Positions 1-64,000 of a stretch of 64,000 nucleotides of DNA are shown piece after piece. The DNA is from an uncultured virus (IMG/VR IMGVR_UViG_3300001460_000017) (lineage: Duplodnaviria > Heunggongvirae > Uroviricota > Caudoviricetes). The position numbers were made by a program, and so were the translations under genes. Numbering within the stretch: the first letter of the stretch is position 1; each line of letters opens with the position of its first letter. The stretch lies in the IMG/VR virus record IMGVR_UViG_3300001460_000017. One strand, given 5' to 3'. The notes beneath the pieces are model-generated. The model did not search any database, had not been told where the DNA came from, and worked only from the letters and a program-made list of their open reading frames with translations.

Positions 1-1035
1 ATGATTCCAGCAGAACGTGAAAAAGATTTTATTCAAAAAGGATTTAAAAGATCAGCATTAAGAACAGAAGAAACTAACGAAGGCGAAATGCGTTTAGACA
101 AATCAGCATTTGTTCAAATGTTAGCAGACAAAATTAAAGAACCTCAAAAAGGACATGGCAGACCAGAATACGATAATAGACTGTTGGCAAAGATGTACAA
201 ATTGATTACAGGTAAAGATGTAGATTTTGAAGGCAACAAGTTTACTATCACAATGAACAAACCAGCAAGTGAAGAAACAGTGCAGGAAGACGCACCATTC
301 GATGGTATGAGTTTAGTAAGAATGGCTTTAATGAAAAAGTTTATTACAGCAGAAGAATGGCATGGTTTAAAAGATAAGTGGAAAAACGCAGTTGCAGAGT
401 TAGAACAAAGATATAATGATTGGCCAGATGGTGAAGGATTTGGATCATCTGATCACAATTTTGCAATTAAAGAATTAATGGAACTTGTTGGATATGAATT
501 TGATGACAAAGATACAAGTGGTAGATTTGTTGTATCGAAAATGCCTCCAGAATTAGAAAAGATGGGATTAAAAAATGCCAGAATGAAAGATGCAGTTGCA
601 ACTGAAGATTCAGTTAAAGAAGGTGCATCAATGATTCCTTATTTTAAAACTGAAAAAGATTTTGATGGAGAGAAAACTACTGTGTATGAATTTCCAATGG
701 CTTGGGCAAAAGATAAAGAGTTAGATACTCCTTACTTGAGTAATGCCAGCATGAGAGAATTTTTAACTGGATTAGGTTACAGCGGAGATTTTGAAAATAT
801 GAGTGCTGTACCTGTAGATGAATTTATTGGTGTTTCAACACAATGGTTGAAAAAGAATATTGGTAAACGATCTCCAGAAGAACCTACAACAATAGATAAA
901 AATCCTGATGGTCCTACAATGATATCAGGTGGTAAACCTGAAGGATATATGAACCAACAGGTTAAACTTCACAACGAACTTGCCAGAAAAATCAAATCAA
1001 AATACCCAGAAGTTACACATTTAGGTTTCAATTAA
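1..1035 (+). CDS. hypothetical protein, possibly a modular internal head protein; may be 5'-truncated at the window edge
   Basis: 344 aa ORF; modules separated by acidic linkers (TEETNE, EETVQE, EDSVKE); stop overlaps next start (TAATG). Confidence 0.6.
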   Translation: MIPAEREKDFIQKGFKRSALRTEETNEGEMRLDKSAFVQMLADKIKEPQKGHGRPEYDNRLLAKMYKLITGKDVDFEGNKFTITMNKPASEETVQEDAPFDGMSLVRMALMKKFITAEEWHGLKDKWKNAVAELEQRYNDWPDGEGFGSSDHNFAIKELMELVGYEFDDKDTSGRFVVSKMPPELEKMGLKNARMKDAVATEDSVKEGASMIPYFKTEKDFDGEKTTVYEFPMAWAKDKELDTPYLSNASMREFLTGLGYSGDFENMSAVPVDEFIGVSTQWLKKNIGKRSPEEPTTIDKNPDGPTMISGGKPEGYMNQQVKLHNELARKIKSKYPEVTHLGFN

Positions 1036-1760
1036 TGCGTATATTGGACTTAGAATCCAATATTGACAAATACAACAAAAAGTTGTATAATGAAGATATG
1101 GAAACTAAACCAATTGTATATTTAGACATGGACGGAGTTATGGCTGACTTCTTCGGTGGTATTGAAAAACTGTATGGTGTCAAGCACTGGAAAGAACTTA
1201 CATCAGATAGAACTAAAGATTTAAAAGCAGAAGTAATTGAAAAAATTACTGGTACAAACTTTTTTGAAACTTTGCCAAAATTTACAAGTGCTGATCAATT
1301 AATTGACTTGGTGAAAAAATTTACAGGTGGAACTTTTTCAATTTGTTCTTCACCATTAAGAGGTGACAATGCCAATTCAGCAAAATGGAAAAAAGTATGG
1401 ATCAACAAAAACATTGATCAACCTACAGAAACAATTATTACTGGTAGAAAAGAATCTTATGCTGTTAACAAACAAACTAAACAACCTAACATCTTAATAG
1501 ATGATAGACCAATCAACATACAAAAATGGAACAGTGCAGGTGGCTTTGGAATACTGTATCAAGCCAACAGAGACTCATTGAGCAAAATTAAATCAGAATT
1601 AGAAGCATACACAAAACAACATCAAACAAAACAAGAAGGTGTTGGAATCATTACAAAACAAAATACAACCGCAGATGTAAAGCCAGGTGAAACACAACGT
1701 CAAGCGGCAAAGTTTGGATTTAAAATAGACAAAAAAGGTAGCCCACCTAAACTAAGATGA
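1035..1760 (+). CDS. 5'(3')-deoxyribonucleotidase (NT5C-like HAD family) with N- and C-terminal extensions
   Basis: HAD motif I YLDMDGVMADF and motif IV ILIDDRPIN. Confidence 0.8.
   Translation: MRILDLESNIDKYNKKLYNEDMETKPIVYLDMDGVMADFFGGIEKLYGVKHWKELTSDRTKDLKAEVIEKITGTNFFETLPKFTSADQLIDLVKKFTGGTFSICSSPLRGDNANSAKWKKVWINKNIDQPTETIITGRKESYAVNKQTKQPNILIDDRPINIQKWNSAGGFGILYQANRDSLSKIKSELEAYTKQHQTKQEGVGIITKQNTTADVKPGETQRQAAKFGFKIDKKGSPPKLR
1063..1091 (+). promoter_or_regulatory. sigma70-type promoter inside the nucleotidase ORF
   Basis: TTGACA(1063-1068)-17 nt-TATAAT(1086-1091), perfect consensus; in-frame ATG at 1098. Confidence 0.75.
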
Positions 1761-2071
1761 AAATAAGAGATGTCATTGCTGATTGGATTATCATGCCTCA
1801 AACTATCAAGCCACAAGGCTTAATACATAAAAAAGGTACAGGTCCTAATAATAGATTTGGTTTCAAAAATGTGGGCAATAATAAAGCCAACGAAAATTTT
1901 GCAGACGGCAAGAAAAAAGGCAAAAGCAGACCAGGCAGAGTAAAAAAAGCAGGTGCCAGTTGCAATGGTAGTGTAACATCATTGCGTAAGAAGGCTAAAA
2001 ACGCATCCGGAGAGAAGGCTAAGATGTATCATTGGTGTGCTAATATGAAGTCTGGCAGAAGTAAATCTTAA
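1757..2071 (+). CDS. basic hypothetical protein, putative internal virion protein
   Basis: 104 aa, Lys-rich; N-terminus MKIRDVIAD; ATGA overlap with upstream gene. Confidence 0.6.
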   Translation: MKIRDVIADWIIMPQTIKPQGLIHKKGTGPNNRFGFKNVGNNKANENFADGKKKGKSRPGRVKKAGASCNGSVTSLRKKAKNASGEKAKMYHWCANMKSGRSKS

Positions 2072-2077
2072 TAAATA
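2071..2077 (+). promoter_or_regulatory. late-promoter-like motif ATAAATA
   Basis: Resembles T4 late promoter TATAAATA; recurs upstream of many genes in this window. Confidence 0.55.
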
Positions 2078-2101
2078 CATTATAACAAAGAGGAATAAAC
2101 A

Positions 2102-2344
2102 ATGGCTGAATTTTTAGATAGATTAGTAAATGCTCGTGATTCAAGAACAGGTTGGGTCAAAGAAACAGCATCATCAATATTATCATTAAAAACTAGATTT
2201 GAATCCGGTGAGATCACAGAATCGAAATACGTACAAAGTTTAGACGTATTAAAGTCTGGCGAAACTGACGTTGGATTAGGTGGTAGTTATGACGAAAGAG
2301 CAATCATCGACAACGGCATTCTAAATCTAAAAAATTTACTGTAA
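2102..2344 (+). CDS. hypothetical protein
   Basis: 80 aa ORF with GAGGA SD. Confidence 0.65.
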   Translation: MAEFLDRLVNARDSRTGWVKETASSILSLKTRFESGEITESKYVQSLDVLKSGETDVGLGGSYDERAIIDNGILNLKNLL

Positions 2345-2345
2345 T

Positions 2346-2528
2346 ATGCGTTATAAGGATTTCAAAATGGTAGAAGCCCGTGTGGACTATCATTATGGGC
2401 TGGATCCTGAAATGCTGGTATACACGCACAAAGTGGGCGACATATACGGTAAAAAGAACCTCAAAGTACCACACGCAAAATACACCACATCTAAACGTGT
2501 TAAAAATTTACATAAAGGCGGTAAATAA
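2346..2528 (+). CDS. small hypothetical protein, putative internal virion protein
   Basis: 60 aa; N-terminus MRYKDFKMVE resembles a T4 capsid-targeting sequence. Confidence 0.55.
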   Translation: MRYKDFKMVEARVDYHYGLDPEMLVYTHKVGDIYGKKNLKVPHAKYTTSKRVKNLHKGGK

Positions 2529-2532
2529 CATT

Positions 2533-2763
2533 ATGCGTATCAGAGACATTATATCAGAAGTTGCAACAGCAGGTGCTACATCGGCTGGCAGTATTGCAAC
2601 AGTGGCTAATCCACACATAGCAATAGGCAACAAAAAAGCACGTGATGCCTATGGCAAAAAAGGTGCTCCATCAATGCCACCCAAAGCAAAGATGCAGAAA
2701 CCAACTGACAATGCTCTAGACATGAAAGGTACCTCAGTTTTTGGTGCTCCAATAAAGAGATAA
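2533..2763 (+). CDS. small hypothetical protein, putative internal virion protein
   Basis: Start re-called to ATG 2533 (MRIRDIISE), 5 nt after GTAAATA (2521-2527). Confidence 0.65.
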   Translation: MRIRDIISEVATAGATSAGSIATVANPHIAIGNKKARDAYGKKGAPSMPPKAKMQKPTDNALDMKGTSVFGAPIKR

Positions 2764-2771
2764 ATATTACT

Positions 2772-3398
2772 ATGAAACATTCAGATTTAACAAAAAAAGA
2801 CGTTGCTAAAGAAGGCAAAATGCCACAAGCGGCTATTGACGCATTAGCAAAGAAGAACGGCAAGAGTACTAAAAAAGATTCTAAAAAAGACGTACAAACA
2901 GAAGACCTAGCACTGATGGCTCACAAAGCGGAAATGGATCATGAAGTGCAAATGGCAAGATCAGATTTATACAAAGCGGCAAAATATTCAATTAAACTGC
3001 ACGAAATATTAAAAAATGTTTCAGAAGAACAAGGCTTAGAAGGTTGGGTAGCGGCTAAGATTACTAAAGCGGCAGACTATTTAAGTTCTGTTAAACACTA
3101 CATGGAATATGAAATGATGCCTCAAAACAACGTTGAATTACCAGTAGAACCTAAAACTGAACCAGTTGAAGACGCAGTTGATTATAAAGAATCATTAGCA
3201 AACAAATTACAGAATAAATTAAAAGAGTCTACAAAAACTTGTAAAGATTGTAACAAACCAACATGGGAAACACTGGATGAAGCAGAAAAGCAAAAAGGTG
3301 TTGACGGTAAAGTGTGTTGGAAAGGCTACAAAAGAATGGGCACCAAGAAAAAAGGTGGCAAAACAGTAGACAACTGCGTTCCAATCAAGAAAAAATAA
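2772..3398 (+). CDS. hypothetical protein, putative internal virion protein
   Basis: 208 aa; ATAAATA at 2760-2766; C-terminal CWKGY...KKKGG..NCV module. Confidence 0.65.
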   Translation: MKHSDLTKKDVAKEGKMPQAAIDALAKKNGKSTKKDSKKDVQTEDLALMAHKAEMDHEVQMARSDLYKAAKYSIKLHEILKNVSEEQGLEGWVAAKITKAADYLSSVKHYMEYEMMPQNNVELPVEPKTEPVEDAVDYKESLANKLQNKLKESTKTCKDCNKPTWETLDEAEKQKGVDGKVCWKGYKRMGTKKKGGKTVDNCVPIKKK

Positions 3399-3447
3399 AA
3401 ATCCAATAAATACACACAGTTATTTTAAACCATGAAAGGGCTGTGTC

Positions 3448-4101
3448 TTGAATTTTGTTGCAAATATTCCATATACAAAATGTTGGGTTCGTAAAGAATA
3501 CTTACACGACCTTGAGAAAGGTCATGGCGAATTCGTTGAGGCAGTAGTTATTGCTGTCAAATCAGTGCAAGGCAGAGCATTAATGTTTGAAGCATACCTT
3601 CCAGAATATGGTGCTTGTTTCGACAAGTTTCCTTTATCCGCATTTGTATGGCGTACAGACATCAAAGAAGAAGAACAATTACCACTTGGCACATTAGAAC
3701 TTTGGGATAGTTTCAGTAGCAATATCCAAGTGTGGACAAAATCCATGCTTAAAAATTGTGATGTAGAAATTATGTTAAAGGGTGGTGGCAGAATAAAAGG
3801 CGAATACCTTTTCACAATAGATGCTTGCCACGGTGATGCAAACTCTGTGAACACTGGAGTTTCAGAAGTACCAAGCGAACACAAACAGCACAATTTTGGT
3901 AGACTTATCAATGGTCAATACTTTGCACAACCAAACAATAGAATGCTTTGGTTCGAACAATCATTGACTGCATCAGAACTAAAAAGACCAGACTTCCAAG
4001 TTAGTACCAAAGAGTTTTTCTGTGAAAACGAAAGCACAGTAACTTTTGGTGATTCAAACGATTATTTCTACGAAGAAAAAGACAGCCCAGCCAAAAAATA
4101 G
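3448..4101 (+). CDS. hypothetical protein
   Basis: 217 aa ORF, TTG start; ATAAATA at 3406-3412. Confidence 0.7.
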   Translation: MNFVANIPYTKCWVRKEYLHDLEKGHGEFVEAVVIAVKSVQGRALMFEAYLPEYGACFDKFPLSAFVWRTDIKEEEQLPLGTLELWDSFSSNIQVWTKSMLKNCDVEIMLKGGGRIKGEYLFTIDACHGDANSVNTGVSEVPSEHKQHNFGRLINGQYFAQPNNRMLWFEQSLTASELKRPDFQVSTKEFFCENESTVTFGDSNDYFYEEKDSPAKK

Positions 4102-4103
4102 AC

Positions 4104-4132
4104 TTGACTTTATCATAAGAATTAAGTACAAT
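4104..4132 (+). promoter_or_regulatory. sigma70-type promoter
   Basis: TTGACT-17 nt-TACAAT in intergenic gap. Confidence 0.7.
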
Positions 4133-4167
4133 AAGTATTATTAATTTTTAAAAAGGTAAAGTATTTT

Positions 4168-4761
4168 ATGATAGAAGGATTCAAAATCCCAAAAGTAACA
4201 TTCAGAGTGAGAACAGGCGATGCAGTTGAAACAGACGACGGTTGTGCAATTGGTGGAGAATGGCATAACGCAACAACTGATTCATATTTCAAAGATAAAA
4301 GAGTAGTAATTTTTAGTTTACCAGGAGCATTTACTCCTACGTGTTCAAGTCAGCAACTACCAGGTTTCGAAAAAGAATACATTAACATTAAAGGTATGGG
4401 TGTTAATGAAATATATTGTGTGTCAGTGAATGATTCATTTGTAATGAATGCATGGGCAGATAGAATGAATATAAAAAACGTAAAAATGATTCCAGATGGA
4501 TCTGGAAACTTTACAAGATTTATGGGTATGCTTATTGGTAAAAATCATTTAGGCTTCGGAAATAGAAGTTGGAGATACATGGCAGTTATAAATGACGGCG
4601 TTGTAGAAAAATGGTGGCAAGAGCCAGGCATAAACAATGAAGGTATAGACGATGACCCATACATTGAATCTACGCCAGATAATATGATTGAGTATCTAGA
4701 CCAAGAATTTAAAACAGGAAATTATGGAGATTACTCAGGCATAGTCCATAGTAATATATAA
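4168..4761 (+). CDS. peroxiredoxin (Prx5/redoxin family)
   Basis: FSLPGAFTPTCS peroxidatic motif; SVNDSFVMNAW; RSWRY. Confidence 0.9.
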   Translation: MIEGFKIPKVTFRVRTGDAVETDDGCAIGGEWHNATTDSYFKDKRVVIFSLPGAFTPTCSSQQLPGFEKEYINIKGMGVNEIYCVSVNDSFVMNAWADRMNIKNVKMIPDGSGNFTRFMGMLIGKNHLGFGNRSWRYMAVINDGVVEKWWQEPGINNEGIDDDPYIESTPDNMIEYLDQEFKTGNYGDYSGIVHSNI

Positions 4762-4773
4762 AAGGAGAAAAAG

Positions 4774-5196
4774 ATGGAACTAAAAGAAAGTAAAACAGCA
4801 CAAAACTTAAAAGATGCATTCTCAGGTGAAAGCCAAGCAAACAGAAGATATCTTTACTTTGCTCAAAAGGCAGACATCGAAGGAGCACCAGATGTTGCCG
4901 CAGTATTTAGAAGCACAGCAGAAGGTGAGACAGGACACGCACACGGACATCTAGAATACCTAGAAGAAGTTGGAGATCCAGCAACAGGTGAAAAGATGGG
5001 TGAAACAGAAGATAATCTTAAATCTGCAATCAAAGGTGAAACACATGAGTACACAGATATGTACCCTGGTATGGCAAGAACTGCTAGAGACGAAGGCTTT
5101 GAAGAAATTGCTGATTGGTTTGAAACACTAGCAAAAGCAGAGAAGTCACACGCAGGTAAATTTCAAAGAACACTAGACTCATACAAAGGAGAATAA
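4774..5196 (+). CDS. rbr: rubrerythrin (short di-iron form, no rubredoxin domain)
   Basis: AFSGESQANRRY, EGETGHA, GETHEYTDMYP, AEKSHA di-iron ligand motifs. Confidence 0.9.
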   Translation: MELKESKTAQNLKDAFSGESQANRRYLYFAQKADIEGAPDVAAVFRSTAEGETGHAHGHLEYLEEVGDPATGEKMGETEDNLKSAIKGETHEYTDMYPGMARTARDEGFEEIADWFETLAKAEKSHAGKFQRTLDSYKGE

Positions 5197-5197
5197 T

Positions 5198-5458
5198 ATG
5201 TCAGCAAGAACATACGGTCCAGAAGAACAAGCAAAACTGAAAAGGATCATCGACGAAGGAGCCAATGTGCTTTCTGAAGTTGAAGATTTAAGTTCAGGTT
5301 TGAAAGACACTGTGAAAGCGGTTGCCGAAGAATTAGAAGTTAAACCATCACTGATTAACAAAGCAATTAAGATTGCTCATAAAGGTGAATGGCACAAATA
5401 TTCAGACGACTTTGATTCGTTAGAAAACTTGATTATCGCAGTTGGCAAAGACAAATAA
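5198..5458 (+). CDS. small DNA-binding protein, possibly T4 DsbA-like
   Basis: 86 aa helical; LKDTVKAVAEELEVKPSLINKAIKIAHK pattern. Confidence 0.5.
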   Translation: MSARTYGPEEQAKLKRIIDEGANVLSEVEDLSSGLKDTVKAVAEELEVKPSLINKAIKIAHKGEWHKYSDDFDSLENLIIAVGKDK

Positions 5459-5732
5459 AATAATCAGATACTTCGAAGAGTCATACAAGCAAGACAAGTT
5501 ATGCTTCTGGTTGGAAATGATCAGTACAGTTGTAAACATTGTTGCAAGTATGACGTTGGCACTTAATGCCACAGATCCCGATATGCGTATTGTCTATCCA
5601 TTTTTCATAATAGGTTCAGCATTAGCCATATTCACTTTTTACAGAAGAAAATTAGTCTGGCCCACAATGTTGGTTAGTTATTTCCTTTGCATGAATATTC
5701 TTGGGTTTGGTATAGCAATGAGGTACTGGTAA
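5442..5732 (+). CDS. small membrane protein
   Basis: 96 aa, three hydrophobic segments. Confidence 0.6.
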   Translation: MAKTNKIIRYFEESYKQDKLCFWLEMISTVVNIVASMTLALNATDPDMRIVYPFFIIGSALAIFTFYRRKLVWPTMLVSYFLCMNILGFGIAMRYW

Positions 5733-6031
5733 TGAAGTATATGGTTGACATCGATAACACAATTTGCTATAATAAAGATAGCAATTACGAACAAAGTCAA
5801 CCCGATATGGAACGGATTGCAAAGTTGAACAAACTGTTTGATGAAGGACATGAACTCCATTATTGGACAGCAAGAGGTGGTAATTCTGGAATAGACTGGA
5901 CAGAACTTACCAACAAGCAACTTAACGATTGGGGAGTAAAACACACTTCAATCAATATGAAGAAACCGGTATATGATGTTTGGGTTGATGATAGAGCAGT
6001 AAACATAAAGGACTTTTTTAATGAGAATTGA
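5732..6031 (+). CDS. minimal HAD-superfamily phosphatase
   Basis: Start re-called to ATG 5732; VDIDNTI, WTARG, KKP, WVDDRA motifs. Confidence 0.8.
   Translation: MKYMVDIDNTICYNKDSNYEQSQPDMERIAKLNKLFDEGHELHYWTARGGNSGIDWTELTNKQLNDWGVKHTSINMKKPVYDVWVDDRAVNIKDFFNEN
5745..5773 (+). promoter_or_regulatory. sigma70-type promoter embedded in HAD ORF, upstream of guaC
   Basis: TTGACA-17 nt-TATAAT perfect consensus. Confidence 0.55.
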
Positions 6032-7073
6032 TTATAACATACATTTAGATTATTCAGACGTATTGCTACAACCTAAAAGATCCACATTAAATTCAAGACG
6101 TGACGTTGACATTTTAAGAAAATTTAAATTTAGAAACAGTGGTAAAGAATTATCATATGTTCCTATTGTAGCATCCAATATGGATGGTGTAGGAACTTTT
6201 TCTATGGCAAGAGTACTACAAGAATATAAAATGCTTACAGTAATTAGAAAGCATTATACATTAGATGATTGGAAGCAGGCGGCAGGCACAGGACTTAAAT
6301 TTAAATATGTTTCTGCCTGTGTAGGCACTGGAGCAATACACAACGAAGATGCTACAGATTACCAAACATTAAAACAAGTGATGTCATCATTTCCTGATAT
6401 ACCTTGTATAACAATTGATGTTGCGAATGCTTATCATGAATCATTTGTAGACTTTGTAACAAAAATTAGAGAAGAATATCCAGAAAAAATAATCATTGCT
6501 GGCAATGTTGTGACGCCAAACATGACTGAAGAATTAATTATAAAAGGTGCTGACATTGTTAAAGTTGGTATAGGTCCAGGCAGTGTATGTACTACAAGAA
6601 CACAAACAGGAGTTGGGGTTCCACAGTTTTCAGCAATTATGGAATGTTCAGATGCCGCAAATGGTGTTGGTGGTCATATTATTGCAGACGGAGGTTGCAC
6701 ACAACCAGGTGATGTTGCAAAAGCATTAAGCGGTGGTGCACATTTTGTTATGCTAGGTGGAATGTTAGCAGGACATGATGAATCAGAATTAGAGTTAAAA
6801 GATGGTAAAAGAGTGTTTTATGGCATGGCTTCACAGACAGCATTAAACACACACGGACAAAGAAAAGACGGATACAGAGGCGTAGAAGGCAAAACAGTAA
6901 CACTAGAAGATAAAGGCCCAGTCAGAGAGACTGTTGAACAAATATTAGGTGGAGTAAGAAGCACTTGTACTTACATTGGAGCAAGAAGAATTAAAGATAT
7001 GCCAAAAGCGGCACACTTTGTTAGAGTGAACAATGTAATCAACAGAGTATTTGACAGATATGAAAAAAATTGA
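6021..7073 (+). CDS. guaC: GMP reductase
   Basis: ASNMDGVGTF, IDVANAY, KVGIGPGSVCTTR, IIADGG, FYGMAS, YRGVEGK; no CBS domains. Confidence 0.9.
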   Translation: MRIDYNIHLDYSDVLLQPKRSTLNSRRDVDILRKFKFRNSGKELSYVPIVASNMDGVGTFSMARVLQEYKMLTVIRKHYTLDDWKQAAGTGLKFKYVSACVGTGAIHNEDATDYQTLKQVMSSFPDIPCITIDVANAYHESFVDFVTKIREEYPEKIIIAGNVVTPNMTEELIIKGADIVKVGIGPGSVCTTRTQTGVGVPQFSAIMECSDAANGVGGHIIADGGCTQPGDVAKALSGGAHFVMLGGMLAGHDESELELKDGKRVFYGMASQTALNTHGQRKDGYRGVEGKTVTLEDKGPVRETVEQILGGVRSTCTYIGARRIKDMPKAAHFVRVNNVINRVFDRYEKN

Positions 7074-7293
7074 TCAAACTTTAAAATGGATTGCTACATT
7101 TACTTTAATTGTAGGAACGTTCGTTAACGCAGGTTTTCCAGAACTTTATCCAATAGGACCAATACTTTTAGCAATGGGCGGAGTAGTTTGGTTAATTGTT
7201 TCATTAATTTGGAAAGAACCTGCACTAATAACAACAAATTTAGTATTGACAATTACCGGTTTAGGTGGTATACTGTTATATTATTTGCGTTAG
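7060..7293 (+). CDS. small membrane protein
   Basis: Three hydrophobic segments; start re-called to ATG 7060. Confidence 0.6.
   Translation: MKKIDQTLKWIATFTLIVGTFVNAGFPELYPIGPILLAMGGVVWLIVSLIWKEPALITTNLVLTITGLGGILLYYLR
7246..7274 (+). promoter_or_regulatory. sigma70-type promoter for DNA polymerase
   Basis: TTGACA-17 nt-TATACT with TGn extended -10. Confidence 0.7.
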
Positions 7294-7297
7294 GCTC

Positions 7298-7347
7298 AAT
7301 CAGCCACAAGTGATTATTTGGTATTTTGTCAGCCACAAATGACAAAA
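7298..7347 (+). promoter_or_regulatory. tandem hairpins with near-identical loops in the polymerase 5' UTR (putative translational operator)
   Basis: AATCA-GCCACAAG-TGATT and TTTTGTCA-GCCACAAA-TGACAAAA, directly before SD AGGAG (7348-7352). Confidence 0.7.
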
Positions 7348-7357
7348 AGGAGAACAA

Positions 7358-10027
7358 ATGAGTTACATAGACGGATACTTTGACAGAAATTCTGATATCA
7401 TAAGAGTCGTTGAACGACAAAACAAAGAAAGAATATTCAAAGAATATCCAATCAAATATACATTCTATCATGAAGATCCAGGCGGCAAGTTTAAAAGTAC
7501 CACAGGCAAACCTTTAAGTAGAATTGTTTCCAAGAACACAAAAGATTTTCATAAAGAACTTGCAATTAATAGAAACAAAACATTATTCGAATCAGATATA
7601 AATCCTATCTATCAATGTTTAAGTGAAAACTATTTGAATCAAGATGCACCTGATTTGAATATAGCATTTTTTGATATTGAAGCAGACTTTGATCCTGAAA
7701 AAGGATTTAGTCAACCCAGCGATCCTTTCATGCCAATCACAGCAATCACAGTTTCATTACAATGGCTAGGCACTATGGTTACGTTTGCTATACCACCTAA
7801 AACAATGGACATAACAGAAGCCAAAGAACTTACAAAAGGCATAGAAAATGTGTATCTTTACAAAGACGAAGCAGATATGCTCAAAGCATTTTTAGATATC
7901 ATTGAAGATGCTGATGTAATATCAGGATGGAATTCAGAAGGTTATGACTTACCATACATCATAAACAGAATTAAAAAAGTAATGAGCAAAGATGACACAA
8001 GACGTTTGTGTTTGTGGAAACAAATGCCTAAGAAAAGAACTTTTGAAAGATATGGTAGAGAACAAGAAACATATGACTTGGTTGGTAGAGTGCATTTAGA
8101 TTCACTAGAACTTTACAGAAAATACACATATGAAGAAAGACATTCTTATAGACTAGATGCTATTGGTGAACATGAAATAGGTGAAAAGAAAACTGTGTAT
8201 GAAGGCAGTTTGGATCAACTTTACAATCAAGACTTCAGAACATTTATAGAATACAACAGACAAGACGTTGCACTGTTGGATAAAATGGATCAAAAGTTAA
8301 AATTTATAGCACTATCAAATGAACTGGCACACGCCAATACAGTATTACTTCAAACTACTCTAGGAGCAGTTGCAGTTACAGAACAAGCAATTATAAATGA
8401 AGCACACAGACGAGGAGTACAAGTACCCAACAGACCAAAGAGAGAAGAAAATTCAACAACTGCCGCAGGTGCTTATGTGGCATATCCAAGAAAAGGATTA
8501 CATAGTTGGATAGGATCAATGGATATTAATTCACTATACCCTTCTGTAATTAGAGCCTTGAACATGGCTCCTGAATGTGTAATGGGACAACTGAGACCAA
8601 CATACACAGATGACTATATTGAAGAACAAATAACGTTGCAAAAAAAATCATTTGCTGGTGCATGGGAAAATCATTTTGGATCATTAGAATATGATGCTGT
8701 AATGGAAAAAAGAAAAGATATCAGTATTAATGTAGACTGGGAAGATGGCAAATCAGATGTTATGAGTGGTGCTGAAATTTACAAAATGATATTCGAAAGT
8801 AACAATCCAATGATGATAAGTGCAAACGGAACAATATTTACAAGCGAGTTTGAAGGTGTAATACCTGGACTACTTGCACGTTGGTATAAAGAAAGAAAAG
8901 ATATGCAGGCTATGTTGAAGAAAGCCAAAGAAGCAAAAAACGATGCAGAAATAGAATTCTGGGATAAAAGACAACTTGTTAAAAAGATTAACCTAAACAG
9001 TTTGTATGGTGCTATTCTTAATCCTGGTTGTAGATTCTTTGATAAACGTATTGGACAATCAACTACACTGTCAGGTAGACAGATATCTAAACACATGGCA
9101 TCCAAGATCAATGAAGTGATAACAGGTGAATACAACCATGTTGGTAAAGCAATGATATATGGTGATACAGATTCAGCATACTTTTCAGCATATGAAGTAT
9201 TGAAAAAAGAAATAGACGAAGGAAAAATTCCTTGGACTAAAGAAAGTGTTGTAAAATTGTATGATCAAGTGGCAGGTGAAGTGAACAATTCATTTAAAAA
9301 GTTTATGGGACAAGCATTTCATTGTATGAGATCAAGAGCAGAAGTTATTCAAGCAGGTAGAGAAAGTGTGGCAACATCAGGTTTGTTTATTACAAAGAAA
9401 AGATATGCCATATTGATATATGACTTAGAAGGATTCAGAACTGATCAAGACGGAAAAAGTGGCAAAATTAAAGCAATGGGACTAGATTTAAAAAGATCAG
9501 ATACTCCTGTTTATATTCAAAGTTTTTTATCTGAATTATTATTAATGGTGCTGAACAATAACACAGAAGAACAAGTGTTGGATAAAATCACACAATTCAG
9601 AAATGAGTTTAAAACTAGACCTGGCTGGGAGAAAGGATCTCCACGTAGAGCAAACAACATAGGCGAATATGCTAAAAAAGAAGCACGTCAAGGTAAAGCA
9701 AATATGCCTGGACACGTTAGAGCAAGTATCAACTGGAACACACTTAAACGTATGAACAGCGACAAGTATTCACAAGAAATTATGGATGGCATGAAAGTAA
9801 TTGTATGTAAATTGAAAAAGAATCCATTGGACTTTACTAGTGTTGCATATCCTGTAGACGAATTGCATATTCCACAATGGTTTAAAGAATTGCCATTTGA
9901 TGATGCTACAATGGAAAGCACAATAATTGATAACAAATTAGGCAACTTGCTTGGAGTATTAGGTTGGGATATCAAGTCAACTGAAAGCAAAAATACATTT
10001 AACAACCTATTTGATTTTGGAGGATAG
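7358..10027 (+). CDS. DNA polymerase family B (T4 gp43-like)
   Basis: Exo I FFDIEAD; DINSLYPS, KINLNSLYG, YGDTDS, KKRYA; C-terminal NNLFDF clamp-binding-like motif. Confidence 0.95.
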   Translation: MSYIDGYFDRNSDIIRVVERQNKERIFKEYPIKYTFYHEDPGGKFKSTTGKPLSRIVSKNTKDFHKELAINRNKTLFESDINPIYQCLSENYLNQDAPDLNIAFFDIEADFDPEKGFSQPSDPFMPITAITVSLQWLGTMVTFAIPPKTMDITEAKELTKGIENVYLYKDEADMLKAFLDIIEDADVISGWNSEGYDLPYIINRIKKVMSKDDTRRLCLWKQMPKKRTFERYGREQETYDLVGRVHLDSLELYRKYTYEERHSYRLDAIGEHEIGEKKTVYEGSLDQLYNQDFRTFIEYNRQDVALLDKMDQKLKFIALSNELAHANTVLLQTTLGAVAVTEQAIINEAHRRGVQVPNRPKREENSTTAAGAYVAYPRKGLHSWIGSMDINSLYPSVIRALNMAPECVMGQLRPTYTDDYIEEQITLQKKSFAGAWENHFGSLEYDAVMEKRKDISINVDWEDGKSDVMSGAEIYKMIFESNNPMMISANGTIFTSEFEGVIPGLLARWYKERKDMQAMLKKAKEAKNDAEIEFWDKRQLVKKINLNSLYGAILNPGCRFFDKRIGQSTTLSGRQISKHMASKINEVITGEYNHVGKAMIYGDTDSAYFSAYEVLKKEIDEGKIPWTKESVVKLYDQVAGEVNNSFKKFMGQAFHCMRSRAEVIQAGRESVATSGLFITKKRYAILIYDLEGFRTDQDGKSGKIKAMGLDLKRSDTPVYIQSFLSELLLMVLNNNTEEQVLDKITQFRNEFKTRPGWEKGSPRRANNIGEYAKKEARQGKANMPGHVRASINWNTLKRMNSDKYSQEIMDGMKVIVCKLKKNPLDFTSVAYPVDELHIPQWFKELPFDDATMESTIIDNKLGNLLGVLGWDIKSTESKNTFNNLFDFGG

Positions 10028-10576
10028 ATGGCTGTACACGGAATGATAGATTTAGAAACATTAAGCACCAGACCAGATGCTACTGTATTGACATTGGGTG
10101 CTATAAAGTTTGATCCTTACACAGATTCAGAACCACACGCAGGATTGTACCTACGAGTAGATGTAGATGAACAAAGTGAATTAAGTCGACACGTTGATGA
10201 AGGCACTTTAGAATGGTGGGGTCGACAAGATGAAAAAATTAGAGATGAAGCACTAGGAGATGAAGATAGAGTTTCATTAAACAGTATGGTAAAACAATTA
10301 AACAAATGGTGTGTAGGCATAGACGAATTATGGTGCCAAGGTCCACTTTTTGATTACGCCATATTACAGAATTTGTATGCTCAATTGGGACAACCAGTCC
10401 CATGGAACTATTGGCAAATTAGAGATTCAAGAACTCTATTCAATATGTTACCAAAAGATCCAAGAAAAGACATACAAATGTCACTACACAACGCATTGGC
10501 TGATTGTTATTTTCAAGCCAAAAGTGTGCAGAAGGCTTATAAACATTTTGGAGTGAAATCAAGATGGAACAATTAG
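10028..10576 (+). CDS. DEDD 3'-5' exonuclease
   Basis: MIDLETL, FDYAIL, RDSRT, HNALAD motifs. Confidence 0.85.
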   Translation: MAVHGMIDLETLSTRPDATVLTLGAIKFDPYTDSEPHAGLYLRVDVDEQSELSRHVDEGTLEWWGRQDEKIRDEALGDEDRVSLNSMVKQLNKWCVGIDELWCQGPLFDYAILQNLYAQLGQPVPWNYWQIRDSRTLFNMLPKDPRKDIQMSLHNALADCYFQAKSVQKAYKHFGVKSRWNN

Positions 10577-10579
10577 TCA

Positions 10580-10608
10580 TTGACTTTTCGTCAAAACCTA
10601 AATATAAT
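10580..10608 (+). promoter_or_regulatory. sigma70-type promoter
   Basis: TTGACT-17 nt-TATAAT. Confidence 0.75.
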
Positions 10609-10631
10609 GTAATAAACAGGAGAATAATAAT

Positions 10632-11360
10632 ATGAAAGACATCTTACAAGACATCGTTGCACATACACATTCGCTAGGATTTCTTAGCCTTGTAAAAGTA
10701 AGCAATGAAGAACAAACAAAAATAGAAAGTATGGCTGAAGACAGATCAGTTATTCTTTCAGCAAACACAAATAATAAAGTAAATGAATTTGATGGTGTAT
10801 TTGGTATGCCTAATTTAGACAAATTGGCTTTGCACTTGAAATGTCCAGAGTATCAAAAAGAAGCAAAGATCGAAGTTAAGTCAGCAGAGAGAAATGGCAA
10901 AACTATTCCAACGCATATTCACTTTGAAAATGCAGGTGGTGATTTTAAAAATGATTACAGATTTATGAGTACTGAAATTATTAATGAAAAATTAAAATCT
11001 GTTAAATTTAAAGGATCTAATTGGGATATTGATTTTGAACCTAAACTTGCGGCAATACAAAGATTAAAATTACAGGCGGCGGCACACGTTGAAGAAACTG
11101 TGTTTACTGTGAAGACAGAAAATAATACATTGATGTTTTATTTTGGTGATGCTAATTCACACGCAGGATCATTTGTATTTCAATCTGATATAACAGGTGA
11201 ATTAAAAAACACTTGGAGTTGGCCGATACAACAAGTAATCAGTATTTTAAGTCTTGATGGGAAAGTTAAAATGAGTATTTCTGATCAAGGAGCAATGCAG
11301 ATTACAGTAGATAGTGGAATTGGTGAATACAATTACATATTGCCTGCACAAACAAAGTAG
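10632..11360 (+). CDS. putative DNA sliding clamp (gp45/PCNA-like)
   Basis: 242 aa two-domain alpha/beta pattern ending YNYILPA; next to polymerase. Confidence 0.6.
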   Translation: MKDILQDIVAHTHSLGFLSLVKVSNEEQTKIESMAEDRSVILSANTNNKVNEFDGVFGMPNLDKLALHLKCPEYQKEAKIEVKSAERNGKTIPTHIHFENAGGDFKNDYRFMSTEIINEKLKSVKFKGSNWDIDFEPKLAAIQRLKLQAAAHVEETVFTVKTENNTLMFYFGDANSHAGSFVFQSDITGELKNTWSWPIQQVISILSLDGKVKMSISDQGAMQITVDSGIGEYNYILPAQTK

Positions 11361-11363
11361 TAT

Positions 11364-12842
11364 ATGGATAAGAAGATACCAACTGATAATCTAACTGAAA
11401 AGCAGAAAGACTATGCAACTTTTCTTCCTGCATTAAGCAGTTTTTATGCTAGGGATCTTGGTAAAGCAAGACATCAAGAAGACTACATAAAACCTGAAAG
11501 AGTACCTCAAAACTTTGAACATGGTGTTGAAGGAATGAATTATATGAGTTCCAAAGACACTTATTTCTATTACAAGTGGCATTTATATTCGGCGGGTCAT
11601 GCTGATTTGAATATGGATCACTTTTCTGTAAGAGACGATATTATTAGAAATAGAGACAGAAAAGACAATTGGGTACTTGGCGATTCAGGTGGTTTCCAGA
11701 TTGGTAAAGGTGTTTGGGAAGGTGATTGGAAAGATTCTAATTGTCCTAAGGCTAAAAAGAAACGTGAACAAGTGTTGGCGTTTATGGATGGTAATATGGA
11801 CTATGGTATGATATTGGATATACCTGCTTGGGTATCTCGTTCTCCTGCGGGTGCGGCGGCAAGTAAAATCAGTTCATATCAAGAAGCAGTTGATGGTACA
11901 AAAATTAACAACGACTATTTTATGAAAAATAGAAATGGTAATTGTAAGTTTTTAAATGTACTGCAAGGTGAAAACTTCCAACAAGCAGACGATTGGTACA
12001 CACAAATGAAAGACTATTGTGATCCAAAGATACATCCTAGCACACACTTTAATGGTTGGGCAATGGGTGGTCAGAATATGTGTGATATACACTTGGCATT
12101 GAAACGTCTAGTGGCTTTAAGATTTGACGGCTTACTAGAAAAAGGTGTACATGATGTGATGCACTTCTTAGGTACAAGTAAATTAGAGTGGGCAGTGCTA
12201 CTAACAGATGTTCAAAGAGCAATTAGAAAGTATCACAATCCAAACTTTATGATTACATTTGATTGTGCTTCACCTTTTTTAGCAAGTGCAAACGGACAGA
12301 TATACACTGATATTGAAATTGAAGACAAAAAGAAATGGACTTATAGAATGCAACCAAGTGTTGATAATAAAGATTTCTCAACTGAAACAAAATTGTTTAG
12401 AGATGCTGTATTAGAAAAAGGCATCTTTAATAATTTTTTAGACAGTGCAGTTAGCAAAAGATTAATGCTGAAAGATGTCACTTGTTACAAGCCTGGTGAT
12501 TTAAACAAAATGGGTAACGAAGGTAAAACTTCTTGGGACTCATTCAGTTATACACTACAAATGGCACACAATGTTTGGACACATATTTCAGCAGTACAAG
12601 AAGCAAATAGAAAATATGATGCTGGTTTAAATCCTAAAATGCTGGTTGAAGAAAAATTTGATAGAATTGCTTTTAGAGATATTGTAAATGCTATATTTGC
12701 CACAAGCAGTAGAGATGAGGCAAACATGGTAATCGAAGAGTTTTCAAGATTCTGGATGTCAATTATTGGCACTAGAGGTGCAACAGGTAAAAAGACTGTG
12801 AACGCAAGTACACAGTTTTCTAATCTATTTGAGGAGGGATAA
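11364..12842 (+). CDS. dpdA: tRNA-guanine transglycosylase-fold protein, probable DNA 7-deazaguanine insertase (DpdA-like)
   Basis: TGT motifs GDSGGFQ, ILDIP, VLQG, GWAMGG, HFLG, TFDCAS; clustered with queD/folE/queE. Confidence 0.75.
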   Translation: MDKKIPTDNLTEKQKDYATFLPALSSFYARDLGKARHQEDYIKPERVPQNFEHGVEGMNYMSSKDTYFYYKWHLYSAGHADLNMDHFSVRDDIIRNRDRKDNWVLGDSGGFQIGKGVWEGDWKDSNCPKAKKKREQVLAFMDGNMDYGMILDIPAWVSRSPAGAAASKISSYQEAVDGTKINNDYFMKNRNGNCKFLNVLQGENFQQADDWYTQMKDYCDPKIHPSTHFNGWAMGGQNMCDIHLALKRLVALRFDGLLEKGVHDVMHFLGTSKLEWAVLLTDVQRAIRKYHNPNFMITFDCASPFLASANGQIYTDIEIEDKKKWTYRMQPSVDNKDFSTETKLFRDAVLEKGIFNNFLDSAVSKRLMLKDVTCYKPGDLNKMGNEGKTSWDSFSYTLQMAHNVWTHISAVQEANRKYDAGLNPKMLVEEKFDRIAFRDIVNAIFATSSRDEANMVIEEFSRFWMSIIGTRGATGKKTVNASTQFSNLFEEG

Positions 12843-12843
12843 A

Positions 12844-13032
12844 ATGGCAAATAAAAGTAAAAAAGTAAAAGCAATCGAGAAAGAGTACCACTGGTACAAA
12901 GGAAAAGTAGACCAAATGGAATCAGAACGTTCATATGATAGATCATGGGACGGCAAACAACTACTTTTAAAATTTAAAAAAATGAAACTGTTTTTGAAAA
13001 CACAGTTAAAGAAAATGCAGGAAACACTATAA
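12844..13032 (+). CDS. small basic hypothetical protein
   Basis: Start re-called to ATG 12844 after GAGGAGG. Confidence 0.6.
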   Translation: MANKSKKVKAIEKEYHWYKGKVDQMESERSYDRSWDGKQLLLKFKKMKLFLKTQLKKMQETL

Positions 13033-13035
13033 GCA

Positions 13036-13947
13036 ATGAAAAGTTTGGTTGTTGGATTAGGATTCGGACAGTTATACGTCAACATTCTTAAAAGAATGGG
13101 ACATGAAGTTATCACTGTGGATATAAATCCTGATTCTAATGCAGACTTCACAGAACTTACAACAGCCATATCTGCTCACAACTCATTCGATACTGCTCAT
13201 GTATGTGTACCTAATCATTTACACTACAAGACAGCATTAAAATTAGCAGATCATACAAAGATTGTGTTTGTAGAGAAGCCAGGTGTAGAAACAATTAATC
13301 ACTGGCGATTGCTTACGAACCTAAATAAGTCAACAAGATTTATGATGACAAAGAACAATCAGTGGAGAAACAATATCAAACAGATAGCAGAAAATTGTGA
13401 AGCAAGTGATATGATACAGATTAATTGGGTAAACAAAAATAGAATTCCAGGACCTGGAACATGGTTTACAGATAAGAGCAAAGCATTTGGTGGTGTGAGT
13501 AGAGATCTGTTACCTCACTTAATGAGTATAATGATGTCTGTAAACAAAAACACGTATCAAGATTTTAAAGTCCAAAAGTATCACACAGAGCAAAGATGGA
13601 ACTTGTCGGATTGTACAGGCACAGATTATGGTGTTGTCAATGAAAATGGAGTTTATGATGTAGATGATTCAGCCACTATGGAATTGACAGATGGTAACAA
13701 AACCTATATACTGTATGCTAATTGGAAAAATAACTTACACGATGACATGGCTATACATTTTTACAAAAACGGAGAATCGCATTTAGAATCAATATCTTTA
13801 GGATTATGTCCAGAACAAGCATATGAAGAAATGATTAAAAACAGTTTGATACATCTAGAAGATGATATTTTCTGGAACAATCAATTAGAACAAGATTTAT
13901 ACATACAGGAAAAAATTAATGACAAAAGTAAAGATATTATACACTGA
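13036..13947 (+). CDS. Gfo/Idh/MocA family NAD(P) oxidoreductase
   Basis: VVGLGFG Rossmann motif, VEKPG, GGVSRDLLPH. Confidence 0.85.
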   Translation: MKSLVVGLGFGQLYVNILKRMGHEVITVDINPDSNADFTELTTAISAHNSFDTAHVCVPNHLHYKTALKLADHTKIVFVEKPGVETINHWRLLTNLNKSTRFMMTKNNQWRNNIKQIAENCEASDMIQINWVNKNRIPGPGTWFTDKSKAFGGVSRDLLPHLMSIMMSVNKNTYQDFKVQKYHTEQRWNLSDCTGTDYGVVNENGVYDVDDSATMELTDGNKTYILYANWKNNLHDDMAIHFYKNGESHLESISLGLCPEQAYEEMIKNSLIHLEDDIFWNNQLEQDLYIQEKINDKSKDIIH

Positions 13948-14821
13948 AGGTAAAGGTGAATTCAAAGAAGGTGAATTTGAAGTGCCTGATATTAAACCTG
14001 ATCAAATAAAAGTAAAAAGCATCTATACAGGTGTATGTAGAAGTGATATAGATATGATGAACGGTGACTTTGGTCCACTTCCTTTGAGTATGCAAGGTCA
14101 TGAAGGTTTAGGTGAAGTATTAGAAATAGGCAGTGAAGTAAAAGACATTGACGTAGGAGATTATGTTGCAACAAGAGGTGAACCTGCTTATGCTGATCAA
14201 TACAATGCTGATAAAGGAACTTATGTTAGTGTTCCTGAAGCAGACCCTAAATACATCATAGAACCAGTTGCTTGTGGTTTGAATGTAGTAATGCAAGAAG
14301 AAGATCAATTTGAAAAACGCAATAGCAAAGATGCAAGAATTGCCATTATAGGCAGTGGGTTTCTATCTTGGGTAGTATATCAATACTTAACTGCCAACTA
14401 TTTCTTTCAAATAGATGTAATAGGCAGTCACAACAAAGAACGTTGGGGGAAGAGTTTGAAAGATAACTTTGAAGGCACTTATGATATTGTGATTGATTTA
14501 AACACTAGAGATGAAGTGTTTGTAAGAGATATCGTAAAACCACAAGGATTAATTGTGCTAGGTGCAGAAAAAACAAACAAAATTACAACATCATTTAGCA
14601 AATTGTTATGGAATGCTGTCACTGTTATATTTCCGTCTCCTAGACAAAAAGATTTTCAAAGATGTATGAAGACAGCAGTGAACATGGTTGAAAAGGGTGC
14701 ATTGAATATAGATAAATTTTGGAGTAAAGGATATGATAGAAAAACTGAATGGCAAGATGCTTTTAAAGAAGGTAATCAAAGAATGCCAGGATACAGCAGA
14801 GGATATATAGAATGGCTTTAG
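13919..14821 (+). CDS. medium-chain (Zn-type alcohol) dehydrogenase
   Basis: GVCRSD, GHEGLGEV, EPVAC, IIGSGFL. Confidence 0.85.
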   Translation: MTKVKILYTEGKGEFKEGEFEVPDIKPDQIKVKSIYTGVCRSDIDMMNGDFGPLPLSMQGHEGLGEVLEIGSEVKDIDVGDYVATRGEPAYADQYNADKGTYVSVPEADPKYIIEPVACGLNVVMQEEDQFEKRNSKDARIAIIGSGFLSWVVYQYLTANYFFQIDVIGSHNKERWGKSLKDNFEGTYDIVIDLNTRDEVFVRDIVKPQGLIVLGAEKTNKITTSFSKLLWNAVTVIFPSPRQKDFQRCMKTAVNMVEKGALNIDKFWSKGYDRKTEWQDAFKEGNQRMPGYSRGYIEWL

Positions 14822-15339
14822 ACACAGCAAAAAGGAAACAGGTAATATATTTCACAGGTACAGAAATAGAAAACACAGTAGCAAAGGGTTGGCAGACATT
14901 ATTTGTGGTAGGTGTTAGACCCGCTGAAGAAATTGAAAAATTGGCAACTGAACACAAAGCAAAGCACATATACTTTGGAACAAGTCAAAGTTTCATTGTT
15001 AATTCTGAAGAAGATTTAAAACCTTGGTATGACATGATTAAATCATTGTTAGATAAGGATTTTTGGATTACTCTTGATTTTGGTATAGAATATATGGAAC
15101 AAGTTACTCAAACAGGATTAATGAGTTATAAAAAGTTTATTCCAATGATAAGTGCCAAAATTCCAAACATTTACAAAGTAAATGGTAATGCTACTCTTAA
15201 AATAGATGATGTGACGTGGGGGCATTCAAACACAGGTGTTTGGAGTAGAAATCTTAATGAAATTACAAAAGATATGCACTATACAGATTGGAAAGAATAT
15301 GTGGGGGACACAGTAATTGACGTTGACACAGACGAATAA
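14812..15339 (+). CDS. hypothetical protein within deazaguanine locus
   Basis: 175 aa ORF overlapping the upstream stop; no recognised motif. Confidence 0.7.
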   Translation: MALDTAKRKQVIYFTGTEIENTVAKGWQTLFVVGVRPAEEIEKLATEHKAKHIYFGTSQSFIVNSEEDLKPWYDMIKSLLDKDFWITLDFGIEYMEQVTQTGLMSYKKFIPMISAKIPNIYKVNGNATLKIDDVTWGHSNTGVWSRNLNEITKDMHYTDWKEYVGDTVIDVDTDE

Positions 15340-15351
15340 AATTGCTATAAT
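15323..15351 (+). promoter_or_regulatory. sigma70-type promoter (leaderless for queD)
   Basis: TTGACA-17 nt-TATAAT; ATG at 15357, no SD. Confidence 0.75.
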
Positions 15352-15356
15352 TAATT

Positions 15357-15740
15357 ATGAATAAAAAAACATTTATATGGGTAACATTTAAAAAAGAAGG
15401 CATTCATAAATATCCTGCGGCATTGGATGATCCAAAGTTAGCAACAGGTGATGAATATGATGTATCATTTTTAGGATATCCTCACAGACATATATTTCAT
15501 TTTAAAGTAGAAATAGAAGTATTTCACGATGATCGAGACATCGAATTTATTCAATTCAAAAGATGGTTAGAAAAACTGTATGCAGAAAAAACTTTACAGT
15601 TAGATTATAAATCTTGCGAAATGATAAGTGATGATCTATATGAAACAATTACTAAAAGATATCCAGGTAGAGAGATTATCATCAACGTTAGCGAAGATGG
15701 TGAGAATGGTAGTGAAACCATCTACCATGTCGAGGGTTAG
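15357..15740 (+). CDS. queD: QueD/PTPS-like T-fold enzyme (6-carboxytetrahydropterin synthase-like)
   Basis: EGIHKY, PHRHIFH, SCEMI, VSEDGE; context with folE/queE. Confidence 0.7.
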   Translation: MNKKTFIWVTFKKEGIHKYPAALDDPKLATGDEYDVSFLGYPHRHIFHFKVEIEVFHDDRDIEFIQFKRWLEKLYAEKTLQLDYKSCEMISDDLYETITKRYPGREIIINVSEDGENGSETIYHVEG

Positions 15741-15743
15741 TCC

Positions 15744-15911
15744 TTGACATACGTGTTCGGCATTATTGCTTTTGTTTGTCTGATAGGGTATAGTATTACT
15801 ATGCCTCATCCATTGACAGGCAATGGCAATGAAATGCTGAGTGACATTTGCTTTATGTCATTCATAGCATTTGCCGGATTAAGTTTTATTTTTAATATGG
15901 AAAACAAATGA
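15744..15911 (+). CDS. 55 aa two-helix membrane protein (absent from ORF track)
   Basis: Hand translation from TTG: MTYVFGIIAFVCLIGYSITMPHPLTGNGNEMLSDICFMSFIAFAGLSFIFNMENK; GAGG upstream; ATGA overlap with next gene. Confidence 0.6.
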   Translation: MTYVFGIIAFVCLIGYSITMPHPLTGNGNEMLSDICFMSFIAFAGLSFIFNMENK

Positions 15912-16984
15912 CAGTTTATATTGTAGATTTAGAAGCAGTTGACACAAGGTACACGAAAGAGTGGAAGTACAACCTTCCTAAACAACTCAAACGTGCTACT
16001 AATTTAGATGTTGTATCTATCAGTGGTGGCGATACTCCACAAGCAACTACACCTGGAGCATTTTTAAACTTTGGTGGTACTAATGTTTACAAAGCCAATC
16101 AAATGCAACAAATAGGTAAACTATTCTGCGATGGAAAAATAAAAGATGGCGATTACTTCTTGTACACAGATGCATGGAATCCAACTGTACTACAATTAAA
16201 GTACATGGCAGAACTGTTAAAAGTAAAAATTAAAATAGGTGGTATGTGGCACGCCGGTTCATATGATCCACAAGACTTTTTAGGCAGATTGATTGGAAGT
16301 GCAGATTGGGTTAGAAACACTGAACAAGCAATGTTTGATGTGTTTGATAATAATTTTTATGCCACAGACTTTCATATTGATTTATTCTGTGAAACATTTA
16401 CAAAAGCAGAACAGTATGTAGGTTTAAATGCTCCAAAAGGTAACAAGGTATGTAGAGTAGGTTGGCCCATGGAGTACATGGAACACACTTTGGATATGTA
16501 TCAGAACATGGATAAGAAAAATATTATTCTTTTTCCGCACAGAATGGCTCCTGAAAAGCAACCTGCTATATTTCAAGATTTAAAAAATTCTTTACCACAA
16601 TATGAATTTATTACGTGTCAAGAAAAGCCTTTAACTAAAAATGAATATCACAACTTACTAGGTCAAGCAAAATTAATGTTCTCTGCTAATTTACAGGAAA
16701 CATTAGGTATCAGTTGGTATGAAGGTGCTATACTTGGAGTTATTCCAATGATGCCTGACAGATTGAGTTATAAAGAAATGGCACTAAATGAATTCTTATA
16801 TCCAAGCGATTGGACCGAGAATATGGAAACTTACAAAAAAAATAAAAAACAGTTAATGGCAAAGATTGAAGACTACATGGAAAATTATTCGAAATATGCT
16901 CCTGCTGTTTTAAAACAAAAAACAAAACTGAGAGATCAATATTTTTCAGGTAACAAACTATATGGAGTAGTATCAAATGGCTAA
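15908..16984 (+). CDS. GT-B fold glycosyltransferase (GT4-like)
   Basis: FPHRMAPEKQP and LQETLGISWYEG (E-x7-E) donor-binding motifs. Confidence 0.8.
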   Translation: MTVYIVDLEAVDTRYTKEWKYNLPKQLKRATNLDVVSISGGDTPQATTPGAFLNFGGTNVYKANQMQQIGKLFCDGKIKDGDYFLYTDAWNPTVLQLKYMAELLKVKIKIGGMWHAGSYDPQDFLGRLIGSADWVRNTEQAMFDVFDNNFYATDFHIDLFCETFTKAEQYVGLNAPKGNKVCRVGWPMEYMEHTLDMYQNMDKKNIILFPHRMAPEKQPAIFQDLKNSLPQYEFITCQEKPLTKNEYHNLLGQAKLMFSANLQETLGISWYEGAILGVIPMMPDRLSYKEMALNEFLYPSDWTENMETYKKNKKQLMAKIEDYMENYSKYAPAVLKQKTKLRDQYFSGNKLYGVVSNG

Positions 16985-17540
16985 AAAAGGTTTATCATCA
17001 CCAGTACCACAAAATCATCTAGCATCGAATGGTGTATATGTTTTGATGGAAGAAATTACAATGGAATCTTGTAGAAATTGTTTAACGTGGATTATGAATC
17101 ATAATCTAGCAGAAACAAGACTTCCACAATTAACTTTAATTATTAATTCACCAGGTGGCGATGTTCACGCCGCATTTGCATTAATTGACACAATGAAAGC
17201 AAGTACTATACCAATTAAAACTGTGGGATTAGGATTAATTGCTTCGTGTGGATTTTTATTATTCATAGCAGGGAAAAAAGGCTCAAGAATATTAACACCC
17301 AACACTGCAATACTATCACACCAATACAGTTGGGGCAGTGCAGGAAAAGAACATGAACTGTATGCAAGAGTTAAAGAGTTTGAATTGAGCACAAATAGAA
17401 TGATAGAACACTACAAAAAATGTATTGGTATGAGCGAGAAGCAAATAAGAGAAATTTTACTTCCACCGCAAGACGTTTGGTTATCTGCCAAAGAAGCAAA
17501 GAGACTTAAAATTTGTGACAAAGTAGAAGAGTTATACTAA
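16977..17540 (+). CDS. clpP: ClpP-like protease subunit
   Basis: INSPGGDV, GLIASCG (Ser), LSHQ (His), QDVWLSAKEA. Confidence 0.85.
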   Translation: MAKKGLSSPVPQNHLASNGVYVLMEEITMESCRNCLTWIMNHNLAETRLPQLTLIINSPGGDVHAAFALIDTMKASTIPIKTVGLGLIASCGFLLFIAGKKGSRILTPNTAILSHQYSWGSAGKEHELYARVKEFELSTNRMIEHYKKCIGMSEKQIREILLPPQDVWLSAKEAKRLKICDKVEELY

Positions 17541-17944
17541 TGCGTGAAGACTTGATGGTGCAACAACAAGTTTCAAACACTTGGCAACACATGGTGGGTG
17601 TTATTTGCTTGAATCAAACTAATCGTAAACAAGTCAAAGCAGTACTGCCTAAACTGTTTAAAAAATGGGCAACGCACACAGAACTTCTCAGTTCTGCAAA
17701 CATTTCTGATCTTGAGAAAATACTCAAGCCATTAGGAATGCAAAAAAGGAAAGCAGAAAGAATATACAGAATGAGTCAACAATTTAGCGGTTGGAACGGT
17801 GATGATGCCACAGAGTTATACGGCATAGGCAAATACGGTTCAGACAGTTATAAATTGTTTTATAAAAATGAAGTACCAACGAATGTTGGTGATCATGAAC
17901 TTAATAGATATATCATAGAGGAGTTAAATTTATATGGCGAGTAA
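17540..17944 (+). CDS. HhH-GPD DNA glycosylase (MBD4-like, minimal)
   Basis: ICLNQT, LKPLG..KRKA, ELYGIGKYGSDSY helix-hairpin-helix. Confidence 0.8.
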   Translation: MREDLMVQQQVSNTWQHMVGVICLNQTNRKQVKAVLPKLFKKWATHTELLSSANISDLEKILKPLGMQKRKAERIYRMSQQFSGWNGDDATELYGIGKYGSDSYKLFYKNEVPTNVGDHELNRYIIEELNLYGE

Positions 17945-18314
17945 AAAAGATAAAGACGAAGTTAAAGAAGTATGGAGTGTTAGTGAAGATTCTCTGTCAC
18001 CAGGCATTGCAGGTCCATCAGAAAGTATTACAATAAATTACGAAATGGATCCTATGGGAGTTACACCTTCAGGTATGATAGGAAGTGCACCGCTAGACTT
18101 TGGAGAAGATGCAGGTAAAGGTTTTGAAAATATGACATTTAAAGATTACTTACCTGGTAAACCTTTTGAAGACACAGTACCAACTTTAGAAACTATAGAT
18201 AAAGTGTGTGACGATTATCCTTCATTACAAATAGCATACGAAAAATTCAAGAACGTTTGGAGAATCTGTTATACAGATTACTGTTCTAAAAACCCAGATG
18301 AGGAGAACTATTAA
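17934..18314 (+). CDS. acidic hypothetical protein
   Basis: 126 aa ORF, GAGGAG SD. Confidence 0.65.
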   Translation: MASKKDKDEVKEVWSVSEDSLSPGIAGPSESITINYEMDPMGVTPSGMIGSAPLDFGEDAGKGFENMTFKDYLPGKPFEDTVPTLETIDKVCDDYPSLQIAYEKFKNVWRICYTDYCSKNPDEENY

Positions 18315-18763
18315 TGGACAATAAAGTTTATTTTACAATGATACAGATTCGAAACGGTATGGATAAAATCTGTGAGCAAATGGGTAAAGATGGATTTGAA
18401 CCTGACCTTGTTATGGGTATTAACAGAGGTGGATGTATTCCGGGTGTGTATATGAGTCATCGATTACATATACCACATGAAGCATTAGATGTTAGATTGA
18501 GAGATCATAAAGCAAAACCAGATTTACGTAATCTAGAAAAAGCCTATGCATTTCAAAAAAAAATATTGATAATAGACGACATTAATGATTCTGGTAATAC
18601 ATTCAAATTCATTCGTGAAAATTTTGGTGGAGAAGATAGAGTAAAAACAGCCGCAATCATACACAATGAGCCAAGCAAGTTTGACACATTAGATTATTGG
18701 TGCTATAATATAAACAAAGAGGAAAATCCGCAGTGGATTGTATTTCCTTGGGAACAGTGGTAA
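18314..18763 (+). CDS. purine phosphoribosyltransferase (Gpt-like)
   Basis: GINRGG, ILIIDDINDSGNT PRPP motif, WIVFPWE. Confidence 0.85.
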   Translation: MDNKVYFTMIQIRNGMDKICEQMGKDGFEPDLVMGINRGGCIPGVYMSHRLHIPHEALDVRLRDHKAKPDLRNLEKAYAFQKKILIIDDINDSGNTFKFIRENFGGEDRVKTAAIIHNEPSKFDTLDYWCYNINKEENPQWIVFPWEQW

Positions 18764-19146
18764 TGATAAAAGTAGACACATTAGAAAAAGCAAGAGAAGA
18801 TGGCAGAGCACCTTGGACTGACGTTGTATATGATTTTAAAGATATGATGTGGTACAATGACGGATATCCAGTTACAGAAGGACATTCTTTAATAGTGCCT
18901 AAAGAAGCAACACAAGAAAGACTTATTAGATGTGTTGAACTTGCAATTAAAATAGGCAATGACAATGTTGCCAAAGGTGTTGTTGACGGATACAATGTTG
19001 GGATCAATGTTGGTGAAGCGGCAGGACAAACTGTGATGTATCCACACGTTCATCTTATTCCTAGGAAAAAAGGTGATTGTGAAAATCCCAAAGGTGGTGT
19101 AAGGAATGTTATACCAGGCAAAGGGGATTACACAAAAAATGAATAA
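18763..19146 (+). CDS. HIT family nucleotide hydrolase
   Basis: Start re-called to ATG 18763; DGYPVTEGHSLIVPK, AAGQTVMYPHVHLIPR. Confidence 0.9.
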   Translation: MIKVDTLEKAREDGRAPWTDVVYDFKDMMWYNDGYPVTEGHSLIVPKEATQERLIRCVELAIKIGNDNVAKGVVDGYNVGINVGEAAGQTVMYPHVHLIPRKKGDCENPKGGVRNVIPGKGDYTKNE

Positions 19147-19705
19147 TGAACCATTTATCAAAGTTTATGATGATCTAATACCTGCTTATTTGCAAGATCA
19201 TCTTGAGTTAATTACATTAGGTGTTAAAAGCAAGGGTGAAGAGTTTATTGATCCCAGTGTTGATTTTAAATGCAAATATGAAGTAACTGCTAAAGAAACA
19301 AATCAACCGCCATTAAGTTTTGTACATTTGCTTAAATCACATACATCAATCAGTAAACATCTTGATAATTTCGGAATGGTGGCTCAGGCTTTGTGCAATG
19401 TAAATGATTTAATATTGCAAAATATTATGTTAGCAAGAGTGTTTATCACAGTGCCACACCAAACAGATTTAAAACATTATGCACCTCACATTGATATAGA
19501 AGTTGAACACATGGTTGTGATTTATTTTATTAATGATGCTGATGGTGATACAGTATTTTTTGACAATGATGGAAAAATTATAAAATCAGTTGAACCAAGA
19601 AAAGGTAGAGCAATTATCTTTGATGGTAAAATAAAGCATGGAGGCGGTATTCCTAAAAACGGCCCACGTTGTATTGCAAACTTTGATTTAAAGGTAAAAC
19701 AATGA
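19139..19705 (+). CDS. 2OG-Fe(II) oxygenase
   Basis: Start re-called; PHID...KHGG...R; DGDTVFF. Confidence 0.75.
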   Translation: MNNEPFIKVYDDLIPAYLQDHLELITLGVKSKGEEFIDPSVDFKCKYEVTAKETNQPPLSFVHLLKSHTSISKHLDNFGMVAQALCNVNDLILQNIMLARVFITVPHQTDLKHYAPHIDIEVEHMVVIYFINDADGDTVFFDNDGKIIKSVEPRKGRAIIFDGKIKHGGGIPKNGPRCIANFDLKVKQ

Positions 19706-20520
19706 GTAGAACACTTTTTATAGGCGATAGCCACACAGTAGGATATAAGACCATTGAAGGAAAAATTGGTCCTGGCAGTTTTACGTTCTGGAACGAAAAC
19801 AATTATGCAGTAAAATATTCTGAAATACACAACAAGGATATTGTAATTTATGCACAACCTGGTGCAACAAATAATCTATACACAACTTGGTTGGCTAATA
19901 TGTTTTCTAAATACAATGATATAGATGAAGTGTTTATATGTTTGGCTCCGTTGAACAGAATAGAATTAAGTTTCGATCCTGATTTAAAGCATGAAGCAGA
20001 TCCATTAGATCAATTTACATACGAACATCCAGAGTCAACTGAAAATGTTAGAAAATTTTCTGATCAACCTGTGGCAGGAAACACTGTGCAAATATTACAA
20101 AAGCCTGTGGGAGATGATTATAAAAAGATACCAAGCATTGGATTTTCAGCAGACCATGGATTAACGTCACCCGATTTAAGAAAAGATTCTTATATGTCTG
20201 TGAAACTGTTTTATGAATGCAATACAGTGATAGAAAAAAGAGAATTTTTAAAAAATATGTATATGTGGGATAAGATGTGTACAGAAAACAACGCAAAGTT
20301 GTATGTGTTTAATTTTAGAAGCAGAGGTGTATGGCCCAGTGATACAGATTATTTTGGTAAGATTGATACCATGAAAAGAGCGAACCAGAGTGTGGAACAA
20401 CATCTAAATACATTAGGACATAAAGCAGAAGATTATTTTATTGAAGACAAAGAACATTTTAACAATCAATATCATAAATTGATAGCAACAGAATATTTGA
20501 AATGGCTAAAAGAATACTAA
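19702..20520 (+). CDS. SGNH/GDSL-like hydrolase or acyltransferase
   Basis: FIGDSHT, PGATN, DKEHFN. Confidence 0.65.
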   Translation: MSRTLFIGDSHTVGYKTIEGKIGPGSFTFWNENNYAVKYSEIHNKDIVIYAQPGATNNLYTTWLANMFSKYNDIDEVFICLAPLNRIELSFDPDLKHEADPLDQFTYEHPESTENVRKFSDQPVAGNTVQILQKPVGDDYKKIPSIGFSADHGLTSPDLRKDSYMSVKLFYECNTVIEKREFLKNMYMWDKMCTENNAKLYVFNFRSRGVWPSDTDYFGKIDTMKRANQSVEQHLNTLGHKAEDYFIEDKEHFNNQYHKLIATEYLKWLKEY

Positions 20521-21110
20521 TAGCAGGCGACAGTTTTGGTTGTGAATGGCCCAACGGTGAAGGAATAGGTTGGCCTCTTATACTGTCTGAAACTCATGCT
20601 GTAAACAATGTGGCTCAGGCTGGTGTAGGTGAATACAAAATACTGAAACAATTACACAATGTAAGTGCTCAAGATTCCTATTGGGTTAACAACTATGATT
20701 GCGTGGTTGTGTGTCATACCAGTCCTAGTAGAATACACACACCTAAACATCCTGTACACAAACAAGGTTTACATGAAAACTGCGATTTAATATATTCCGA
20801 TATCGCAAACAAATTTGACTGGTTCAATCCTAGATTGAAAACTGCTAAAAATTGGTTTTATCATCATTACGATGACGAATACCAAAAAGACCTATACCAA
20901 ATTACACGTGAAGAAATAAATCGATTTATTACAATACCATATTTGGCAGTAGATAATTTCAGCATTAGCAACCAATTTGCTGGCGAAAATCATACACTAG
21001 ATTTAACAGATATTTGGCCCGAACACAGAGGAGAGATCAACCACTACACTCCCGAAGGAAACCAAATTGTGCTTAAACAAATCATTGACAAATTGGATAA
21101 AATTTGTTAA
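20502..21110 (+). CDS. SGNH-like hydrolase
   Basis: IAGDSFG, AQAGVG, INHYTPEGN. Confidence 0.65.
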   Translation: MAKRILIAGDSFGCEWPNGEGIGWPLILSETHAVNNVAQAGVGEYKILKQLHNVSAQDSYWVNNYDCVVVCHTSPSRIHTPKHPVHKQGLHENCDLIYSDIANKFDWFNPRLKTAKNWFYHHYDDEYQKDLYQITREEINRFITIPYLAVDNFSISNQFAGENHTLDLTDIWPEHRGEINHYTPEGNQIVLKQIIDKLDKIC

Positions 21111-21113
21111 TAT
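21085..21113 (+). promoter_or_regulatory. sigma70-type promoter
   Basis: TTGACA-17 nt-TAATAT. Confidence 0.55.
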
Positions 21114-21139
21114 AGTAATAACAGAGGAGAAATAAAACT

Positions 21140-21352
21140 ATGGCAAGTAGACAAAATATATATGATGCAATGGTGGCACACGCCAAAGGACATATAGAAA
21201 AACACGTAACAAATGTGCAAATCTATATGGAAAAGGCTGTGGGAATTGGTGAACACGGAGACATTCTTGAAACTATAGAAAAAGAATTAAAAGTGATTGC
21301 TGAATATCATGATCAATTAGAAGTTTTAGAAAAATATATCAAGAGGGACTAA
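21140..21352 (+). CDS. small hypothetical protein
   Basis: 70 aa, GAGGAG SD. Confidence 0.7.
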   Translation: MASRQNIYDAMVAHAKGHIEKHVTNVQIYMEKAVGIGEHGDILETIEKELKVIAEYHDQLEVLEKYIKRD

Positions 21353-22026
21353 TGAAAGCATCAGAACGAATAAGACAAAGGCTTAAGGAAAAAGATATTA
21401 GATTTCACAGTAATGATAATATCGCTGATTTTGTAGAACAAGGTGAACTGGAAGAACTTCAAAAAGAGGTTGAAGAAAATTTTGCAGGAGTTCTTGATGC
21501 ATTGGTGATTGATACTGAAAATGATCACAACACAAAAGAAACTGCAAGACGTGTTGCTAAAATGTACATAAAAGAAATATTTGGTGGTAGATTTGTTCAA
21601 CCGCCTAAAGTTACTTCTTTTCCTAATATGGGATATAGAAGTTTATACACTAGCGGTCCGATTAGTGTTAAGTCCACGTGTGCTCACCATTTTCAGAACA
21701 TTGTAGGAAAATGTTGGGTTGGTGTATTACCGGAGAAGGAAGTAATAGGACTTTCTAAATTTAATAGAATAGTTCATCATATTGCTGAAAGACCTCAGAT
21801 ACAAGAAGAAATGACAACACAGATTGCTGAAGCATTACAAAAATATGCAAAAACTCCTAACGTGGCTGTATTGATAAAAGCAGAGCATCATTGCATGACA
21901 CACAGAGGTGTAAGAGAACATGAATCTGATATGACTACTGCTATCATGCTAGGTGCATTTGATAGCCATGCTCCTCTTAAGAAAGAGTTTTATGATATTT
22001 GTATGAGCATGAAAGGTCATGACTAA
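21352..22026 (+). CDS. folE: GTP cyclohydrolase I
   Basis: ETARRVAKMY, STCAHH, GLSKFNR, RPQIQE, HHCMTHRG. Confidence 0.95.
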   Translation: MKASERIRQRLKEKDIRFHSNDNIADFVEQGELEELQKEVEENFAGVLDALVIDTENDHNTKETARRVAKMYIKEIFGGRFVQPPKVTSFPNMGYRSLYTSGPISVKSTCAHHFQNIVGKCWVGVLPEKEVIGLSKFNRIVHHIAERPQIQEEMTTQIAEALQKYAKTPNVAVLIKAEHHCMTHRGVREHESDMTTAIMLGAFDSHAPLKKEFYDICMSMKGHD

Positions 22027-22915
22027 ACTTAGATATTCAGAAGCATTTTACTCTGTACAGGGCGAAGGACGTTTTGTTGGAGTACCAAGTGTGTTCTTAC
22101 GAACATTCGGTTGTAACTTTCGTTGTATGAATTTTGGTTTGGCTAAAGAACCAAATAGAGCAGAAAAACTCAAACAAGGAATAAAATACAATCCGGAAGT
22201 TAAAGAGTTATTGGACGCAGGGATAACTGACAAAGTGGAAAAGTTTGAAGACTTGCCAATAATACATACAGGCTGTGACACTTATGCCAGTATATACCCT
22301 GAGTTCAAAAAGTTTATGATGGACAAGACGGTTGACGAAGTGGTGGATCATGTGTTATCATTAACTCCTGAAGGCAAGTGGACTATGTCTAATGGACAAG
22401 ATGTACACTTTATATTAACAGGCGGTGAGCCTTTGTTGGGATGGCAGAGGTTTTATGTAGAATTATTTGAACATCCAAGAATGAAGGATTTAAAAAATGT
22501 TACTTTCGAGACAAATACAACGCAGACTTTACACAAGGATTTTGAAGACTATCTTAGAAAACAAGACAAATTCGAAGTCACTTGGAGTTGCTCTCCGAAA
22601 CTTTCCGTATCGGGTGAGCCTTGGAACACTGCTATCAAACCTGAAATTGCTAGGTCTTATAACGGGATTCCTAATAGTAAAATGTATTTCAAATTTGTGG
22701 TCGCTGATGCTTCCGATGTTGACGAAGTTTCAAAAGCAGTTGCCGAGTACAATCAAGTGGGAATCAACGTTCCCGTTTATGTCATGCCACTGGGAGGAAG
22801 ATCAGAAGAGTACAAACTTAACACAAAAAACGTTGCCGAACTTGCAATGGCAAGAGGATGGAGATACACTCCAAGACTACACGTCGACATATTCGGAAAT
22901 GCCTGGGGGACTTGA
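22019..22915 (+). CDS. queE: 7-carboxy-7-deazaguanine synthase (radical SAM)
   Basis: FYSVQGEG, FLRTFGCNFRC...(long insert)...GCDT, TGGEP, ETN, SPK, RLH. Confidence 0.9.
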   Translation: MTKLRYSEAFYSVQGEGRFVGVPSVFLRTFGCNFRCMNFGLAKEPNRAEKLKQGIKYNPEVKELLDAGITDKVEKFEDLPIIHTGCDTYASIYPEFKKFMMDKTVDEVVDHVLSLTPEGKWTMSNGQDVHFILTGGEPLLGWQRFYVELFEHPRMKDLKNVTFETNTTQTLHKDFEDYLRKQDKFEVTWSCSPKLSVSGEPWNTAIKPEIARSYNGIPNSKMYFKFVVADASDVDEVSKAVAEYNQVGINVPVYVMPLGGRSEEYKLNTKNVAELAMARGWRYTPRLHVDIFGNAWGT

Positions 22916-22947
22916 TAAGATAAACAAAGACAAAATGGAGAACAAAA

Positions 22948-23343
22948 ATGGACATAATTAAAAAAATTAAACAAGTAAAGGACAAGTTTATTAAGAAGAA
23001 AGAAACAACTTCTGAAGAAACTAGTAAAAATCCAAAGTTAGAAGCACTAATGAAAGAAAAAGAACAAGCAACAGCAAAAGGAGAACCTTGGGTTGCTGTG
23101 TTAGATACAAAAATTAATCAGGAAAACATTAGAAATGGATTCTTTGAATTAGATTGGAACAATGAATTCATAGAAAAATTGTTGGACGCAGGATATAAAG
23201 GCGAATCAAATGAACAAATAGTAGATGGTTGGTTCAGAACAATAGCCCAAAACATTCTTCAAGAAGAAGGATTAGATCCAACAAGAGGTGCTGGATACAT
23301 TAATACTAAAAATTTAAGTGACGATAAGTCAGAAATAAGTTAA
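22948..23343 (+). CDS. hypothetical protein
   Basis: 131 aa, GGAG SD. Confidence 0.7.
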   Translation: MDIIKKIKQVKDKFIKKKETTSEETSKNPKLEALMKEKEQATAKGEPWVAVLDTKINQENIRNGFFELDWNNEFIEKLLDAGYKGESNEQIVDGWFRTIAQNILQEEGLDPTRGAGYINTKNLSDDKSEIS

Positions 23344-23353
23344 GGAGATAAAA

Positions 23354-23584
23354 ATGACAGACTCAGAAGAGAAGCAAAGAGCACTAGACGCCTCGATGGA
23401 AAACGAGAGTGTGGGACATAAAGACAACTATGGTCCTATGGTGCAAATATCAATCAAAGAGTATGATAGGTTGAAAGAGAAACAACACTACATCACTGAC
23501 AAAGGATGTATTGATATCATAGACAACATAGAAAGACTCACAAGAGCATTGAGAAAACATATTGTAAGAACAGATATTGAATAA
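23354..23584 (+). CDS. hypothetical protein
   Basis: 76 aa, AGGAG SD. Confidence 0.6.
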   Translation: MTDSEEKQRALDASMENESVGHKDNYGPMVQISIKEYDRLKEKQHYITDKGCIDIIDNIERLTRALRKHIVRTDIE

Positions 23585-24582
23585 TGAATTATATAATTGT
23601 AGACACAGCCAATACATTTTTTAGAGCCAAACACGCAATACAGAGTGATTTGGATTCTAAGATAGGAATGGCTCTACATATTACATTAAACAGTATTCGT
23701 AAAGTATGGCAAGATTTTAAAGGTGACCATGTTGTATTTTGTTTGGAAGGTAGAAGTTGGCGTAAAGACTTTTATGAACCTTATAAACGTAATAGAAAAA
23801 ATGCTAGAGATGCCAGAACAGAAAAAGAAGTTGAAGAAGATTTAGTATTTTGGGAAACATTTGATAATTTCAAAGAATTTATAGACACAAAAACAAACTG
23901 CACTGCTATTCAGAATCCTCAACTTGAAGCAGATGATTTAATTGCAGGCTGGGTACAATCACACCCTAATGACAATCATATTATTGTTTCAACAGATGGC
24001 GACTTTGCTCAATTGATTGCTCCTAATGTGTGTCAGTATAACGGCATAACTGAAGTTACAATCACTCATGAAGGATATTTTGACGCAAAAGGAAATAGAG
24101 TAATAGATAAAAAGACTAAAGAAGAAAAACCTGCTCCAAATCCACAATGGTTACTGTTTGAAAAATGTATGAGAGGCGATACTGCTGATAATGTATTTTC
24201 CGCATATCCAGGTGTGCGTACAAAAGGAACTAAAAAGAAGGTTGGTTTACAAGATGCATTCGAAGACAGAGATTCTAAAGGATACAACTGGAATAACATG
24301 ATGCTACAACGTTGGGTTGATCACAATGGCGACGAGCATAGAGTTATGGAAGACTTTCAAAGAAATGTAACTTTGTGTGACTTGACAGCACAACCTAAGG
24401 ATATAAGAACATTGATTGAGGATACTATCAACAATGTTAAACCTAAAACTGTTGAACAAGTAGGATTAAAATTAATAAAATTTTGTGCTAAATGGGATAT
24501 GCAAAAAATTGCAGAATATCCACAAACATATGCAGAACCATTAAATGCAAAATATAAACTTAAAGAGGAGGCAACAGCATGA
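23584..24582 (+). CDS. rnh: RNase H / 5'-3' flap exonuclease (T4 rnh-like)
   Basis: IVDTAN, WRKDFY..YK.NR, EADD, STDGDFAQL, GDTADN. Confidence 0.9.
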   Translation: MNYIIVDTANTFFRAKHAIQSDLDSKIGMALHITLNSIRKVWQDFKGDHVVFCLEGRSWRKDFYEPYKRNRKNARDARTEKEVEEDLVFWETFDNFKEFIDTKTNCTAIQNPQLEADDLIAGWVQSHPNDNHIIVSTDGDFAQLIAPNVCQYNGITEVTITHEGYFDAKGNRVIDKKTKEEKPAPNPQWLLFEKCMRGDTADNVFSAYPGVRTKGTKKKVGLQDAFEDRDSKGYNWNNMMLQRWVDHNGDEHRVMEDFQRNVTLCDLTAQPKDIRTLIEDTINNVKPKTVEQVGLKLIKFCAKWDMQKIAEYPQTYAEPLNAKYKLKEEATA

Positions 24583-25076
24583 CAAATAAATTTTTTGCAA
24601 AGCCGATATTAGAGAACAGATTCTGGATATTAGAATCTGATGGAGAAAAAGTAGGAACTATATGTAGACAAGAAGATAGAAGATATATGTTTAGTTGTTC
24701 CGATGGTACTAGAATATTCGACACTCAACAACAACTTCAAATGAATTTTAATGGAGAATGGATGTGGGGTTCATCAATTAGTGCTCCAAAAGAAGAAAAA
24801 GAAAATGAAGATAATTCAGTTTATGATTATCCGTCAAAGTTTAAACCTTATAATATGGTGTTTGATGTAAAACGTAAATTACCATTGTTTAATAAAAGCA
24901 AAAAATCAAAAAGTTTATACTGTGCTGGATACTATGTTATTCAGTTTGAAAAAGGTTGGGTAAGAAGTTATTGTCCTAAATTATTAACATTGGACAGTTA
25001 TCCTTTTAAAGGCCCATTTAGAACATCATTAGAAATGAAAACGGAGTTAAGCAATGCCAACAAACGAACCTATTAA
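24579..25076 (+). CDS. hypothetical protein
   Basis: 165 aa, GAGGAGG SD. Confidence 0.7.
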   Translation: MTNKFFAKPILENRFWILESDGEKVGTICRQEDRRYMFSCSDGTRIFDTQQQLQMNFNGEWMWGSSISAPKEEKENEDNSVYDYPSKFKPYNMVFDVKRKLPLFNKSKKSKSLYCAGYYVIQFEKGWVRSYCPKLLTLDSYPFKGPFRTSLEMKTELSNANKRTY

Positions 25077-25293
25077 CACAGCCAGTTTACAACAATTTAT
25101 ACAACAAGTTAAAGGTGCTGACCTCAGCAACCAAAAAGAAGTGCGTTTAGACATCAATACAGCCAAGCAAGTCACGTATAGCCTAGCAACAGTGTTGGCC
25201 CGTTTAGCGGGTAACTATGAGGGTCTAATGACACAAAAAACTACCGCTGAAGCCGAAGCAATTGAAATAAAAGTAGACGGCGGTAATCTTTAA
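25054..25293 (+). CDS. hypothetical protein
   Basis: 79 aa, GGAG SD. Confidence 0.65.
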   Translation: MPTNEPINTASLQQFIQQVKGADLSNQKEVRLDINTAKQVTYSLATVLARLAGNYEGLMTQKTTAEAEAIEIKVDGGNL

Positions 25294-25326
25294 TACTACC
25301 ATAAAATAGATAAATACTCATATAAC

Positions 25327-25617
25327 ATGAGTAGACCTAAACCGACTATTTTACTGGAATTCACTGATCGCAAATCTTACAAGAGCGAACAGGTACTTGC
25401 GGCTGAAGGTATATGGGCAGTATTCTACAAACAAAAACCATTCAATTTAAAATCAGCAAATATGCTGAATAACTACCCGGGTCCAAAATACAAAAAAGTA
25501 TCGTTTTCAAATCCTGGACACGCATTCAATCTAGCGAAGAAATTGAACACCATGTTCAACACTGAAGACTTCACAGTGGTCAAATTGACCCAGGGTGAAA
25601 CAGTCAGTGAAAAATGA
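25327..25617 (+). CDS. hypothetical protein
   Basis: 96 aa; ATAAATA at 25310-25316. Confidence 0.7.
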   Translation: MSRPKPTILLEFTDRKSYKSEQVLAAEGIWAVFYKQKPFNLKSANMLNNYPGPKYKKVSFSNPGHAFNLAKKLNTMFNTEDFTVVKLTQGETVSEK

Positions 25618-26003
25618 ACTGGAAAGAAACCTACACCAAAATATTCTTAAAACAGGCTGAAATAGGTATCAGCGAAAATACTCTAAAAGAGTATATGCCA
25701 ACTTGGTGGAAGAACACTAGGGACAAAGGTTCAGGAGGTTTACGATTGACTGATGCTGGTTTGGAGTTTATTAAAGAAAGGTTACAACTACAAACATATG
25801 ATGTACCATTTCCTATTGATTTTAATCTTACCACTCAAACTATAATATTCCTAGACAAATATATAAACTGTCCTTACTACCTAGCAGATGATGGTGTAAT
25901 TGTTACCAACGAAAAGAAAGCAATGGAATTAATGTTGTTTTCTGGAGATATCCGAAAATATGGTATCAATAAAGCACTTTCTAGGCTAGAAACATCAGAA
26001 TAA
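25614..26003 (+). CDS. hypothetical protein
   Basis: 129 aa, ATGA overlap. Confidence 0.7.
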   Translation: MNWKETYTKIFLKQAEIGISENTLKEYMPTWWKNTRDKGSGGLRLTDAGLEFIKERLQLQTYDVPFPIDFNLTTQTIIFLDKYINCPYYLADDGVIVTNEKKAMELMLFSGDIRKYGINKALSRLETSE

Positions 26004-26050
26004 GTTATCCACAGACGCTAGAACCCGCATAAACCTTGACTTCTTCACGG

Positions 26051-26079
26051 TTGACTTTTGGAGTACCAGAATGTATTAT
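26051..26079 (+). promoter_or_regulatory. sigma70-type promoter
   Basis: TTGACT-17 nt-TATTAT. Confidence 0.65.
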
Positions 26080-26112
26080 TAAGTATAACAACAAATTAAC
26101 GAGGAGTACAAA

Positions 26113-27225
26113 ATGGTAAAACAAAGTAAAACACAAGATGCTGGTCTTACAAGCAGACAACTTTCGCCTAATAAAGCAAAGGCAAGTATCTTACACGCAT
26201 TAAAAATCAAAAGACCAATATTTTTATGGGGCGGCCCAGGTATTGGTAAATCAGATGTTATTCACCAAATTGGTAAAGATATCAATGCCAAAGTAATTGA
26301 TATTAGATTAAGTTTATGGGAGCCTACAGATATTAAAGGTATTCCTTATTACAATTCTAAAGAAAACAATATGACTTGGGCAAGTCCGTCAGAGTTGCCT
26401 ACACAGGCATTGGCTAAAAAGCACAAAAATATGATATTGTTTTTAGATGAGATGAATTCTGCGGCACCTTCAGTACAGGCGGCGGCATACCAACTTATAT
26501 TGAACAGAAGAGTAGGTCAATATGAATTGCCTGACAATGTATTGATTGTAGCGGCTGGTAACAGAGAGGCAGACAAAGGTGTTGTATATAGAATGCCTGC
26601 TCCGTTGGCAAACAGATTTATCCACTTAGAAATGAAAGCAGAATTTGAAGACTGGTTTGAATGGTCAGTGGCTAACAATGTGAACAAAGACGTTGTTGGA
26701 TATCTAACTTTTAGCAAAAAGGACCTGTATGACTTTGATCCTAAGTCACCAAGTAGGTCGTTTGCTACTCCGAGATCTTGGTCATTTGTGAGTGAATTAC
26801 TTTCAGATGATTTAGATGAAAACACTATAACTGACTTGGTCAGTGGTGCAGTGGGTGAAGGACTTGCAGTTAAGTTCATGGCTCACAGAAAGGTGGCTTC
26901 ACAGTTACCTAATCCTTCAGACATACTTGAAGGTAAAATAACAGATCTGAAATCGAAAGAAATATCAGCAATGTACTCGCTTACGGTTTCACTATGTTAT
27001 GAACTCAAAGAAGCAAATGACAAAAAAGATAAGAAGTTTAATGACAAAGTTAATAAATTTCTTAGATTTATGATGGATAATTTTGATACAGAACTTGTTG
27101 TTATGGGTATCAAGATGGCATTAACTCAGTATCAATTACCGATTGATCCTGATGCTGTCAAATGTTTTGATGAATTCCACGAAAAATACGGCAAATATAT
27201 TACTGCCGCTCAAAGCATCAAATAA
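26113..27225 (+). CDS. MoxR-like AAA+ ATPase
   Basis: Walker A GGPGIGKS, Walker B LFLDE, AAGN, PLANRF, TPRSW. Confidence 0.9.
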   Translation: MVKQSKTQDAGLTSRQLSPNKAKASILHALKIKRPIFLWGGPGIGKSDVIHQIGKDINAKVIDIRLSLWEPTDIKGIPYYNSKENNMTWASPSELPTQALAKKHKNMILFLDEMNSAAPSVQAAAYQLILNRRVGQYELPDNVLIVAAGNREADKGVVYRMPAPLANRFIHLEMKAEFEDWFEWSVANNVNKDVVGYLTFSKKDLYDFDPKSPSRSFATPRSWSFVSELLSDDLDENTITDLVSGAVGEGLAVKFMAHRKVASQLPNPSDILEGKITDLKSKEISAMYSLTVSLCYELKEANDKKDKKFNDKVNKFLRFMMDNFDTELVVMGIKMALTQYQLPIDPDAVKCFDEFHEKYGKYITAAQSIK

Positions 27226-27235
27226 TAGTGTTGAA

Positions 27236-27264
27236 TATAGGGCACTTTTTACCGGTGCCCTATA
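27236..27264 (+). terminator. intergenic hairpin (terminator or mRNA stabiliser)
   Basis: TATAGGGCAC-9 nt loop-GTGCCCTATA, perfect 10 bp stem; no U tract on +. Confidence 0.5.
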
Positions 27265-27275
27265 CCAAAAAAGAG

Positions 27276-27304
27276 TTGACTAATTTACCAAAAGAAAGTA
27301 TAAT
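27276..27304 (+). promoter_or_regulatory. sigma70-type promoter (leaderless)
   Basis: TTGACT-17 nt-TATAAT; ATG at 27311, no SD. Confidence 0.75.
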
Positions 27305-27310
27305 AGTATT

Positions 27311-28570
27311 ATGAACACAGACACTTTAGAAATAGAAAAAAAAGAATTAAGTCCAGAACAGTTAAAAACCCTTAGAGCAGAAGTTATTGATAAAATTGTG
27401 GTTGCTAGAGTTGGATTATTATTAAGACATCCTTTCTTTGGTAATATGGCTACAAGATTACAAATTAAAGAATGTGATGAATGGTGTCCTACTGCCGCAA
27501 CTGATGGCAGAAACTTATTTTTTAACACAGAGTTTTTCAGCAAGATGACATCTAAAGAAATTGAATTCGTTATAGCACACGAAATACTTCATTGTGTGTT
27601 TGATCATATGACAAGAAGAGAAGACAGAGATCCACAACTTCATAATATTGCTTGTGATTACATTGTGAACAATACTTTGGTTAGAGACAACATCGGAGAG
27701 AAGCCAAAAGCAGTACAAATATTTCAAGATTGGAAATACGATGGTTGGGCAAGTGAAGCCGTGTATGATGATATCTACAAAAAAGGTAAAGAACAAATGG
27801 AACAGTTAGGCAAACTGTTAGACGAACACATTGATTGGGAAAAAGGTGAAAGCACAGGTGGTGGTGGACAAGATGACAAGGACAATAAGGATAAGAAGAA
27901 AGGTCCTACATATTCAAAAGAAGAATTAGAACAGATTAAAAATGAAATTAAGGAAAGCATGATGTCGGCGGCACAGGCGGCAGGTGCTGGTAATTTACCT
28001 CAAGAGATTGAAAGAATTATTAAAGAGTTCACAGAGCCTAAAATGAACTGGAGAGAATTATTACAACAACAAATTCAAAGTGTAATTAAAAATGATTACA
28101 CATTCGCAAGACCTAGTAGAAAAGGTTGGCATTCAGGAGTAATACTTCCAGGAACAAATTACGATGACACAATAGATATTTGTATTGCAATTGATACATC
28201 AGGATCTATTATGAATCAACAGGTTGAAGATTTCTTAGGTGAAGTACAGAGTATTATGGATCAATACAAAGATTACAATATTAAAATATGGTGTTTCGAC
28301 ACTGATGTACACAATGAACAAGACTACAACGCATCTGGTGAGTCGTTAGATTCGTACAAGATTGCTGGTGGTGGTGGTACAGATTTTCAGGCTAATTGGG
28401 AATACATGAAAGAAAACGACATTGTTCCTAAAAAATTCATAATGTTTACAGATGGATATACATGGGATGGTTGGGGTGAAGATGATTATTGCGATACTGT
28501 ATTTGTTATAAATGGTCACCACGATAAGAACATGGAAGCACCTTTTGGTACTACTGTTCATTATGAATAA
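27311..28570 (+). CDS. metallopeptidase-like plus VWA domain protein (MoxR partner)
   Basis: TAATDG, AHEILH (HExxH), IDTSGS MIDAS, GGGGTDF, FTDG. Confidence 0.85.
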   Translation: MNTDTLEIEKKELSPEQLKTLRAEVIDKIVVARVGLLLRHPFFGNMATRLQIKECDEWCPTAATDGRNLFFNTEFFSKMTSKEIEFVIAHEILHCVFDHMTRREDRDPQLHNIACDYIVNNTLVRDNIGEKPKAVQIFQDWKYDGWASEAVYDDIYKKGKEQMEQLGKLLDEHIDWEKGESTGGGGQDDKDNKDKKKGPTYSKEELEQIKNEIKESMMSAAQAAGAGNLPQEIERIIKEFTEPKMNWRELLQQQIQSVIKNDYTFARPSRKGWHSGVILPGTNYDDTIDICIAIDTSGSIMNQQVEDFLGEVQSIMDQYKDYNIKIWCFDTDVHNEQDYNASGESLDSYKIAGGGGTDFQANWEYMKENDIVPKKFIMFTDGYTWDGWGEDDYCDTVFVINGHHDKNMEAPFGTTVHYE

Positions 28571-28857
28571 TGTTTTCAAAAACTAATCAAATAAACCCGT
28601 TAAATTATTTCAACTGTAGACAGTTTACCAAAAAACCCAGAGGTTTAGAATACCTAAAATTAAATTTCGATTGGAATGATAACCAAGAACTTTTAGAAAA
28701 ATGGATTTTAGAAAATTTAAAAGGAAGATTTTATATTGGTAAACATTTAGATGTAGATGTAAACGGAAAAATATCAAACCAAATTTTGGTAGGCTTCGAA
28801 AATCCAAAAGAACTTTCAATATTCAATCTTAGTTGCCCATTCATTAAACGTTATTAA
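28570..28857 (+). CDS. hypothetical protein
   Basis: 95 aa, TAATG coupling. Confidence 0.6.
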   Translation: MFSKTNQINPLNYFNCRQFTKKPRGLEYLKLNFDWNDNQELLEKWILENLKGRFYIGKHLDVDVNGKISNQILVGFENPKELSIFNLSCPFIKRY

Positions 28858-28893
28858 ATACTTCTGTATACAAAAACAAAGGAGCATTTTAAA

Positions 28894-29199
28894 ATGACAG
28901 ATACAAACCAAACAAAAACTGCCACAACTCCGACTCAAGAACAAGTAGTTGGAAAAGATGTAGCAGGTGCGGCACCAAAAGTTCAAGCAGGTGCTGGAGC
29001 AGAACTTACTGTTCAAGACTTAAACGTCCTTAAACAAATTATCGATGTTGCAAGTCAAAGAGGAGCATTCAAAGCCAACGAAATGGCAATGGTAGGTGCA
29101 ACTTATAATAAACTAGAAGCATTTTTAAAGATTGTTGAACAGTCTCAAAAAGATGCCAATAAAACACCAGAAGGTGATAAACCAGCGGAGGCAAAATAA
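28894..29199 (+). CDS. hypothetical protein
   Basis: 101 aa, AGGAG SD, TTAAATA at 28854-28860. Confidence 0.7.
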   Translation: MTDTNQTKTATTPTQEQVVGKDVAGAAPKVQAGAGAELTVQDLNVLKQIIDVASQRGAFKANEMAMVGATYNKLEAFLKIVEQSQKDANKTPEGDKPAEAK

Positions 29200-29774
29200 T
29201 GGCCGATATAAAACACGTAGGAAGACTAAAAGGAACTAACAAAAAAGTTGTTGTTGCTTATAGAACAATTCCAGGTGACTCAAAATCAGCAGTTGTAATT
29301 GAAACAGCGAAACTAGATCCATTGGATCATGACGCTTTAATTAAAGTTGTTGAAAGCAATGAAGGTCAAACTTCATTTGAACTGTTTGAAGTTTTACAAA
29401 GAAACATGACTCCTGACAGTCAAGTTATGTTAACTAAATTTCACACAGGTGGATACATGAAAAAGGTATCAACTGATACAGTTGAAATGACACCAAACAC
29501 AACTGACTCTGTTCAATTAGATGAATTAAACAAAATCATCGCTGGACAAAGAGGTGTGTCAATTGAAGATTTAGCAGTGACGCCATCAAATACGGCGGCT
29601 CCTGTTAAAGTTGCACAAAGTCAGATGTCATCAGCAAGTAAAGAGCAACCTTTAACAGATGAGAAATTAGCGTCTAACTTAAGAAGTGATGCTGATCGTT
29701 TGTACAAAGAGGCGGCAAGATTACGTGCTGAAGCAGAAGAACTTGCACCAACTACAAAGAAAAAGTCTAAGTAA
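29199..29774 (+). CDS. hypothetical protein
   Basis: 191 aa, coiled-coil-like C-terminus. Confidence 0.7.
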   Translation: MADIKHVGRLKGTNKKVVVAYRTIPGDSKSAVVIETAKLDPLDHDALIKVVESNEGQTSFELFEVLQRNMTPDSQVMLTKFHTGGYMKKVSTDTVEMTPNTTDSVQLDELNKIIAGQRGVSIEDLAVTPSNTAAPVKVAQSQMSSASKEQPLTDEKLASNLRSDADRLYKEAARLRAEAEELAPTTKKKSK

Positions 29775-29780
29775 AGCATA

Positions 29781-30110
29781 GTGTCTGGCGTGGTCAAATT
29801 CCGTAAAAAACAATTGCCTAAGGAAGTAGTGGCTCACTGGCCCGAAGTATTTTCGGACCTACATATTGAGTCAATACCAATTGAATATTTGCTGTCTATT
29901 AAAGTAGAATTTAGAGATGGCAAGAATTGGGAAATACGTGTTAAAAAGAACCGTCAGAAGTTGACTAACAAAGAGTTAGAGAAGAATATTAAAGAATTGT
30001 TTCAACACTATGGAAACGACATCAAAAACGTTGATTTTAGGATAGATACTAACAAGGTTAAAGCAGATATTACAAAACGTACTAAAACCTTCCTAAAAAA
30101 GCGGAAATAG
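29781..30110 (+). CDS. hypothetical protein
   Basis: 109 aa, GTG start. Confidence 0.6.
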   Translation: MSGVVKFRKKQLPKEVVAHWPEVFSDLHIESIPIEYLLSIKVEFRDGKNWEIRVKKNRQKLTNKELEKNIKELFQHYGNDIKNVDFRIDTNKVKADITKRTKTFLKKRK

Positions 30111-30173
30111 TAACTCCAGCAATCTTCAAAGCGGAATAAATACACTATAATATACGTTAGGAGCATATTACAA

Positions 30174-31274
30174 ATGGCATTACAAATTAGACGTGGAACA
30201 GACGCAGAGAGAGGTGGCATAACACCTTTAGCAGGTGAATTAGTATTCACTACAGATACAAAAAAATTATTCGTAGGAGACGGTTCTACAGTAGGTGGTG
30301 TACAAGTAGACACAACACTAGCGGCACAATATCTTGCAGTCAACAGCAATATTACACCAGATGCATCTAACACAAGAGATATTGGAACAAGCAGTGCTAA
30401 TTGGAGAACAGGTTTTTTCCAAACTGTAGATGCTTCACACATAGACGCAGTATCAATCAATGGTAACATTGTAAGTGGAGATTCCACAGTAATTGTTAAT
30501 GTAGGTGCAGGCACAGTAACAGCGGACCTAACAGGTAATGTTACAGGAAATGTAGCAGGTGCTTTAACAGGTAATTCAACAGGTACTCACAAAGGTACTG
30601 TAAATGCTGACGATGCCTCATTAAGAATAGATGGTGCTTCAGACAGAATTACAAACAGTGTTTTAGATTTTGATGGCAGTGTTATTAATCTTTTATCAGG
30701 TAACGGAATTCAAATAGGTACAAACAGTTCAGTGGCAGGTGTTGGTTTAGAAATTTTCAACACAGATCACACAGCCAGAAATGCATTAAGACTTTATTCA
30801 GATGCAGGTAATGCCAACACATTCAACTCAATAGAATCATACGCATCTAGAGGTTCAATTGTAACTCCAACTGTAAGTGTAGCAGACGATTCATTATTTG
30901 GTTACATAAATTATGGTCACGATGGATCAAACTATGTACAGTCTAGTTTTATTGTAGCAGGTGTTGATTCACAGGCAACTGTAGGTGCTGGCGCAGTACC
31001 AGGAAACATTGTGATGGGTACAACTCCAGATGGTGGTACAACAAACAATACAGTTGTAATAAACAAAGATGGTAATTTGGGTATTAACATATTAACTCCA
31101 ACAGAAAAATTAGATGTGGTTGGTAACGTTAAAACATCAGGCTTTGTACAATTTGGTTCATTAACAACTGTCCAAAGAGATGCTCTTACTCCAGCAAACG
31201 GTATGGTTGTATACAACTCAACAGATAATAAATTCCAAGGTTACGAAGCAGGCGGTTGGGCTAACCTAATATAA
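30174..31274 (+). CDS. tail fibre-like virion protein with Mtd_N-like N-terminus
   Basis: MALQIRRGT...GELVFTTDTKKLFVGDG; GNVTGN repeats; ATAAATA at 30136-30142. Confidence 0.75.
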   Translation: MALQIRRGTDAERGGITPLAGELVFTTDTKKLFVGDGSTVGGVQVDTTLAAQYLAVNSNITPDASNTRDIGTSSANWRTGFFQTVDASHIDAVSINGNIVSGDSTVIVNVGAGTVTADLTGNVTGNVAGALTGNSTGTHKGTVNADDASLRIDGASDRITNSVLDFDGSVINLLSGNGIQIGTNSSVAGVGLEIFNTDHTARNALRLYSDAGNANTFNSIESYASRGSIVTPTVSVADDSLFGYINYGHDGSNYVQSSFIVAGVDSQATVGAGAVPGNIVMGTTPDGGTTNNTVVINKDGNLGINILTPTEKLDVVGNVKTSGFVQFGSLTTVQRDALTPANGMVVYNSTDNKFQGYEAGGWANLI

Positions 31275-31278
31275 TCCA

Positions 31279-31869
31279 ATGATAGTCCGAATTACAGGAC
31301 ACACAAAAGGCATAGGCAAGTGTTTACATGATGACCTAGTTGCGGAAGGACATGACGTTGTAGGTTATTCAAGAAGCAATGGCTTTGATATCAGCACTCC
31401 AAAATCTAGACAACTTATTATAGAAGAATCCAAACAAGCAGATGTATTCATTAATTGTGCTTGGCCCGATGGTGATTTGCCAATGACAGAACCCGAACAG
31501 TTTGATGGACAAACTGAAATGCTTAAAGCAATGATTCAACTCTGGGAAGGCAATAAAGATAAAAAAATTTTAAACCTAAGTTCTAAATCCTGCTATAACG
31601 ATTCCGACACAAACGACTTCATGGAAAAATATGGCAATGCCAAAAAAGAACAAAATAAAATTGTGGAAAATCGTATCAATGTGTATGGTCCGCATATTCT
31701 TAATGTTATATTAGGATGTACAGATACACAAATCAGCGAGTACATGGAAGGCAATAAAATCGATCCCAATGAACTTTCCAAGTGGATTATTAAAATGTTA
31801 CTGTGTGAAACAATGTATTTTCAAAGTGTAACAATAGATGCTACACAATTAAATTATAAACCTAAATAG
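31279..31869 (+). CDS. short-chain dehydrogenase/reductase
   Basis: ITGHTKGIG, FINCA, YGNAK (YxxxK). Confidence 0.8.
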   Translation: MIVRITGHTKGIGKCLHDDLVAEGHDVVGYSRSNGFDISTPKSRQLIIEESKQADVFINCAWPDGDLPMTEPEQFDGQTEMLKAMIQLWEGNKDKKILNLSSKSCYNDSDTNDFMEKYGNAKKEQNKIVENRINVYGPHILNVILGCTDTQISEYMEGNKIDPNELSKWIIKMLLCETMYFQSVTIDATQLNYKPK

Positions 31870-33004
31870 ATTTTTTCTGTTTTACTTCTGCTTCGTCCCA
31901 ACTTTTCCAAGTCCATTCTGTAACAGCATAATCAACTTGCTCAGGCTGAAACAAATATTGGTTTGGTACAGTGTCGTGTAAATTATAACCTTCATTTACC
32001 ACAGCATCTCTCAACATAATTTGATGTAGAAAATTAGTAACAGGTTTTCCTGGTACAAAATCACACCAAGGACCACACTGTAATTGTTCCATGTCTATAG
32101 TTTTAGGATCACTCCATTGTATTATTCTATGAGTTATTCCATTTATTTTTACCATATAGTGATAAAGATTATCATCTGCTGGTTCTTTTTCCCAAGTCCA
32201 CCCTTTACGATCACAAATATCTTTTATTAATTGCACATGGTCACTTAAAAAGAACTGAGGTTCATCAGGTGATCTTCCTATATCAGAGCCTGCTCTAATT
32301 CTATACTGCCATGCTTTGTTGCCTAATGACTGTATTTCTTCTAACACTTCTTCCATGTGTTCTAAATTTTCTAATGTATATCCTACATAATAAACAAAGA
32401 TGCCTTCAGCAATACAATTTTCAATTCCTTTTAATTGTTTTTCGTGTACTTTTTTACCTTGATAAGAGTGGTGATTCATTCCAATCATAACCATTCTAGT
32501 GCCTGCTTCAGCAATTTCTTTTACCCATTTTTTGTCAGATAATTTTACGCCATTTGTCAATACACATACATCTTCAGGTCTATTCAATTTTTTCAATAGT
32601 ACTTTGATTTGTTTTATAAGTTCTGGCAAGTCTTTACGCACAGTAGGTTCAGCACCTGCTAATATCACAGCACCTGCATCTGCTGAAAATCTATTTTCTA
32701 TTTGCCATAGTATTTGTTCTATTGGTTTATCTGTGGTTTTGTTGTCTGGTTTATGATAGCAGTGCGGACAATTTAAATTACATTTGTCTGTGACTTCCAC
32801 CATAATGCCTTGTGGAATAGAATATCCTGATTTATCATATGTTAAATTATTATAAAATTCTTTGTTGGTTTCTACAAGATAATCACTTACACCATGTTCA
32901 GGACAAGTTTTTATAAGATGTATACCATCTTCTTTAGTAACTCTTTCTGCTTCGCAGTGTCTATAACATATATGACATAGACTGATTGTTTTTGTATCTT
33001 GCAT
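31862..33004 (-). CDS. radical SAM protein with N-terminal metal-binding ribbon (MJ0619/Tes-like architecture)
   Basis: SLCHIC...KTCPEHG; CNLNCPHC; AGAEPT; TNG. Confidence 0.8.
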   Translation of the reverse strand: MQDTKTISLCHICYRHCEAERVTKEDGIHLIKTCPEHGVSDYLVETNKEFYNNLTYDKSGYSIPQGIMVEVTDKCNLNCPHCYHKPDNKTTDKPIEQILWQIENRFSADAGAVILAGAEPTVRKDLPELIKQIKVLLKKLNRPEDVCVLTNGVKLSDKKWVKEIAEAGTRMVMIGMNHHSYQGKKVHEKQLKGIENCIAEGIFVYYVGYTLENLEHMEEVLEEIQSLGNKAWQYRIRAGSDIGRSPDEPQFFLSDHVQLIKDICDRKGWTWEKEPADDNLYHYMVKINGITHRIIQWSDPKTIDMEQLQCGPWCDFVPGKPVTNFLHQIMLRDAVVNEGYNLHDTVPNQYLFQPEQVDYAVTEWTWKSWDEAEVKQKKSI

Positions 33005-33008
33005 AGTA

Positions 33009-33695
33009 TTACTTATAGATAGAAATTGCTTTGTTTATAAATGATTCCGGATACACATTTCTGAAACTTTCTAAACACAATACTTGAAGTTTATCGAATG
33101 AATATGTTTTATTTTCTTGAATATCCAGTTCTTTCATTTTTGGCAACAACGATGCTTGTCTTTCTTTGGATATATGACTCATATGTTCTTTTACTGTGAT
33201 TGCTGACTCTGTTTGATTGTATGCAAAGAAGTAATTGACATTTTTTAATTTTCCATCAATTATAAAATAACTGCTAGGATGAAGACTGTATTTGTAAATG
33301 CCTAGTTTTTTGTGTGTTTCCATTATATACAGCATTTGTTCTTGCCAATCGGGTAATACATCTTCATACGTTTTTCCATGACTTTGTTCCCAAAAATCAA
33401 CACCCTGTATTTCAAAATATATTTTTTGTTCGTCGGAATCAATTTTTGTCAGTCTTGGTATTAAGTTTTTATAATCAACATCTAATGTTAGTAAAAAATC
33501 TTTTTCTCTTATGTATTTCATTTCCATTAATTTAGGATCAACAACTTCATTGTGACCTTTATGATATTCAGAATCATTATGAAACCACATACAAAATTCC
33601 GTAGCATCTTCGTTTATCAAACTAGTATAGATTAAATTGTTTCTACACAAACCCTTGCCAGGCACATTGTTGTAATAATATTTAAAATTATCCAT
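33009..33695 (-). CDS. kinase-like fold protein with degenerate catalytic motifs
   Basis: RE...LIPRL...IYKYSLHPSSY..NYF; apparent paralog of 38574-39200. Confidence 0.45.
   Translation of the reverse strand: MDNFKYYYNNVPGKGLCRNNLIYTSLINEDATEFCMWFHNDSEYHKGHNEVVDPKLMEMKYIREKDFLLTLDVDYKNLIPRLTKIDSDEQKIYFEIQGVDFWEQSHGKTYEDVLPDWQEQMLYIMETHKKLGIYKYSLHPSSYFIIDGKLKNVNYFFAYNQTESAITVKEHMSHISKERQASLLPKMKELDIQENKTYSFDKLQVLCLESFRNVYPESFINKAISIYK
33010..33016 (-). promoter_or_regulatory. late-promoter-like motif ATAAGTA
   Basis: 5 nt upstream of the radical SAM ATG at 33004. Confidence 0.45.
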
Positions 33696-34260
33696 AAGTG
33701 GGCCAAGCCTTTACTTGTTGTAGTTGTTTGAAATATACATCAGCATTCACACGCCATACTGTTTGTTGTGTGCCTCTATAATTTAACTCTTTAACTTTGG
33801 TATAAACACCTGTGCTTTCTAAAGTTGGAGCAACAATTGAATGCACTAGACGTTGTGTGCCTTCTGCATTTTCATTTGTTGTTACATAATAGTTTTTATT
33901 AAAGCCTGCCCACATTATTCCTGCTGGTTGAAAAAATTGTTGGGTAGTTGTTTGATGAGTTTTTATAGTTTCACGAGTACGAACCATTTGATATTCTTTA
34001 GGCAATTCATTTGTAAATGTACATATGCGACAAGCAATACGATAACTGTCAGGACCCATTTCCGGAAACGAATGTGCCGCAGTGGATCCGATCACCTTGC
34101 CATTCCACAACAACATCCAAACCTGATATCTATCTTCTTTAGATAACGAATCTACCAACATTTTTTTGGTTGAATTGTTGACAAATCCTTTTTGGTCGGC
34201 TGTATTATAAAACGTTTCAAGATTTAACTTGTCTGAATATGGTACCAATTTAAAAGCCAT
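33688..34260 (-). CDS. hypothetical protein, possibly GNAT-like
   Basis: 190 aa; WNGKVIGSTAAH...YRIACR pattern; function weakly supported. Confidence 0.45.
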   Translation of the reverse strand: MAFKLVPYSDKLNLETFYNTADQKGFVNNSTKKMLVDSLSKEDRYQVWMLLWNGKVIGSTAAHSFPEMGPDSYRIACRICTFTNELPKEYQMVRTRETIKTHQTTTQQFFQPAGIMWAGFNKNYYVTTNENAEGTQRLVHSIVAPTLESTGVYTKVKELNYRGTQQTVWRVNADVYFKQLQQVKAWPTYG

Positions 34261-34278
34261 AATAAAATATCTATACTG

Positions 34279-34294
34279 TATTTAAAAGTAAATA
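34279..34294. promoter_or_regulatory. divergent pair of late-promoter-like motifs
   Basis: TTAAATA on - (34279-34285) and GTAAATA on + (34288-34294) in a short gap between divergent genes. Confidence 0.55.
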
Positions 34295-34299
34295 CTTTG

Positions 34300-35106
34300 A
34301 TGATTAGAGGAATTGGCGGTCGTCCATATATCAATTTAGACGAACACATAGACATAGAAGGTTTTCAACAACTGCATACAGAAATGTGTAGAGGTTTTGC
34401 TCTTGCTCGTGAATATGCCAAAGAAGGTACATGGATGTCTCCTGGTTTTGATACTAAAGACATGAGTTATACTTTGAATTGGAAACCAATTTATCAAGCA
34501 CTAGAAGAATACAAAGCACTGCCAGAAGATCATCCAATTAGAAAAAATGGCGACGATTTGTATTCTAATATAAAAGATTACAAAACAAGAAATCAATTTA
34601 CAAGATATTTAAAAGCAGTGTTAGGTGCCAATGATCCTTACATATATTATTTTTTATGGGAAGAAGGAGATTGGGATCACAGGAACACAGAAAGACATAT
34701 TACAGAAGAAGCAAAATATTTTCCTGGTGTAGTGGCTTGGATTAAAGAATTAGTGAACACTGGTGTAATAGAAAGTATCGGTAGAGTGATATTTTTTCAT
34801 TGTGAACACGATGGCAAGCCATTTGAACATAGAGATCTAGATGGTAAACACGGCGACAGTCAAGGATACACTGATCACCGTAATGAATTCATACACATTA
34901 GATACAGCACAAAAAGAGGATTCTATATATGGGATCCTGAAGCAAAAAATAAAACTTACATCAATGCCAATGCGGCATTTTGGAACGATCAAGATTGGCA
35001 TGGTGGTGATGTCAGCAACGAACAAGAATACGGCTTACGGATTGACTGTGTGTTTACAGATAAATTCAGAAAGCAGTTGGGCATAGACCATTTATCCAAC
35101 TATTAA
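34300..35106 (+). CDS. 2OG-Fe(II) oxygenase-like protein
   Basis: FEHRD...WHGG...LRID facial-triad pattern. Confidence 0.65.
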   Translation: MIRGIGGRPYINLDEHIDIEGFQQLHTEMCRGFALAREYAKEGTWMSPGFDTKDMSYTLNWKPIYQALEEYKALPEDHPIRKNGDDLYSNIKDYKTRNQFTRYLKAVLGANDPYIYYFLWEEGDWDHRNTERHITEEAKYFPGVVAWIKELVNTGVIESIGRVIFFHCEHDGKPFEHRDLDGKHGDSQGYTDHRNEFIHIRYSTKRGFYIWDPEAKNKTYINANAAFWNDQDWHGGDVSNEQEYGLRIDCVFTDKFRKQLGIDHLSNY

Positions 35107-35107
35107 A

Positions 35108-35719
35108 ATGTATCATCGATATGTAAAAATACCAGTTGACCACAGAAAGCCTAGTTGCTTTTCACATCAACCCTCGCAGTCAGAAGTTATATTTGTTCCT
35201 AAAACAGATATTGATCAAGCAGTTATCAACTGGATTGAATCCTTTGATGTAGTTGTATCCAATGTAACTGAAGGTATCTATACACCTCCTAACAAAGGAA
35301 AGGTACACATACACAACGATACAAGTACAATAACCAATGCAACAAAAATTAATTTTACATGGGGTCCTGATACCAGCACTACAAGGTGGTGGCGTGTAAA
35401 AGATGAATCATTGTGTAAAACAGACATCACTGACAGTTCACACATAACAGAAATAGTAAATCCAGACATTGTGGATCACTTTGATGAAAACAATCAGCAT
35501 CGTGAATTAATTTGTGAAAGTGAACAGGATTGTGATATGATGCATGAAAAGGTTATTAATCAGCCCAGTTTGATAAACGTTGGTCAACTGCATTCTACAT
35601 ATAATCCAGATCCCACACATGGACGTTGGTCATTGTGCTATTTTTTACTTAATAAAGATTATACCCATTTACAGTTTGAAAAAGCATTAAATATATTCAA
35701 GGAAGTCACATATGAATAA
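35108..35719 (+). CDS. 2OG-Fe(II) oxygenase-like protein
   Basis: HIHND...LHSTYN...RWSL; tandem paralog of next gene. Confidence 0.7.
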   Translation: MYHRYVKIPVDHRKPSCFSHQPSQSEVIFVPKTDIDQAVINWIESFDVVVSNVTEGIYTPPNKGKVHIHNDTSTITNATKINFTWGPDTSTTRWWRVKDESLCKTDITDSSHITEIVNPDIVDHFDENNQHRELICESEQDCDMMHEKVINQPSLINVGQLHSTYNPDPTHGRWSLCYFLLNKDYTHLQFEKALNIFKEVTYE

Positions 35720-36347
35720 AAACATATATCACCGTTATGTAAAATTGCCGTTTGAGCATAAGTTTCCAGATTGTTTTAAAGCAAAGCCTGAAAATATGCG
35801 TGGCGAAAATTGGCATGAATGGTGTGCTACAAGAGAACATTGGGATGAAAGGTTTGTGGATTGGCTAAAAGAATATGGCTTAAAACCTTCAAATGTTTGT
35901 GAAGCATTTTACAATGGACCTAATGGCGGTGGTTTACCTATGCACAATGACGCTCCCACTTTAAATAATTCATCAAACATAAATTTTACTTGGGGACCTC
36001 AAGACAGCATAGTAAGATGGTACAAAGTAAAAGATGAATCTTTAATTCAAACAGAAAGAGATAATACAGATTATCACAAAGAAGTTTATTTTAAAGATGT
36101 AGATATCGACATTCCAGTAGATAAATTTTATCATGCAGAAGTTGAAGACTGTGATGTTGTGCATGAAGCAGTTATCAGTCAACCTAGTTTACTCAATGTT
36201 GGGCAACTGCATTCAACACATAATTTTAATACAAACGAACCACGTTGGACTTTAAGTTATCATTTGCTAACAATTAAGGATAACACACACATACAATTTG
36301 AAGATGCACTAGACTTGTTCAAAGATCTAGCATACGAAAGTAATTAA
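35712..36347 (+). CDS. 2OG-Fe(II) oxygenase-like protein
   Basis: PMHND...LHSTHN...RWTL. Confidence 0.7.
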   Translation: MNKNIYHRYVKLPFEHKFPDCFKAKPENMRGENWHEWCATREHWDERFVDWLKEYGLKPSNVCEAFYNGPNGGGLPMHNDAPTLNNSSNINFTWGPQDSIVRWYKVKDESLIQTERDNTDYHKEVYFKDVDIDIPVDKFYHAEVEDCDVVHEAVISQPSLLNVGQLHSTHNFNTNEPRWTLSYHLLTIKDNTHIQFEDALDLFKDLAYESN

Positions 36348-36353
36348 TATTTT

Positions 36354-36908
36354 TTAGGAACGTCTAACATCAAGTGTAGAAATATACATTGATTCATCAA
36401 TAACGTAATCAATTGTGCGTATAATATCTTGTGCAGTACAAGTGGGCTCTCCGCTTCGGTCACCAGTTTTCTCGCCATAGTTTAATACTCTAACAAGACT
36501 GAACTTTAATTGTTTTCCGAATGGAGTTTGATTTGCTAATGCGTTGTGTACAGCATCTATATGATGTTTGTCTTTTAGATATTGTTTGTCGATACCAACT
36601 TGATCTAATAATTTTTTAGGAACTTTTGTTGCTAGTGATCCTATTGTGATAACTTTACGCAAAGGTGCATCGTGTGTCCAACGTTGTTGTAACTTCATTA
36701 ATAATACGGACTGTGAAGCACCTACGTGTGCTATGTTTAAAAATACATCTCTAGCCAACACTTCACTGACTGTGTCATTAATACTGTCTGCGTTTGTAAA
36801 ATCATATCCTGTGGCTCTGCTAATACCTAAGCACTCGTGTGTTTTGGAATAATGTTCATGCACATCTTTTCCCATAGGAGATGTATGTCCTGTGATTGCT
36901 ATTCTCAT
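36354..36908 (-). CDS. short-chain dehydrogenase/reductase
   Basis: ITGHTSPMG, FLNIA, YLKDK; paralog of 31279-31869. Confidence 0.7.
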   Translation of the reverse strand: MRIAITGHTSPMGKDVHEHYSKTHECLGISRATGYDFTNADSINDTVSEVLARDVFLNIAHVGASQSVLLMKLQQRWTHDAPLRKVITIGSLATKVPKKLLDQVGIDKQYLKDKHHIDAVHNALANQTPFGKQLKFSLVRVLNYGEKTGDRSGEPTCTAQDIIRTIDYVIDESMYISTLDVRRS

Positions 36909-37483
36909 ATTACTGTAAACCTCACAATTTGTATAAATCTGCTATCCTCTTCTAGTCCTGAACCGTATTCTTCCAGTTCAAACATTATTGGATGCATTCC
37001 TCTGTAATAAAAATCTTTTTCAGCAAATATTCTTCTACCACCTTCTACCTTTTCATTTACTAATATTGCTTCACCATTCAGTTTGAAATGAAACATTTCA
37101 TCAAGTATGCCAAATTTTTCATTAAAACTTTTGTAATCATCGTTNTTGGTTGTGTTTAAGTTGTAACAAAATTGAAAGTTCCAAGTATCTTCTTCTTTGC
37201 GGTTCAATTTTATTTCAGCATTTAATTTAATACTTTCTTCATTGGCCCAAGTCTGTGTGTTGTCTAGTATTAATGTGTTGTTATCAAGTAGATCAATATC
37301 AACTGTACGTTTGATAAAACCGTTCTCGGCAGTTTCTTTGCTTGATTGTATGTCTTTAAAAATATTGTTGTTGTTCCAATACACATTCAATTCATCTTTT
37401 AAAAGACCTTCTGATACAAATTCATTTGCATCATAACTGGATCTCAATAATGGAAAGTAATCAAATACAAGTTTCTTTTTCAT
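36905..37483 (-). CDS. hypothetical protein
   Basis: Start re-called to ATG 37483; contains ambiguous base N at 37145. Confidence 0.6.
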   Translation of the reverse strand: MKKKLVFDYFPLLRSSYDANEFVSEGLLKDELNVYWNNNNIFKDIQSSKETAENGFIKRTVDIDLLDNNTLILDNTQTWANEESIKLNAEIKLNRKEEDTWNFQFCYNLNTTXNDDYKSFNEKFGILDEMFHFKLNGEAILVNEKVEGGRRIFAEKDFYYRGMHPIMFELEEYGSGLEEDSRFIQIVRFTVI

Positions 37484-37484
37484 T

Positions 37485-38039
37485 TTATCTTTTAGTTCCA
37501 AAGAAGTTGAAGATGTATTTGGGTCTTTGTCCGCAGTTGGATCCGGCGTGCCAAGCATTTCTATCTGGCCATTTGTACACATCACCTGCTTTGGCATTGT
37601 AATACAAATCATCTTCCACAATTAATACGTGTCCAGGGTGTGTATCTTCCATGTGTACATGAAATCTTTCTATGTTGTTTAACTTACATAGTTCTTCTTC
37701 GTTGTCTTGTGTGTCCCAGTGCCAAGGAGCATGATTTCCTTGATGCACAACACTAACCCAACAACTTAAAACATCAACTCCAACGTAATCTGCAAATTTA
37801 TCTACAACACTTCTGTCAAAATTAGTTTCAGGTATGCACATATCCCAACCAATTGTGCCGCCTTCAGATGCCAGTGTGTATCCTGCTTTGTCCCAAGACT
37901 CACTGATCTCTTTTATACCTGGAAGATCATCTTGCTTTGTGTGTCTTGGTCCTTGATATGCTGGTTCAGAATTCTTTATGGATTCAACAACTGCATTCCA
38001 GTCTATTACATCACTACAATTTCCTACGTATTGTTTCAT
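37485..38039 (-). CDS. 2OG-Fe(II) oxygenase (Asp/Asn beta-hydroxylase-like)
   Basis: APWHWD...WHAGSN...KYIFNF. Confidence 0.75.
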   Translation of the reverse strand: MKQYVGNCSDVIDWNAVVESIKNSEPAYQGPRHTKQDDLPGIKEISESWDKAGYTLASEGGTIGWDMCIPETNFDRSVVDKFADYVGVDVLSCWVSVVHQGNHAPWHWDTQDNEEELCKLNNIERFHVHMEDTHPGHVLIVEDDLYYNAKAGDVYKWPDRNAWHAGSNCGQRPKYIFNFFGTKR

Positions 38040-38581
38040 TCTGCGTATGCCAAGTAATTAAAATTAAATTTAGGTACAAGTCCACAATTAGTTCCACCAT
38101 GATATGATTTAAAGTCGGGCCACTTGTGAACATCTCCTTGTTTTTGATTGTACAATGCTTCGTCGCCTACTATAAACACGTGTCCTGGTGCAGGTTCATT
38201 AATCATTGCTGTGAATCTTACAGGATTGCCTTGCTCTGTGTATTTTTTCCAATCAACGTCCCAGTCCCAATGCCATGGAGCAGTTTTTCCTGGATATATT
38301 TTGGATATCCAACTCTTAATCATTCTTGGTGCACCAACAAACTCGCCAAACTTCTCAGCCACCTCCATTGGAAACTCATTGCCTGGATAGTAATTGATCC
38401 ATTCTATAGATTCTCTGTTGTAACTGCCTATAGTAGATAATGCATCATCAATCTCTTTTAATTCCGGTACATCTTTGACTGGAAGATATTTACAAGCAAG
38501 TTTACCTTCTTGATCTTGCACTTCTTTAATGATTGCGTTCCAGTCTAATATATTATTACAGTTGCCTACAAATTCAAGCAT
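38036..38581 (-). CDS. 2OG-Fe(II) oxygenase (Asp/Asn beta-hydroxylase-like)
   Basis: APWHWD...YHGGTN...KFNFNY; tandem paralog. Confidence 0.75.
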   Translation of the reverse strand: MLEFVGNCNNILDWNAIIKEVQDQEGKLACKYLPVKDVPELKEIDDALSTIGSYNRESIEWINYYPGNEFPMEVAEKFGEFVGAPRMIKSWISKIYPGKTAPWHWDWDVDWKKYTEQGNPVRFTAMINEPAPGHVFIVGDEALYNQKQGDVHKWPDFKSYHGGTNCGLVPKFNFNYLAYAE

Positions 38582-39200
38582 TTAAAAAATCTCCTGGCCA
38601 CTCTGCATAATTGGTTTTAATTGTTTCTTTGTACAATTCGTGAGTGTCTAATTGGTTATTCAATATAAATTTATCAAATCTATCTGTTCTAATTAATGGT
38701 TTTAGATATTTTATATCAAGATATCTGTTGTCATTGTCTGTACAACCATATAAATCCATACAGTGTGCTTCGTTATTGTCGTCAAAGTAGAAAGTATGAG
38801 GGTACATATTGATTTTGTATATGTTTTGCTGTTCTAAATCTTGTTTTATCTGTTTAATTTTTTCTTTCCAGTTAGGTATGCTGTCTATTTGATTTGTTTC
38901 TATTAGGACATTAAGACTTTTGTTATACCATTTGAACTTGATCTCTCTTTTATCGTAATCAATATCCAATAATTCTGGAATATACTTTGCGCCTTTAAGT
39001 TTAGAAAGGTATACCACTTCTTGATCAAACCAGAAGTTGTAAAGTTCTTCATTCATGGATTCGTTGTTGAAATAGTCATTTGGATTCCAATTCATACAGA
39101 ACACATTGTTGTCTTCGCTAACAAGAGGCTGGTAAAGCATATTCGCCACAGCGAGACCTTTTTTATATTTGTAAAAATTATTCCAATTAGGCATATACAA
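38574..39200 (-). CDS. kinase-like fold protein with degenerate catalytic motifs
   Basis: QE...YIPELL...IYKINMYPHTF...MDLYG. Confidence 0.5.
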   Translation of the reverse strand: MYMPNWNNFYKYKKGLAVANMLYQPLVSEDNNVFCMNWNPNDYFNNESMNEELYNFWFDQEVVYLSKLKGAKYIPELLDIDYDKREIKFKWYNKSLNVLIETNQIDSIPNWKEKIKQIKQDLEQQNIYKINMYPHTFYFDDNNEAHCMDLYGCTDNDNRYLDIKYLKPLIRTDRFDKFILNNQLDTHELYKETIKTNYAEWPGDFLNA

Positions 39201-39864
39201 TATCTATTTTGAAGCCACAGATTTGTTGCATCTTTAAAAGTTCATTTATTTTTGAACCATCGCACAAAAATTTAATTGTGTGTTCATTAATTCTAGTAAA
39301 GGCATCTATTGATTGTTCTTTTGCTAATCTATTCAACAGTATTGAAAAAGAACTGTCAAAAAGATATCTTAAATTGTACACAGGATCTTTTGATGTCATA
39401 ACAACTTGTCTTGGGTCGTTCATCATACGATTGCTTTGTAATCTTTTGCGTATCACTAATTGGTACCTATTCTTATATCCATAATTAGATGCTGAATGAA
39501 GCATTCCTGCGTTCATCAAGTACACTGTGTTGTCTGGTTTACTAGGATACATTGTTTCATTTTCAATATCATGAAGGAAACTTTGTTCTGCATCTAGTGT
39601 GACATGATATCTGTCATCTACATCAGCATGAACCGAATAACTTTTGCCAGGTGCCATTACAATTACTCTTGCTTCACCGTGATCTGGCAACTGTTTCAAT
39701 AAATCTTCAATAGCAGTGCCTTTATATTCTGGTAACACCTCCCAAGGATCATAAAAAAAGTCTCCTGTAGGTTTGTTCAAAGTATTTTTACCTTCTGGTA
39801 AATGCTTTACTAAATCAAATAATATTTTGGAATCAGTTTTGGTATCTAATTTTTTTAACATCAC
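39187..39864 (-). CDS. Asp/Asn beta-hydroxylase-like 2OG-Fe(II) oxygenase
   Basis: SVHADVDDRYH...LHSASN...RYQLV. Confidence 0.75.
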   Translation of the reverse strand: MMLKKLDTKTDSKILFDLVKHLPEGKNTLNKPTGDFFYDPWEVLPEYKGTAIEDLLKQLPDHGEARVIVMAPGKSYSVHADVDDRYHVTLDAEQSFLHDIENETMYPSKPDNTVYLMNAGMLHSASNYGYKNRYQLVIRKRLQSNRMMNDPRQVVMTSKDPVYNLRYLFDSSFSILLNRLAKEQSIDAFTRINEHTIKFLCDGSKINELLKMQQICGFKIDIVYA

Positions 39865-39867
39865 TTG

Positions 39868-39911
39868 TACTTATCGTAAATTATAATATGTGTAGTTAAT
39901 AGCGATAAATA
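39868..39911. promoter_or_regulatory. divergent pair of late-promoter-like motifs
   Basis: ATAAGTA on - (39868-39874) and ATAAATA on + (39905-39911). Confidence 0.55.
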
Positions 39912-39924
39912 GAAATGTCCATAT

Positions 39925-40731
39925 ATGTCCAATTTAGAAAATATAAAATCTCTATACCAATCTAGTGCCTATCGTGATATTCTTCACGATGTAAATGGAG
40001 TAGTATTTCCTTTTAACCCTGAATGGAAAAATATTGGTATCAGTTTGAGCGGTGGTGCAGACAGTGCCTTAATGAGTGTGCTGTTGTGTAGTATCATATC
40101 TCAATTGAAATCAAAAACCAATGTACATATCATAACCAATATAAGATGTTGGAAGACTAGACCTTGGCAAAGACACATCAGTTTGATTGTGTTCAACTGG
40201 ATAATTAATTCTTTCCCCAATATACAATTTAAAAGACACGAAAATTTTATTGCTCCTGATTTAGAATGGGGATCAAAAGGACCTAACATACAAGACGAAT
40301 ATGGAAAATTAAAAAGCGGTAATCAAATAGAGTTAAGAGCACACGCAGAGTATGTTGCTCATACAGAAAATTTAGATGCTTGGTACTGTGGTGTAACCAA
40401 GAATCCAGATAAAGAATTTGATGGTCGTCTATTGGCTCGAGACATCGAAGATGCTACATTAGATAGGCTAATCAAAACACACATGGGCGGCTTGGCTTGT
40501 CACCCTTTCACATACGTTCAAAAAGATTGGATAGTTGCTCAATTTAAAAAATTAGGCATAATGGACCTATTTGATCTTACAAGAAGTTGTGAAGGTGATA
40601 ACCAGACATATCCTGAAGTCTTTGGAGACTTAGACTACAAGACATATGTCGCAGGGTCGCCTGTGCCAGTGTGTAGTAAATGTTTTTGGTGTAAAGAAAG
40701 AGAATGGGGAGTAAGCAAATGTCAAGACTGA
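39925..40731 (+). CDS. QueC-like PP-loop ATP pyrophosphatase
   Basis: SLSGGADS PP-loop; TRSCE...CSKCFWCKER Zn-site. Confidence 0.7.
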   Translation: MSNLENIKSLYQSSAYRDILHDVNGVVFPFNPEWKNIGISLSGGADSALMSVLLCSIISQLKSKTNVHIITNIRCWKTRPWQRHISLIVFNWIINSFPNIQFKRHENFIAPDLEWGSKGPNIQDEYGKLKSGNQIELRAHAEYVAHTENLDAWYCGVTKNPDKEFDGRLLARDIEDATLDRLIKTHMGGLACHPFTYVQKDWIVAQFKKLGIMDLFDLTRSCEGDNQTYPEVFGDLDYKTYVAGSPVPVCSKCFWCKEREWGVSKCQD

Positions 40732-41336
40732 TAACGTTTGGTTGTTCTTATGCTTATGGTACAGGATTACCTGACTGTAACAATTGGATGTTTGATAAAC
40801 TGCACAATTTAAAACCTAGCAAAATGGGTTGGGCAAGTTTGTTAGCAAACAAAATGAAAGTAGAGTGTGTGAACGAATCGTTTCCAGGTTCAAGCAATGC
40901 AGAAATACTGTACAATGTTTTAAAATTTAATTACAAGCCAGATGATACTGTGGTTATTATGTGGACACACTTTGTTAGAGATATGTTGTTTAATTTCCCT
41001 CATAAGTTTCCTTTCTTTAGAGATAGATTAGGTCCTTGGAGTAAAACACATCAAGAACGCAAATGGGCAGAGTATTTGAGCGAAAAGGATTATGCAATGA
41101 AAAGTTGGTTTTACATACAACACGCAGACTTGCATCTACAAAAACAAGAAGTAAACTATATTCATTATCCTGCAACACCTGAAGAATTAAATAAAAACAA
41201 ATTAGATTTTATTCAAGTAGAAAACTATCATAGCGATGGTATTGTATACTTGGACACAGCAACAGATGATATGCACCCTGGAGAAAAAAGCAATCAACTG
41301 TTGTGCGATTCGATACATAGGAGATTAAATGACTGA
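40719..41336 (+). CDS. SGNH-like hydrolase or acyltransferase
   Basis: Start re-called; TFGCSYA, PGSSN, DDMHPG. Confidence 0.65.
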   Translation: MSRLITFGCSYAYGTGLPDCNNWMFDKLHNLKPSKMGWASLLANKMKVECVNESFPGSSNAEILYNVLKFNYKPDDTVVIMWTHFVRDMLFNFPHKFPFFRDRLGPWSKTHQERKWAEYLSEKDYAMKSWFYIQHADLHLQKQEVNYIHYPATPEELNKNKLDFIQVENYHSDGIVYLDTATDDMHPGEKSNQLLCDSIHRRLND

Positions 41337-42747
41337 TAGTAACGAGTATTGGCAGAATCCTAAAGATACACAACTGGGTAAATGGCAAAGAGAGTTAGCC
41401 AAAGTATCAGGCAGTTCTACATTTTGTATTCTACCATGGATACATTTTGCTACTAGACCCAATGGCGATATGCGACTTTGTTGTTCAGCAAATGCCAGCG
41501 GTGCTGGTTCGGATCACGAAGTTGGAATAATCAAGAAAGAAGACGGCACTCCAGCAAACTTTGGAAAAGACACTCCTATGAGTGCTTGGAATAATGAATA
41601 TATGAAAAGTGTAAGAACAACTATGCTTAAAGGACAAATACCTGCAAGTTGTCGTAAATGTTTCCAAGAAGAAAAAGTAGGTGTTGTAAGTAAACGAATT
41701 TGGGAAACAGGCACTTGGCACAAAGATGGTGTTGATATACATGAACTGATAAAGCAAACCAAAGAAGATGGTACTGTGCCTGAACAATTAATGTATCTGG
41801 ATCTAAGATTAGGACATACTTGTAATATAAAATGTGTAATGTGTTCGCCACATGACAGTTCTAAATGGGTTAAAGATTGGCAAACATTGATGCCACAATT
41901 AGAAGATAAAAATGTAAAAGATCAATTACAATGGAATAAGAAAGAATTCAACAACAAGTGGCATGAAAAAGACACATTCTGGAAAGAGATGTACGCACAG
42001 ATTCCTAATTTAAAACAAGTTTACTTTGCAGGTGGAGAACCTTTAATGATCAAAGAGCATAAACTGTTTATAGAAGAAATTATCAGACAAGGCTATCAAG
42101 ATAAAATATTGTTGCGTTATAATTCAAACGGACTATTAGTAGATGAAGATTTAATTCAGTTATGGAGCAAGTTTAGAAAAGTAAAATTTGCTGTCAGTAT
42201 GGACGCAATGGGTGAACGTGACGAGTACATACGTTATCCTACAGATTTTAAAACAGTAGAAAAAACTTTACATATGCTGGACAATACACCAGACAACATA
42301 CAAACCAGTTTAGCAACAGCAATACAAATTTTTAACATAAAACACTTGCCAGATTTTATGAAATGGAAAGTAGAAAGTGGATTTAAAAAATTAAATGCAG
42401 GCACAGTGCCTGGCGATATACAAATGGGCGGCGGACTTGTTAATATGCACTTGTTGTATATTCCTACATTTTTAAGTATTCAACTGTTACCCAAAGAAGA
42501 TAAACAAGAAGTTAAAGAAAGATTTATGGACTTTAAAGACTGGTTGTGGAAAAATTATAGACAAGATGATGACTATTGGAAACACAATCCATATGGATGG
42601 CGTCGTTGGGAGGCTGTACTTAAACATATGAATCAAAATGATCACAGTCATTTACTTCCTGGTTTTAAAGAATATGTTACGAAACTGGATGCTATTAGAG
42701 GATTGAGTGCTAAATCAGTATTCCCTGAATTGGAGCATTTATTATGA
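41329..42747 (+). CDS. radical SAM protein with N-terminal SPASM/twitch-like Cys domain
   Basis: FCILPW...LCC...CRKC; CNIKCVMC; AGGEP. Confidence 0.85.
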   Translation: MTDSNEYWQNPKDTQLGKWQRELAKVSGSSTFCILPWIHFATRPNGDMRLCCSANASGAGSDHEVGIIKKEDGTPANFGKDTPMSAWNNEYMKSVRTTMLKGQIPASCRKCFQEEKVGVVSKRIWETGTWHKDGVDIHELIKQTKEDGTVPEQLMYLDLRLGHTCNIKCVMCSPHDSSKWVKDWQTLMPQLEDKNVKDQLQWNKKEFNNKWHEKDTFWKEMYAQIPNLKQVYFAGGEPLMIKEHKLFIEEIIRQGYQDKILLRYNSNGLLVDEDLIQLWSKFRKVKFAVSMDAMGERDEYIRYPTDFKTVEKTLHMLDNTPDNIQTSLATAIQIFNIKHLPDFMKWKVESGFKKLNAGTVPGDIQMGGGLVNMHLLYIPTFLSIQLLPKEDKQEVKERFMDFKDWLWKNYRQDDDYWKHNPYGWRRWEAVLKHMNQNDHSHLLPGFKEYVTKLDAIRGLSAKSVFPELEHLL

Positions 42748-43706
42748 ACGTAGTACAAGTATGGAATCCCCAACCTAAAGAAGTGTTGCGTATAGAATTT
42801 ATGATAGGTAATACTTGTAATTTTTCTTGTTGGTATTGCTTTGAAGGTTCACATGAAGGTACACACAGATGGACTGACAACATGGATCAATTGGTGTTGA
42901 ACTTTAAACATCTATTTGAAAAATACAAAGCAGTTGGCAAAACAAAATTAGAACTGCACATTGTTGGTGGAGAACCTACACTGTGGCCCAAGTTGGGAGA
43001 GTTTGTAACAGAAATAAGAAAGATGATTCCGTCTTATATCACTATCAGTTCAAATGGCAGTAGAACTGTGAGATGGTGGCGCAAGTATGGTGAAGTGTTT
43101 GATAAAATTTTATTAAGTGCTCATTGGAATCAATGTGACGTGCCGCATTTTATTGAAGTAGCGGACACACTGCATGAACTGGATAGAAGTCCTAACGCAA
43201 TGGTCTTAATGGATCCAACTCAATGGGACGTGTGTTTAGGGTTAATTGATAAGTTTAAACAAAGCAAACATGATTGGTTCATAAGTGCTATGGAAGTCAT
43301 GCACAGCACAATCAATTACACGGAAGAACAAAAAGCATTTGTATCTAAACCTACAAAAAGAAGACCTAGCCTGTGGCATTTGTGGACACATAGAAAACAT
43401 TTGAAGGAAGAGCCTACTATAAAATTAGAAGATGGATCAAAGAAAAAAGTCAATCGTAATTGGCTTGTATTAAACAAACAAAATGACTTCCGGGGTTGGA
43501 TGTGTAATATAGGAGTAGACAGTATGATGATAGATCCTGCAGGTCTGGTAACAAGTGCTTGTAGAACTAGTTTATTTGAAAATTACAACATATACGATCC
43601 AGACTTTGTTACAAAATTTAATCCTGATATAAAACCAAAAATTTGTGACAAACGCAACACCTGTATGTGTCAGCCTGAAAGTTTGTTGGATAAAGTTAAG
43701 ATTTAA
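42744..43706 (+). CDS. radical SAM protein with C-terminal Cys cluster
   Basis: CNFSCWYC; VGGEPT; MCNIG...SAC...CDKRNTCMC. Confidence 0.85.
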   Translation: MNVVQVWNPQPKEVLRIEFMIGNTCNFSCWYCFEGSHEGTHRWTDNMDQLVLNFKHLFEKYKAVGKTKLELHIVGGEPTLWPKLGEFVTEIRKMIPSYITISSNGSRTVRWWRKYGEVFDKILLSAHWNQCDVPHFIEVADTLHELDRSPNAMVLMDPTQWDVCLGLIDKFKQSKHDWFISAMEVMHSTINYTEEQKAFVSKPTKRRPSLWHLWTHRKHLKEEPTIKLEDGSKKKVNRNWLVLNKQNDFRGWMCNIGVDSMMIDPAGLVTSACRTSLFENYNIYDPDFVTKFNPDIKPKICDKRNTCMCQPESLLDKVKI

Positions 43707-44592
43707 CTTTCGTTATATTGATATCTGCGGCACAGGTACACCATTCACGTGTACAGTCAATTGCTTCAGTAGGTTGTGCAAACGTACCTTCATAGATGTT
43801 TCCAATAGGACCTCCCACTCTACAAGTGGCTCTGTGAACTTCTCCGTCCCAATTGATCATTAAACTTTCCAATCCAGCATTGCATTTCCAACTTTTAAAC
43901 TGATTTGTTTTTTCAATCAACAAGTCATTTGTGTTGCAAGAATCCTTTTCATCTATCAATGTGTTGTGTGGAGGGTTATGGTTTTGTGCTACCAAAAAAT
44001 CTTTTTCTTCTACAGAATAACGTTCCATATCTTCAAAAACATCGTGTGTTTCGGTCCAACGAATTGGACGCAGAGCATACTTTATTCCTGCTTCTTTTAG
44101 GCGTCTACAAGCGTCAGCGACGTCATCTAACTGCCCTGGTAACATCATTACGTGTGCTAGTATATTTTTATTTTTTGTTTGTTGTGCGACGTTTAAAACG
44201 GTTTCTATCACCTTTTGGTAGTCGTATTCAAAGTGTATAGAAAACACAATATGGTTTATTAACCTATCCAAAATGTCTATGTAGAACTCTGCAGTTCTTG
44301 TACCGTTTGAGGTTACATTTAGCCAAGATACTTTTGGTTTGGCATACTCCAACAGTTCTAAAATTTTTGGATGTACACACGGCTCTCCACCTGTAAAACT
44401 TATTCTGATGTTTTTAATTTTGGATAATTCATCCACAGCATTTTTTAAAATTTGTATGTCTGTGTGGGGGCTTGTATTGTCATGTATCACTGGCGGACAA
44501 TAAGAACAATCGTAATTGCATCTCTTGCCAAGATTCCATTCCACCTTTACACTTTGTTGAATGTGAGGATATAGATGTTCTACTTTAAACAT
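43696..44592 (-). CDS. radical SAM protein with C-terminal Cys cluster
   Basis: Start re-called; CNYDCSYC; TGGEP; CNAG...TCR...CTREWCTC. Confidence 0.85.
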   Translation of the reverse strand: MFKVEHLYPHIQQSVKVEWNLGKRCNYDCSYCPPVIHDNTSPHTDIQILKNAVDELSKIKNIRISFTGGEPCVHPKILELLEYAKPKVSWLNVTSNGTRTAEFYIDILDRLINHIVFSIHFEYDYQKVIETVLNVAQQTKNKNILAHVMMLPGQLDDVADACRRLKEAGIKYALRPIRWTETHDVFEDMERYSVEEKDFLVAQNHNPPHNTLIDEKDSCNTNDLLIEKTNQFKSWKCNAGLESLMINWDGEVHRATCRVGGPIGNIYEGTFAQPTEAIDCTREWCTCAADINITKVKS

Positions 44593-45856
44593 AACCTTGA
44601 AACTCCGGATTAATTTTTTCAAACGGTCCTTGGTTTCTTGAGAGATCAAGTTTTCTATTAAAGTCTACACAATCTAGCCAATATTCATTTAGGTCTTTTG
44701 CTTGTAAAAAGTTTATGTTGTCTTGTATTTGTTGTTGTGTAATTTTTTCTAATATTGGGTGTTGTTTTACTATTTCATAATCTTTTATTTTAGGTTTCAT
44801 TGCTTCTAGTTTTGCAACCACCTGATCTTTCAATGCTTTGGGCAATACCTGTGCCGATAGTGCTCTAGGATAACTAACTCTGTGACTGTAAAACACGATC
44901 TTCATCTCTCTTAAAAAATAATCTATAACTTTGTCTATCTGCATTATGTTGTTTGCTTGTACAGTAAATGCACCTACTATTCTACTAACTGTTTTAATTT
45001 TTTTCATTTCTTTAATGTTGTATTCAACATCTGAAAATTTACCATTGCCTCTAATATATTCATATGTGTCGTGTAACCCATCTATACTAACATTCACAGC
45101 AACACTTTTAAACTTGGGCCAATAATCATGTACAGTTCTTCCACCTTTAATGCCTAGTTTAGTTCCATTTGTGGCATACTTAATTTCAATATTATCTCCA
45201 TTTTTAGATAATAAATCTAGTATTTTATAGTGTACAGGATCCATTAAAGGTTCTCCTCCAGCAAATTCTACACGTCTAAAGTATGGCAGTAGTTTTTCTA
45301 GATTATCCCAAAAATGTGCTTTGTCTTCAAATATTCCTACATAAGGTGCTTTAGTTAATCCCAAACTTTCAACAGCATCTACTAGATAATTTTCTTCTTT
45401 TTTATAATGATCAACAATAGAATTCCAATCTTTCCATTGTGTAGAATCTAAAGGATTACACATTCTACATTTTAAATTACATAAGTTATTAATTTTAATT
45501 TCTATTGTGGGCAATTCAAACGGCATTGAATAATCATCGTTAAGTTTGTCTAATGCATTTGGGTATAAATTGATTCTAGATTCCGGAGATGAATCAGTAA
45601 TATGTCTTTGACGTAGGCTTTGAACTCCTTGATCTTCTAAATCAAAACAAGGTTCACACACATCTGGACGTTCATCGTTTAGCACTTGACGTCTTACTTC
45701 TTTCATTTTGTCCGAGTTCCATGCTTCTTCTAGACTCATATCTTTTATATTAGCAATAGGAAGACTACGACAGCACACTTTAATTGCTCCATCTTCTCTA
45801 GTAGCCAATCCCGTAAAAGGGTGCATACAAAAGGTACAACTGTTTTTATTCTTCAT
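44585..45856 (-). CDS. radical SAM protein with N-terminal SPASM/twitch-like Cys domain
   Basis: Start re-called; FCMHPF...VCC...CEPC; CNLKCRMC; AGGEP. Confidence 0.85.
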   Translation of the reverse strand: MKNKNSCTFCMHPFTGLATREDGAIKVCCRSLPIANIKDMSLEEAWNSDKMKEVRRQVLNDERPDVCEPCFDLEDQGVQSLRQRHITDSSPESRINLYPNALDKLNDDYSMPFELPTIEIKINNLCNLKCRMCNPLDSTQWKDWNSIVDHYKKEENYLVDAVESLGLTKAPYVGIFEDKAHFWDNLEKLLPYFRRVEFAGGEPLMDPVHYKILDLLSKNGDNIEIKYATNGTKLGIKGGRTVHDYWPKFKSVAVNVSIDGLHDTYEYIRGNGKFSDVEYNIKEMKKIKTVSRIVGAFTVQANNIMQIDKVIDYFLREMKIVFYSHRVSYPRALSAQVLPKALKDQVVAKLEAMKPKIKDYEIVKQHPILEKITQQQIQDNINFLQAKDLNEYWLDCVDFNRKLDLSRNQGPFEKINPEFQGYV

Positions 45857-47228
45857 TTTCCTCCCACGGATCTTTAGGATTTGTCCAATCTTTTCCAAAA
45901 CGCCACATTGGTGCTTTTAGTGTTTCAATATCCACTTCATAAAAATCTCCAATAGGTCCTGCATCAATGTCGTAATCTACAAAACCCGACCATGCGTGTT
46001 GTGACACTATTAATTGTATCTTATCGTATTTTTCTTTTAGCAGTCGTAACAATTGGTTTTGTTTAAACACTCTTTGTTTAGTTGGTACAAATGGCACTGT
46101 TGGCTCATAAGCAAAGATGTTGCTGATGTTGAAAATAACATTTCTATGATTTATGGGTGTTATAGTGAATTCATTCAACAGATCACATTCAACAAACTTA
46201 AATTTAATTTTATCTCTAATGTGCCATAGATGTCTAAAAGTTTCAAAATGTTCTGCTACCTCTAATTTGGAATTTAGCCAGTCTGGTGTTTTGTGTCTAT
46301 TTTTAGATTGTAAAAATTTATGATAATCTCCACCTTCGAACTCTTTTATTGTTTGTTCCATGTAATACAATGCATTAGGATTATAATCATAAAACACAAC
46401 TTCAGTGGCTTCGTCATACCCATGCTTATCCAAATATTTTAACCAATTGAATCCACTAGCAGGTGTAATCAATTGTTTAATAGTTCCTGTGCTTACTGAC
46501 TGCAATTCTTCTGTGTTAATTGGATAAAACAATCTATTAGCACTCTGATTGTATTTTTTAAATATTTGTTTGCTGTTTTCATTAAAATCAGTTTCGTGTA
46601 CTGCATAATAACATTTTTTGCTCATTCTTAAATTTTCATCAAACACTACAATTTTTTCTCTATTATCCAACGCGGCTCTTATTATATTCCATCCATGCCA
46701 TTTGTGTTTGTATGTTTTGCTTTCATTACCAGGCTTAATCCATAAAGGTGTGTAATCATCATGGAAATTTTCATCGCTTCTTATAGGTTCTGTAGAAAAA
46801 TGTTCTGAGTTTCTTTTTAGTTCACCTATCTCAGGCATTTCTAGTTCTTTATGTTTCTTTAAATTGATAACATAACATTGTTCATGAAGCTCGTAGTATC
46901 CTTCTTTTCTATCTAAGATGTGTCCTGCAATATAAAAATCTTGTTCAATTAGTTTGTGTAAATGTTTAAAAAACGATTCTCCTTGAAACTCTGTGTCAGG
47001 AGTAAACACCACAGCATAATCATATTGATCAATCAGTTTGCTTATTGTTACATCTTCTGATATAGACACCATAACGTCATATCCCATTGTGTTTAAATTT
47101 CCTATTTGATATTCCGCAATATTTTGAACTAATTCTTTTGCTGAATTATTTTTAATTGCATGAAAATTACTTTCAAGAATAAAAACTATATTGTGTTTTT
47201 TATGCTGTGCATCATATTGAAATGCCAT
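45846..47228 (-). CDS. hypothetical protein, possibly two-domain (GT-like plus Rossmann-like)
   Basis: Start re-called to MAFQYD; about 460 aa; function uncertain. Confidence 0.55.
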   Translation of the reverse strand: MAFQYDAQHKKHNIVFILESNFHAIKNNSAKELVQNIAEYQIGNLNTMGYDVMVSISEDVTISKLIDQYDYAVVFTPDTEFQGESFFKHLHKLIEQDFYIAGHILDRKEGYYELHEQCYVINLKKHKELEMPEIGELKRNSEHFSTEPIRSDENFHDDYTPLWIKPGNESKTYKHKWHGWNIIRAALDNREKIVVFDENLRMSKKCYYAVHETDFNENSKQIFKKYNQSANRLFYPINTEELQSVSTGTIKQLITPASGFNWLKYLDKHGYDEATEVVFYDYNPNALYYMEQTIKEFEGGDYHKFLQSKNRHKTPDWLNSKLEVAEHFETFRHLWHIRDKIKFKFVECDLLNEFTITPINHRNVIFNISNIFAYEPTVPFVPTKQRVFKQNQLLRLLKEKYDKIQLIVSQHAWSGFVDYDIDAGPIGDFYEVDIETLKAPMWRFGKDWTNPKDPWEENEE

Positions 47229-47871
47229 ATTTTTTAATACTCCTATCCAATAATTCGTTAAATTGTTTTCTTTTATTGCCAATGTGTGCTTGAGCAATCA
47301 TGTGAACTCTTTCAGCATTGGCGTTGTTTACTACTTGATGATCTTTTAGTATGTTAATTAAAAATACTTTACCATGTTTCCAAGGCACTATTCCATGATC
47401 TTTAACTTCCATGTAACACAGTGCTGGGTGCATCACAGCAACATTTATAGGTATTAAGTATTCACAAAGATCATCTGGTAACGGATGTCCTGGATCATCA
47501 TTGTGCCAATCTATTTTTCCTGCAGGATTTAATTTCATAAAACGTATTCTACTGTATCTTTCTGCTGGAAAGTCTTCCCAAAACTTTTTTGCTAATGGAG
47601 TATCTACTTGAAGACTGGTCCAATCATACGGAGCATTTAGTTCATCTTCATATCCATATTCTTTTGCAACTCTTGTTTTGTCTACATCTAATCCATGCAA
47701 ACAACAACTTTCCCAACCTTTATGAGTTTCATCTTCTCTATGCTCCACGTAATGAGCATTTACATTATTAAATTCTTTTGTATCTAAATAATCCATAAAA
47801 TTTATATCCAGTTCTAGCCAAGGCAGACTGCCGTCTTTAAATTTGTTAAAAACTTTGGTTGCTGTATCCAT
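47212..47871 (-). CDS. Asp/Asn beta-hydroxylase-like 2OG-Fe(II) oxygenase
   Basis: RIRFMKL.P.G.IDWHND...HQVVN...RVHMI. Confidence 0.75.
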   Translation of the reverse strand: MDTATKVFNKFKDGSLPWLELDINFMDYLDTKEFNNVNAHYVEHREDETHKGWESCCLHGLDVDKTRVAKEYGYEDELNAPYDWTSLQVDTPLAKKFWEDFPAERYSRIRFMKLNPAGKIDWHNDDPGHPLPDDLCEYLIPINVAVMHPALCYMEVKDHGIVPWKHGKVFLINILKDHQVVNNANAERVHMIAQAHIGNKRKQFNELLDRSIKKYGISI

Positions 47872-47872
47872 A

Positions 47873-48478
47873 TTATTTCTTATGTCCTATAATCATAAAT
47901 CTGTTATACTTCTCTGTAGATAATGAAGCACTTGATTCAACAACAAGTCCACAGTCTTTTTCAAATTCTTTCAGTGACTGTTTGCAGTTCACGTGTTCTT
48001 CACAGTCAAAGAAATCATTACTTTGTAAAACAATTCTTTTATTGCTTGGTAATTTGGCTAGCCATTCGTTGTATTGTGTTGGAGTCATATGTTCGCACAC
48101 AGTATTAATAATTAGATTATGTTTGTCATAATTGTTATATAACACCATATCCGATGTGATTGACTGAAACCTTCCTTGTATTTCATAATCTTTGTTCATT
48201 ATGTTTGCCACTGATTCACATTTACTGTCTATGTCCATACTAGTAACCCGAGTAATATCTAACTCACTGTTAAACAATAATGTTGCTAAAACACCATTCC
48301 ATCCGCCACACAATAAAATATTGTAAGGAAGATTTTGTTGATATTTTTCCAAGTAATTGATCAACCAAACTTTACTATTGATTTGTCCTTTCCAGAAACT
48401 TTCTAATGTACGATGCTTATCATCAGACTGTCTGATTGCGTCCATCCAAAACATCACATCTGTAATATTAATCTTCAA
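47873..48478 (-). CDS. class I SAM-dependent methyltransferase-like protein
   Basis: ILLCGGWNG, SMDID, IINTVCEH. Confidence 0.65.
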   Translation of the reverse strand: MKINITDVMFWMDAIRQSDDKHRTLESFWKGQINSKVWLINYLEKYQQNLPYNILLCGGWNGVLATLLFNSELDITRVTSMDIDSKCESVANIMNKDYEIQGRFQSITSDMVLYNNYDKHNLIINTVCEHMTPTQYNEWLAKLPSNKRIVLQSNDFFDCEEHVNCKQSLKEFEKDCGLVVESSASLSTEKYNRFMIIGHKK

Positions 48479-49454
48479 ATTGAGCTCCTAGTTTATCAAA
48501 AGAACCACACTGTTTACCACACTCTTGCAATGGCGTATGACCCCAAGTTTTTTCAATCTTATCAAAGTATCCATTGTTAAATATTTCTTTTAGACTATGT
48601 TTATTTAAATTAGGAAATTCTCCAATTCTGTCCATGTAATCTATTCTACTTGCCTGATAAGGCGGAATCCATTCCATATCTAACCAACAGCAAGGAGATA
48701 TATTACCACAAGCACTCACATACAACTGACGATTTTTTACTGCTTTACATATAATAGTTGGCGTAGTTTCATTTTGTGATTCTTTTACTAAAGGTATCAT
48801 CTCTGCACTTTTTTGTGTGGGTTCTAATTTGTGTAAAGGATTACCTTTCTCATCTATTACTTGCAAAGCACCTTGATGAAATCTTGATGTATGTTTAGTA
48901 GTAAATGTTTTAAATCCTAAATTTTGAGACATCTCCCTTGCCTCTTCTACTTGATGTTCATTGTGTTTGAACACCAGCATATGCCATTTAGCAAATCCAC
49001 CTTCTTCGATAAATGCGTTAGCATTACCTATAATTTTGTCAAAATCTGTAGATATTCTATAAAGATGATTAGTATCCTTTAAGCCATCTAATCCAAAAGT
49101 AACTTTTACATTTACTTTTGCTAACTTTCTCCACCATTCTTTATTTTTAGCACTTCCGTTTGTGTGCATGGCAAGTCCTATTCTAGGATTGACTGCTCGT
49201 AGGTGTTGGTATATTTCTAATGTGTCTTTGCTGACAATTGGGTCTCCTAAATTTCCGCACATAAACAAACTGTCTAATTGTTTAATAAAATCTTCAGGAA
49301 ACCATTTTTTAAATATTTCTAATGTAATATCATCTAAATGTATAAAAGGATTTAATGGACCGCCATTTATTCTTCTAGGACACATAGGACATTTGGCTTG
49401 ACATCTACTAGTGATTTCTAAATGAATATCTCTTATATCTTCCAGTTTATACAT
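48468..49454 (-). CDS. radical SAM/SPASM protein
   Basis: CQAKCPMC; GNLGDP; HTNG; ICKA...PCC...CGKQC. Confidence 0.85.
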   Translation of the reverse strand: MYKLEDIRDIHLEITSRCQAKCPMCPRRINGGPLNPFIHLDDITLEIFKKWFPEDFIKQLDSLFMCGNLGDPIVSKDTLEIYQHLRAVNPRIGLAMHTNGSAKNKEWWRKLAKVNVKVTFGLDGLKDTNHLYRISTDFDKIIGNANAFIEEGGFAKWHMLVFKHNEHQVEEAREMSQNLGFKTFTTKHTSRFHQGALQVIDEKGNPLHKLEPTQKSAEMIPLVKESQNETTPTIICKAVKNRQLYVSACGNISPCCWLDMEWIPPYQASRIDYMDRIGEFPNLNKHSLKEIFNNGYFDKIEKTWGHTPLQECGKQCGSFDKLGAQFED

Positions 49455-50460
49455 TTATTGTTTCCTTCTGTCTTGATTTAGGGATTTTACTATCAGCAGA
49501 ACTGACGCAAGTTGGTGTTATACATTTACTAGGATTTTTAAATAATTCAAATCCTTCATCGATTGTTCCTAACGGTTCATCGTGACAACTGTATGCTCTT
49601 TTAATTTCACCTCCCGGCTCTCTTACAATACAACTTTGATACCCTGCATTACAATTCCAACCTTGAAACTTATTGAATCCAAAAGCATTGAATCTTTCTG
49701 CTTGATCTAATTCGTAAAAATTATCTTTGTTATCCATAAGGCTTATTTGACCAATTGCTGATCCATCATTTTTCTTTAATGGAAATCCTGTTTTCATTAA
49801 TTCTATTTGCTCGTCACTGTAACCTGATACAATTTCACTTGCTGATTCATTGCTTTGTGGTTTTAATGTGACGTTTATTCCTCTATCGTTAAATCTTTTA
49901 CATCTATCATATAGTTCATTAAACAGTTCTGGAACCATTACTTGATTAATTGTAACATAAACTCCTGCATCTGTTAACATTAAAAGTTTATCTCCAAAAG
50001 TTTGTTCATCTGCAAATTCGTGATGGTAACTTGCAGTTATGCTTCTACGCATTAAGGACTCTGTGGCTTTAAGCCAAGTTTTCCACCATTTCATTCCTGG
50101 CGAACAATTTGTTGTCATGTGAATACTTTGATATTTACTTTTTTCATCTGAGGCATAATGACCAATCAAGGGCAAGAATCTTTTGTATGCTGTTGGTTCT
50201 CCACCACTAAAACTAAAATGAAACTTATCAAACCCATTACTTCGTGCTTGAGATTTAATTTCATCCATTGTTTTTTTATAAACTTCTAATGGTCTGTGGT
50301 CTACTTTTTTAGAATGGGCATAGGGCCAACAATATGAACAATCATAGTTACAGAATCTGCTTAATATCCAACTCACATTGAATAAATTTTTCCATATCAT
50401 TGTCCGTTGTCCAAACTGGATGATATCATGAAAAGGTATTTTAGTAGTAGGTACTGACAC
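49447..50460 (-). CDS. radical SAM protein with C-terminal Cys cluster
   Basis: GTG start after GAGGAG; CNYDCSYC; SGGEPT; CNAG...SCH...CITPTC. Confidence 0.85.
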   Translation of the reverse strand: MSVPTTKIPFHDIIQFGQRTMIWKNLFNVSWILSRFCNYDCSYCWPYAHSKKVDHRPLEVYKKTMDEIKSQARSNGFDKFHFSFSGGEPTAYKRFLPLIGHYASDEKSKYQSIHMTTNCSPGMKWWKTWLKATESLMRRSITASYHHEFADEQTFGDKLLMLTDAGVYVTINQVMVPELFNELYDRCKRFNDRGINVTLKPQSNESASEIVSGYSDEQIELMKTGFPLKKNDGSAIGQISLMDNKDNFYELDQAERFNAFGFNKFQGWNCNAGYQSCIVREPGGEIKRAYSCHDEPLGTIDEGFELFKNPSKCITPTCVSSADSKIPKSRQKETINV

Positions 50461-51130
50461 TGCAGGTCTCCTCAAAATGTTTTTTAAGCCAATCAAAATC
50501 ATTAATGTAATTCAGTTTGTCTTTGTTTTCTGTGCCGAATTTTTTACCTGACTTTGCTCCTTCAATTGCAAAGTCTCCGTAAGGTCTATCTGCACCTTTG
50601 CTACACCATACATCTAATCGATGTTCTGTTTCATTGTCTTGTTGTCTGTCAATTATTTTAGAACTTAATTTTACACACTCTCTAAAAGCACTTTTCCACG
50701 CACTGAAAGGATCTGAATTAAATGCTGTGATGTTTGATACTTGCTTAATTGCTTTAAAGTTTTTAGAAATACTTGTAGTCATATCAGTTGTGGTTGTATT
50801 CATATCTAAAGTTAATTGCTTTGGTAATAATTTTACTCCGCCATATCCATATTGTAAATCATTTATAGGATTGCGACTTTGCCACACATGGACTGTTTCT
50901 AAATTGTATTGGTCCACGCTGTAATCGAAATTAAAGTCATCTACTATTTGAGCATCTGCATCAACTACCCAAAACATTTTTGTCATGGATACTTCTGCCG
51001 CTTCTATATGTGCTTTGTGAATTCCTTTCACTCCTTTTACTCGTTGAGCAATAGGAAAACGTTCACACAACGTTTTATAATTGTGATCTGCTAAATCTTC
51101 ATTGTAACTTATAAACACAATGTCATACAT
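50441..51130 (-). CDS. GT-A fold glycosyltransferase-like protein
   Basis: DIVFISYNE, WVVDAD (DxD), AWKSAFRE. Confidence 0.65.
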   Translation of the reverse strand: MYDIVFISYNEDLADHNYKTLCERFPIAQRVKGVKGIHKAHIEAAEVSMTKMFWVVDADAQIVDDFNFDYSVDQYNLETVHVWQSRNPINDLQYGYGGVKLLPKQLTLDMNTTTTDMTTSISKNFKAIKQVSNITAFNSDPFSAWKSAFRECVKLSSKIIDRQQDNETEHRLDVWCSKGADRPYGDFAIEGAKSGKKFGTENKDKLNYINDFDWLKKHFEETCSVSTYY

Positions 51131-52038
51131 TATCTTGTTTTCCTCATTATTCTTGGAGTATTAAGATACACTTTCTTAAAAAACTTACTCTGTGCTTCAC
51201 TTAATGGAGTTATGGGTAAGTCAATCTCGTGTTCAGCATTGATCTTTTTACCTAGTTCAATACTGTCTTCATAAAAGTCAACTTTAACGTCATCATGAAG
51301 TTCAAACTTCCAATACTTTTCAAAGAATCTATATTCGTTTGCTTGACCGATGTCCCAATCTGTACACATTGTAAGATAACATCCTGTTCTTGCTCCATGA
51401 ATAGCATGAATGCCGTAAGGATTATCCATACCCACTGTCATCCATACAAGTAATCGTTGATAGTTTTGCCACCATAAGTCTTTTGGTGCTTGTCGAACAT
51501 TTTTATCCAAACTCATTTTAACACCTTCTCTAAATCCTGCTCTCCAAGCCTGGTATGCAGATCCATCTATGTGACTGATTGAATGATTATCGTTGAATTG
51601 ATAGTAATTTGGAAAATGACAAAACTCTATTACATTTTTATTTTCACTATCTGCTTCGCCATCGTGATTTTCATGCGTCCGCATATTTTTTACAAAATCT
51701 TGTGTCCAACATTTTAGACTGCCATTGCCGTATTTTAATCCGTTAAGTTCTATATGCCCACACCAACTAAATTGATAAGTGTTGTCTAGTTTCAACTCAT
51801 CCAAATCAACAGTTGCATCTAAAAAACTGTCATGCACTTGCGTATCAGCATCAACTGTGATAAATCTGTCTGATGTAGATATTTCTGCCGCTTTTTTATG
51901 TGCAGTATCAAATCCTTTTACACCGTGTACACGTTTTGCCCAAGGAATTTTTCTTTTTAAATCAGCAAAGTTTTTTTCAGCATTTGGCTCGTCAACACTT
52001 AAGAACACAAAATCCATATCAGATACTTTTAAAATCAT
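51130..52038 (-). CDS. GT-A fold glycosyltransferase-like protein
   Basis: DFVFLSVDE, ITVDAD, AWRAGFRE; paralog of adjacent gene. Confidence 0.65.
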   Translation of the reverse strand: MILKVSDMDFVFLSVDEPNAEKNFADLKRKIPWAKRVHGVKGFDTAHKKAAEISTSDRFITVDADTQVHDSFLDATVDLDELKLDNTYQFSWCGHIELNGLKYGNGSLKCWTQDFVKNMRTHENHDGEADSENKNVIEFCHFPNYYQFNDNHSISHIDGSAYQAWRAGFREGVKMSLDKNVRQAPKDLWWQNYQRLLVWMTVGMDNPYGIHAIHGARTGCYLTMCTDWDIGQANEYRFFEKYWKFELHDDVKVDFYEDSIELGKKINAEHEIDLPITPLSEAQSKFFKKVYLNTPRIMRKTR

Positions 52039-52631
52039 TGTGTTACCTCATATGAGTAATTGTAAACTTTTCTACAAAACAATCTTGGTATTTGATTAGA
52101 GTTGTGATCAATTTGAACATTACCAACAGCACACAATTGTGTCATGTCTACTTCAAATGAATATTCAGGCACACTGGTATTGTTTTTTGGAGTTGTAAAA
52201 AATTTAAATATAAAATTGTCTTGTGTAACTGTGTTCTGTATTACATTCTTTAATTCATCATCTATACTGATATTCCATTTTTTATTTTTCATATCTAATA
52301 CAAATCTAACACACGAATCAGTATCATTTTTTCCTATTTCATAAATTACTTTGTTGATGTGATCATCTGTTTTTACATCATTTTGTAATTTATTATTTTC
52401 AACAAACAATGATTCAACAACATATTCGGTATTTTTAAATACTACTCTGTAATCCGTTAATTCTTTTGTTCCATTGTGTATTCCATCTGCCAGTTCTTTT
52501 GTAATTTCTACACTGTGTCCTTGATGTTGTACACTGCAACCAAACACGTCTCCTGTTTCAATATCAAAATGAAAATAATATTTTACTTTAGGACGTATTA
52601 CGTCAAATTCCAATGGCGGTCTTATATACAT
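52035..52631 (-). CDS. hypothetical protein
   Basis: 198 aa ORF overlapping both neighbours. Confidence 0.65.
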   Translation of the reverse strand: MYIRPPLEFDVIRPKVKYYFHFDIETGDVFGCSVQHQGHSVEITKELADGIHNGTKELTDYRVVFKNTEYVVESLFVENNKLQNDVKTDDHINKVIYEIGKNDTDSCVRFVLDMKNKKWNISIDDELKNVIQNTVTQDNFIFKFFTTPKNNTSVPEYSFEVDMTQLCAVGNVQIDHNSNQIPRLFCRKVYNYSYEVTQ

Positions 52632-53449
52632 TTCAGTTGCTCCAGCATATTATCTGTTAAAAAATTATCTTCCACATAGTGAAACAAACCTTTTTGCTTA
52701 ATATTACCTACAAATAATTCGCTTTGTGAATTGAGGTTGTAATCTATTTGCTCAGTCCATAAATTTAATTCACTTTTATAGTTTTGTATTCGAGGTTTCA
52801 TGTGTGTAAATGTTAAATTAGAGTGCTTACTAAAAACTTTGTGTTGTATTCCTAATAATTTGATTGCTATTGCTGTGGCAACATCCATACTGCACCAAGA
52901 TTGTGTTCTATTTTTTGTAAAACGTTTGCTGTATTGTTCATAGTTAACTACTATATCTGTTAATAAATCAAAAAACACCTTATTGTTTTTACATTTTTTA
53001 AAGTAGTGAAATCCACAATACACATTGGGCAACGAATTTTCTACAAATACTTTTCTATAATAATCATCTGAAACCCATTCATTTCTATATGTTTTTACTT
53101 TGTCTGTGTAATACAATTCATATTTGCTCAATTGATCCCACCAATGTTCTATATTTTCTAACAATAACATATCTACATCTAGCACAATGGATTGTTCAAA
53201 TGGACTATTTCTATAAATTTTGCATCTGTTGTTGACTTTCCATTCACTGTCAACTGCTAGATCTAATCCTGGTATATCTTGAATATGATCAAAATGTTTT
53301 TTATAGTTTTCAGGAACATCAATGTCTGTCATTAAACATATTTGATCATCGGGCATAAACTTTTTAATACTCAGACTACAAGCCACTGCTTGTTTTAAAT
53401 AATCAGAAGTATTGTTCTTCTGCACAAATAATATAAAACCTCTATTCAT
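52622..53449 (-). CDS. GT-A fold glycosyltransferase (GT8-like)
   Basis: YLKQA...SIK, SPFEQSIVLDVD (DxD), FTHMK. Confidence 0.7.
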   Translation of the reverse strand: MNRGFILFVQKNNTSDYLKQAVACSLSIKKFMPDDQICLMTDIDVPENYKKHFDHIQDIPGLDLAVDSEWKVNNRCKIYRNSPFEQSIVLDVDMLLLENIEHWWDQLSKYELYYTDKVKTYRNEWVSDDYYRKVFVENSLPNVYCGFHYFKKCKNNKVFFDLLTDIVVNYEQYSKRFTKNRTQSWCSMDVATAIAIKLLGIQHKVFSKHSNLTFTHMKPRIQNYKSELNLWTEQIDYNLNSQSELFVGNIKQKGLFHYVEDNFLTDNMLEQLKCI

Positions 53450-54254
53450 ATTGATCTATAATCTTATTCAATCCTATTTTGTTCATTATGTGTATGTTCA
53501 TGTCTTTGATTTGACACTTTGCTCCTCGTTCGAAAGTAAAATTCCATTTACTGTCTACATACGAATCTACACTGTCTTTATCTGTGGTGTAAAACAGTTT
53601 GCTAGGCAATTGCTTGGGCCAATTAGTTTTAGCAAAATCATTAATCATATGAATTGCTATGGCAAATGCAAAATCATTTCTATAAATTGAGTTTTCAATT
53701 TGATATTTGAACCTGTAGAATTCCCATTCATTTTTTATGTGATTGATTAATTCAAATAAAATTTTAGTTCTTTCAGTTTTTTTAAAATAAAACACTGTGG
53801 CCCAACACATTTCAATACCTGTATCACTCACGTATTTCATTTCTTCTGTGTATTTGGATTCAAAGTCTATGTGTTGTGCTTTGTAGTTGATTAGAAAATC
53901 TTCTTTGCTTTTAAACACTTTGTTGAGATTGCTATTTGCCACAATGTAATCTGTATCCATCACAATGGTTTCATCGTATGGAGTTAAAGAATATGCATCT
54001 GGTCTAGAAGTATTGTTCCAAGAATCTTCATAACTCTGTGTAGCATTGTAAAATCTTTTTGTTTGAGCAGTGCTTGGTTTTTCTACCACAATCACATGAT
54101 TAAAATTGTTATGATCTTCGTTGAATTTGTCTGATGTAATCAAACACACTGGCAAATCAAGATGTTTTTTAATCTGACCTGCACAAAAATTAGCCTGTTT
54201 AACATAATCCACAGTGCTATTATTATGAGCAAAAAGTAAAACCCCTTTGGTCAT
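53442..54254 (-). CDS. GT-A fold glycosyltransferase (GT8-like)
   Basis: YVKQA, TPYDETIVMDTD, RNDFAF, HIMNK; paralog of adjacent gene. Confidence 0.7.
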   Translation of the reverse strand: MTKGVLLFAHNNSTVDYVKQANFCAGQIKKHLDLPVCLITSDKFNEDHNNFNHVIVVEKPSTAQTKRFYNATQSYEDSWNNTSRPDAYSLTPYDETIVMDTDYIVANSNLNKVFKSKEDFLINYKAQHIDFESKYTEEMKYVSDTGIEMCWATVFYFKKTERTKILFELINHIKNEWEFYRFKYQIENSIYRNDFAFAIAIHMINDFAKTNWPKQLPSKLFYTTDKDSVDSYVDSKWNFTFERGAKCQIKDMNIHIMNKIGLNKIIDQYE

Positions 54255-54256
54255 GA

Positions 54257-54592
54257 TTAAATCTCACCTTTGTCTTTCAACAATTGATTGTATTCAACAA
54301 AGTATTGATTTAAATTGCGTTGATATTGATCAGTAACATTGCTATGAAAGGATTTTATATCTGTAATTTTGACAGGAATCTTGTAATCATCAAGAAAGAT
54401 TGCTTCATTTGTTTTTTTGATGTTGATGTACGTTAAACAGTAATTGATCAGACTGAGATCTATTGTAAATTGGTGTCCTTCGGTATAATAGATATTATTT
54501 TCAAGACATTTCTCTTTCAACAATTTCAATTGATTATTGAACGTTCTTAGGCGTTCTGAGTATTCCAAAGATTTTGATAAGGATTCATCCAT
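54257..54592 (-). CDS. hypothetical protein
   Basis: 111 aa ORF heading the glycosyltransferase run. Confidence 0.65.
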   Translation of the reverse strand: MDESLSKSLEYSERLRTFNNQLKLLKEKCLENNIYYTEGHQFTIDLSLINYCLTYINIKKTNEAIFLDDYKIPVKITDIKSFHSNVTDQYQRNLNQYFVEYNQLLKDKGEI

Positions 54593-54604
54593 AATATTAA
54601 AAAT

Positions 54605-54633
54605 ATTATACTTGATTTTTGGATATAAGTCAA
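54605..54633 (-). promoter_or_regulatory. sigma70-type promoter
   Basis: TTGACT-17 nt-TATAAT on minus strand. Confidence 0.7.
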
Positions 54634-54641
54634 ACTATAGA

Positions 54642-55508
54642 TTAGAAATTATCGCCAGAACCACGTACAACACCTGGTGCAGTACCAATTACATCTGTGA
54701 TTGCTGTTGCTGTGTAGAAATAGGATCTTAGGTTACCAATATTTTCATCTGGATTACCACCTGCTTGATCTCTCCAATACACTGAGAATTGTATTTGAGT
54801 GTCGCTTGTTGATTGCACATTCACATAATAATCGTTGGCGGCATATGCTCCACCACCTGCATTAAAGTTTGATAATATTCTTTGTGCTGTTCCGTCTAAT
54901 TCGAAGTTTCCTATTGAGGTTGATGGAGTTCCATTTCCTGTGTGTGTTGTACCATGAGCACCAAATTTTAAATTTCCGCCCATTACTGAATTCCAAGAAC
55001 TTCCTTTTGAACTGCCGTCTGTTGTGCTAGATGAAATTTGAATATATCCACCTGCATTAAAATAATGTCTTCTAGCATCTGCTGATGCAAAATTTACGTT
55101 CACAATAAGAGTAATATTTCCATTCCAAGCACCTCTAGTATTGTTCAATGAAAGAACAACTGATTGCTGTGTAGGGTCAACTGTTAATCTGTTTGTGCCA
55201 ATTGTTGTTGCTAATGCTTCGTATTGATCCCAGCCTGTGTAACTGACGCCATCATTTTCTTTAATAAGGTCACCTTGATTTACTGCTTGGATAATGTTGT
55301 TTGCTGGATTACCACCTGTTTGGTGTTTGTATGCTTTTCTTAAATCTTCGTATGAATTATTAATGTTGGTTGCATTGATTAAATCACCAACTTGAACAGA
55401 TTGAGTTATAAGTGTTTGTCCATATCCAGTATCACCTGAACCATTTCCTAACACATTGTCTACTTGTTGTCTTAAAGTGTTGAATCTATTTGCTGTTACT
55501 AAAGCCAT
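54642..55508 (-). CDS. virion structural protein (tail/fibre-associated)
   Basis: 288 aa rich in G/T/N/S; ATAAATA at 55529-55535 (-); within structural module. Confidence 0.65.
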   Translation of the reverse strand: MALVTANRFNTLRQQVDNVLGNGSGDTGYGQTLITQSVQVGDLINATNINNSYEDLRKAYKHQTGGNPANNIIQAVNQGDLIKENDGVSYTGWDQYEALATTIGTNRLTVDPTQQSVVLSLNNTRGAWNGNITLIVNVNFASADARRHYFNAGGYIQISSSTTDGSSKGSSWNSVMGGNLKFGAHGTTHTGNGTPSTSIGNFELDGTAQRILSNFNAGGGAYAANDYYVNVQSTSDTQIQFSVYWRDQAGGNPDENIGNLRSYFYTATAITDVIGTAPGVVRGSGDNF

Positions 55509-55523
55509 TGTATTTTATTCCTA

Positions 55524-57002
55524 CTAATTATTTATTAAACGTAGTGCGACCTCAACTAATTTTGTGGATGTATCTGAATTTGATTCTAATGCAAAGCCAA
55601 CTAATTGTCCTTTTTTGGTAGTAGTTCCTAAACCTAAGTCTGCGGCATATATTTTTTCACCTTTTTCAACTGCGCCTGTAACTTTTACTGGAACACGTCC
55701 AACAAAAGCAATTGCTTGTCCTTCAGCGTCTTTGTTCATTAAGAAACCAGGATTACCTGATATAACTCCAAACACGTTGCCACCAAATGGACCACCATCA
55801 AAAAATGCTGTTGTTTCTGCGTCACCGCCAATTGCCATTACTGTTCCAACTTCATATTCTTTATCTGTTGTGTAGATCTCAGCCAAGTCAGCATAAGAAG
55901 CCGATGTTGCCACACCGTCAAAAGTATTTGCTACAATTTTTCCTGTGCCATCTCTTAATGCCACTGTGTTGTTCACTGCTGTTGTTGAACCTAAATATGT
56001 TGTTGCACCAAAGTCTATACCTGAAGCACTGTCCGCCAAACCTTTAAAATAATTTGCGTGTACTTCATACCATTTGTCAGTAACAATACCTAAACTTTTA
56101 TTTCCAGTTCCTGGAATAATACCTTCTGTACTTACAAAAGCAATTTCATTAACTGTGCCGGTGTCATTTACTTTTAAAGAAATTTTACTGCCTATTTCGT
56201 TAGCAATGGCTCCATCTGTTCCGTTTTCAATTGAAACTTTTAAATCGTTTGAATCACCAACAGTAAATCCTACATCACCAAATCTTACAATGCTAGAAAA
56301 AGCACTTGCTCCTGCTTTGATGTAATCAGATGCTAAAAATCCACCTAATCTATCTGAGTTTGATGCTGTACCATAAAATCTATGATCAGTGGATGTAACA
56401 CCATTTGTTGTTGATTGTGTGTTTACTAATGTTATACCTTTTTTAACAACATCAAATCCTGTTATTGTGTTGTTTGGATCTGCTGTACCTATTGTAAATT
56501 CTGTTGAACTGAATAATAATACAGTGTCGTTATTAATTTTACCTTCAATAATAATTTGATTAGCATTTAGGCTGTCTTTGATTTGTCTTGAAACAAACTG
56601 AGTAACTGAACTTCCTGTTCCTTGTGGACCTACAAGAATAAAACTTGTTCCGTCCCAAGCATACAATTGACTGTTTGCTGAATCCCACCAAAAATCTCCA
56701 GTAGTTAATCCTGCTGGTGCAGTAGTACCTACTTCAGCACCGCCTGTTGTTCTGAATTTTGTTCCATCATAAAACTTTAATTTGCTTGAAGATGTGTCAA
56801 ACCATATTTGACCACCTAGTGGACGACTTGGTTGACTGCCACTAGCAAAGTTTTCTAATAGGTGTAAGAAGTTTTCGTTTTGAATTTCACCGTAACCAGC
56901 ATAGTTTTTACCTATAAAACGTAGATTACTTGTATTATCAATAGTACCGTCTTCTACAGTTGCTATCAGTGTTCCATCAAATTTGTTAACAATATATGCC
57001 AT
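55524..57002 (-). CDS. tail fibre protein with C-terminal intramolecular-chaperone-like domain
   Basis: Shared N-domain GKNYAGYGE..ENFLHLLENFA..GQIWFD; C-terminal YADLAEIY...GRVPVKV. Confidence 0.7.
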   Translation of the reverse strand: MAYIVNKFDGTLIATVEDGTIDNTSNLRFIGKNYAGYGEIQNENFLHLLENFASGSQPSRPLGGQIWFDTSSSKLKFYDGTKFRTTGGAEVGTTAPAGLTTGDFWWDSANSQLYAWDGTSFILVGPQGTGSSVTQFVSRQIKDSLNANQIIIEGKINNDTVLLFSSTEFTIGTADPNNTITGFDVVKKGITLVNTQSTTNGVTSTDHRFYGTASNSDRLGGFLASDYIKAGASAFSSIVRFGDVGFTVGDSNDLKVSIENGTDGAIANEIGSKISLKVNDTGTVNEIAFVSTEGIIPGTGNKSLGIVTDKWYEVHANYFKGLADSASGIDFGATTYLGSTTAVNNTVALRDGTGKIVANTFDGVATSASYADLAEIYTTDKEYEVGTVMAIGGDAETTAFFDGGPFGGNVFGVISGNPGFLMNKDAEGQAIAFVGRVPVKVTGAVEKGEKIYAADLGLGTTTKKGQLVGFALESNSDTSTKLVEVALRLINN

Positions 57003-57031
57003 AAATCCCTTTGTTTCTTATATTTATCGTC

Positions 57032-59239
57032 CTACGGAGTTAATGTTAGTGTTATTTCTCTATCAAATGTCCAAGCACCGCCATTAACACCAAATTGTAA
57101 TAGTTTTCTTGTAGGAGCAAAAGTGATTGATCCTGTTACATTTGATGCATTAGATAACTCTTCTATCACCTGTTTATTCGCCGCACCCACCGTTGGAGTT
57201 CTTTCCACTGTACCAACTGTACAAGTGGCTCCGCCCCAGCCTGCCGCTGAAGTGTCTAAATTGATTGTGAAACTCACAAAGTTTGGAGATTCTGCTGGGA
57301 ATTCTGCCGCCTGTATTGTGTAGTTGCCATCTATGTTTGCTGTAACACCATTTACCACAGTTGTTCCTGTGATCACAACTTGTTGTGCACCTTCATAAAA
57401 ATGCGAAGCAGTTGTTGTAATTTTTGTTGTTGTTCCTAAATTAGGATCTTGTGCACCAAACGTAACACTTTGTATTGTTCTTTGTTGTACAGTGATTGTT
57501 TGGTCAACCTGTGTAAAGTTTTTCAATCCTGAAAAATCAATTGTTGGTATTGTGAAACCACCGCCAACACCGTAATCAACTGTAAGTACTCTTGCCAAAG
57601 CACCGTCGCTTCTTGCTGGAATCACACTGTTAACAAACACACCTAATGGTGGTTCTGCAGAACCACTTCCGTATCCTGCAACAGGATAAAGTGATTGTAA
57701 AACTTCTCTTGTGTTAAGATAATTATTTCCCACAGTGTTTTGTGTAAAACCTGAAACATCTAATTGTAAACTTATAATTGTAGATCCGTCTGTGTATTCT
57801 TTTGTAGCAACATCTGAAGCATTAATTGGTGTTCCAACGCCTGTAATTCTTTTGCTACTTAAAACTTCTATAGCCGCTGTGTCTGAACTTAATTTTAATG
57901 ACTGTGCATTTTGACTAGTGATTGTGGATCCGTTAATATTAACATCATCTACATTTAAATTTACCAAAGTTCCTACTGATGTTAATGATGATCCTAAAAC
58001 CGAACCGCCTAAAGCAGTTTCTGTTAACACAGTGTTTGTATTAATTTTGATACCTCTACCAACAGCAAAATCTAAATATTCAGAACTTGTCCAAGCATCT
58101 GTACCGTCTGCCCAGGCAAATGTTTTATCACCGTCTGTAGATTTTAAAGTTATTCCGCCACCATCTGCTCCAGCATCGTTAGTTGTTGCACCTGAACTGG
58201 AAAGATTTAATTCTATGTTTTTATCTTCAACTCTTAAAGTAACTGTGTCAACTGCTGTTTGTGTTCCGCCTATAGTTAAATTTCCATCTATGATTGCATT
58301 TCCACCTACGTGTAAAGTTGCTGTTGGAGTTGCTTTGTAAATTCCAACTGCTGACGCAGAAGTGTCTATTTTGAAAGCAGAAATTTCAGCAGGTGTTCTT
58401 ACTTTGATTTCTACATCTTGATTTGATAGTTGATTTGCTATTGTGAATGCATTGTTAGTAAATTCTAATTTTGTATTTTGGTTTAACCCAAGAGTCAATC
58501 CTGCATTGTTTTGAATTGTAAGAGCACCTGTTGTTGTATCATCACTGTCTGATACCAAGTACTGATCTGCTGTACGAACAAAACCATTACCGTCTACTAA
58601 TGATTCAGCAATTGTGGCTGTGCCTTTGTATTTGTAATCTGTTCCTACTGTGTTAAAACCTTTTACTATTGTTCCTGTTGGATTAGCCGTTGTAACTAAA
58701 TCAGTAATTACTTGTGCCGCAACTGGTGTAAAAGTTGCATTTGAATGAACTCCAACAATGTTACCACCTACAAACATTTTAACCACTGTTTGTGTAATGT
58801 TTTGTGTGTCAAGCACACTTGCTACTTGGTGACCTGATGTTCCTTGTGCTGTAGAATAATCAGGACCTACTAATTGTAATCTTGTACCATCATAAAAATA
58901 CAGTTGGCTTGTTACACTATTGATCCAAAGATCACCTGCAACCATGTTAGGTTGTTGCTCTGCAACTGTTGTTCCGCCTGATGATGTAAATGCTGTTCCG
59001 TTATAAACTTTTAATCTATTCTCTGCTGTGTCAAACCAAAGTTGTCCTCTTAATGGATTGATCGGAGCAGATGCGTTAGCAAAGTTTTCTAATATTTGTA
59101 TAAAGTTTTCATTTAATACTTCACCAAAACCTGAATAGTTTCTTCCTATCAGTGTAAGATCACTGGAAGTGGTATCTAATTGACCGTCAACTAAATCTAC
59201 AAGTAAACTGCCGTCAGTTTTATTCAACCTATAACTCAT
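57032..59239 (-). CDS. tail fibre / baseplate-associated protein
   Basis: Same N-domain (GRNYSGFGE..ENFA..GQLWFD); Thr/Gly-rich repeats. Confidence 0.7.
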   Translation of the reverse strand: MSYRLNKTDGSLLVDLVDGQLDTTSSDLTLIGRNYSGFGEVLNENFIQILENFANASAPINPLRGQLWFDTAENRLKVYNGTAFTSSGGTTVAEQQPNMVAGDLWINSVTSQLYFYDGTRLQLVGPDYSTAQGTSGHQVASVLDTQNITQTVVKMFVGGNIVGVHSNATFTPVAAQVITDLVTTANPTGTIVKGFNTVGTDYKYKGTATIAESLVDGNGFVRTADQYLVSDSDDTTTGALTIQNNAGLTLGLNQNTKLEFTNNAFTIANQLSNQDVEIKVRTPAEISAFKIDTSASAVGIYKATPTATLHVGGNAIIDGNLTIGGTQTAVDTVTLRVEDKNIELNLSSSGATTNDAGADGGGITLKSTDGDKTFAWADGTDAWTSSEYLDFAVGRGIKINTNTVLTETALGGSVLGSSLTSVGTLVNLNVDDVNINGSTITSQNAQSLKLSSDTAAIEVLSSKRITGVGTPINASDVATKEYTDGSTIISLQLDVSGFTQNTVGNNYLNTREVLQSLYPVAGYGSGSAEPPLGVFVNSVIPARSDGALARVLTVDYGVGGGFTIPTIDFSGLKNFTQVDQTITVQQRTIQSVTFGAQDPNLGTTTKITTTASHFYEGAQQVVITGTTVVNGVTANIDGNYTIQAAEFPAESPNFVSFTINLDTSAAGWGGATCTVGTVERTPTVGAANKQVIEELSNASNVTGSITFAPTRKLLQFGVNGGAWTFDREITLTLTP

Positions 59240-61269
59240 TATGCTCCTCCAGTATATATGATGTAGTTTAATGTTAAGTATGGATTCATCACATCCATTG
59301 CTTGTCCTATTGTTCCGTCTATGCCACCTGAGTTAGGTAATTGTTGAGCACCATTGGTATTTGATAAATCTGGTCCGCTTGTTGTTGTTACTTCTGGATC
59401 TGTAGAAGCACCTGCAATGTTTCTACCTGCAAAGAATTGATCTCCATTGTCTGCTCTTAAATCGTGTTCGTGATCTGGAAGATTTTCTTTCGCAATAGTT
59501 TTTGTTTCGTTACCAGCACCTAAACCTAATCCATCTGCTACAGGTGATGTCACTCTGTCTGCAGAACCTTGTCCTAATCCAGGATTGCTCATGTTGTCTT
59601 TACCTAATGGAAATCTACCACGCATATCTGGTAATTTAAATACTGAAGAACTACTTGGAGTTCCATACTGAGTTCCTATTGCTTGAAACAATTGATTATA
59701 AACTGATCTTTGTAATTCAGCACCATCACAAAACAACCAGTCTGTAGGAGCAGTTGCTCCAGCAAAAGGCATCATTGATGCTACTGGTGGTGTTGGTATT
59801 GCGTTAATGATTGCTCCAACAGTTGTTTTAAAAATTCCTGTTGTTCCTGATGTTCTGTTAATGATAACTTCATCTCCAACATCGCTAGTAGTTGTTAATG
59901 TTTGATTACCTATAAATGAATTGTTTATGCTTGTTGTAAAAGTTTTTGTTGTTCCACCAGTTTGTCCGTCAAACGAAACATCTACTGCTGTAACATCTCC
60001 TGCCAATCTAAATGTTGTTGCTTGAGCAAGTTTATCTGCAGAAGTGGCACTTGTAGCATTTCCTGTGATACTACTTGTTACAACACTGCCTGCTTGTATT
60101 TGGTTGGCGTATACTGTATTGTATCTGTTTGTAGTTGATCCAAGATTATAAGTTAAATTTTGTGAAGGTAAAACAGTTTGTGCTGTTATGTTGCCAGCAA
60201 ACGTTCCTGCTCCACCTATGTGTGCATCAAGAGCCACACCTAAACCACCTTTAGAAACAATTGCTCCTGAACCTATATTGATTGATGGTGATGTGCTGTT
60301 TGATACTATTGTGCCTGAGGATAAAATATTTCCTGTAACATCTAATGCTTCATTTGGATTTGTTTTATTAATACCAACTTGTTGTTGTGAACTTATTCTC
60401 ATCACTGTTGATACTGAACCACCACTGTTTAATCTAAAATCTATTTCTTCATCTTGTGTTCCTAGTTGAATTATACCTGCTTGGTTTTCAACAAACATTT
60501 TAAATGTTCCAGCGGCACCAACTTCTATACCTTCGTCAGTTTTAATTTTAATAGGAAAGTCAGTTAATGATGTTGTGTCTGATCTTAAAAAATTTCCTGC
60601 GGCAACTGTTGTGTTACCAACTACTAATGATTCTGCTTTTTCCGATGTTCCATATAGTTTGTTTACATCAGAACCAAAATTTGTTGAACTTAAATTTACT
60701 CCTGGATTTAATGCTGAAAAGCCTGGGATAGTAATTTTAGGAGTGAATGAACTTTTAGAAATTATAGCAACTGTTTGTGCTTCGACTTCAAGTTTTACAA
60801 TGTTGTATGTTAAATCATCTGTACCTATTACTGATACAGGAGTTGCTCCAGTAGTTAAACCTTGACTGTATTGTGGACCAATTAAAACCCAACCTGAACC
60901 TGTGAACAAATATAATTGTTGAGCATTTGTGTCTACCCATAAATCTCCTGAAATACTTTCAGATGCACTTGGTTGATTGATTGCTTTTTTCAATCCACCT
61001 GACGCTACCCAATTTGCTCCATCATATACTTTAAGTTGATCTACACCTGCTGTGGTATCAAACCAAAGTTGTCCTTCAATAGGTCTTAATGGTGCTGTAC
61101 TGTTAGCAAAATTTTCTAATAAATGTAAAAAGTTTTCCGATATAACTGTTCCGTATGAAGTGGTATTCTTTCCTGGAAAATTAACACTGGTCTGATTGTT
61201 TACCGTGTTGTCTTCTATCGTGATAGTGCCTTTGTTTACAGCATCTGTGAAACTTATAGTGTATGCCAT
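59239..61269 (-). CDS. tail fibre protein with tail-collar domain
   Basis: Same N-domain; PVASMMPFAG..APTDWLFCDG...FKLPDMRGRFPLG; HEH; NPYLTLNYII. Confidence 0.85.
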   Translation of the reverse strand: MAYTISFTDAVNKGTITIEDNTVNNQTSVNFPGKNTTSYGTVISENFLHLLENFANSTAPLRPIEGQLWFDTTAGVDQLKVYDGANWVASGGLKKAINQPSASESISGDLWVDTNAQQLYLFTGSGWVLIGPQYSQGLTTGATPVSVIGTDDLTYNIVKLEVEAQTVAIISKSSFTPKITIPGFSALNPGVNLSSTNFGSDVNKLYGTSEKAESLVVGNTTVAAGNFLRSDTTSLTDFPIKIKTDEGIEVGAAGTFKMFVENQAGIIQLGTQDEEIDFRLNSGGSVSTVMRISSQQQVGINKTNPNEALDVTGNILSSGTIVSNSTSPSINIGSGAIVSKGGLGVALDAHIGGAGTFAGNITAQTVLPSQNLTYNLGSTTNRYNTVYANQIQAGSVVTSSITGNATSATSADKLAQATTFRLAGDVTAVDVSFDGQTGGTTKTFTTSINNSFIGNQTLTTTSDVGDEVIINRTSGTTGIFKTTVGAIINAIPTPPVASMMPFAGATAPTDWLFCDGAELQRSVYNQLFQAIGTQYGTPSSSSVFKLPDMRGRFPLGKDNMSNPGLGQGSADRVTSPVADGLGLGAGNETKTIAKENLPDHEHDLRADNGDQFFAGRNIAGASTDPEVTTTSGPDLSNTNGAQQLPNSGGIDGTIGQAMDVMNPYLTLNYIIYTGGA

Positions 61270-61272
61270 TTA

Positions 61273-61884
61273 TTACCCTTCGTTAAAACCTGTCAAACTC
61301 TGAACTCTAACTGTATAGTCAATCTGTATTAATCTGTTTAAACTTTTTTGTACTGGGTGAAAAATTACGTGTGTTAGTAATTTACCTGTACCACTTGGTG
61401 AATAACTCACCAATCCTAATTCATCAAACACATACAAACTCTCTGATGCACTTGCAGTGTCAACAGCATCTTGTCCGTTTGGTTCTCCATAGTCTAATAA
61501 ACAAGTTACAATAACATCTGTATAATTTGTTCCATTAATGTGTCTTGTTTCTATTTTGTTTCTTTGTGGATCTAGGTTTGAAACTGATCTGTCGTCAACA
61601 ATTTTTGTGTATGTTTGGTTGTACAGTGTAGCATTTGTACCTGTACTGTTTGGAGTAAGATATGTGATGATACCTGTTGGGTCAACACTTGTTCCGCCGT
61701 TTCCAAACGACATTGAATTTATGAATCCTTGCCCCTGATTAGCAATACTTTCTGCCAAAGCAACACTCATATTCTCATAATGAATTGCATTGCGTTTATC
61801 AACAAAAACCTTGTCTGATTCAGGATCGTGTATCTTAATATGTCCTTGTATTAATACACCACTGTTGTCTTTAATTTTGCTCAT
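61273..61884 (-). CDS. virion structural protein (baseplate/tail)
   Basis: 203 aa; GGAG SD; ATAAATA at 61906-61912 (-). Confidence 0.65.
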   Translation of the reverse strand: MSKIKDNSGVLIQGHIKIHDPESDKVFVDKRNAIHYENMSVALAESIANQGQGFINSMSFGNGGTSVDPTGIITYLTPNSTGTNATLYNQTYTKIVDDRSVSNLDPQRNKIETRHINGTNYTDVIVTCLLDYGEPNGQDAVDTASASESLYVFDELGLVSYSPSGTGKLLTHVIFHPVQKSLNRLIQIDYTVRVQSLTGFNEG

Positions 61885-61908
61885 TTTTGCTCCGTTCTAC
61901 CATTGTAT

Positions 61909-64000
61909 TTATTGCGGCACAGCCACTTCCTTTTGACGTATGAATCTTGCGATGTCATTTTCTGTCTGACTCAGTGGATCTGTTCCTGTTTGCCATATTT
62001 TACCTTGTTTTCTAACCAGCAAAATTTGGGCATTTTCGGCTGGTGTGTTAGTAAATGTTATCACAGCAGTTGAACCTGTAACACTGAATTCAGCAGGAAC
62101 AGTGCTATCTGCTTCAGGACTGTCTTGTCCTAGTGCAGGATTATACACACTTATACTATTTTTTCTTAATCTCTTGCCACCTACAAACAATTCAAATTCA
62201 TTTGCTGATTTAGGTGTAAAGCCAATGTTTAATGTATTGTTTACCACATTTGCACCTGTATATGTTTCAGATATGAAAGAATCTTTGTATGGTACATTTT
62301 GGAAAGCACTCTGATCGTACACATCAGTATTGGAATGATGTACTTCTGCTATACCAGTACCAAATGTTCCACGTCTTAATTGTTCCAGAGAGTTACCATC
62401 TTTTTTGTAGTATTCAATTCTTTCGCCATCTATAAAGACAATACCTGGAAGTTGCGAAGCAACACTAGGTTCTGTGATTCCAGTAGCATCTGTCAGCACA
62501 ATCTTTTGGTCATTCCATAGTAAATTTTGTGCCAATGTGTACTGCTTGTCATCACCAATACGTTTGAAGTGAGTTCTGTTCATTATATCTTTAAATTGTC
62601 TGTAAGCAAACTTACCTACAAAAGATGGTGCAGTGAAATGAATCACATCTATTTCATCGTTCTGAGATAGTGTTCTGCTAATTTTCAAATACATCTGATT
62701 GTTGGACACTGAATAGTCTATGCTAGGTGCTAACCATTCTCCGTTCAAACATACCCAAACATATTGAGCATCAACAGCCGGTCTGTTTAATTTTACAACA
62801 CCATTTGTCAATTGATTGTATTGATAATAGTCGTCTGTGTTAGCAGTGATTGATAATTTTGCTACAACATCATATTGTGCTCTATCTATATCTTGTACAT
62901 CATGTTTACTGAATTGATAAGAAGTAATTGTGCTTGATTGTGCTGGAGCAGTTGTAAATGTAATTGCTCCTGTGTCACTCACACTGTATTCTCCATTTTC
63001 AATATAGACATCTACTGTGTCGCCTGCTAAACCTATACCACCAGTCAATGTTATACTTGAATTTCCTGGGTTCCATCTGTATTCTGCAGATGTAAGTTCA
63101 ACTTTATTTAGGTATGCTCTTACTTCTGATGCATTAATTGTGCCTGGCAATACTTGCCAATTTTTAAATTCGTATTCTCTTAATGTGCTTACTGTAAATT
63201 GTTTATGGAATCCACTTCGTAACACATCATTATCAACTTTTACAATCACATTGTTTGTGAAAGGTGTTTGTGTGAAAGGTGTTTGATTCATTTGATATGT
63301 TGCTGTGCTTCCGTCACCTGTGAAAGTGTCTTGAGTAACTTCGCTGAAAGATTGTGACGCACTTTCATACACCACTATGTTGATATAACTGTCTGATGCA
63401 GGAGCAGAATTAAATCTAATTGCTACTCTATTAGGAACAGCATAAGAAGAATCTGTTTCAATTACAGAATATGTGGCATCTTGTCCATTTACTTTTACAA
63501 AAGTTTGTATATTGCCTGCTTTGAATTTTGCTCTAGTTACATATTCAACTGTACTTCCATCACCTGTAAATGTATCAACGTCAAGTATAGCCTCTCCATT
63601 GTTACCCATGGTAATAAAGTTAATTTTACTGCCCACTGCTGGTGCTACATTGAAATTAATGTATTTGTCTTGGTAATCAACTGTAAATCGATTTGTATCG
63701 AACAAAATATTATTAACACTTAAAAATATTGCTGTATTGCTTTGTGGTGCATCTACAAAATTGAATTGTGTTGTTACACCATCACCAATATAGTTGTAAC
63801 TATTAATTTTACTACCTGAATTTTTACCTCTGTCATACACCTGAATATCTAAAGTATCTAATATTTGTCCTGGAACAAATTCTTCTGGACCTTTAGCAGA
63901 AGTTTCTGTTACAAATCCGTCACCATCAACATTTATATCTTCTGCATTTATACCTTGGGCAGTTGAATATGCCAAGTCTCCACCTTTGATCAACGTATCA
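61909..64000 (-). CDS. large baseplate/virion structural protein, 5'-truncated by window end
   Basis: Frame open to window edge; repeated (F/Y)xGDGxT beta-rich modules; LRRGTFGT. Confidence 0.75.
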   Translation of the reverse strand, partial: DTLIKGGDLAYSTAQGINAEDINVDGDGFVTETSAKGPEEFVPGQILDTLDIQVYDRGKNSGSKINSYNYIGDGVTTQFNFVDAPQSNTAIFLSVNNILFDTNRFTVDYQDKYINFNVAPAVGSKINFITMGNNGEAILDVDTFTGDGSTVEYVTRAKFKAGNIQTFVKVNGQDATYSVIETDSSYAVPNRVAIRFNSAPASDSYINIVVYESASQSFSEVTQDTFTGDGSTATYQMNQTPFTQTPFTNNVIVKVDNDVLRSGFHKQFTVSTLREYEFKNWQVLPGTINASEVRAYLNKVELTSAEYRWNPGNSSITLTGGIGLAGDTVDVYIENGEYSVSDTGAITFTTAPAQSSTITSYQFSKHDVQDIDRAQYDVVAKLSITANTDDYYQYNQLTNGVVKLNRPAVDAQYVWVCLNGEWLAPSIDYSVSNNQMYLKISRTLSQNDEIDVIHFTAPSFVGKFAYRQFKDIMNRTHFKRIGDDKQYTLAQNLLWNDQKIVLTDATGITEPSVASQLPGIVFIDGERIEYYKKDGNSLEQLRRGTFGTGIAEVHHSNTDVYDQSAFQNVPYKDSFISETYTGANVVNNTLNIGFTPKSANEFELFVGGKRLRKNSISVYNPALGQDSPEADSTVPAEFSVTGSTAVITFTNTPAENAQILLVRKQGKIWQTGTDPLSQTENDIARFIRQKEVAVPQ

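Follow-up and report, generated by a model that had tools for sequence, protein, structure and literature searches.

Organization of the enzyme island

What would a phage do with some 23 kb of enzyme genes set beside its tail-fibre genes? The locus that raises this question belongs to an uncultured marine jumbo phage and lies in a window of 64,000 nucleotides (the whole stretch of DNA analysed here). We think it probable that its products form a soluble, cytoplasmic pathway for making, editing and transferring an unusual sugar.

Between positions 31279 and 54254 the ORFs g2 to g30, 29 in all, are closely spaced, in agreement with the extent given in the original prediction from this DNA, and the widest gap between genes is 60 nt. 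Nineteen of the 29 ORFs match no Pfam family. The flanking genes had been taken for fibre genes, and matches to Mtd_N, tail-fibre PHROGs and Collar bear this out. On one side is g1 (30174..31274, plus strand; Mtd_N 48.6 bits), which is tail-fibre-like and not an enzyme, and on the other a structural block comprising g32 and the first fibre gene (54642..57002, minus strand; the fibre gene itself at 55524-57002), with tail-fibre PHROG matches and a Peptidase_G2 C-terminus. Just beyond the coordinates first proposed lies g31 (54257..54592, minus strand; 111 aa), which opens the long enzyme operon and is kept ahead of g30 in the related loci L037, L158 and L159. Across 32 proteins no hydrophobic 19-mer scores 1.6 or more, hence no membrane segment was found in the island proteins, and the island enzymes are predicted to be soluble and cytoplasmic. 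The family-B DNA polymerase of the phage is nearest to those of Atu_ph07, Phosso, 121Q and similar jumbo phages (44-48% identity), and the genome size implied by the CheckV values of relatives is about 350 kb.

Radical SAM enzymes

All seven ORFs predicted to encode radical SAM enzymes match Pfam PF04055 (38.5-71.5 bits; cutoff 29.5), each with one CxxxCxxC motif. By Pfam, g3 (31862..33004, minus strand; Radical_SAM 71.5 bits) is a Tes/TrsS/HMPTM-like enzyme with an N-terminal zinc ribbon (Zn_ribbon_HMPTM 42.2 bits), and its nearest solved chain is GDGT-MAS (7tol, E 2.7e-19). Both g17 (41329..42747, plus strand) and g20 (44585..45898, minus strand) belong to NCBIfam NF033640 (N_Twi_rSAM, twitch domain-containing radical SAM protein), scoring 393.8 and 324.4 bits where the cutoff is 170; the matches span the full model, and in both proteins a Cys-rich domain precedes the CxxxCxxC core. 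As NF033640 has no described reaction, membership names these two proteins and explains nothing. There are 262 viral relatives of g17, which is 42-49% identical to its best Bdellovibrio-type homologues (L081-L105). A single type comprises g18 (42744..43706, plus strand; about 320 aa with a Cys-rich C-terminus; Radical_SAM 43.5 bits), g19 (43696..44649, minus strand; 50.7 bits; present in 79 of 80 related loci) and g25 (49447..50502, minus strand; 46.0 bits; 48-56% identical to Bdellovibrio-type homologues), while g24 (48468..49454, minus strand; 39.4 bits) has a C-terminal SPASM domain (26.0 bits). The nearest solved relatives of the island enzymes are generic (SkfB, GDGT-MAS, BlsE, MoaA, viperin), and no sugar substrate can be assigned from them to any of the seven. 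An eighth radical SAM gene, QueE-like, lies outside the island at 22019-22915 with a GTP cyclohydrolase I gene (21352-22026), both being base-modification genes.

Oxygenases

Seven ORFs had been called 2OG oxygenases, and the HxD...H motif is conserved among the homologues of every one (g6, g7, g8, g11, g12, g14 and g22); the assignment is firm for g22 and g14, weak for g11 and g12, and made by motif alone for g6, g7 and g8. An Asp/Asn beta-hydroxylase-family oxygenase, g22 (47212..47871, minus strand) matches Pfam Asp_Arg_Hydrox at 33.0 bits against a cutoff of 22.6. The score of g14 (39187..39864, minus strand) is under that cutoff (16.9 bits), but its profile identifies an Fe/2OG beta-hydroxylase of Asp/Asn-hydroxylase type, with Cpz10 (7v4f) as closest solved relative (E 7.9e-18). 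Cpz10 is described as an Fe/2OG beta-hydroxylase of caprazamycin biosynthesis that hydroxylates a small nucleoside intermediate (PMC9814697). Like g14 it is a small single-domain enzyme of Asp/Asn-hydroxylase type, although it comes from an actinomycete nucleoside-antibiotic pathway and only the C-terminal 100 residues or so align. To infer a protein substrate from the presence of Asp/Asn hydroxylases, as was done earlier, is therefore a weak argument.

The tandem paralogues g11 and g12 (37485..38581, minus strand) have invariant H107, D109 and H164 and are probably small cupin/2OG-type oxygenases; their profile weakly matches Cpz10 (E 0.03), and g11 alone matches a PADLOC 2OG model (E 9e-4). 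A second tandem pair, g7 and g8 (35108..36347, plus strand; hhalign 100%), conserves H69/D71/H162, and g6 (34297..35106, plus strand) conserves H178-x-D180...H235. Searches of the PDB with g6 and with g7/g8 gave no match, and g6 represents a dark family with 1000 or more homologues, all of them lacking Pfam domains.

Glycosyltransferases and other island genes

The four glycosyltransferases predicted were recovered, one pair by fold model and the other by profile. The paralogues g26 and g27 (50441..52038, minus strand; hhalign 100%) are GT-A-fold transferases with an invariant D57-x-D59, the g26 model (pLDDT 89) having the GT-A fold with a Foldseek E of about 1e-4 and VIA Z of 9-11.4. The paralogues g29 and g30 (52622..54254, minus strand; hhalign 100%) are GT8-like, their profile matching glycogenin-1 (GT8) at E 3e-8, and they have no match in Pfam. 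A fifth GT-A-like domain is modelled in the N-terminal half of g21 (45846..47228, minus strand; pLDDT 88; residues 9-225, VIA Z about 10), ahead of a class I methyltransferase-like C-terminal half (residues 219-428, Z 8.6-8.8). Fold comparison of the N-terminal domain of g21 and of g26 places the PBCV-1 capsid glycosyltransferase A64R among the top matches (Z 9.7-10.0 and 9.5-9.6, respectively), and LH3 also appears among the fold matches; the nucleotidyltransferases IspD and GlmU, which share the GT-A fold, score as well as glycosyltransferases do. None of the 572 homologues of g21 is named. Its usual partner is g22, and the pair also occurs in the bacterial loci L094, L111 and L148.

Two SDRs had been predicted and both stand: g2 (31279..31869, plus strand; 196 aa), short and epimerase-like, matches Pfam Epimerase at 28.9 bits against a cutoff of 20.9, and g9 (36354..36908, minus strand), also short, is its paralogue (hhalign 99.4%), with homologues that match Pfam Epimerase and RmlD_sub_bind. 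The two kinase-like ORFs are likewise confirmed, as g4 (33009..33695, minus strand), with a non-canonical catalytic motif, and its paralogue g13 (38574..39200, minus strand) share a profile match to the protein-kinase fold (TTK, E 1.7e-7). Three other assignments hold in part. A QueC-like PP-loop ATP pyrophosphatase, g15 (39925..40731, plus strand) keeps the SGGxDS of the PP-loop and a C-terminal Cys cluster, but Pfam QueC is at or under threshold on its homologues; it adjoins g20 in many relatives. The SGNH-like hydrolase g16 (40704..41336, plus strand) is recognizable at the motif level, with conserved G-C-S15 and D188-x-x-H191, but matches no family in Pfam or NCBIfam. As a methyltransferase, g23 (47873..48478, minus strand; present in 76 of 80 related loci) is a lead from Atlas look-alikes automatically given that name, and it has a Gly-rich loop, G58-G59-W-G62. 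Neither g5 (33688..34260, minus strand; homologues in 12 of 80 related loci) nor g28 (52035..52631, minus strand) matches a family in Pfam, PHROGs or NCBIfam, and g10 (36905..37483, minus strand), which contains the window's single N at 37145, has no named family.

Viral relatives and bacterial homologues

Judged by its relatives in sequence, the island is old and widespread. Related viral stretches number 262, and in 80 related loci 967 of 1292 ORFs belong to families of the window's island. A core of g26/27-g17-g24-g25-g23 recurs in Bdellovibrio-type chromosomes at 35-56% identity. Among the related viral loci that carry a UDPG_MGDP_dh-type dehydrogenase (UDP-sugar dehydrogenase, UGDH), 15 of 16 have it between core genes, usually in the order g24-g25-UGDH-epimerase-g23-g17. 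Six bacterial loci were examined closely. The cassette has sugar-gene neighbours in three (L096, L113, L137), namely GT2, a full-length NDP-sugar epimerase/dehydratase, a DegT aminotransferase and a carbamoyltransferase; in the Bdellovibrionales loci L083, L088 and L093 the neighbours are mostly unannotated, a SIS-domain gene being the sole hint of sugars. Of seven distant N_Twi loci, three have NDP-hexose 2,3-dehydratase/FdtA, or GT4 and UbiA together with arrays of PhyH oxygenase genes, and four have no sugar genes nearby. The island stands beside the fibre block in the window and in four of five long related contigs.

Promoters and timing

The island had been described as late-expressed on the strength of a degenerate 7-mer. 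Chance alone would give 125 copies of it in the window, and the actual count is 53. There are eight copies of the strict form ATAAATAY, seven of them just upstream of gene starts; the genes behind it include fibre genes and four non-structural genes, and none of the eight is within the island. ATAAATAC is found 31 nt upstream of g1, and ATAAATAT, 18 nt upstream of the first fibre gene at 57002, recurs in L158 and L159. What survives of the late-type motif in the island is a set of weaker TAAATA/TAAGTA variants upstream of g5, g6, g14 and g15, at the same places in relatives; between g5 and g6 they are divergent TAAATAC motifs (34278..34295; TTAAATAC on the minus strand, GTAAATAC on the plus strand), and L028 has TAAATAT variants at this position.

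The largest unit is a 12-gene operon from g31 to g19, which contains all the transferases along with four of the radical SAM genes. Its promoter, a perfect sigma70-type TTGACT-17 nt-TATAAT (54605..54633, minus strand), ends 13 nt before g31. It is found at the same place in L159, L037 and L158 (TTGATT in the last). Because this is the promoter class used by the replication genes, and is kept in three relatives, the case for late expression is weakened.

A proposed sugar pathway and its alternatives

Enzyme families, cassette conservation, the UDP-sugar link in relatives and solubility were computed here; every reaction, and the acceptor, we infer. In the proposed pathway, g2 and g9 would tailor sugar or sugar-nucleotide intermediates, and the seven radical SAM enzymes would perform C-H chemistry, for which epimerisation, dehydration/deoxygenation, C-methylation and C-C coupling are examples. 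Hydroxylation may fall to the cupin-type Fe/2OG oxygenases, and g23 and the C-terminal half of g21 may methylate. A carboxylate could be activated by g15, perhaps amidating a uronic acid, with g4, g13 and g16 providing further tailoring. Finally, g26, g27, g29, g30 and the N-terminal half of g21 would attach the product to its acceptor. Since the window has no nucleotidyltransferase, full-length sugar dehydratase or UGDH, the host or the rest of the genome must supply the sugar donor.

We favour sugar chemistry because of the transferases (the invariant DxD of g26, the glycogenin match of g29/g30 and the g21 N-terminal domain), the UDP-sugar dehydrogenase and epimerase embedded in the core of relatives, the NDP-sugar genes beside some bacterial homologues, the behaviour of the island as one module whose core is shared with Bdellovibrio-type bacteria, the lack of hydrophobic 19-mers, and the small glycosylated-nucleoside-type intermediate on which Cpz10 is described as acting (PMC9814697). 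Against it stand the generic radical SAM relatives, the GT-A fold common to nucleotidyltransferases, the 19 Pfam-less ORFs, the mostly unannotated neighbours in three bacterial loci and the four sugar-free distant N_Twi loci.

Two acceptors divide the likelihood of the sugar pathway about equally between them, each no better than a tentative choice: fibre or virion proteins of the phage itself, and a host envelope glycoconjugate of LPS type. Fibre-block adjacency, the lack of membrane segments and a generic likeness to a virus capsid glycosyltransferase point toward the virion. Of the virion-decorating pathway first proposed, the biosynthetic-cluster-like organization with sugar chemistry is retained, and virion proteins become one of two candidate targets.

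The product might instead be a diffusible metabolite, similar to an aminoglycoside, a nucleoside or a cofactor, whose targets are the host or competitors and which is not attached to a macromolecule. The Cpz10 relationship of g14 (PMC9814697), BlsE of the blasticidin pathway among the radical SAM matches, the resemblance of g3 to the Tes/HMPTM clade and the QueC-like g15 are consistent with this, and similar genes are labelled 'antibiotic synthesis genes' in a cyanophage paper (PMC12801897). We nevertheless regard it as unlikely, as five transferase-type domains are many for such a product, the island has no exporter, resistance gene or membrane protein, and its place beside fibre genes is conserved.

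Modification of protein or peptide free of sugar, in which radical SAM enzymes and hydroxylases cross-link, hydroxylate or methylate a fibre or host protein or a RiPP-like peptide and the transferases are minor, seems to us improbable. The SPASM or twitch domains of g17, g20 and g24 would suit it, but sugars too are substrates of twitch/SPASM enzymes, BlsE being among the matches. Weak NCBIfam likenesses to peptide maturases such as SkfB, PapB, XyeB and ScmE/F also speak for it, all far under cutoffs. The kinase-fold pair also fits, and the g22-g21 pairing of hydroxylase and glycosyltransferase recalls the collagen lysyl hydroxylase/glycosyltransferase LH3, but collagen-like G-X-Y runs of at least six repeats were not found in any frame. 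A largest gap of 60 nt and a smallest ORF, g31, of 111 aa that is not Cys-rich leave no space for a precursor gene, and relatives embed UDP-sugar genes in the core.

Hypermodification of phage bases by the oxygenases, transferases, methyltransferases and PP-loop enzyme, as an escape from restriction, is very improbable: the GTP cyclohydrolase I and QueE-like genes, the QueC-like g15 and the sigma70-type (presumably early) promoter would suit it, but Pfam, PHROGs and NCBIfam gave no DNA-binding, TET/JBP, DNA glycosylase/transglycosylase (DpdA/Tgt) or nucleotide kinase match for any island protein, the oxygenases belong to the Asp/Asn-hydroxylase cupin type, and the same cassette is in bacterial chromosomes, in some beside glycan genes.

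Comparison with known systems

Returning to the sugar pathway, there is precedent for viruses that encode soluble GT-A enzymes working on virion proteins within the cytoplasm. The PBCV-1 enzyme A64R (PDB 2p72/2p73) resembles g26 and the N-terminal domain of g21 in its GT-A fold, although, at 8-10% sequence identity, its matches tie with those of many other GT-A and nucleotidyltransferase chains. Virion glycosylation in mycobacteriophages has reportedly been described by Freeman et al. in 2023. These systems lack radical SAM or oxygenase arrays, and the system here is known from genes alone.

Many radical SAM genes in a phage genome have a precedent in the Campylobacter phages CP220 and CPt10, with 11 and 12, among them a central module of five that is exchangeable (Timms et al. 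2010, PMC2853527). Those phages differ in lineage and host, and the portion of that report available to us describes no sugar-gene link; a tblastn search of a phage collection with g17 gave four weak matches, none to a Campylobacter phage.

The closest published system is the host recognition cluster of marine myophages. In pelagimyophages and cyanomyophages this is described as a large variable island among tail-fibre genes, with several glycosyltransferases, most often of family GT8, and cassettes of radical SAM genes; Asp/Asn beta-hydroxylase is listed among core pelagimyophage genes, and the authors favour, as a hypothesis, modification of the host O-chain (Zaragoza-Solas et al. 2020, PMC7029224). 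The likeness is that of a variable fibre-side island combining glycosyltransferases with radical SAM cassettes. Those phages are, however, T4-like, with the island between VrlC and gp14, whereas the phage studied here has a jumbo-phage-type polymerase and an implied genome size of about 350 kb, and its island has seven radical SAM genes, two of them NF033640 members, and a core shared with Bdellovibrio-type bacteria.

Organization of the island and the surrounding genome

Twenty-nine tightly packed ORFs, g2 to g30 as numbered along the window, fill 31279-54254, and the widest gap between them is 60 nt. They form six transcription blocks of alternating direction: g2 (plus strand), which continues from the tail-fibre-like gene g1 (30174..31274, +), then g5-g3 (minus), g6-g8 (plus), g14-g9 (minus), g15-g18 (plus) and g30-g19 (minus). 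The true first gene of the last block is g31 (54257-54592), which lies beyond the coordinates of the original prediction. As that prediction held, tail-fibre genes flank the island on both sides in the window. Pfam assigns no family to 19 of the 29 ORFs at E values up to 0.01, and a Pfam scan of 81 divergent homologues of these dark families added sub-threshold matches to Asp_Arg_Hydrox and QueC, together with Epimerase matches. The single N of the window, at 37145, lies within g10, whose first listed start (37621) overlaps g11; the ATG at 37483 is the likely start.

Outside the island, the window carries genes of a large phage, encoding a family-B DNA polymerase, ClpP, a GMP-reductase-like protein, rubrerythrin, peroxiredoxin, GTP cyclohydrolase I, a QueE-like enzyme, a MoxR-type ATPase and a block of tail-fibre genes. 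The polymerase shares 44-48% identity with its counterparts in jumbo phages such as Phosso, Atu_ph07 and 121Q, and non-T4 jumbo phages are its closest relatives. Related contigs of 72-124 kb are estimated by CheckV to be 20-35% complete, from which the genome would measure roughly 350 kb.

Several gene groups outside the island deserve mention. At 21352-22915, the GTP cyclohydrolase I gene (157 bits) overlaps the QueE-like radical SAM gene (PHROG 2076, E 9e-51), forming a deazaguanine-type pathway; with the QueE-like gene, the window has eight radical SAM genes in all. A redox and nucleotide cluster at 3448-7073 contains a ferredoxin-annotated PHROG (278 bits), the peroxiredoxin (Redoxin), the rubrerythrin and the GMP-reductase/IMPDH-family protein; these oxygen-stress genes share a genome with many radical SAM enzymes, which are sensitive to oxygen, and with 2OG enzymes, which require it. 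The stretch 26113-28570 encodes the MoxR-type AAA ATPase and, after it, a DUF2201 metallopeptidase/VWA protein, and a sigma70-like promoter sequence precedes each gene (TTGACT... in the 26004-26112 gap, and 27276-27304). An AAA_3/MoxR ATPase and a DUF58 protein are likewise found near the cassette in one Bdellovibrio-type bacterial locus (L088).

Radical SAM enzymes and oxygenases

The count of seven radical SAM ORFs in the original prediction was confirmed: g3, g17, g18, g19, g20, g24 and g25 all score above the PF04055 gathering cutoff (38.5-71.5 bits against 29.5), and each contains one CxxxCxxC motif. The proteins are of four kinds. Two of them, g17 and g20, are N-terminal-twitch (N_Twi) enzymes, scoring 393.8 and 324.4 bits on NCBIfam NF033640 (N_Twi_rSAM, cutoff 170) over model positions 1-397 and 2-396 of 398. 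In both, a Cys-rich auxiliary domain is N-terminal to the radical SAM core, which begins at residue 162 in g17 and 135 in g20, and Pfam SPASM matches residues 33-111 of g17 (21.6 bits, cutoff 21.5) and 24-84 of g20 (37.4 bits). A second kind, g18, g19 and g25, has about 320-350 aa and a Cys-rich C-terminus. The third, g24, has a C-terminal SPASM domain, and its profile found no match in the PDB. Finally, g3 carries a zinc ribbon at its N-terminus, and the protein it most resembles is the tetraether-lipid synthase GDGT-MAS (E 2.7e-19).

We considered whether any of these proteins is a prokaryotic viperin (pVip) and rejected this identity, as there are partial radical SAM core matches and no full-length one. 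Six of the seven match PADLOC pVip models significantly (29-58 bits), with alignments that mostly span the first third to half of the model (257-262 positions), while g24 gives a faint trace (E 2.5e-4). On NCBIfam viperin_w_prok (cutoff 180) the six score 26.4-52.1 bits, and g24 has no match.

Seven 2OG oxygenases had also been predicted, and the HxD...H motif is conserved among the homologues of all seven candidates (g6, g7, g8, g11, g12, g14 and g22). By sequence, two are firmly assigned as Asp/Asn beta-hydroxylase-type Fe/2OG oxygenases: g22 scores 33.0 bits on Pfam Asp_Arg_Hydrox (PF05118, cutoff 22.6), and the g14 profile matches the solved hydroxylase Cpz10 at E 7.9e-18. The case for g11 and g12 is weak, consisting of a match of their profile to Cpz10 (E 0.03), a PADLOC 2OG match for g11 (E 9e-4) and an hhalign link between g12 and g14 at 65%. 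For g6 and g7/g8 the assignment is by motif, no other link having appeared in PDB, Pfam or profile searches. Apart from the g12-g14 link, hhalign comparison of 253 family pairs connected six paralogue pairs (g7/8, g4/13, g29/30, g26/27, g11/12 and g2/9) and no others, and thus the seven candidates are not demonstrably one superfamily by sequence. The dark family of g6 (34297-35106) is very large and conserved to an unusual degree: at least 1000 database proteins match at E values of 0.001 or lower. Among the best 120, lengths are 263-272 aa and identities 57-94% (most 57-74%), and no family match has a Pfam domain or informative name. A further 2OG-Fe(II) oxygenase (Pfam 2OG-FeII_Oxy_3, 29.6 bits) is encoded outside the island at 19106-19705, among nucleotide-metabolism genes; PHROG 274, which it matches, is labelled DNA endonuclease V.

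Transferases and other island proteins

The structural model of g26 (pLDDT 89) has a GT-A fold, with Foldseek matches at E about 1e-4 to RmlT, ppGalNAcT, K4CP and TarS and VIA Z scores up to 11.4 across residues 1-138. The DxD residues, D57 and D59, are invariant. Nucleotidyltransferases of the same fold score alike, so g26 is a putative sugar transferase. The paralogous g27 joins g26 in this group, although a PDB profile search with the pair returned nothing. The other pair, g29 and g30, matches glycogenin-1 (GT8) at E 3e-8 over profile positions 6-107, including a DxD region in which D91 is at least 90% conserved and D93 invariant; of 11 family members compared with Pfam, none matches a GT model, even at E values as high as 0.1. 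The four glycosyltransferases of the original prediction are thereby supported, one pair by model and paralogy and the other by profile match.

A fifth transferase-type domain is suggested by the model of g21 (pLDDT 88), a protein without a family, whose N-terminal half resembles GT-A enzymes (Z about 10) and whose C-terminal half resembles class I methyltransferases (Z 8.6-8.8). The hydroxylase g22 is its usual neighbor in phages and in three bacterial loci. An Atlas lead suggesting a fusion of g21 to an Asp/Asn hydroxylase (688-aa cluster, score 0.83) found no backing among the best 120 of 572 homologues, which all have 473 aa or fewer.

Pfam matches and hhalign paralogy agree with the predicted pair of SDRs (g2 and g9). 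The two ORFs described as degenerate and kinase-like, g4 and g13, have a profile that matches TTK (E 1.7e-7) and Bud32-type kinases (E 2e-3), suggesting a kinase-like fold, and the canonical HRD Asp is not evident in either sequence, in keeping with that description. The predicted QueC-like enzyme, g15, is supported as a QueC-like PP-loop enzyme by a conserved SGGxDS motif and a conserved C-terminal Cys cluster, but not by Pfam QueC (cutoff 22 bits), which does not match g15 at E values of 0.01 or below; the scores of five homologues are 15.9-22.0 bits, and that of a paralogous form in a related locus (L064) is 31.3 bits. No canonical QueC was seen in the window, divergent g15 being the sole QueC-like gene. 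The predicted methyltransferase and SGNH protein would be g23, on an Atlas lead, and g16, on its motifs.

Relatives in viruses and bacteria

Searching IMG/VR with g17 gave 262 related viral stretches, from which 80 loci were kept. In these loci, 967 of the 1292 ORFs called belong to families of the island, and the number of radical SAM ORFs per locus has a median of six and a maximum of 12. Gene order is shuffled, with a persisting core of g26/27, g24, g25, g23, g17, (g18), g19, g20 and g15. A fibre block is found 3.6-6.5 kb away from the end of the island in four of five long related contigs; neither fibre query matched the fifth. No near-identical match to the whole island was found among 50,697 phage records, and tblastn of g17 against the phage collection gave four weak matches (22-24% identity). 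Marine and estuary metagenome runs from at least seven studies contain near-identical DNA (96-99% of sampled words), and the window itself may derive from some of these runs.

Among prokaryotes, scanned at one genome per species, there were 152 relatives; 77 loci were kept, 60 of them named as Bdellovibrio-type lineages, Oligoflexia included. The sub-core g26/27-g17-g24-g25-g23 is present in those chromosomes (contigs up to 2.5 Mb) at 35-56% identity, often with further arrays of N_Twi paralogues adjoining. The g4-g8, g10-g14, g16 and g28 families turned up in none of the 77 loci. Four Bdellovibrio-type and Oligoflexia loci (L124, L128, L108 and L132) have four to seven N_Twi paralogues in 5-21 kb, often without the remaining cassette. 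Three others, L106 (an 80-kb contig binned as Acidimicrobiaceae), L113 and L137, have at least 10 radical-SAM-like matches within a stretch of about 20 kb and island families in phage-like order; these MAG contigs may be phage contigs binned with bacteria.

Promoters and timing of expression

The island was predicted to be expressed late, and we inspected promoter-like motifs in the window with this in mind. The pattern TTGAC-N16-19-TANAAT occurs 10 times against 2.0 expected, a count reached in none of 100 shuffles, and all copies are on the sense strand. Eight fall in that half of the window which is devoted to replication and nucleotide metabolism. The ninth (52580-52606, sense) is within the 3' end of g29, 25 nt before the start of g28, and the tenth, a perfect TTGACT-17-TATAAT (54605-54633, sense), ends 13 nt before g31. 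A sigma70-type promoter is kept at the g31 position in three relatives whose proteins are just 30-55% identical, as TTGACA-17-TATAAT in L159 and L037 and TTGATT-17-TATAAT in L158. The 12-gene operon holding all of the transferases has the promoter class of the replication genes.

A second motif, ATAAATAY, is under-represented in the window (eight copies against 14.4 expected, at 2071, 2760, 3406, 15406, 25310, 30136, 57020 and 61905), and seven of the eight copies are on the sense strand 5-35 nt upstream of a start codon. It precedes the fibre gene g1 and structural-block genes at 57002 and 61884, as well as four non-structural genes (2102, 2772, 3448 and 25327), making it a candidate phage-specific promoter element for both structural and non-structural genes. 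The island has no strict copy. Weaker variants are found before g5 (TTAAATAC), g6 (GTAAATAC), g14 (ATAAGTA) and g15 (ATAAATAG), with related variants upstream of the same genes in L028 and of the g14 homologue in L037, and three or four small island units plausibly share this element with the fibre genes. The sole ground for calling the element "late" is that it resembles the T4 late promoter.

Late expression is consequently not established for the island: the small units may follow the fibre genes, while for half of the island, the transferase operon, the sequence points the opposite way. This promoter split predicts that unmodified host RNA polymerase transcribes the transferase operon and that the fibre genes depend on ATAAATAY. 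Contigs with near-identical pieces of the enzyme operon and fibre genes are found in four RNA-labelled libraries (three studies), but these contigs were assembled from libraries in which DNA may be present, and they are evidence of neither transcription nor timing.

Substrate and acceptor of the pathway

Five transferase-type domains (g26, g27, g29, g30 and the N-terminal half of g21) point to sugar as the material being handled. The neighbors of the core in relatives bear on this as well. One sub-lineage of viral relatives has a UDP-glucose/GDP-mannose-dehydrogenase-type gene (UGDH), flanked by core genes in 15 of 16 such loci, and in most of them a full-length NAD-dependent epimerase/dehydratase adjoins it, also inside the core, the typical order being g24-g25-UGDH-epimerase-g23-g17. 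The window itself has neither gene. Other genes added in relatives encode an FkbM methyltransferase, a B12-radical SAM enzyme, a TauD-type oxygenase and an APH-type kinase.

Of six bacterial loci inspected in detail, L096, L113 and L137 have sugar genes next to the cassette, namely GT2, NDP-sugar epimerase/dehydratase, DegT aminotransferase, carbamoyltransferase and another QueC-like gene; in L083, L093 and L088 the neighbors are mostly unannotated, with the exception of a SIS-domain protein in L083. Sugar genes are found in three of seven distant N_Twi loci and nothing relevant in the other four. One of the three has NDP-hexose 2,3-dehydratase and FdtA, and two combine GT4 and UbiA with three to five PhyH oxygenases, one of these with a methyltransferase and an epimerase in addition. 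These bacterial loci show that auxiliary-cluster radical SAM enzymes beside several Fe/2OG oxygenases, a methyltransferase and transferases are a recurring bacterial pattern and not a phage quirk.

None of the island proteins has a predicted membrane segment, so the chemistry should be cytoplasmic. A cytoplasmic sugar-tailoring and transfer pathway would fit equally well with glycosylation of virion proteins before assembly and with peripheral enzymes acting on lipid-linked host intermediates. GT8, kinase-fold and Asp/Asn-hydroxylase-family enzymes all have counterparts in LPS-core synthesis (WaaJ-, WaaP- and LpxO-type). The authors of a pelagimyophage study favored modification of the host O-chain for GT8-rich islands (PMC7029224). 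Solubility, adjacency to fibre genes, the LPS-core counterparts and those authors' view do not discriminate between the two acceptors, and we consider virion and host envelope about equally likely. No collagen-like repeats that might be a hydroxylase or glycosyltransferase target were found.

A more specific proposal, which we regard as rather unlikely, is that the phage modifies its receptor-binding fibres by means of a glycan and that the radical SAM and Fe/2OG enzymes rewrite the sugars of this glycan. The paralogues (N_Twi, g18/19/25, g7/8, g11/12, g26/27 and g29/30) would then let related phages vary their coat quickly, and the island, built on a cassette that predatory Bdellovibrio-type bacteria also have, would add an enzymatic layer to variation in host range or immunity evasion. 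If true, this would be the first radical-SAM-dependent virion glycan and would give a function to the unstudied NF033640 family.

It is possible that the product is instead a diffusible metabolite, as the nearest relatives of g14 and of some of the radical SAM enzymes belong to nucleoside-antibiotic pathways. Modification of a peptide, as in a RiPP cluster, is disfavored: a short precursor gene beside putative maturases was looked for and not found, there being no gap over 60 nt in 31279-54254 and no ORF shorter than 111 aa, and UDP-sugar genes are embedded in the core of relatives. DNA hypermodification is unlikely, given that no island protein matches a DNA-related family in Pfam, PHROGs or NCBIfam and that the cassette resides in bacterial chromosomes, with glycan genes adjoining in some. 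A role in defence or anti-defence finds no support, the PADLOC matches to pVip being too partial to make the block a defence system.

Comparison with known systems

If the sugar pathway is as we suggest, very widespread marine giant phages spend about 7% of a roughly 350-kb genome on undescribed carbohydrate chemistry. In the island, at least three radical SAM families for which no reaction is known are combined with transferases and oxygenases. It bears on the question, raised for the "host recognition clusters" of pelagiphages and cyanophages, whether such islands alter the host surface or the virion. The compact core, five gene families that Bdellovibrio-type bacteria also have, could lend itself to expression and assay. 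Our literature search found no paper giving a reaction for the cassette.

The host recognition clusters of T4-like marine myophages resemble the island in having glycosyltransferases and radical SAM cassettes among tail-fibre genes (PMC7029224). These clusters and the many radical SAM genes of Campylobacter phages CP220 and CPt10 (PMC2853527) are the closest systems in print, and neither report assigns them a function. To these the window adds a two-domain reading for g21, GT8 and GT-A matches in support of the transferases, the relation of g14 to Cpz10, the probable kinase fold of g4 and g13 and the promoter split.
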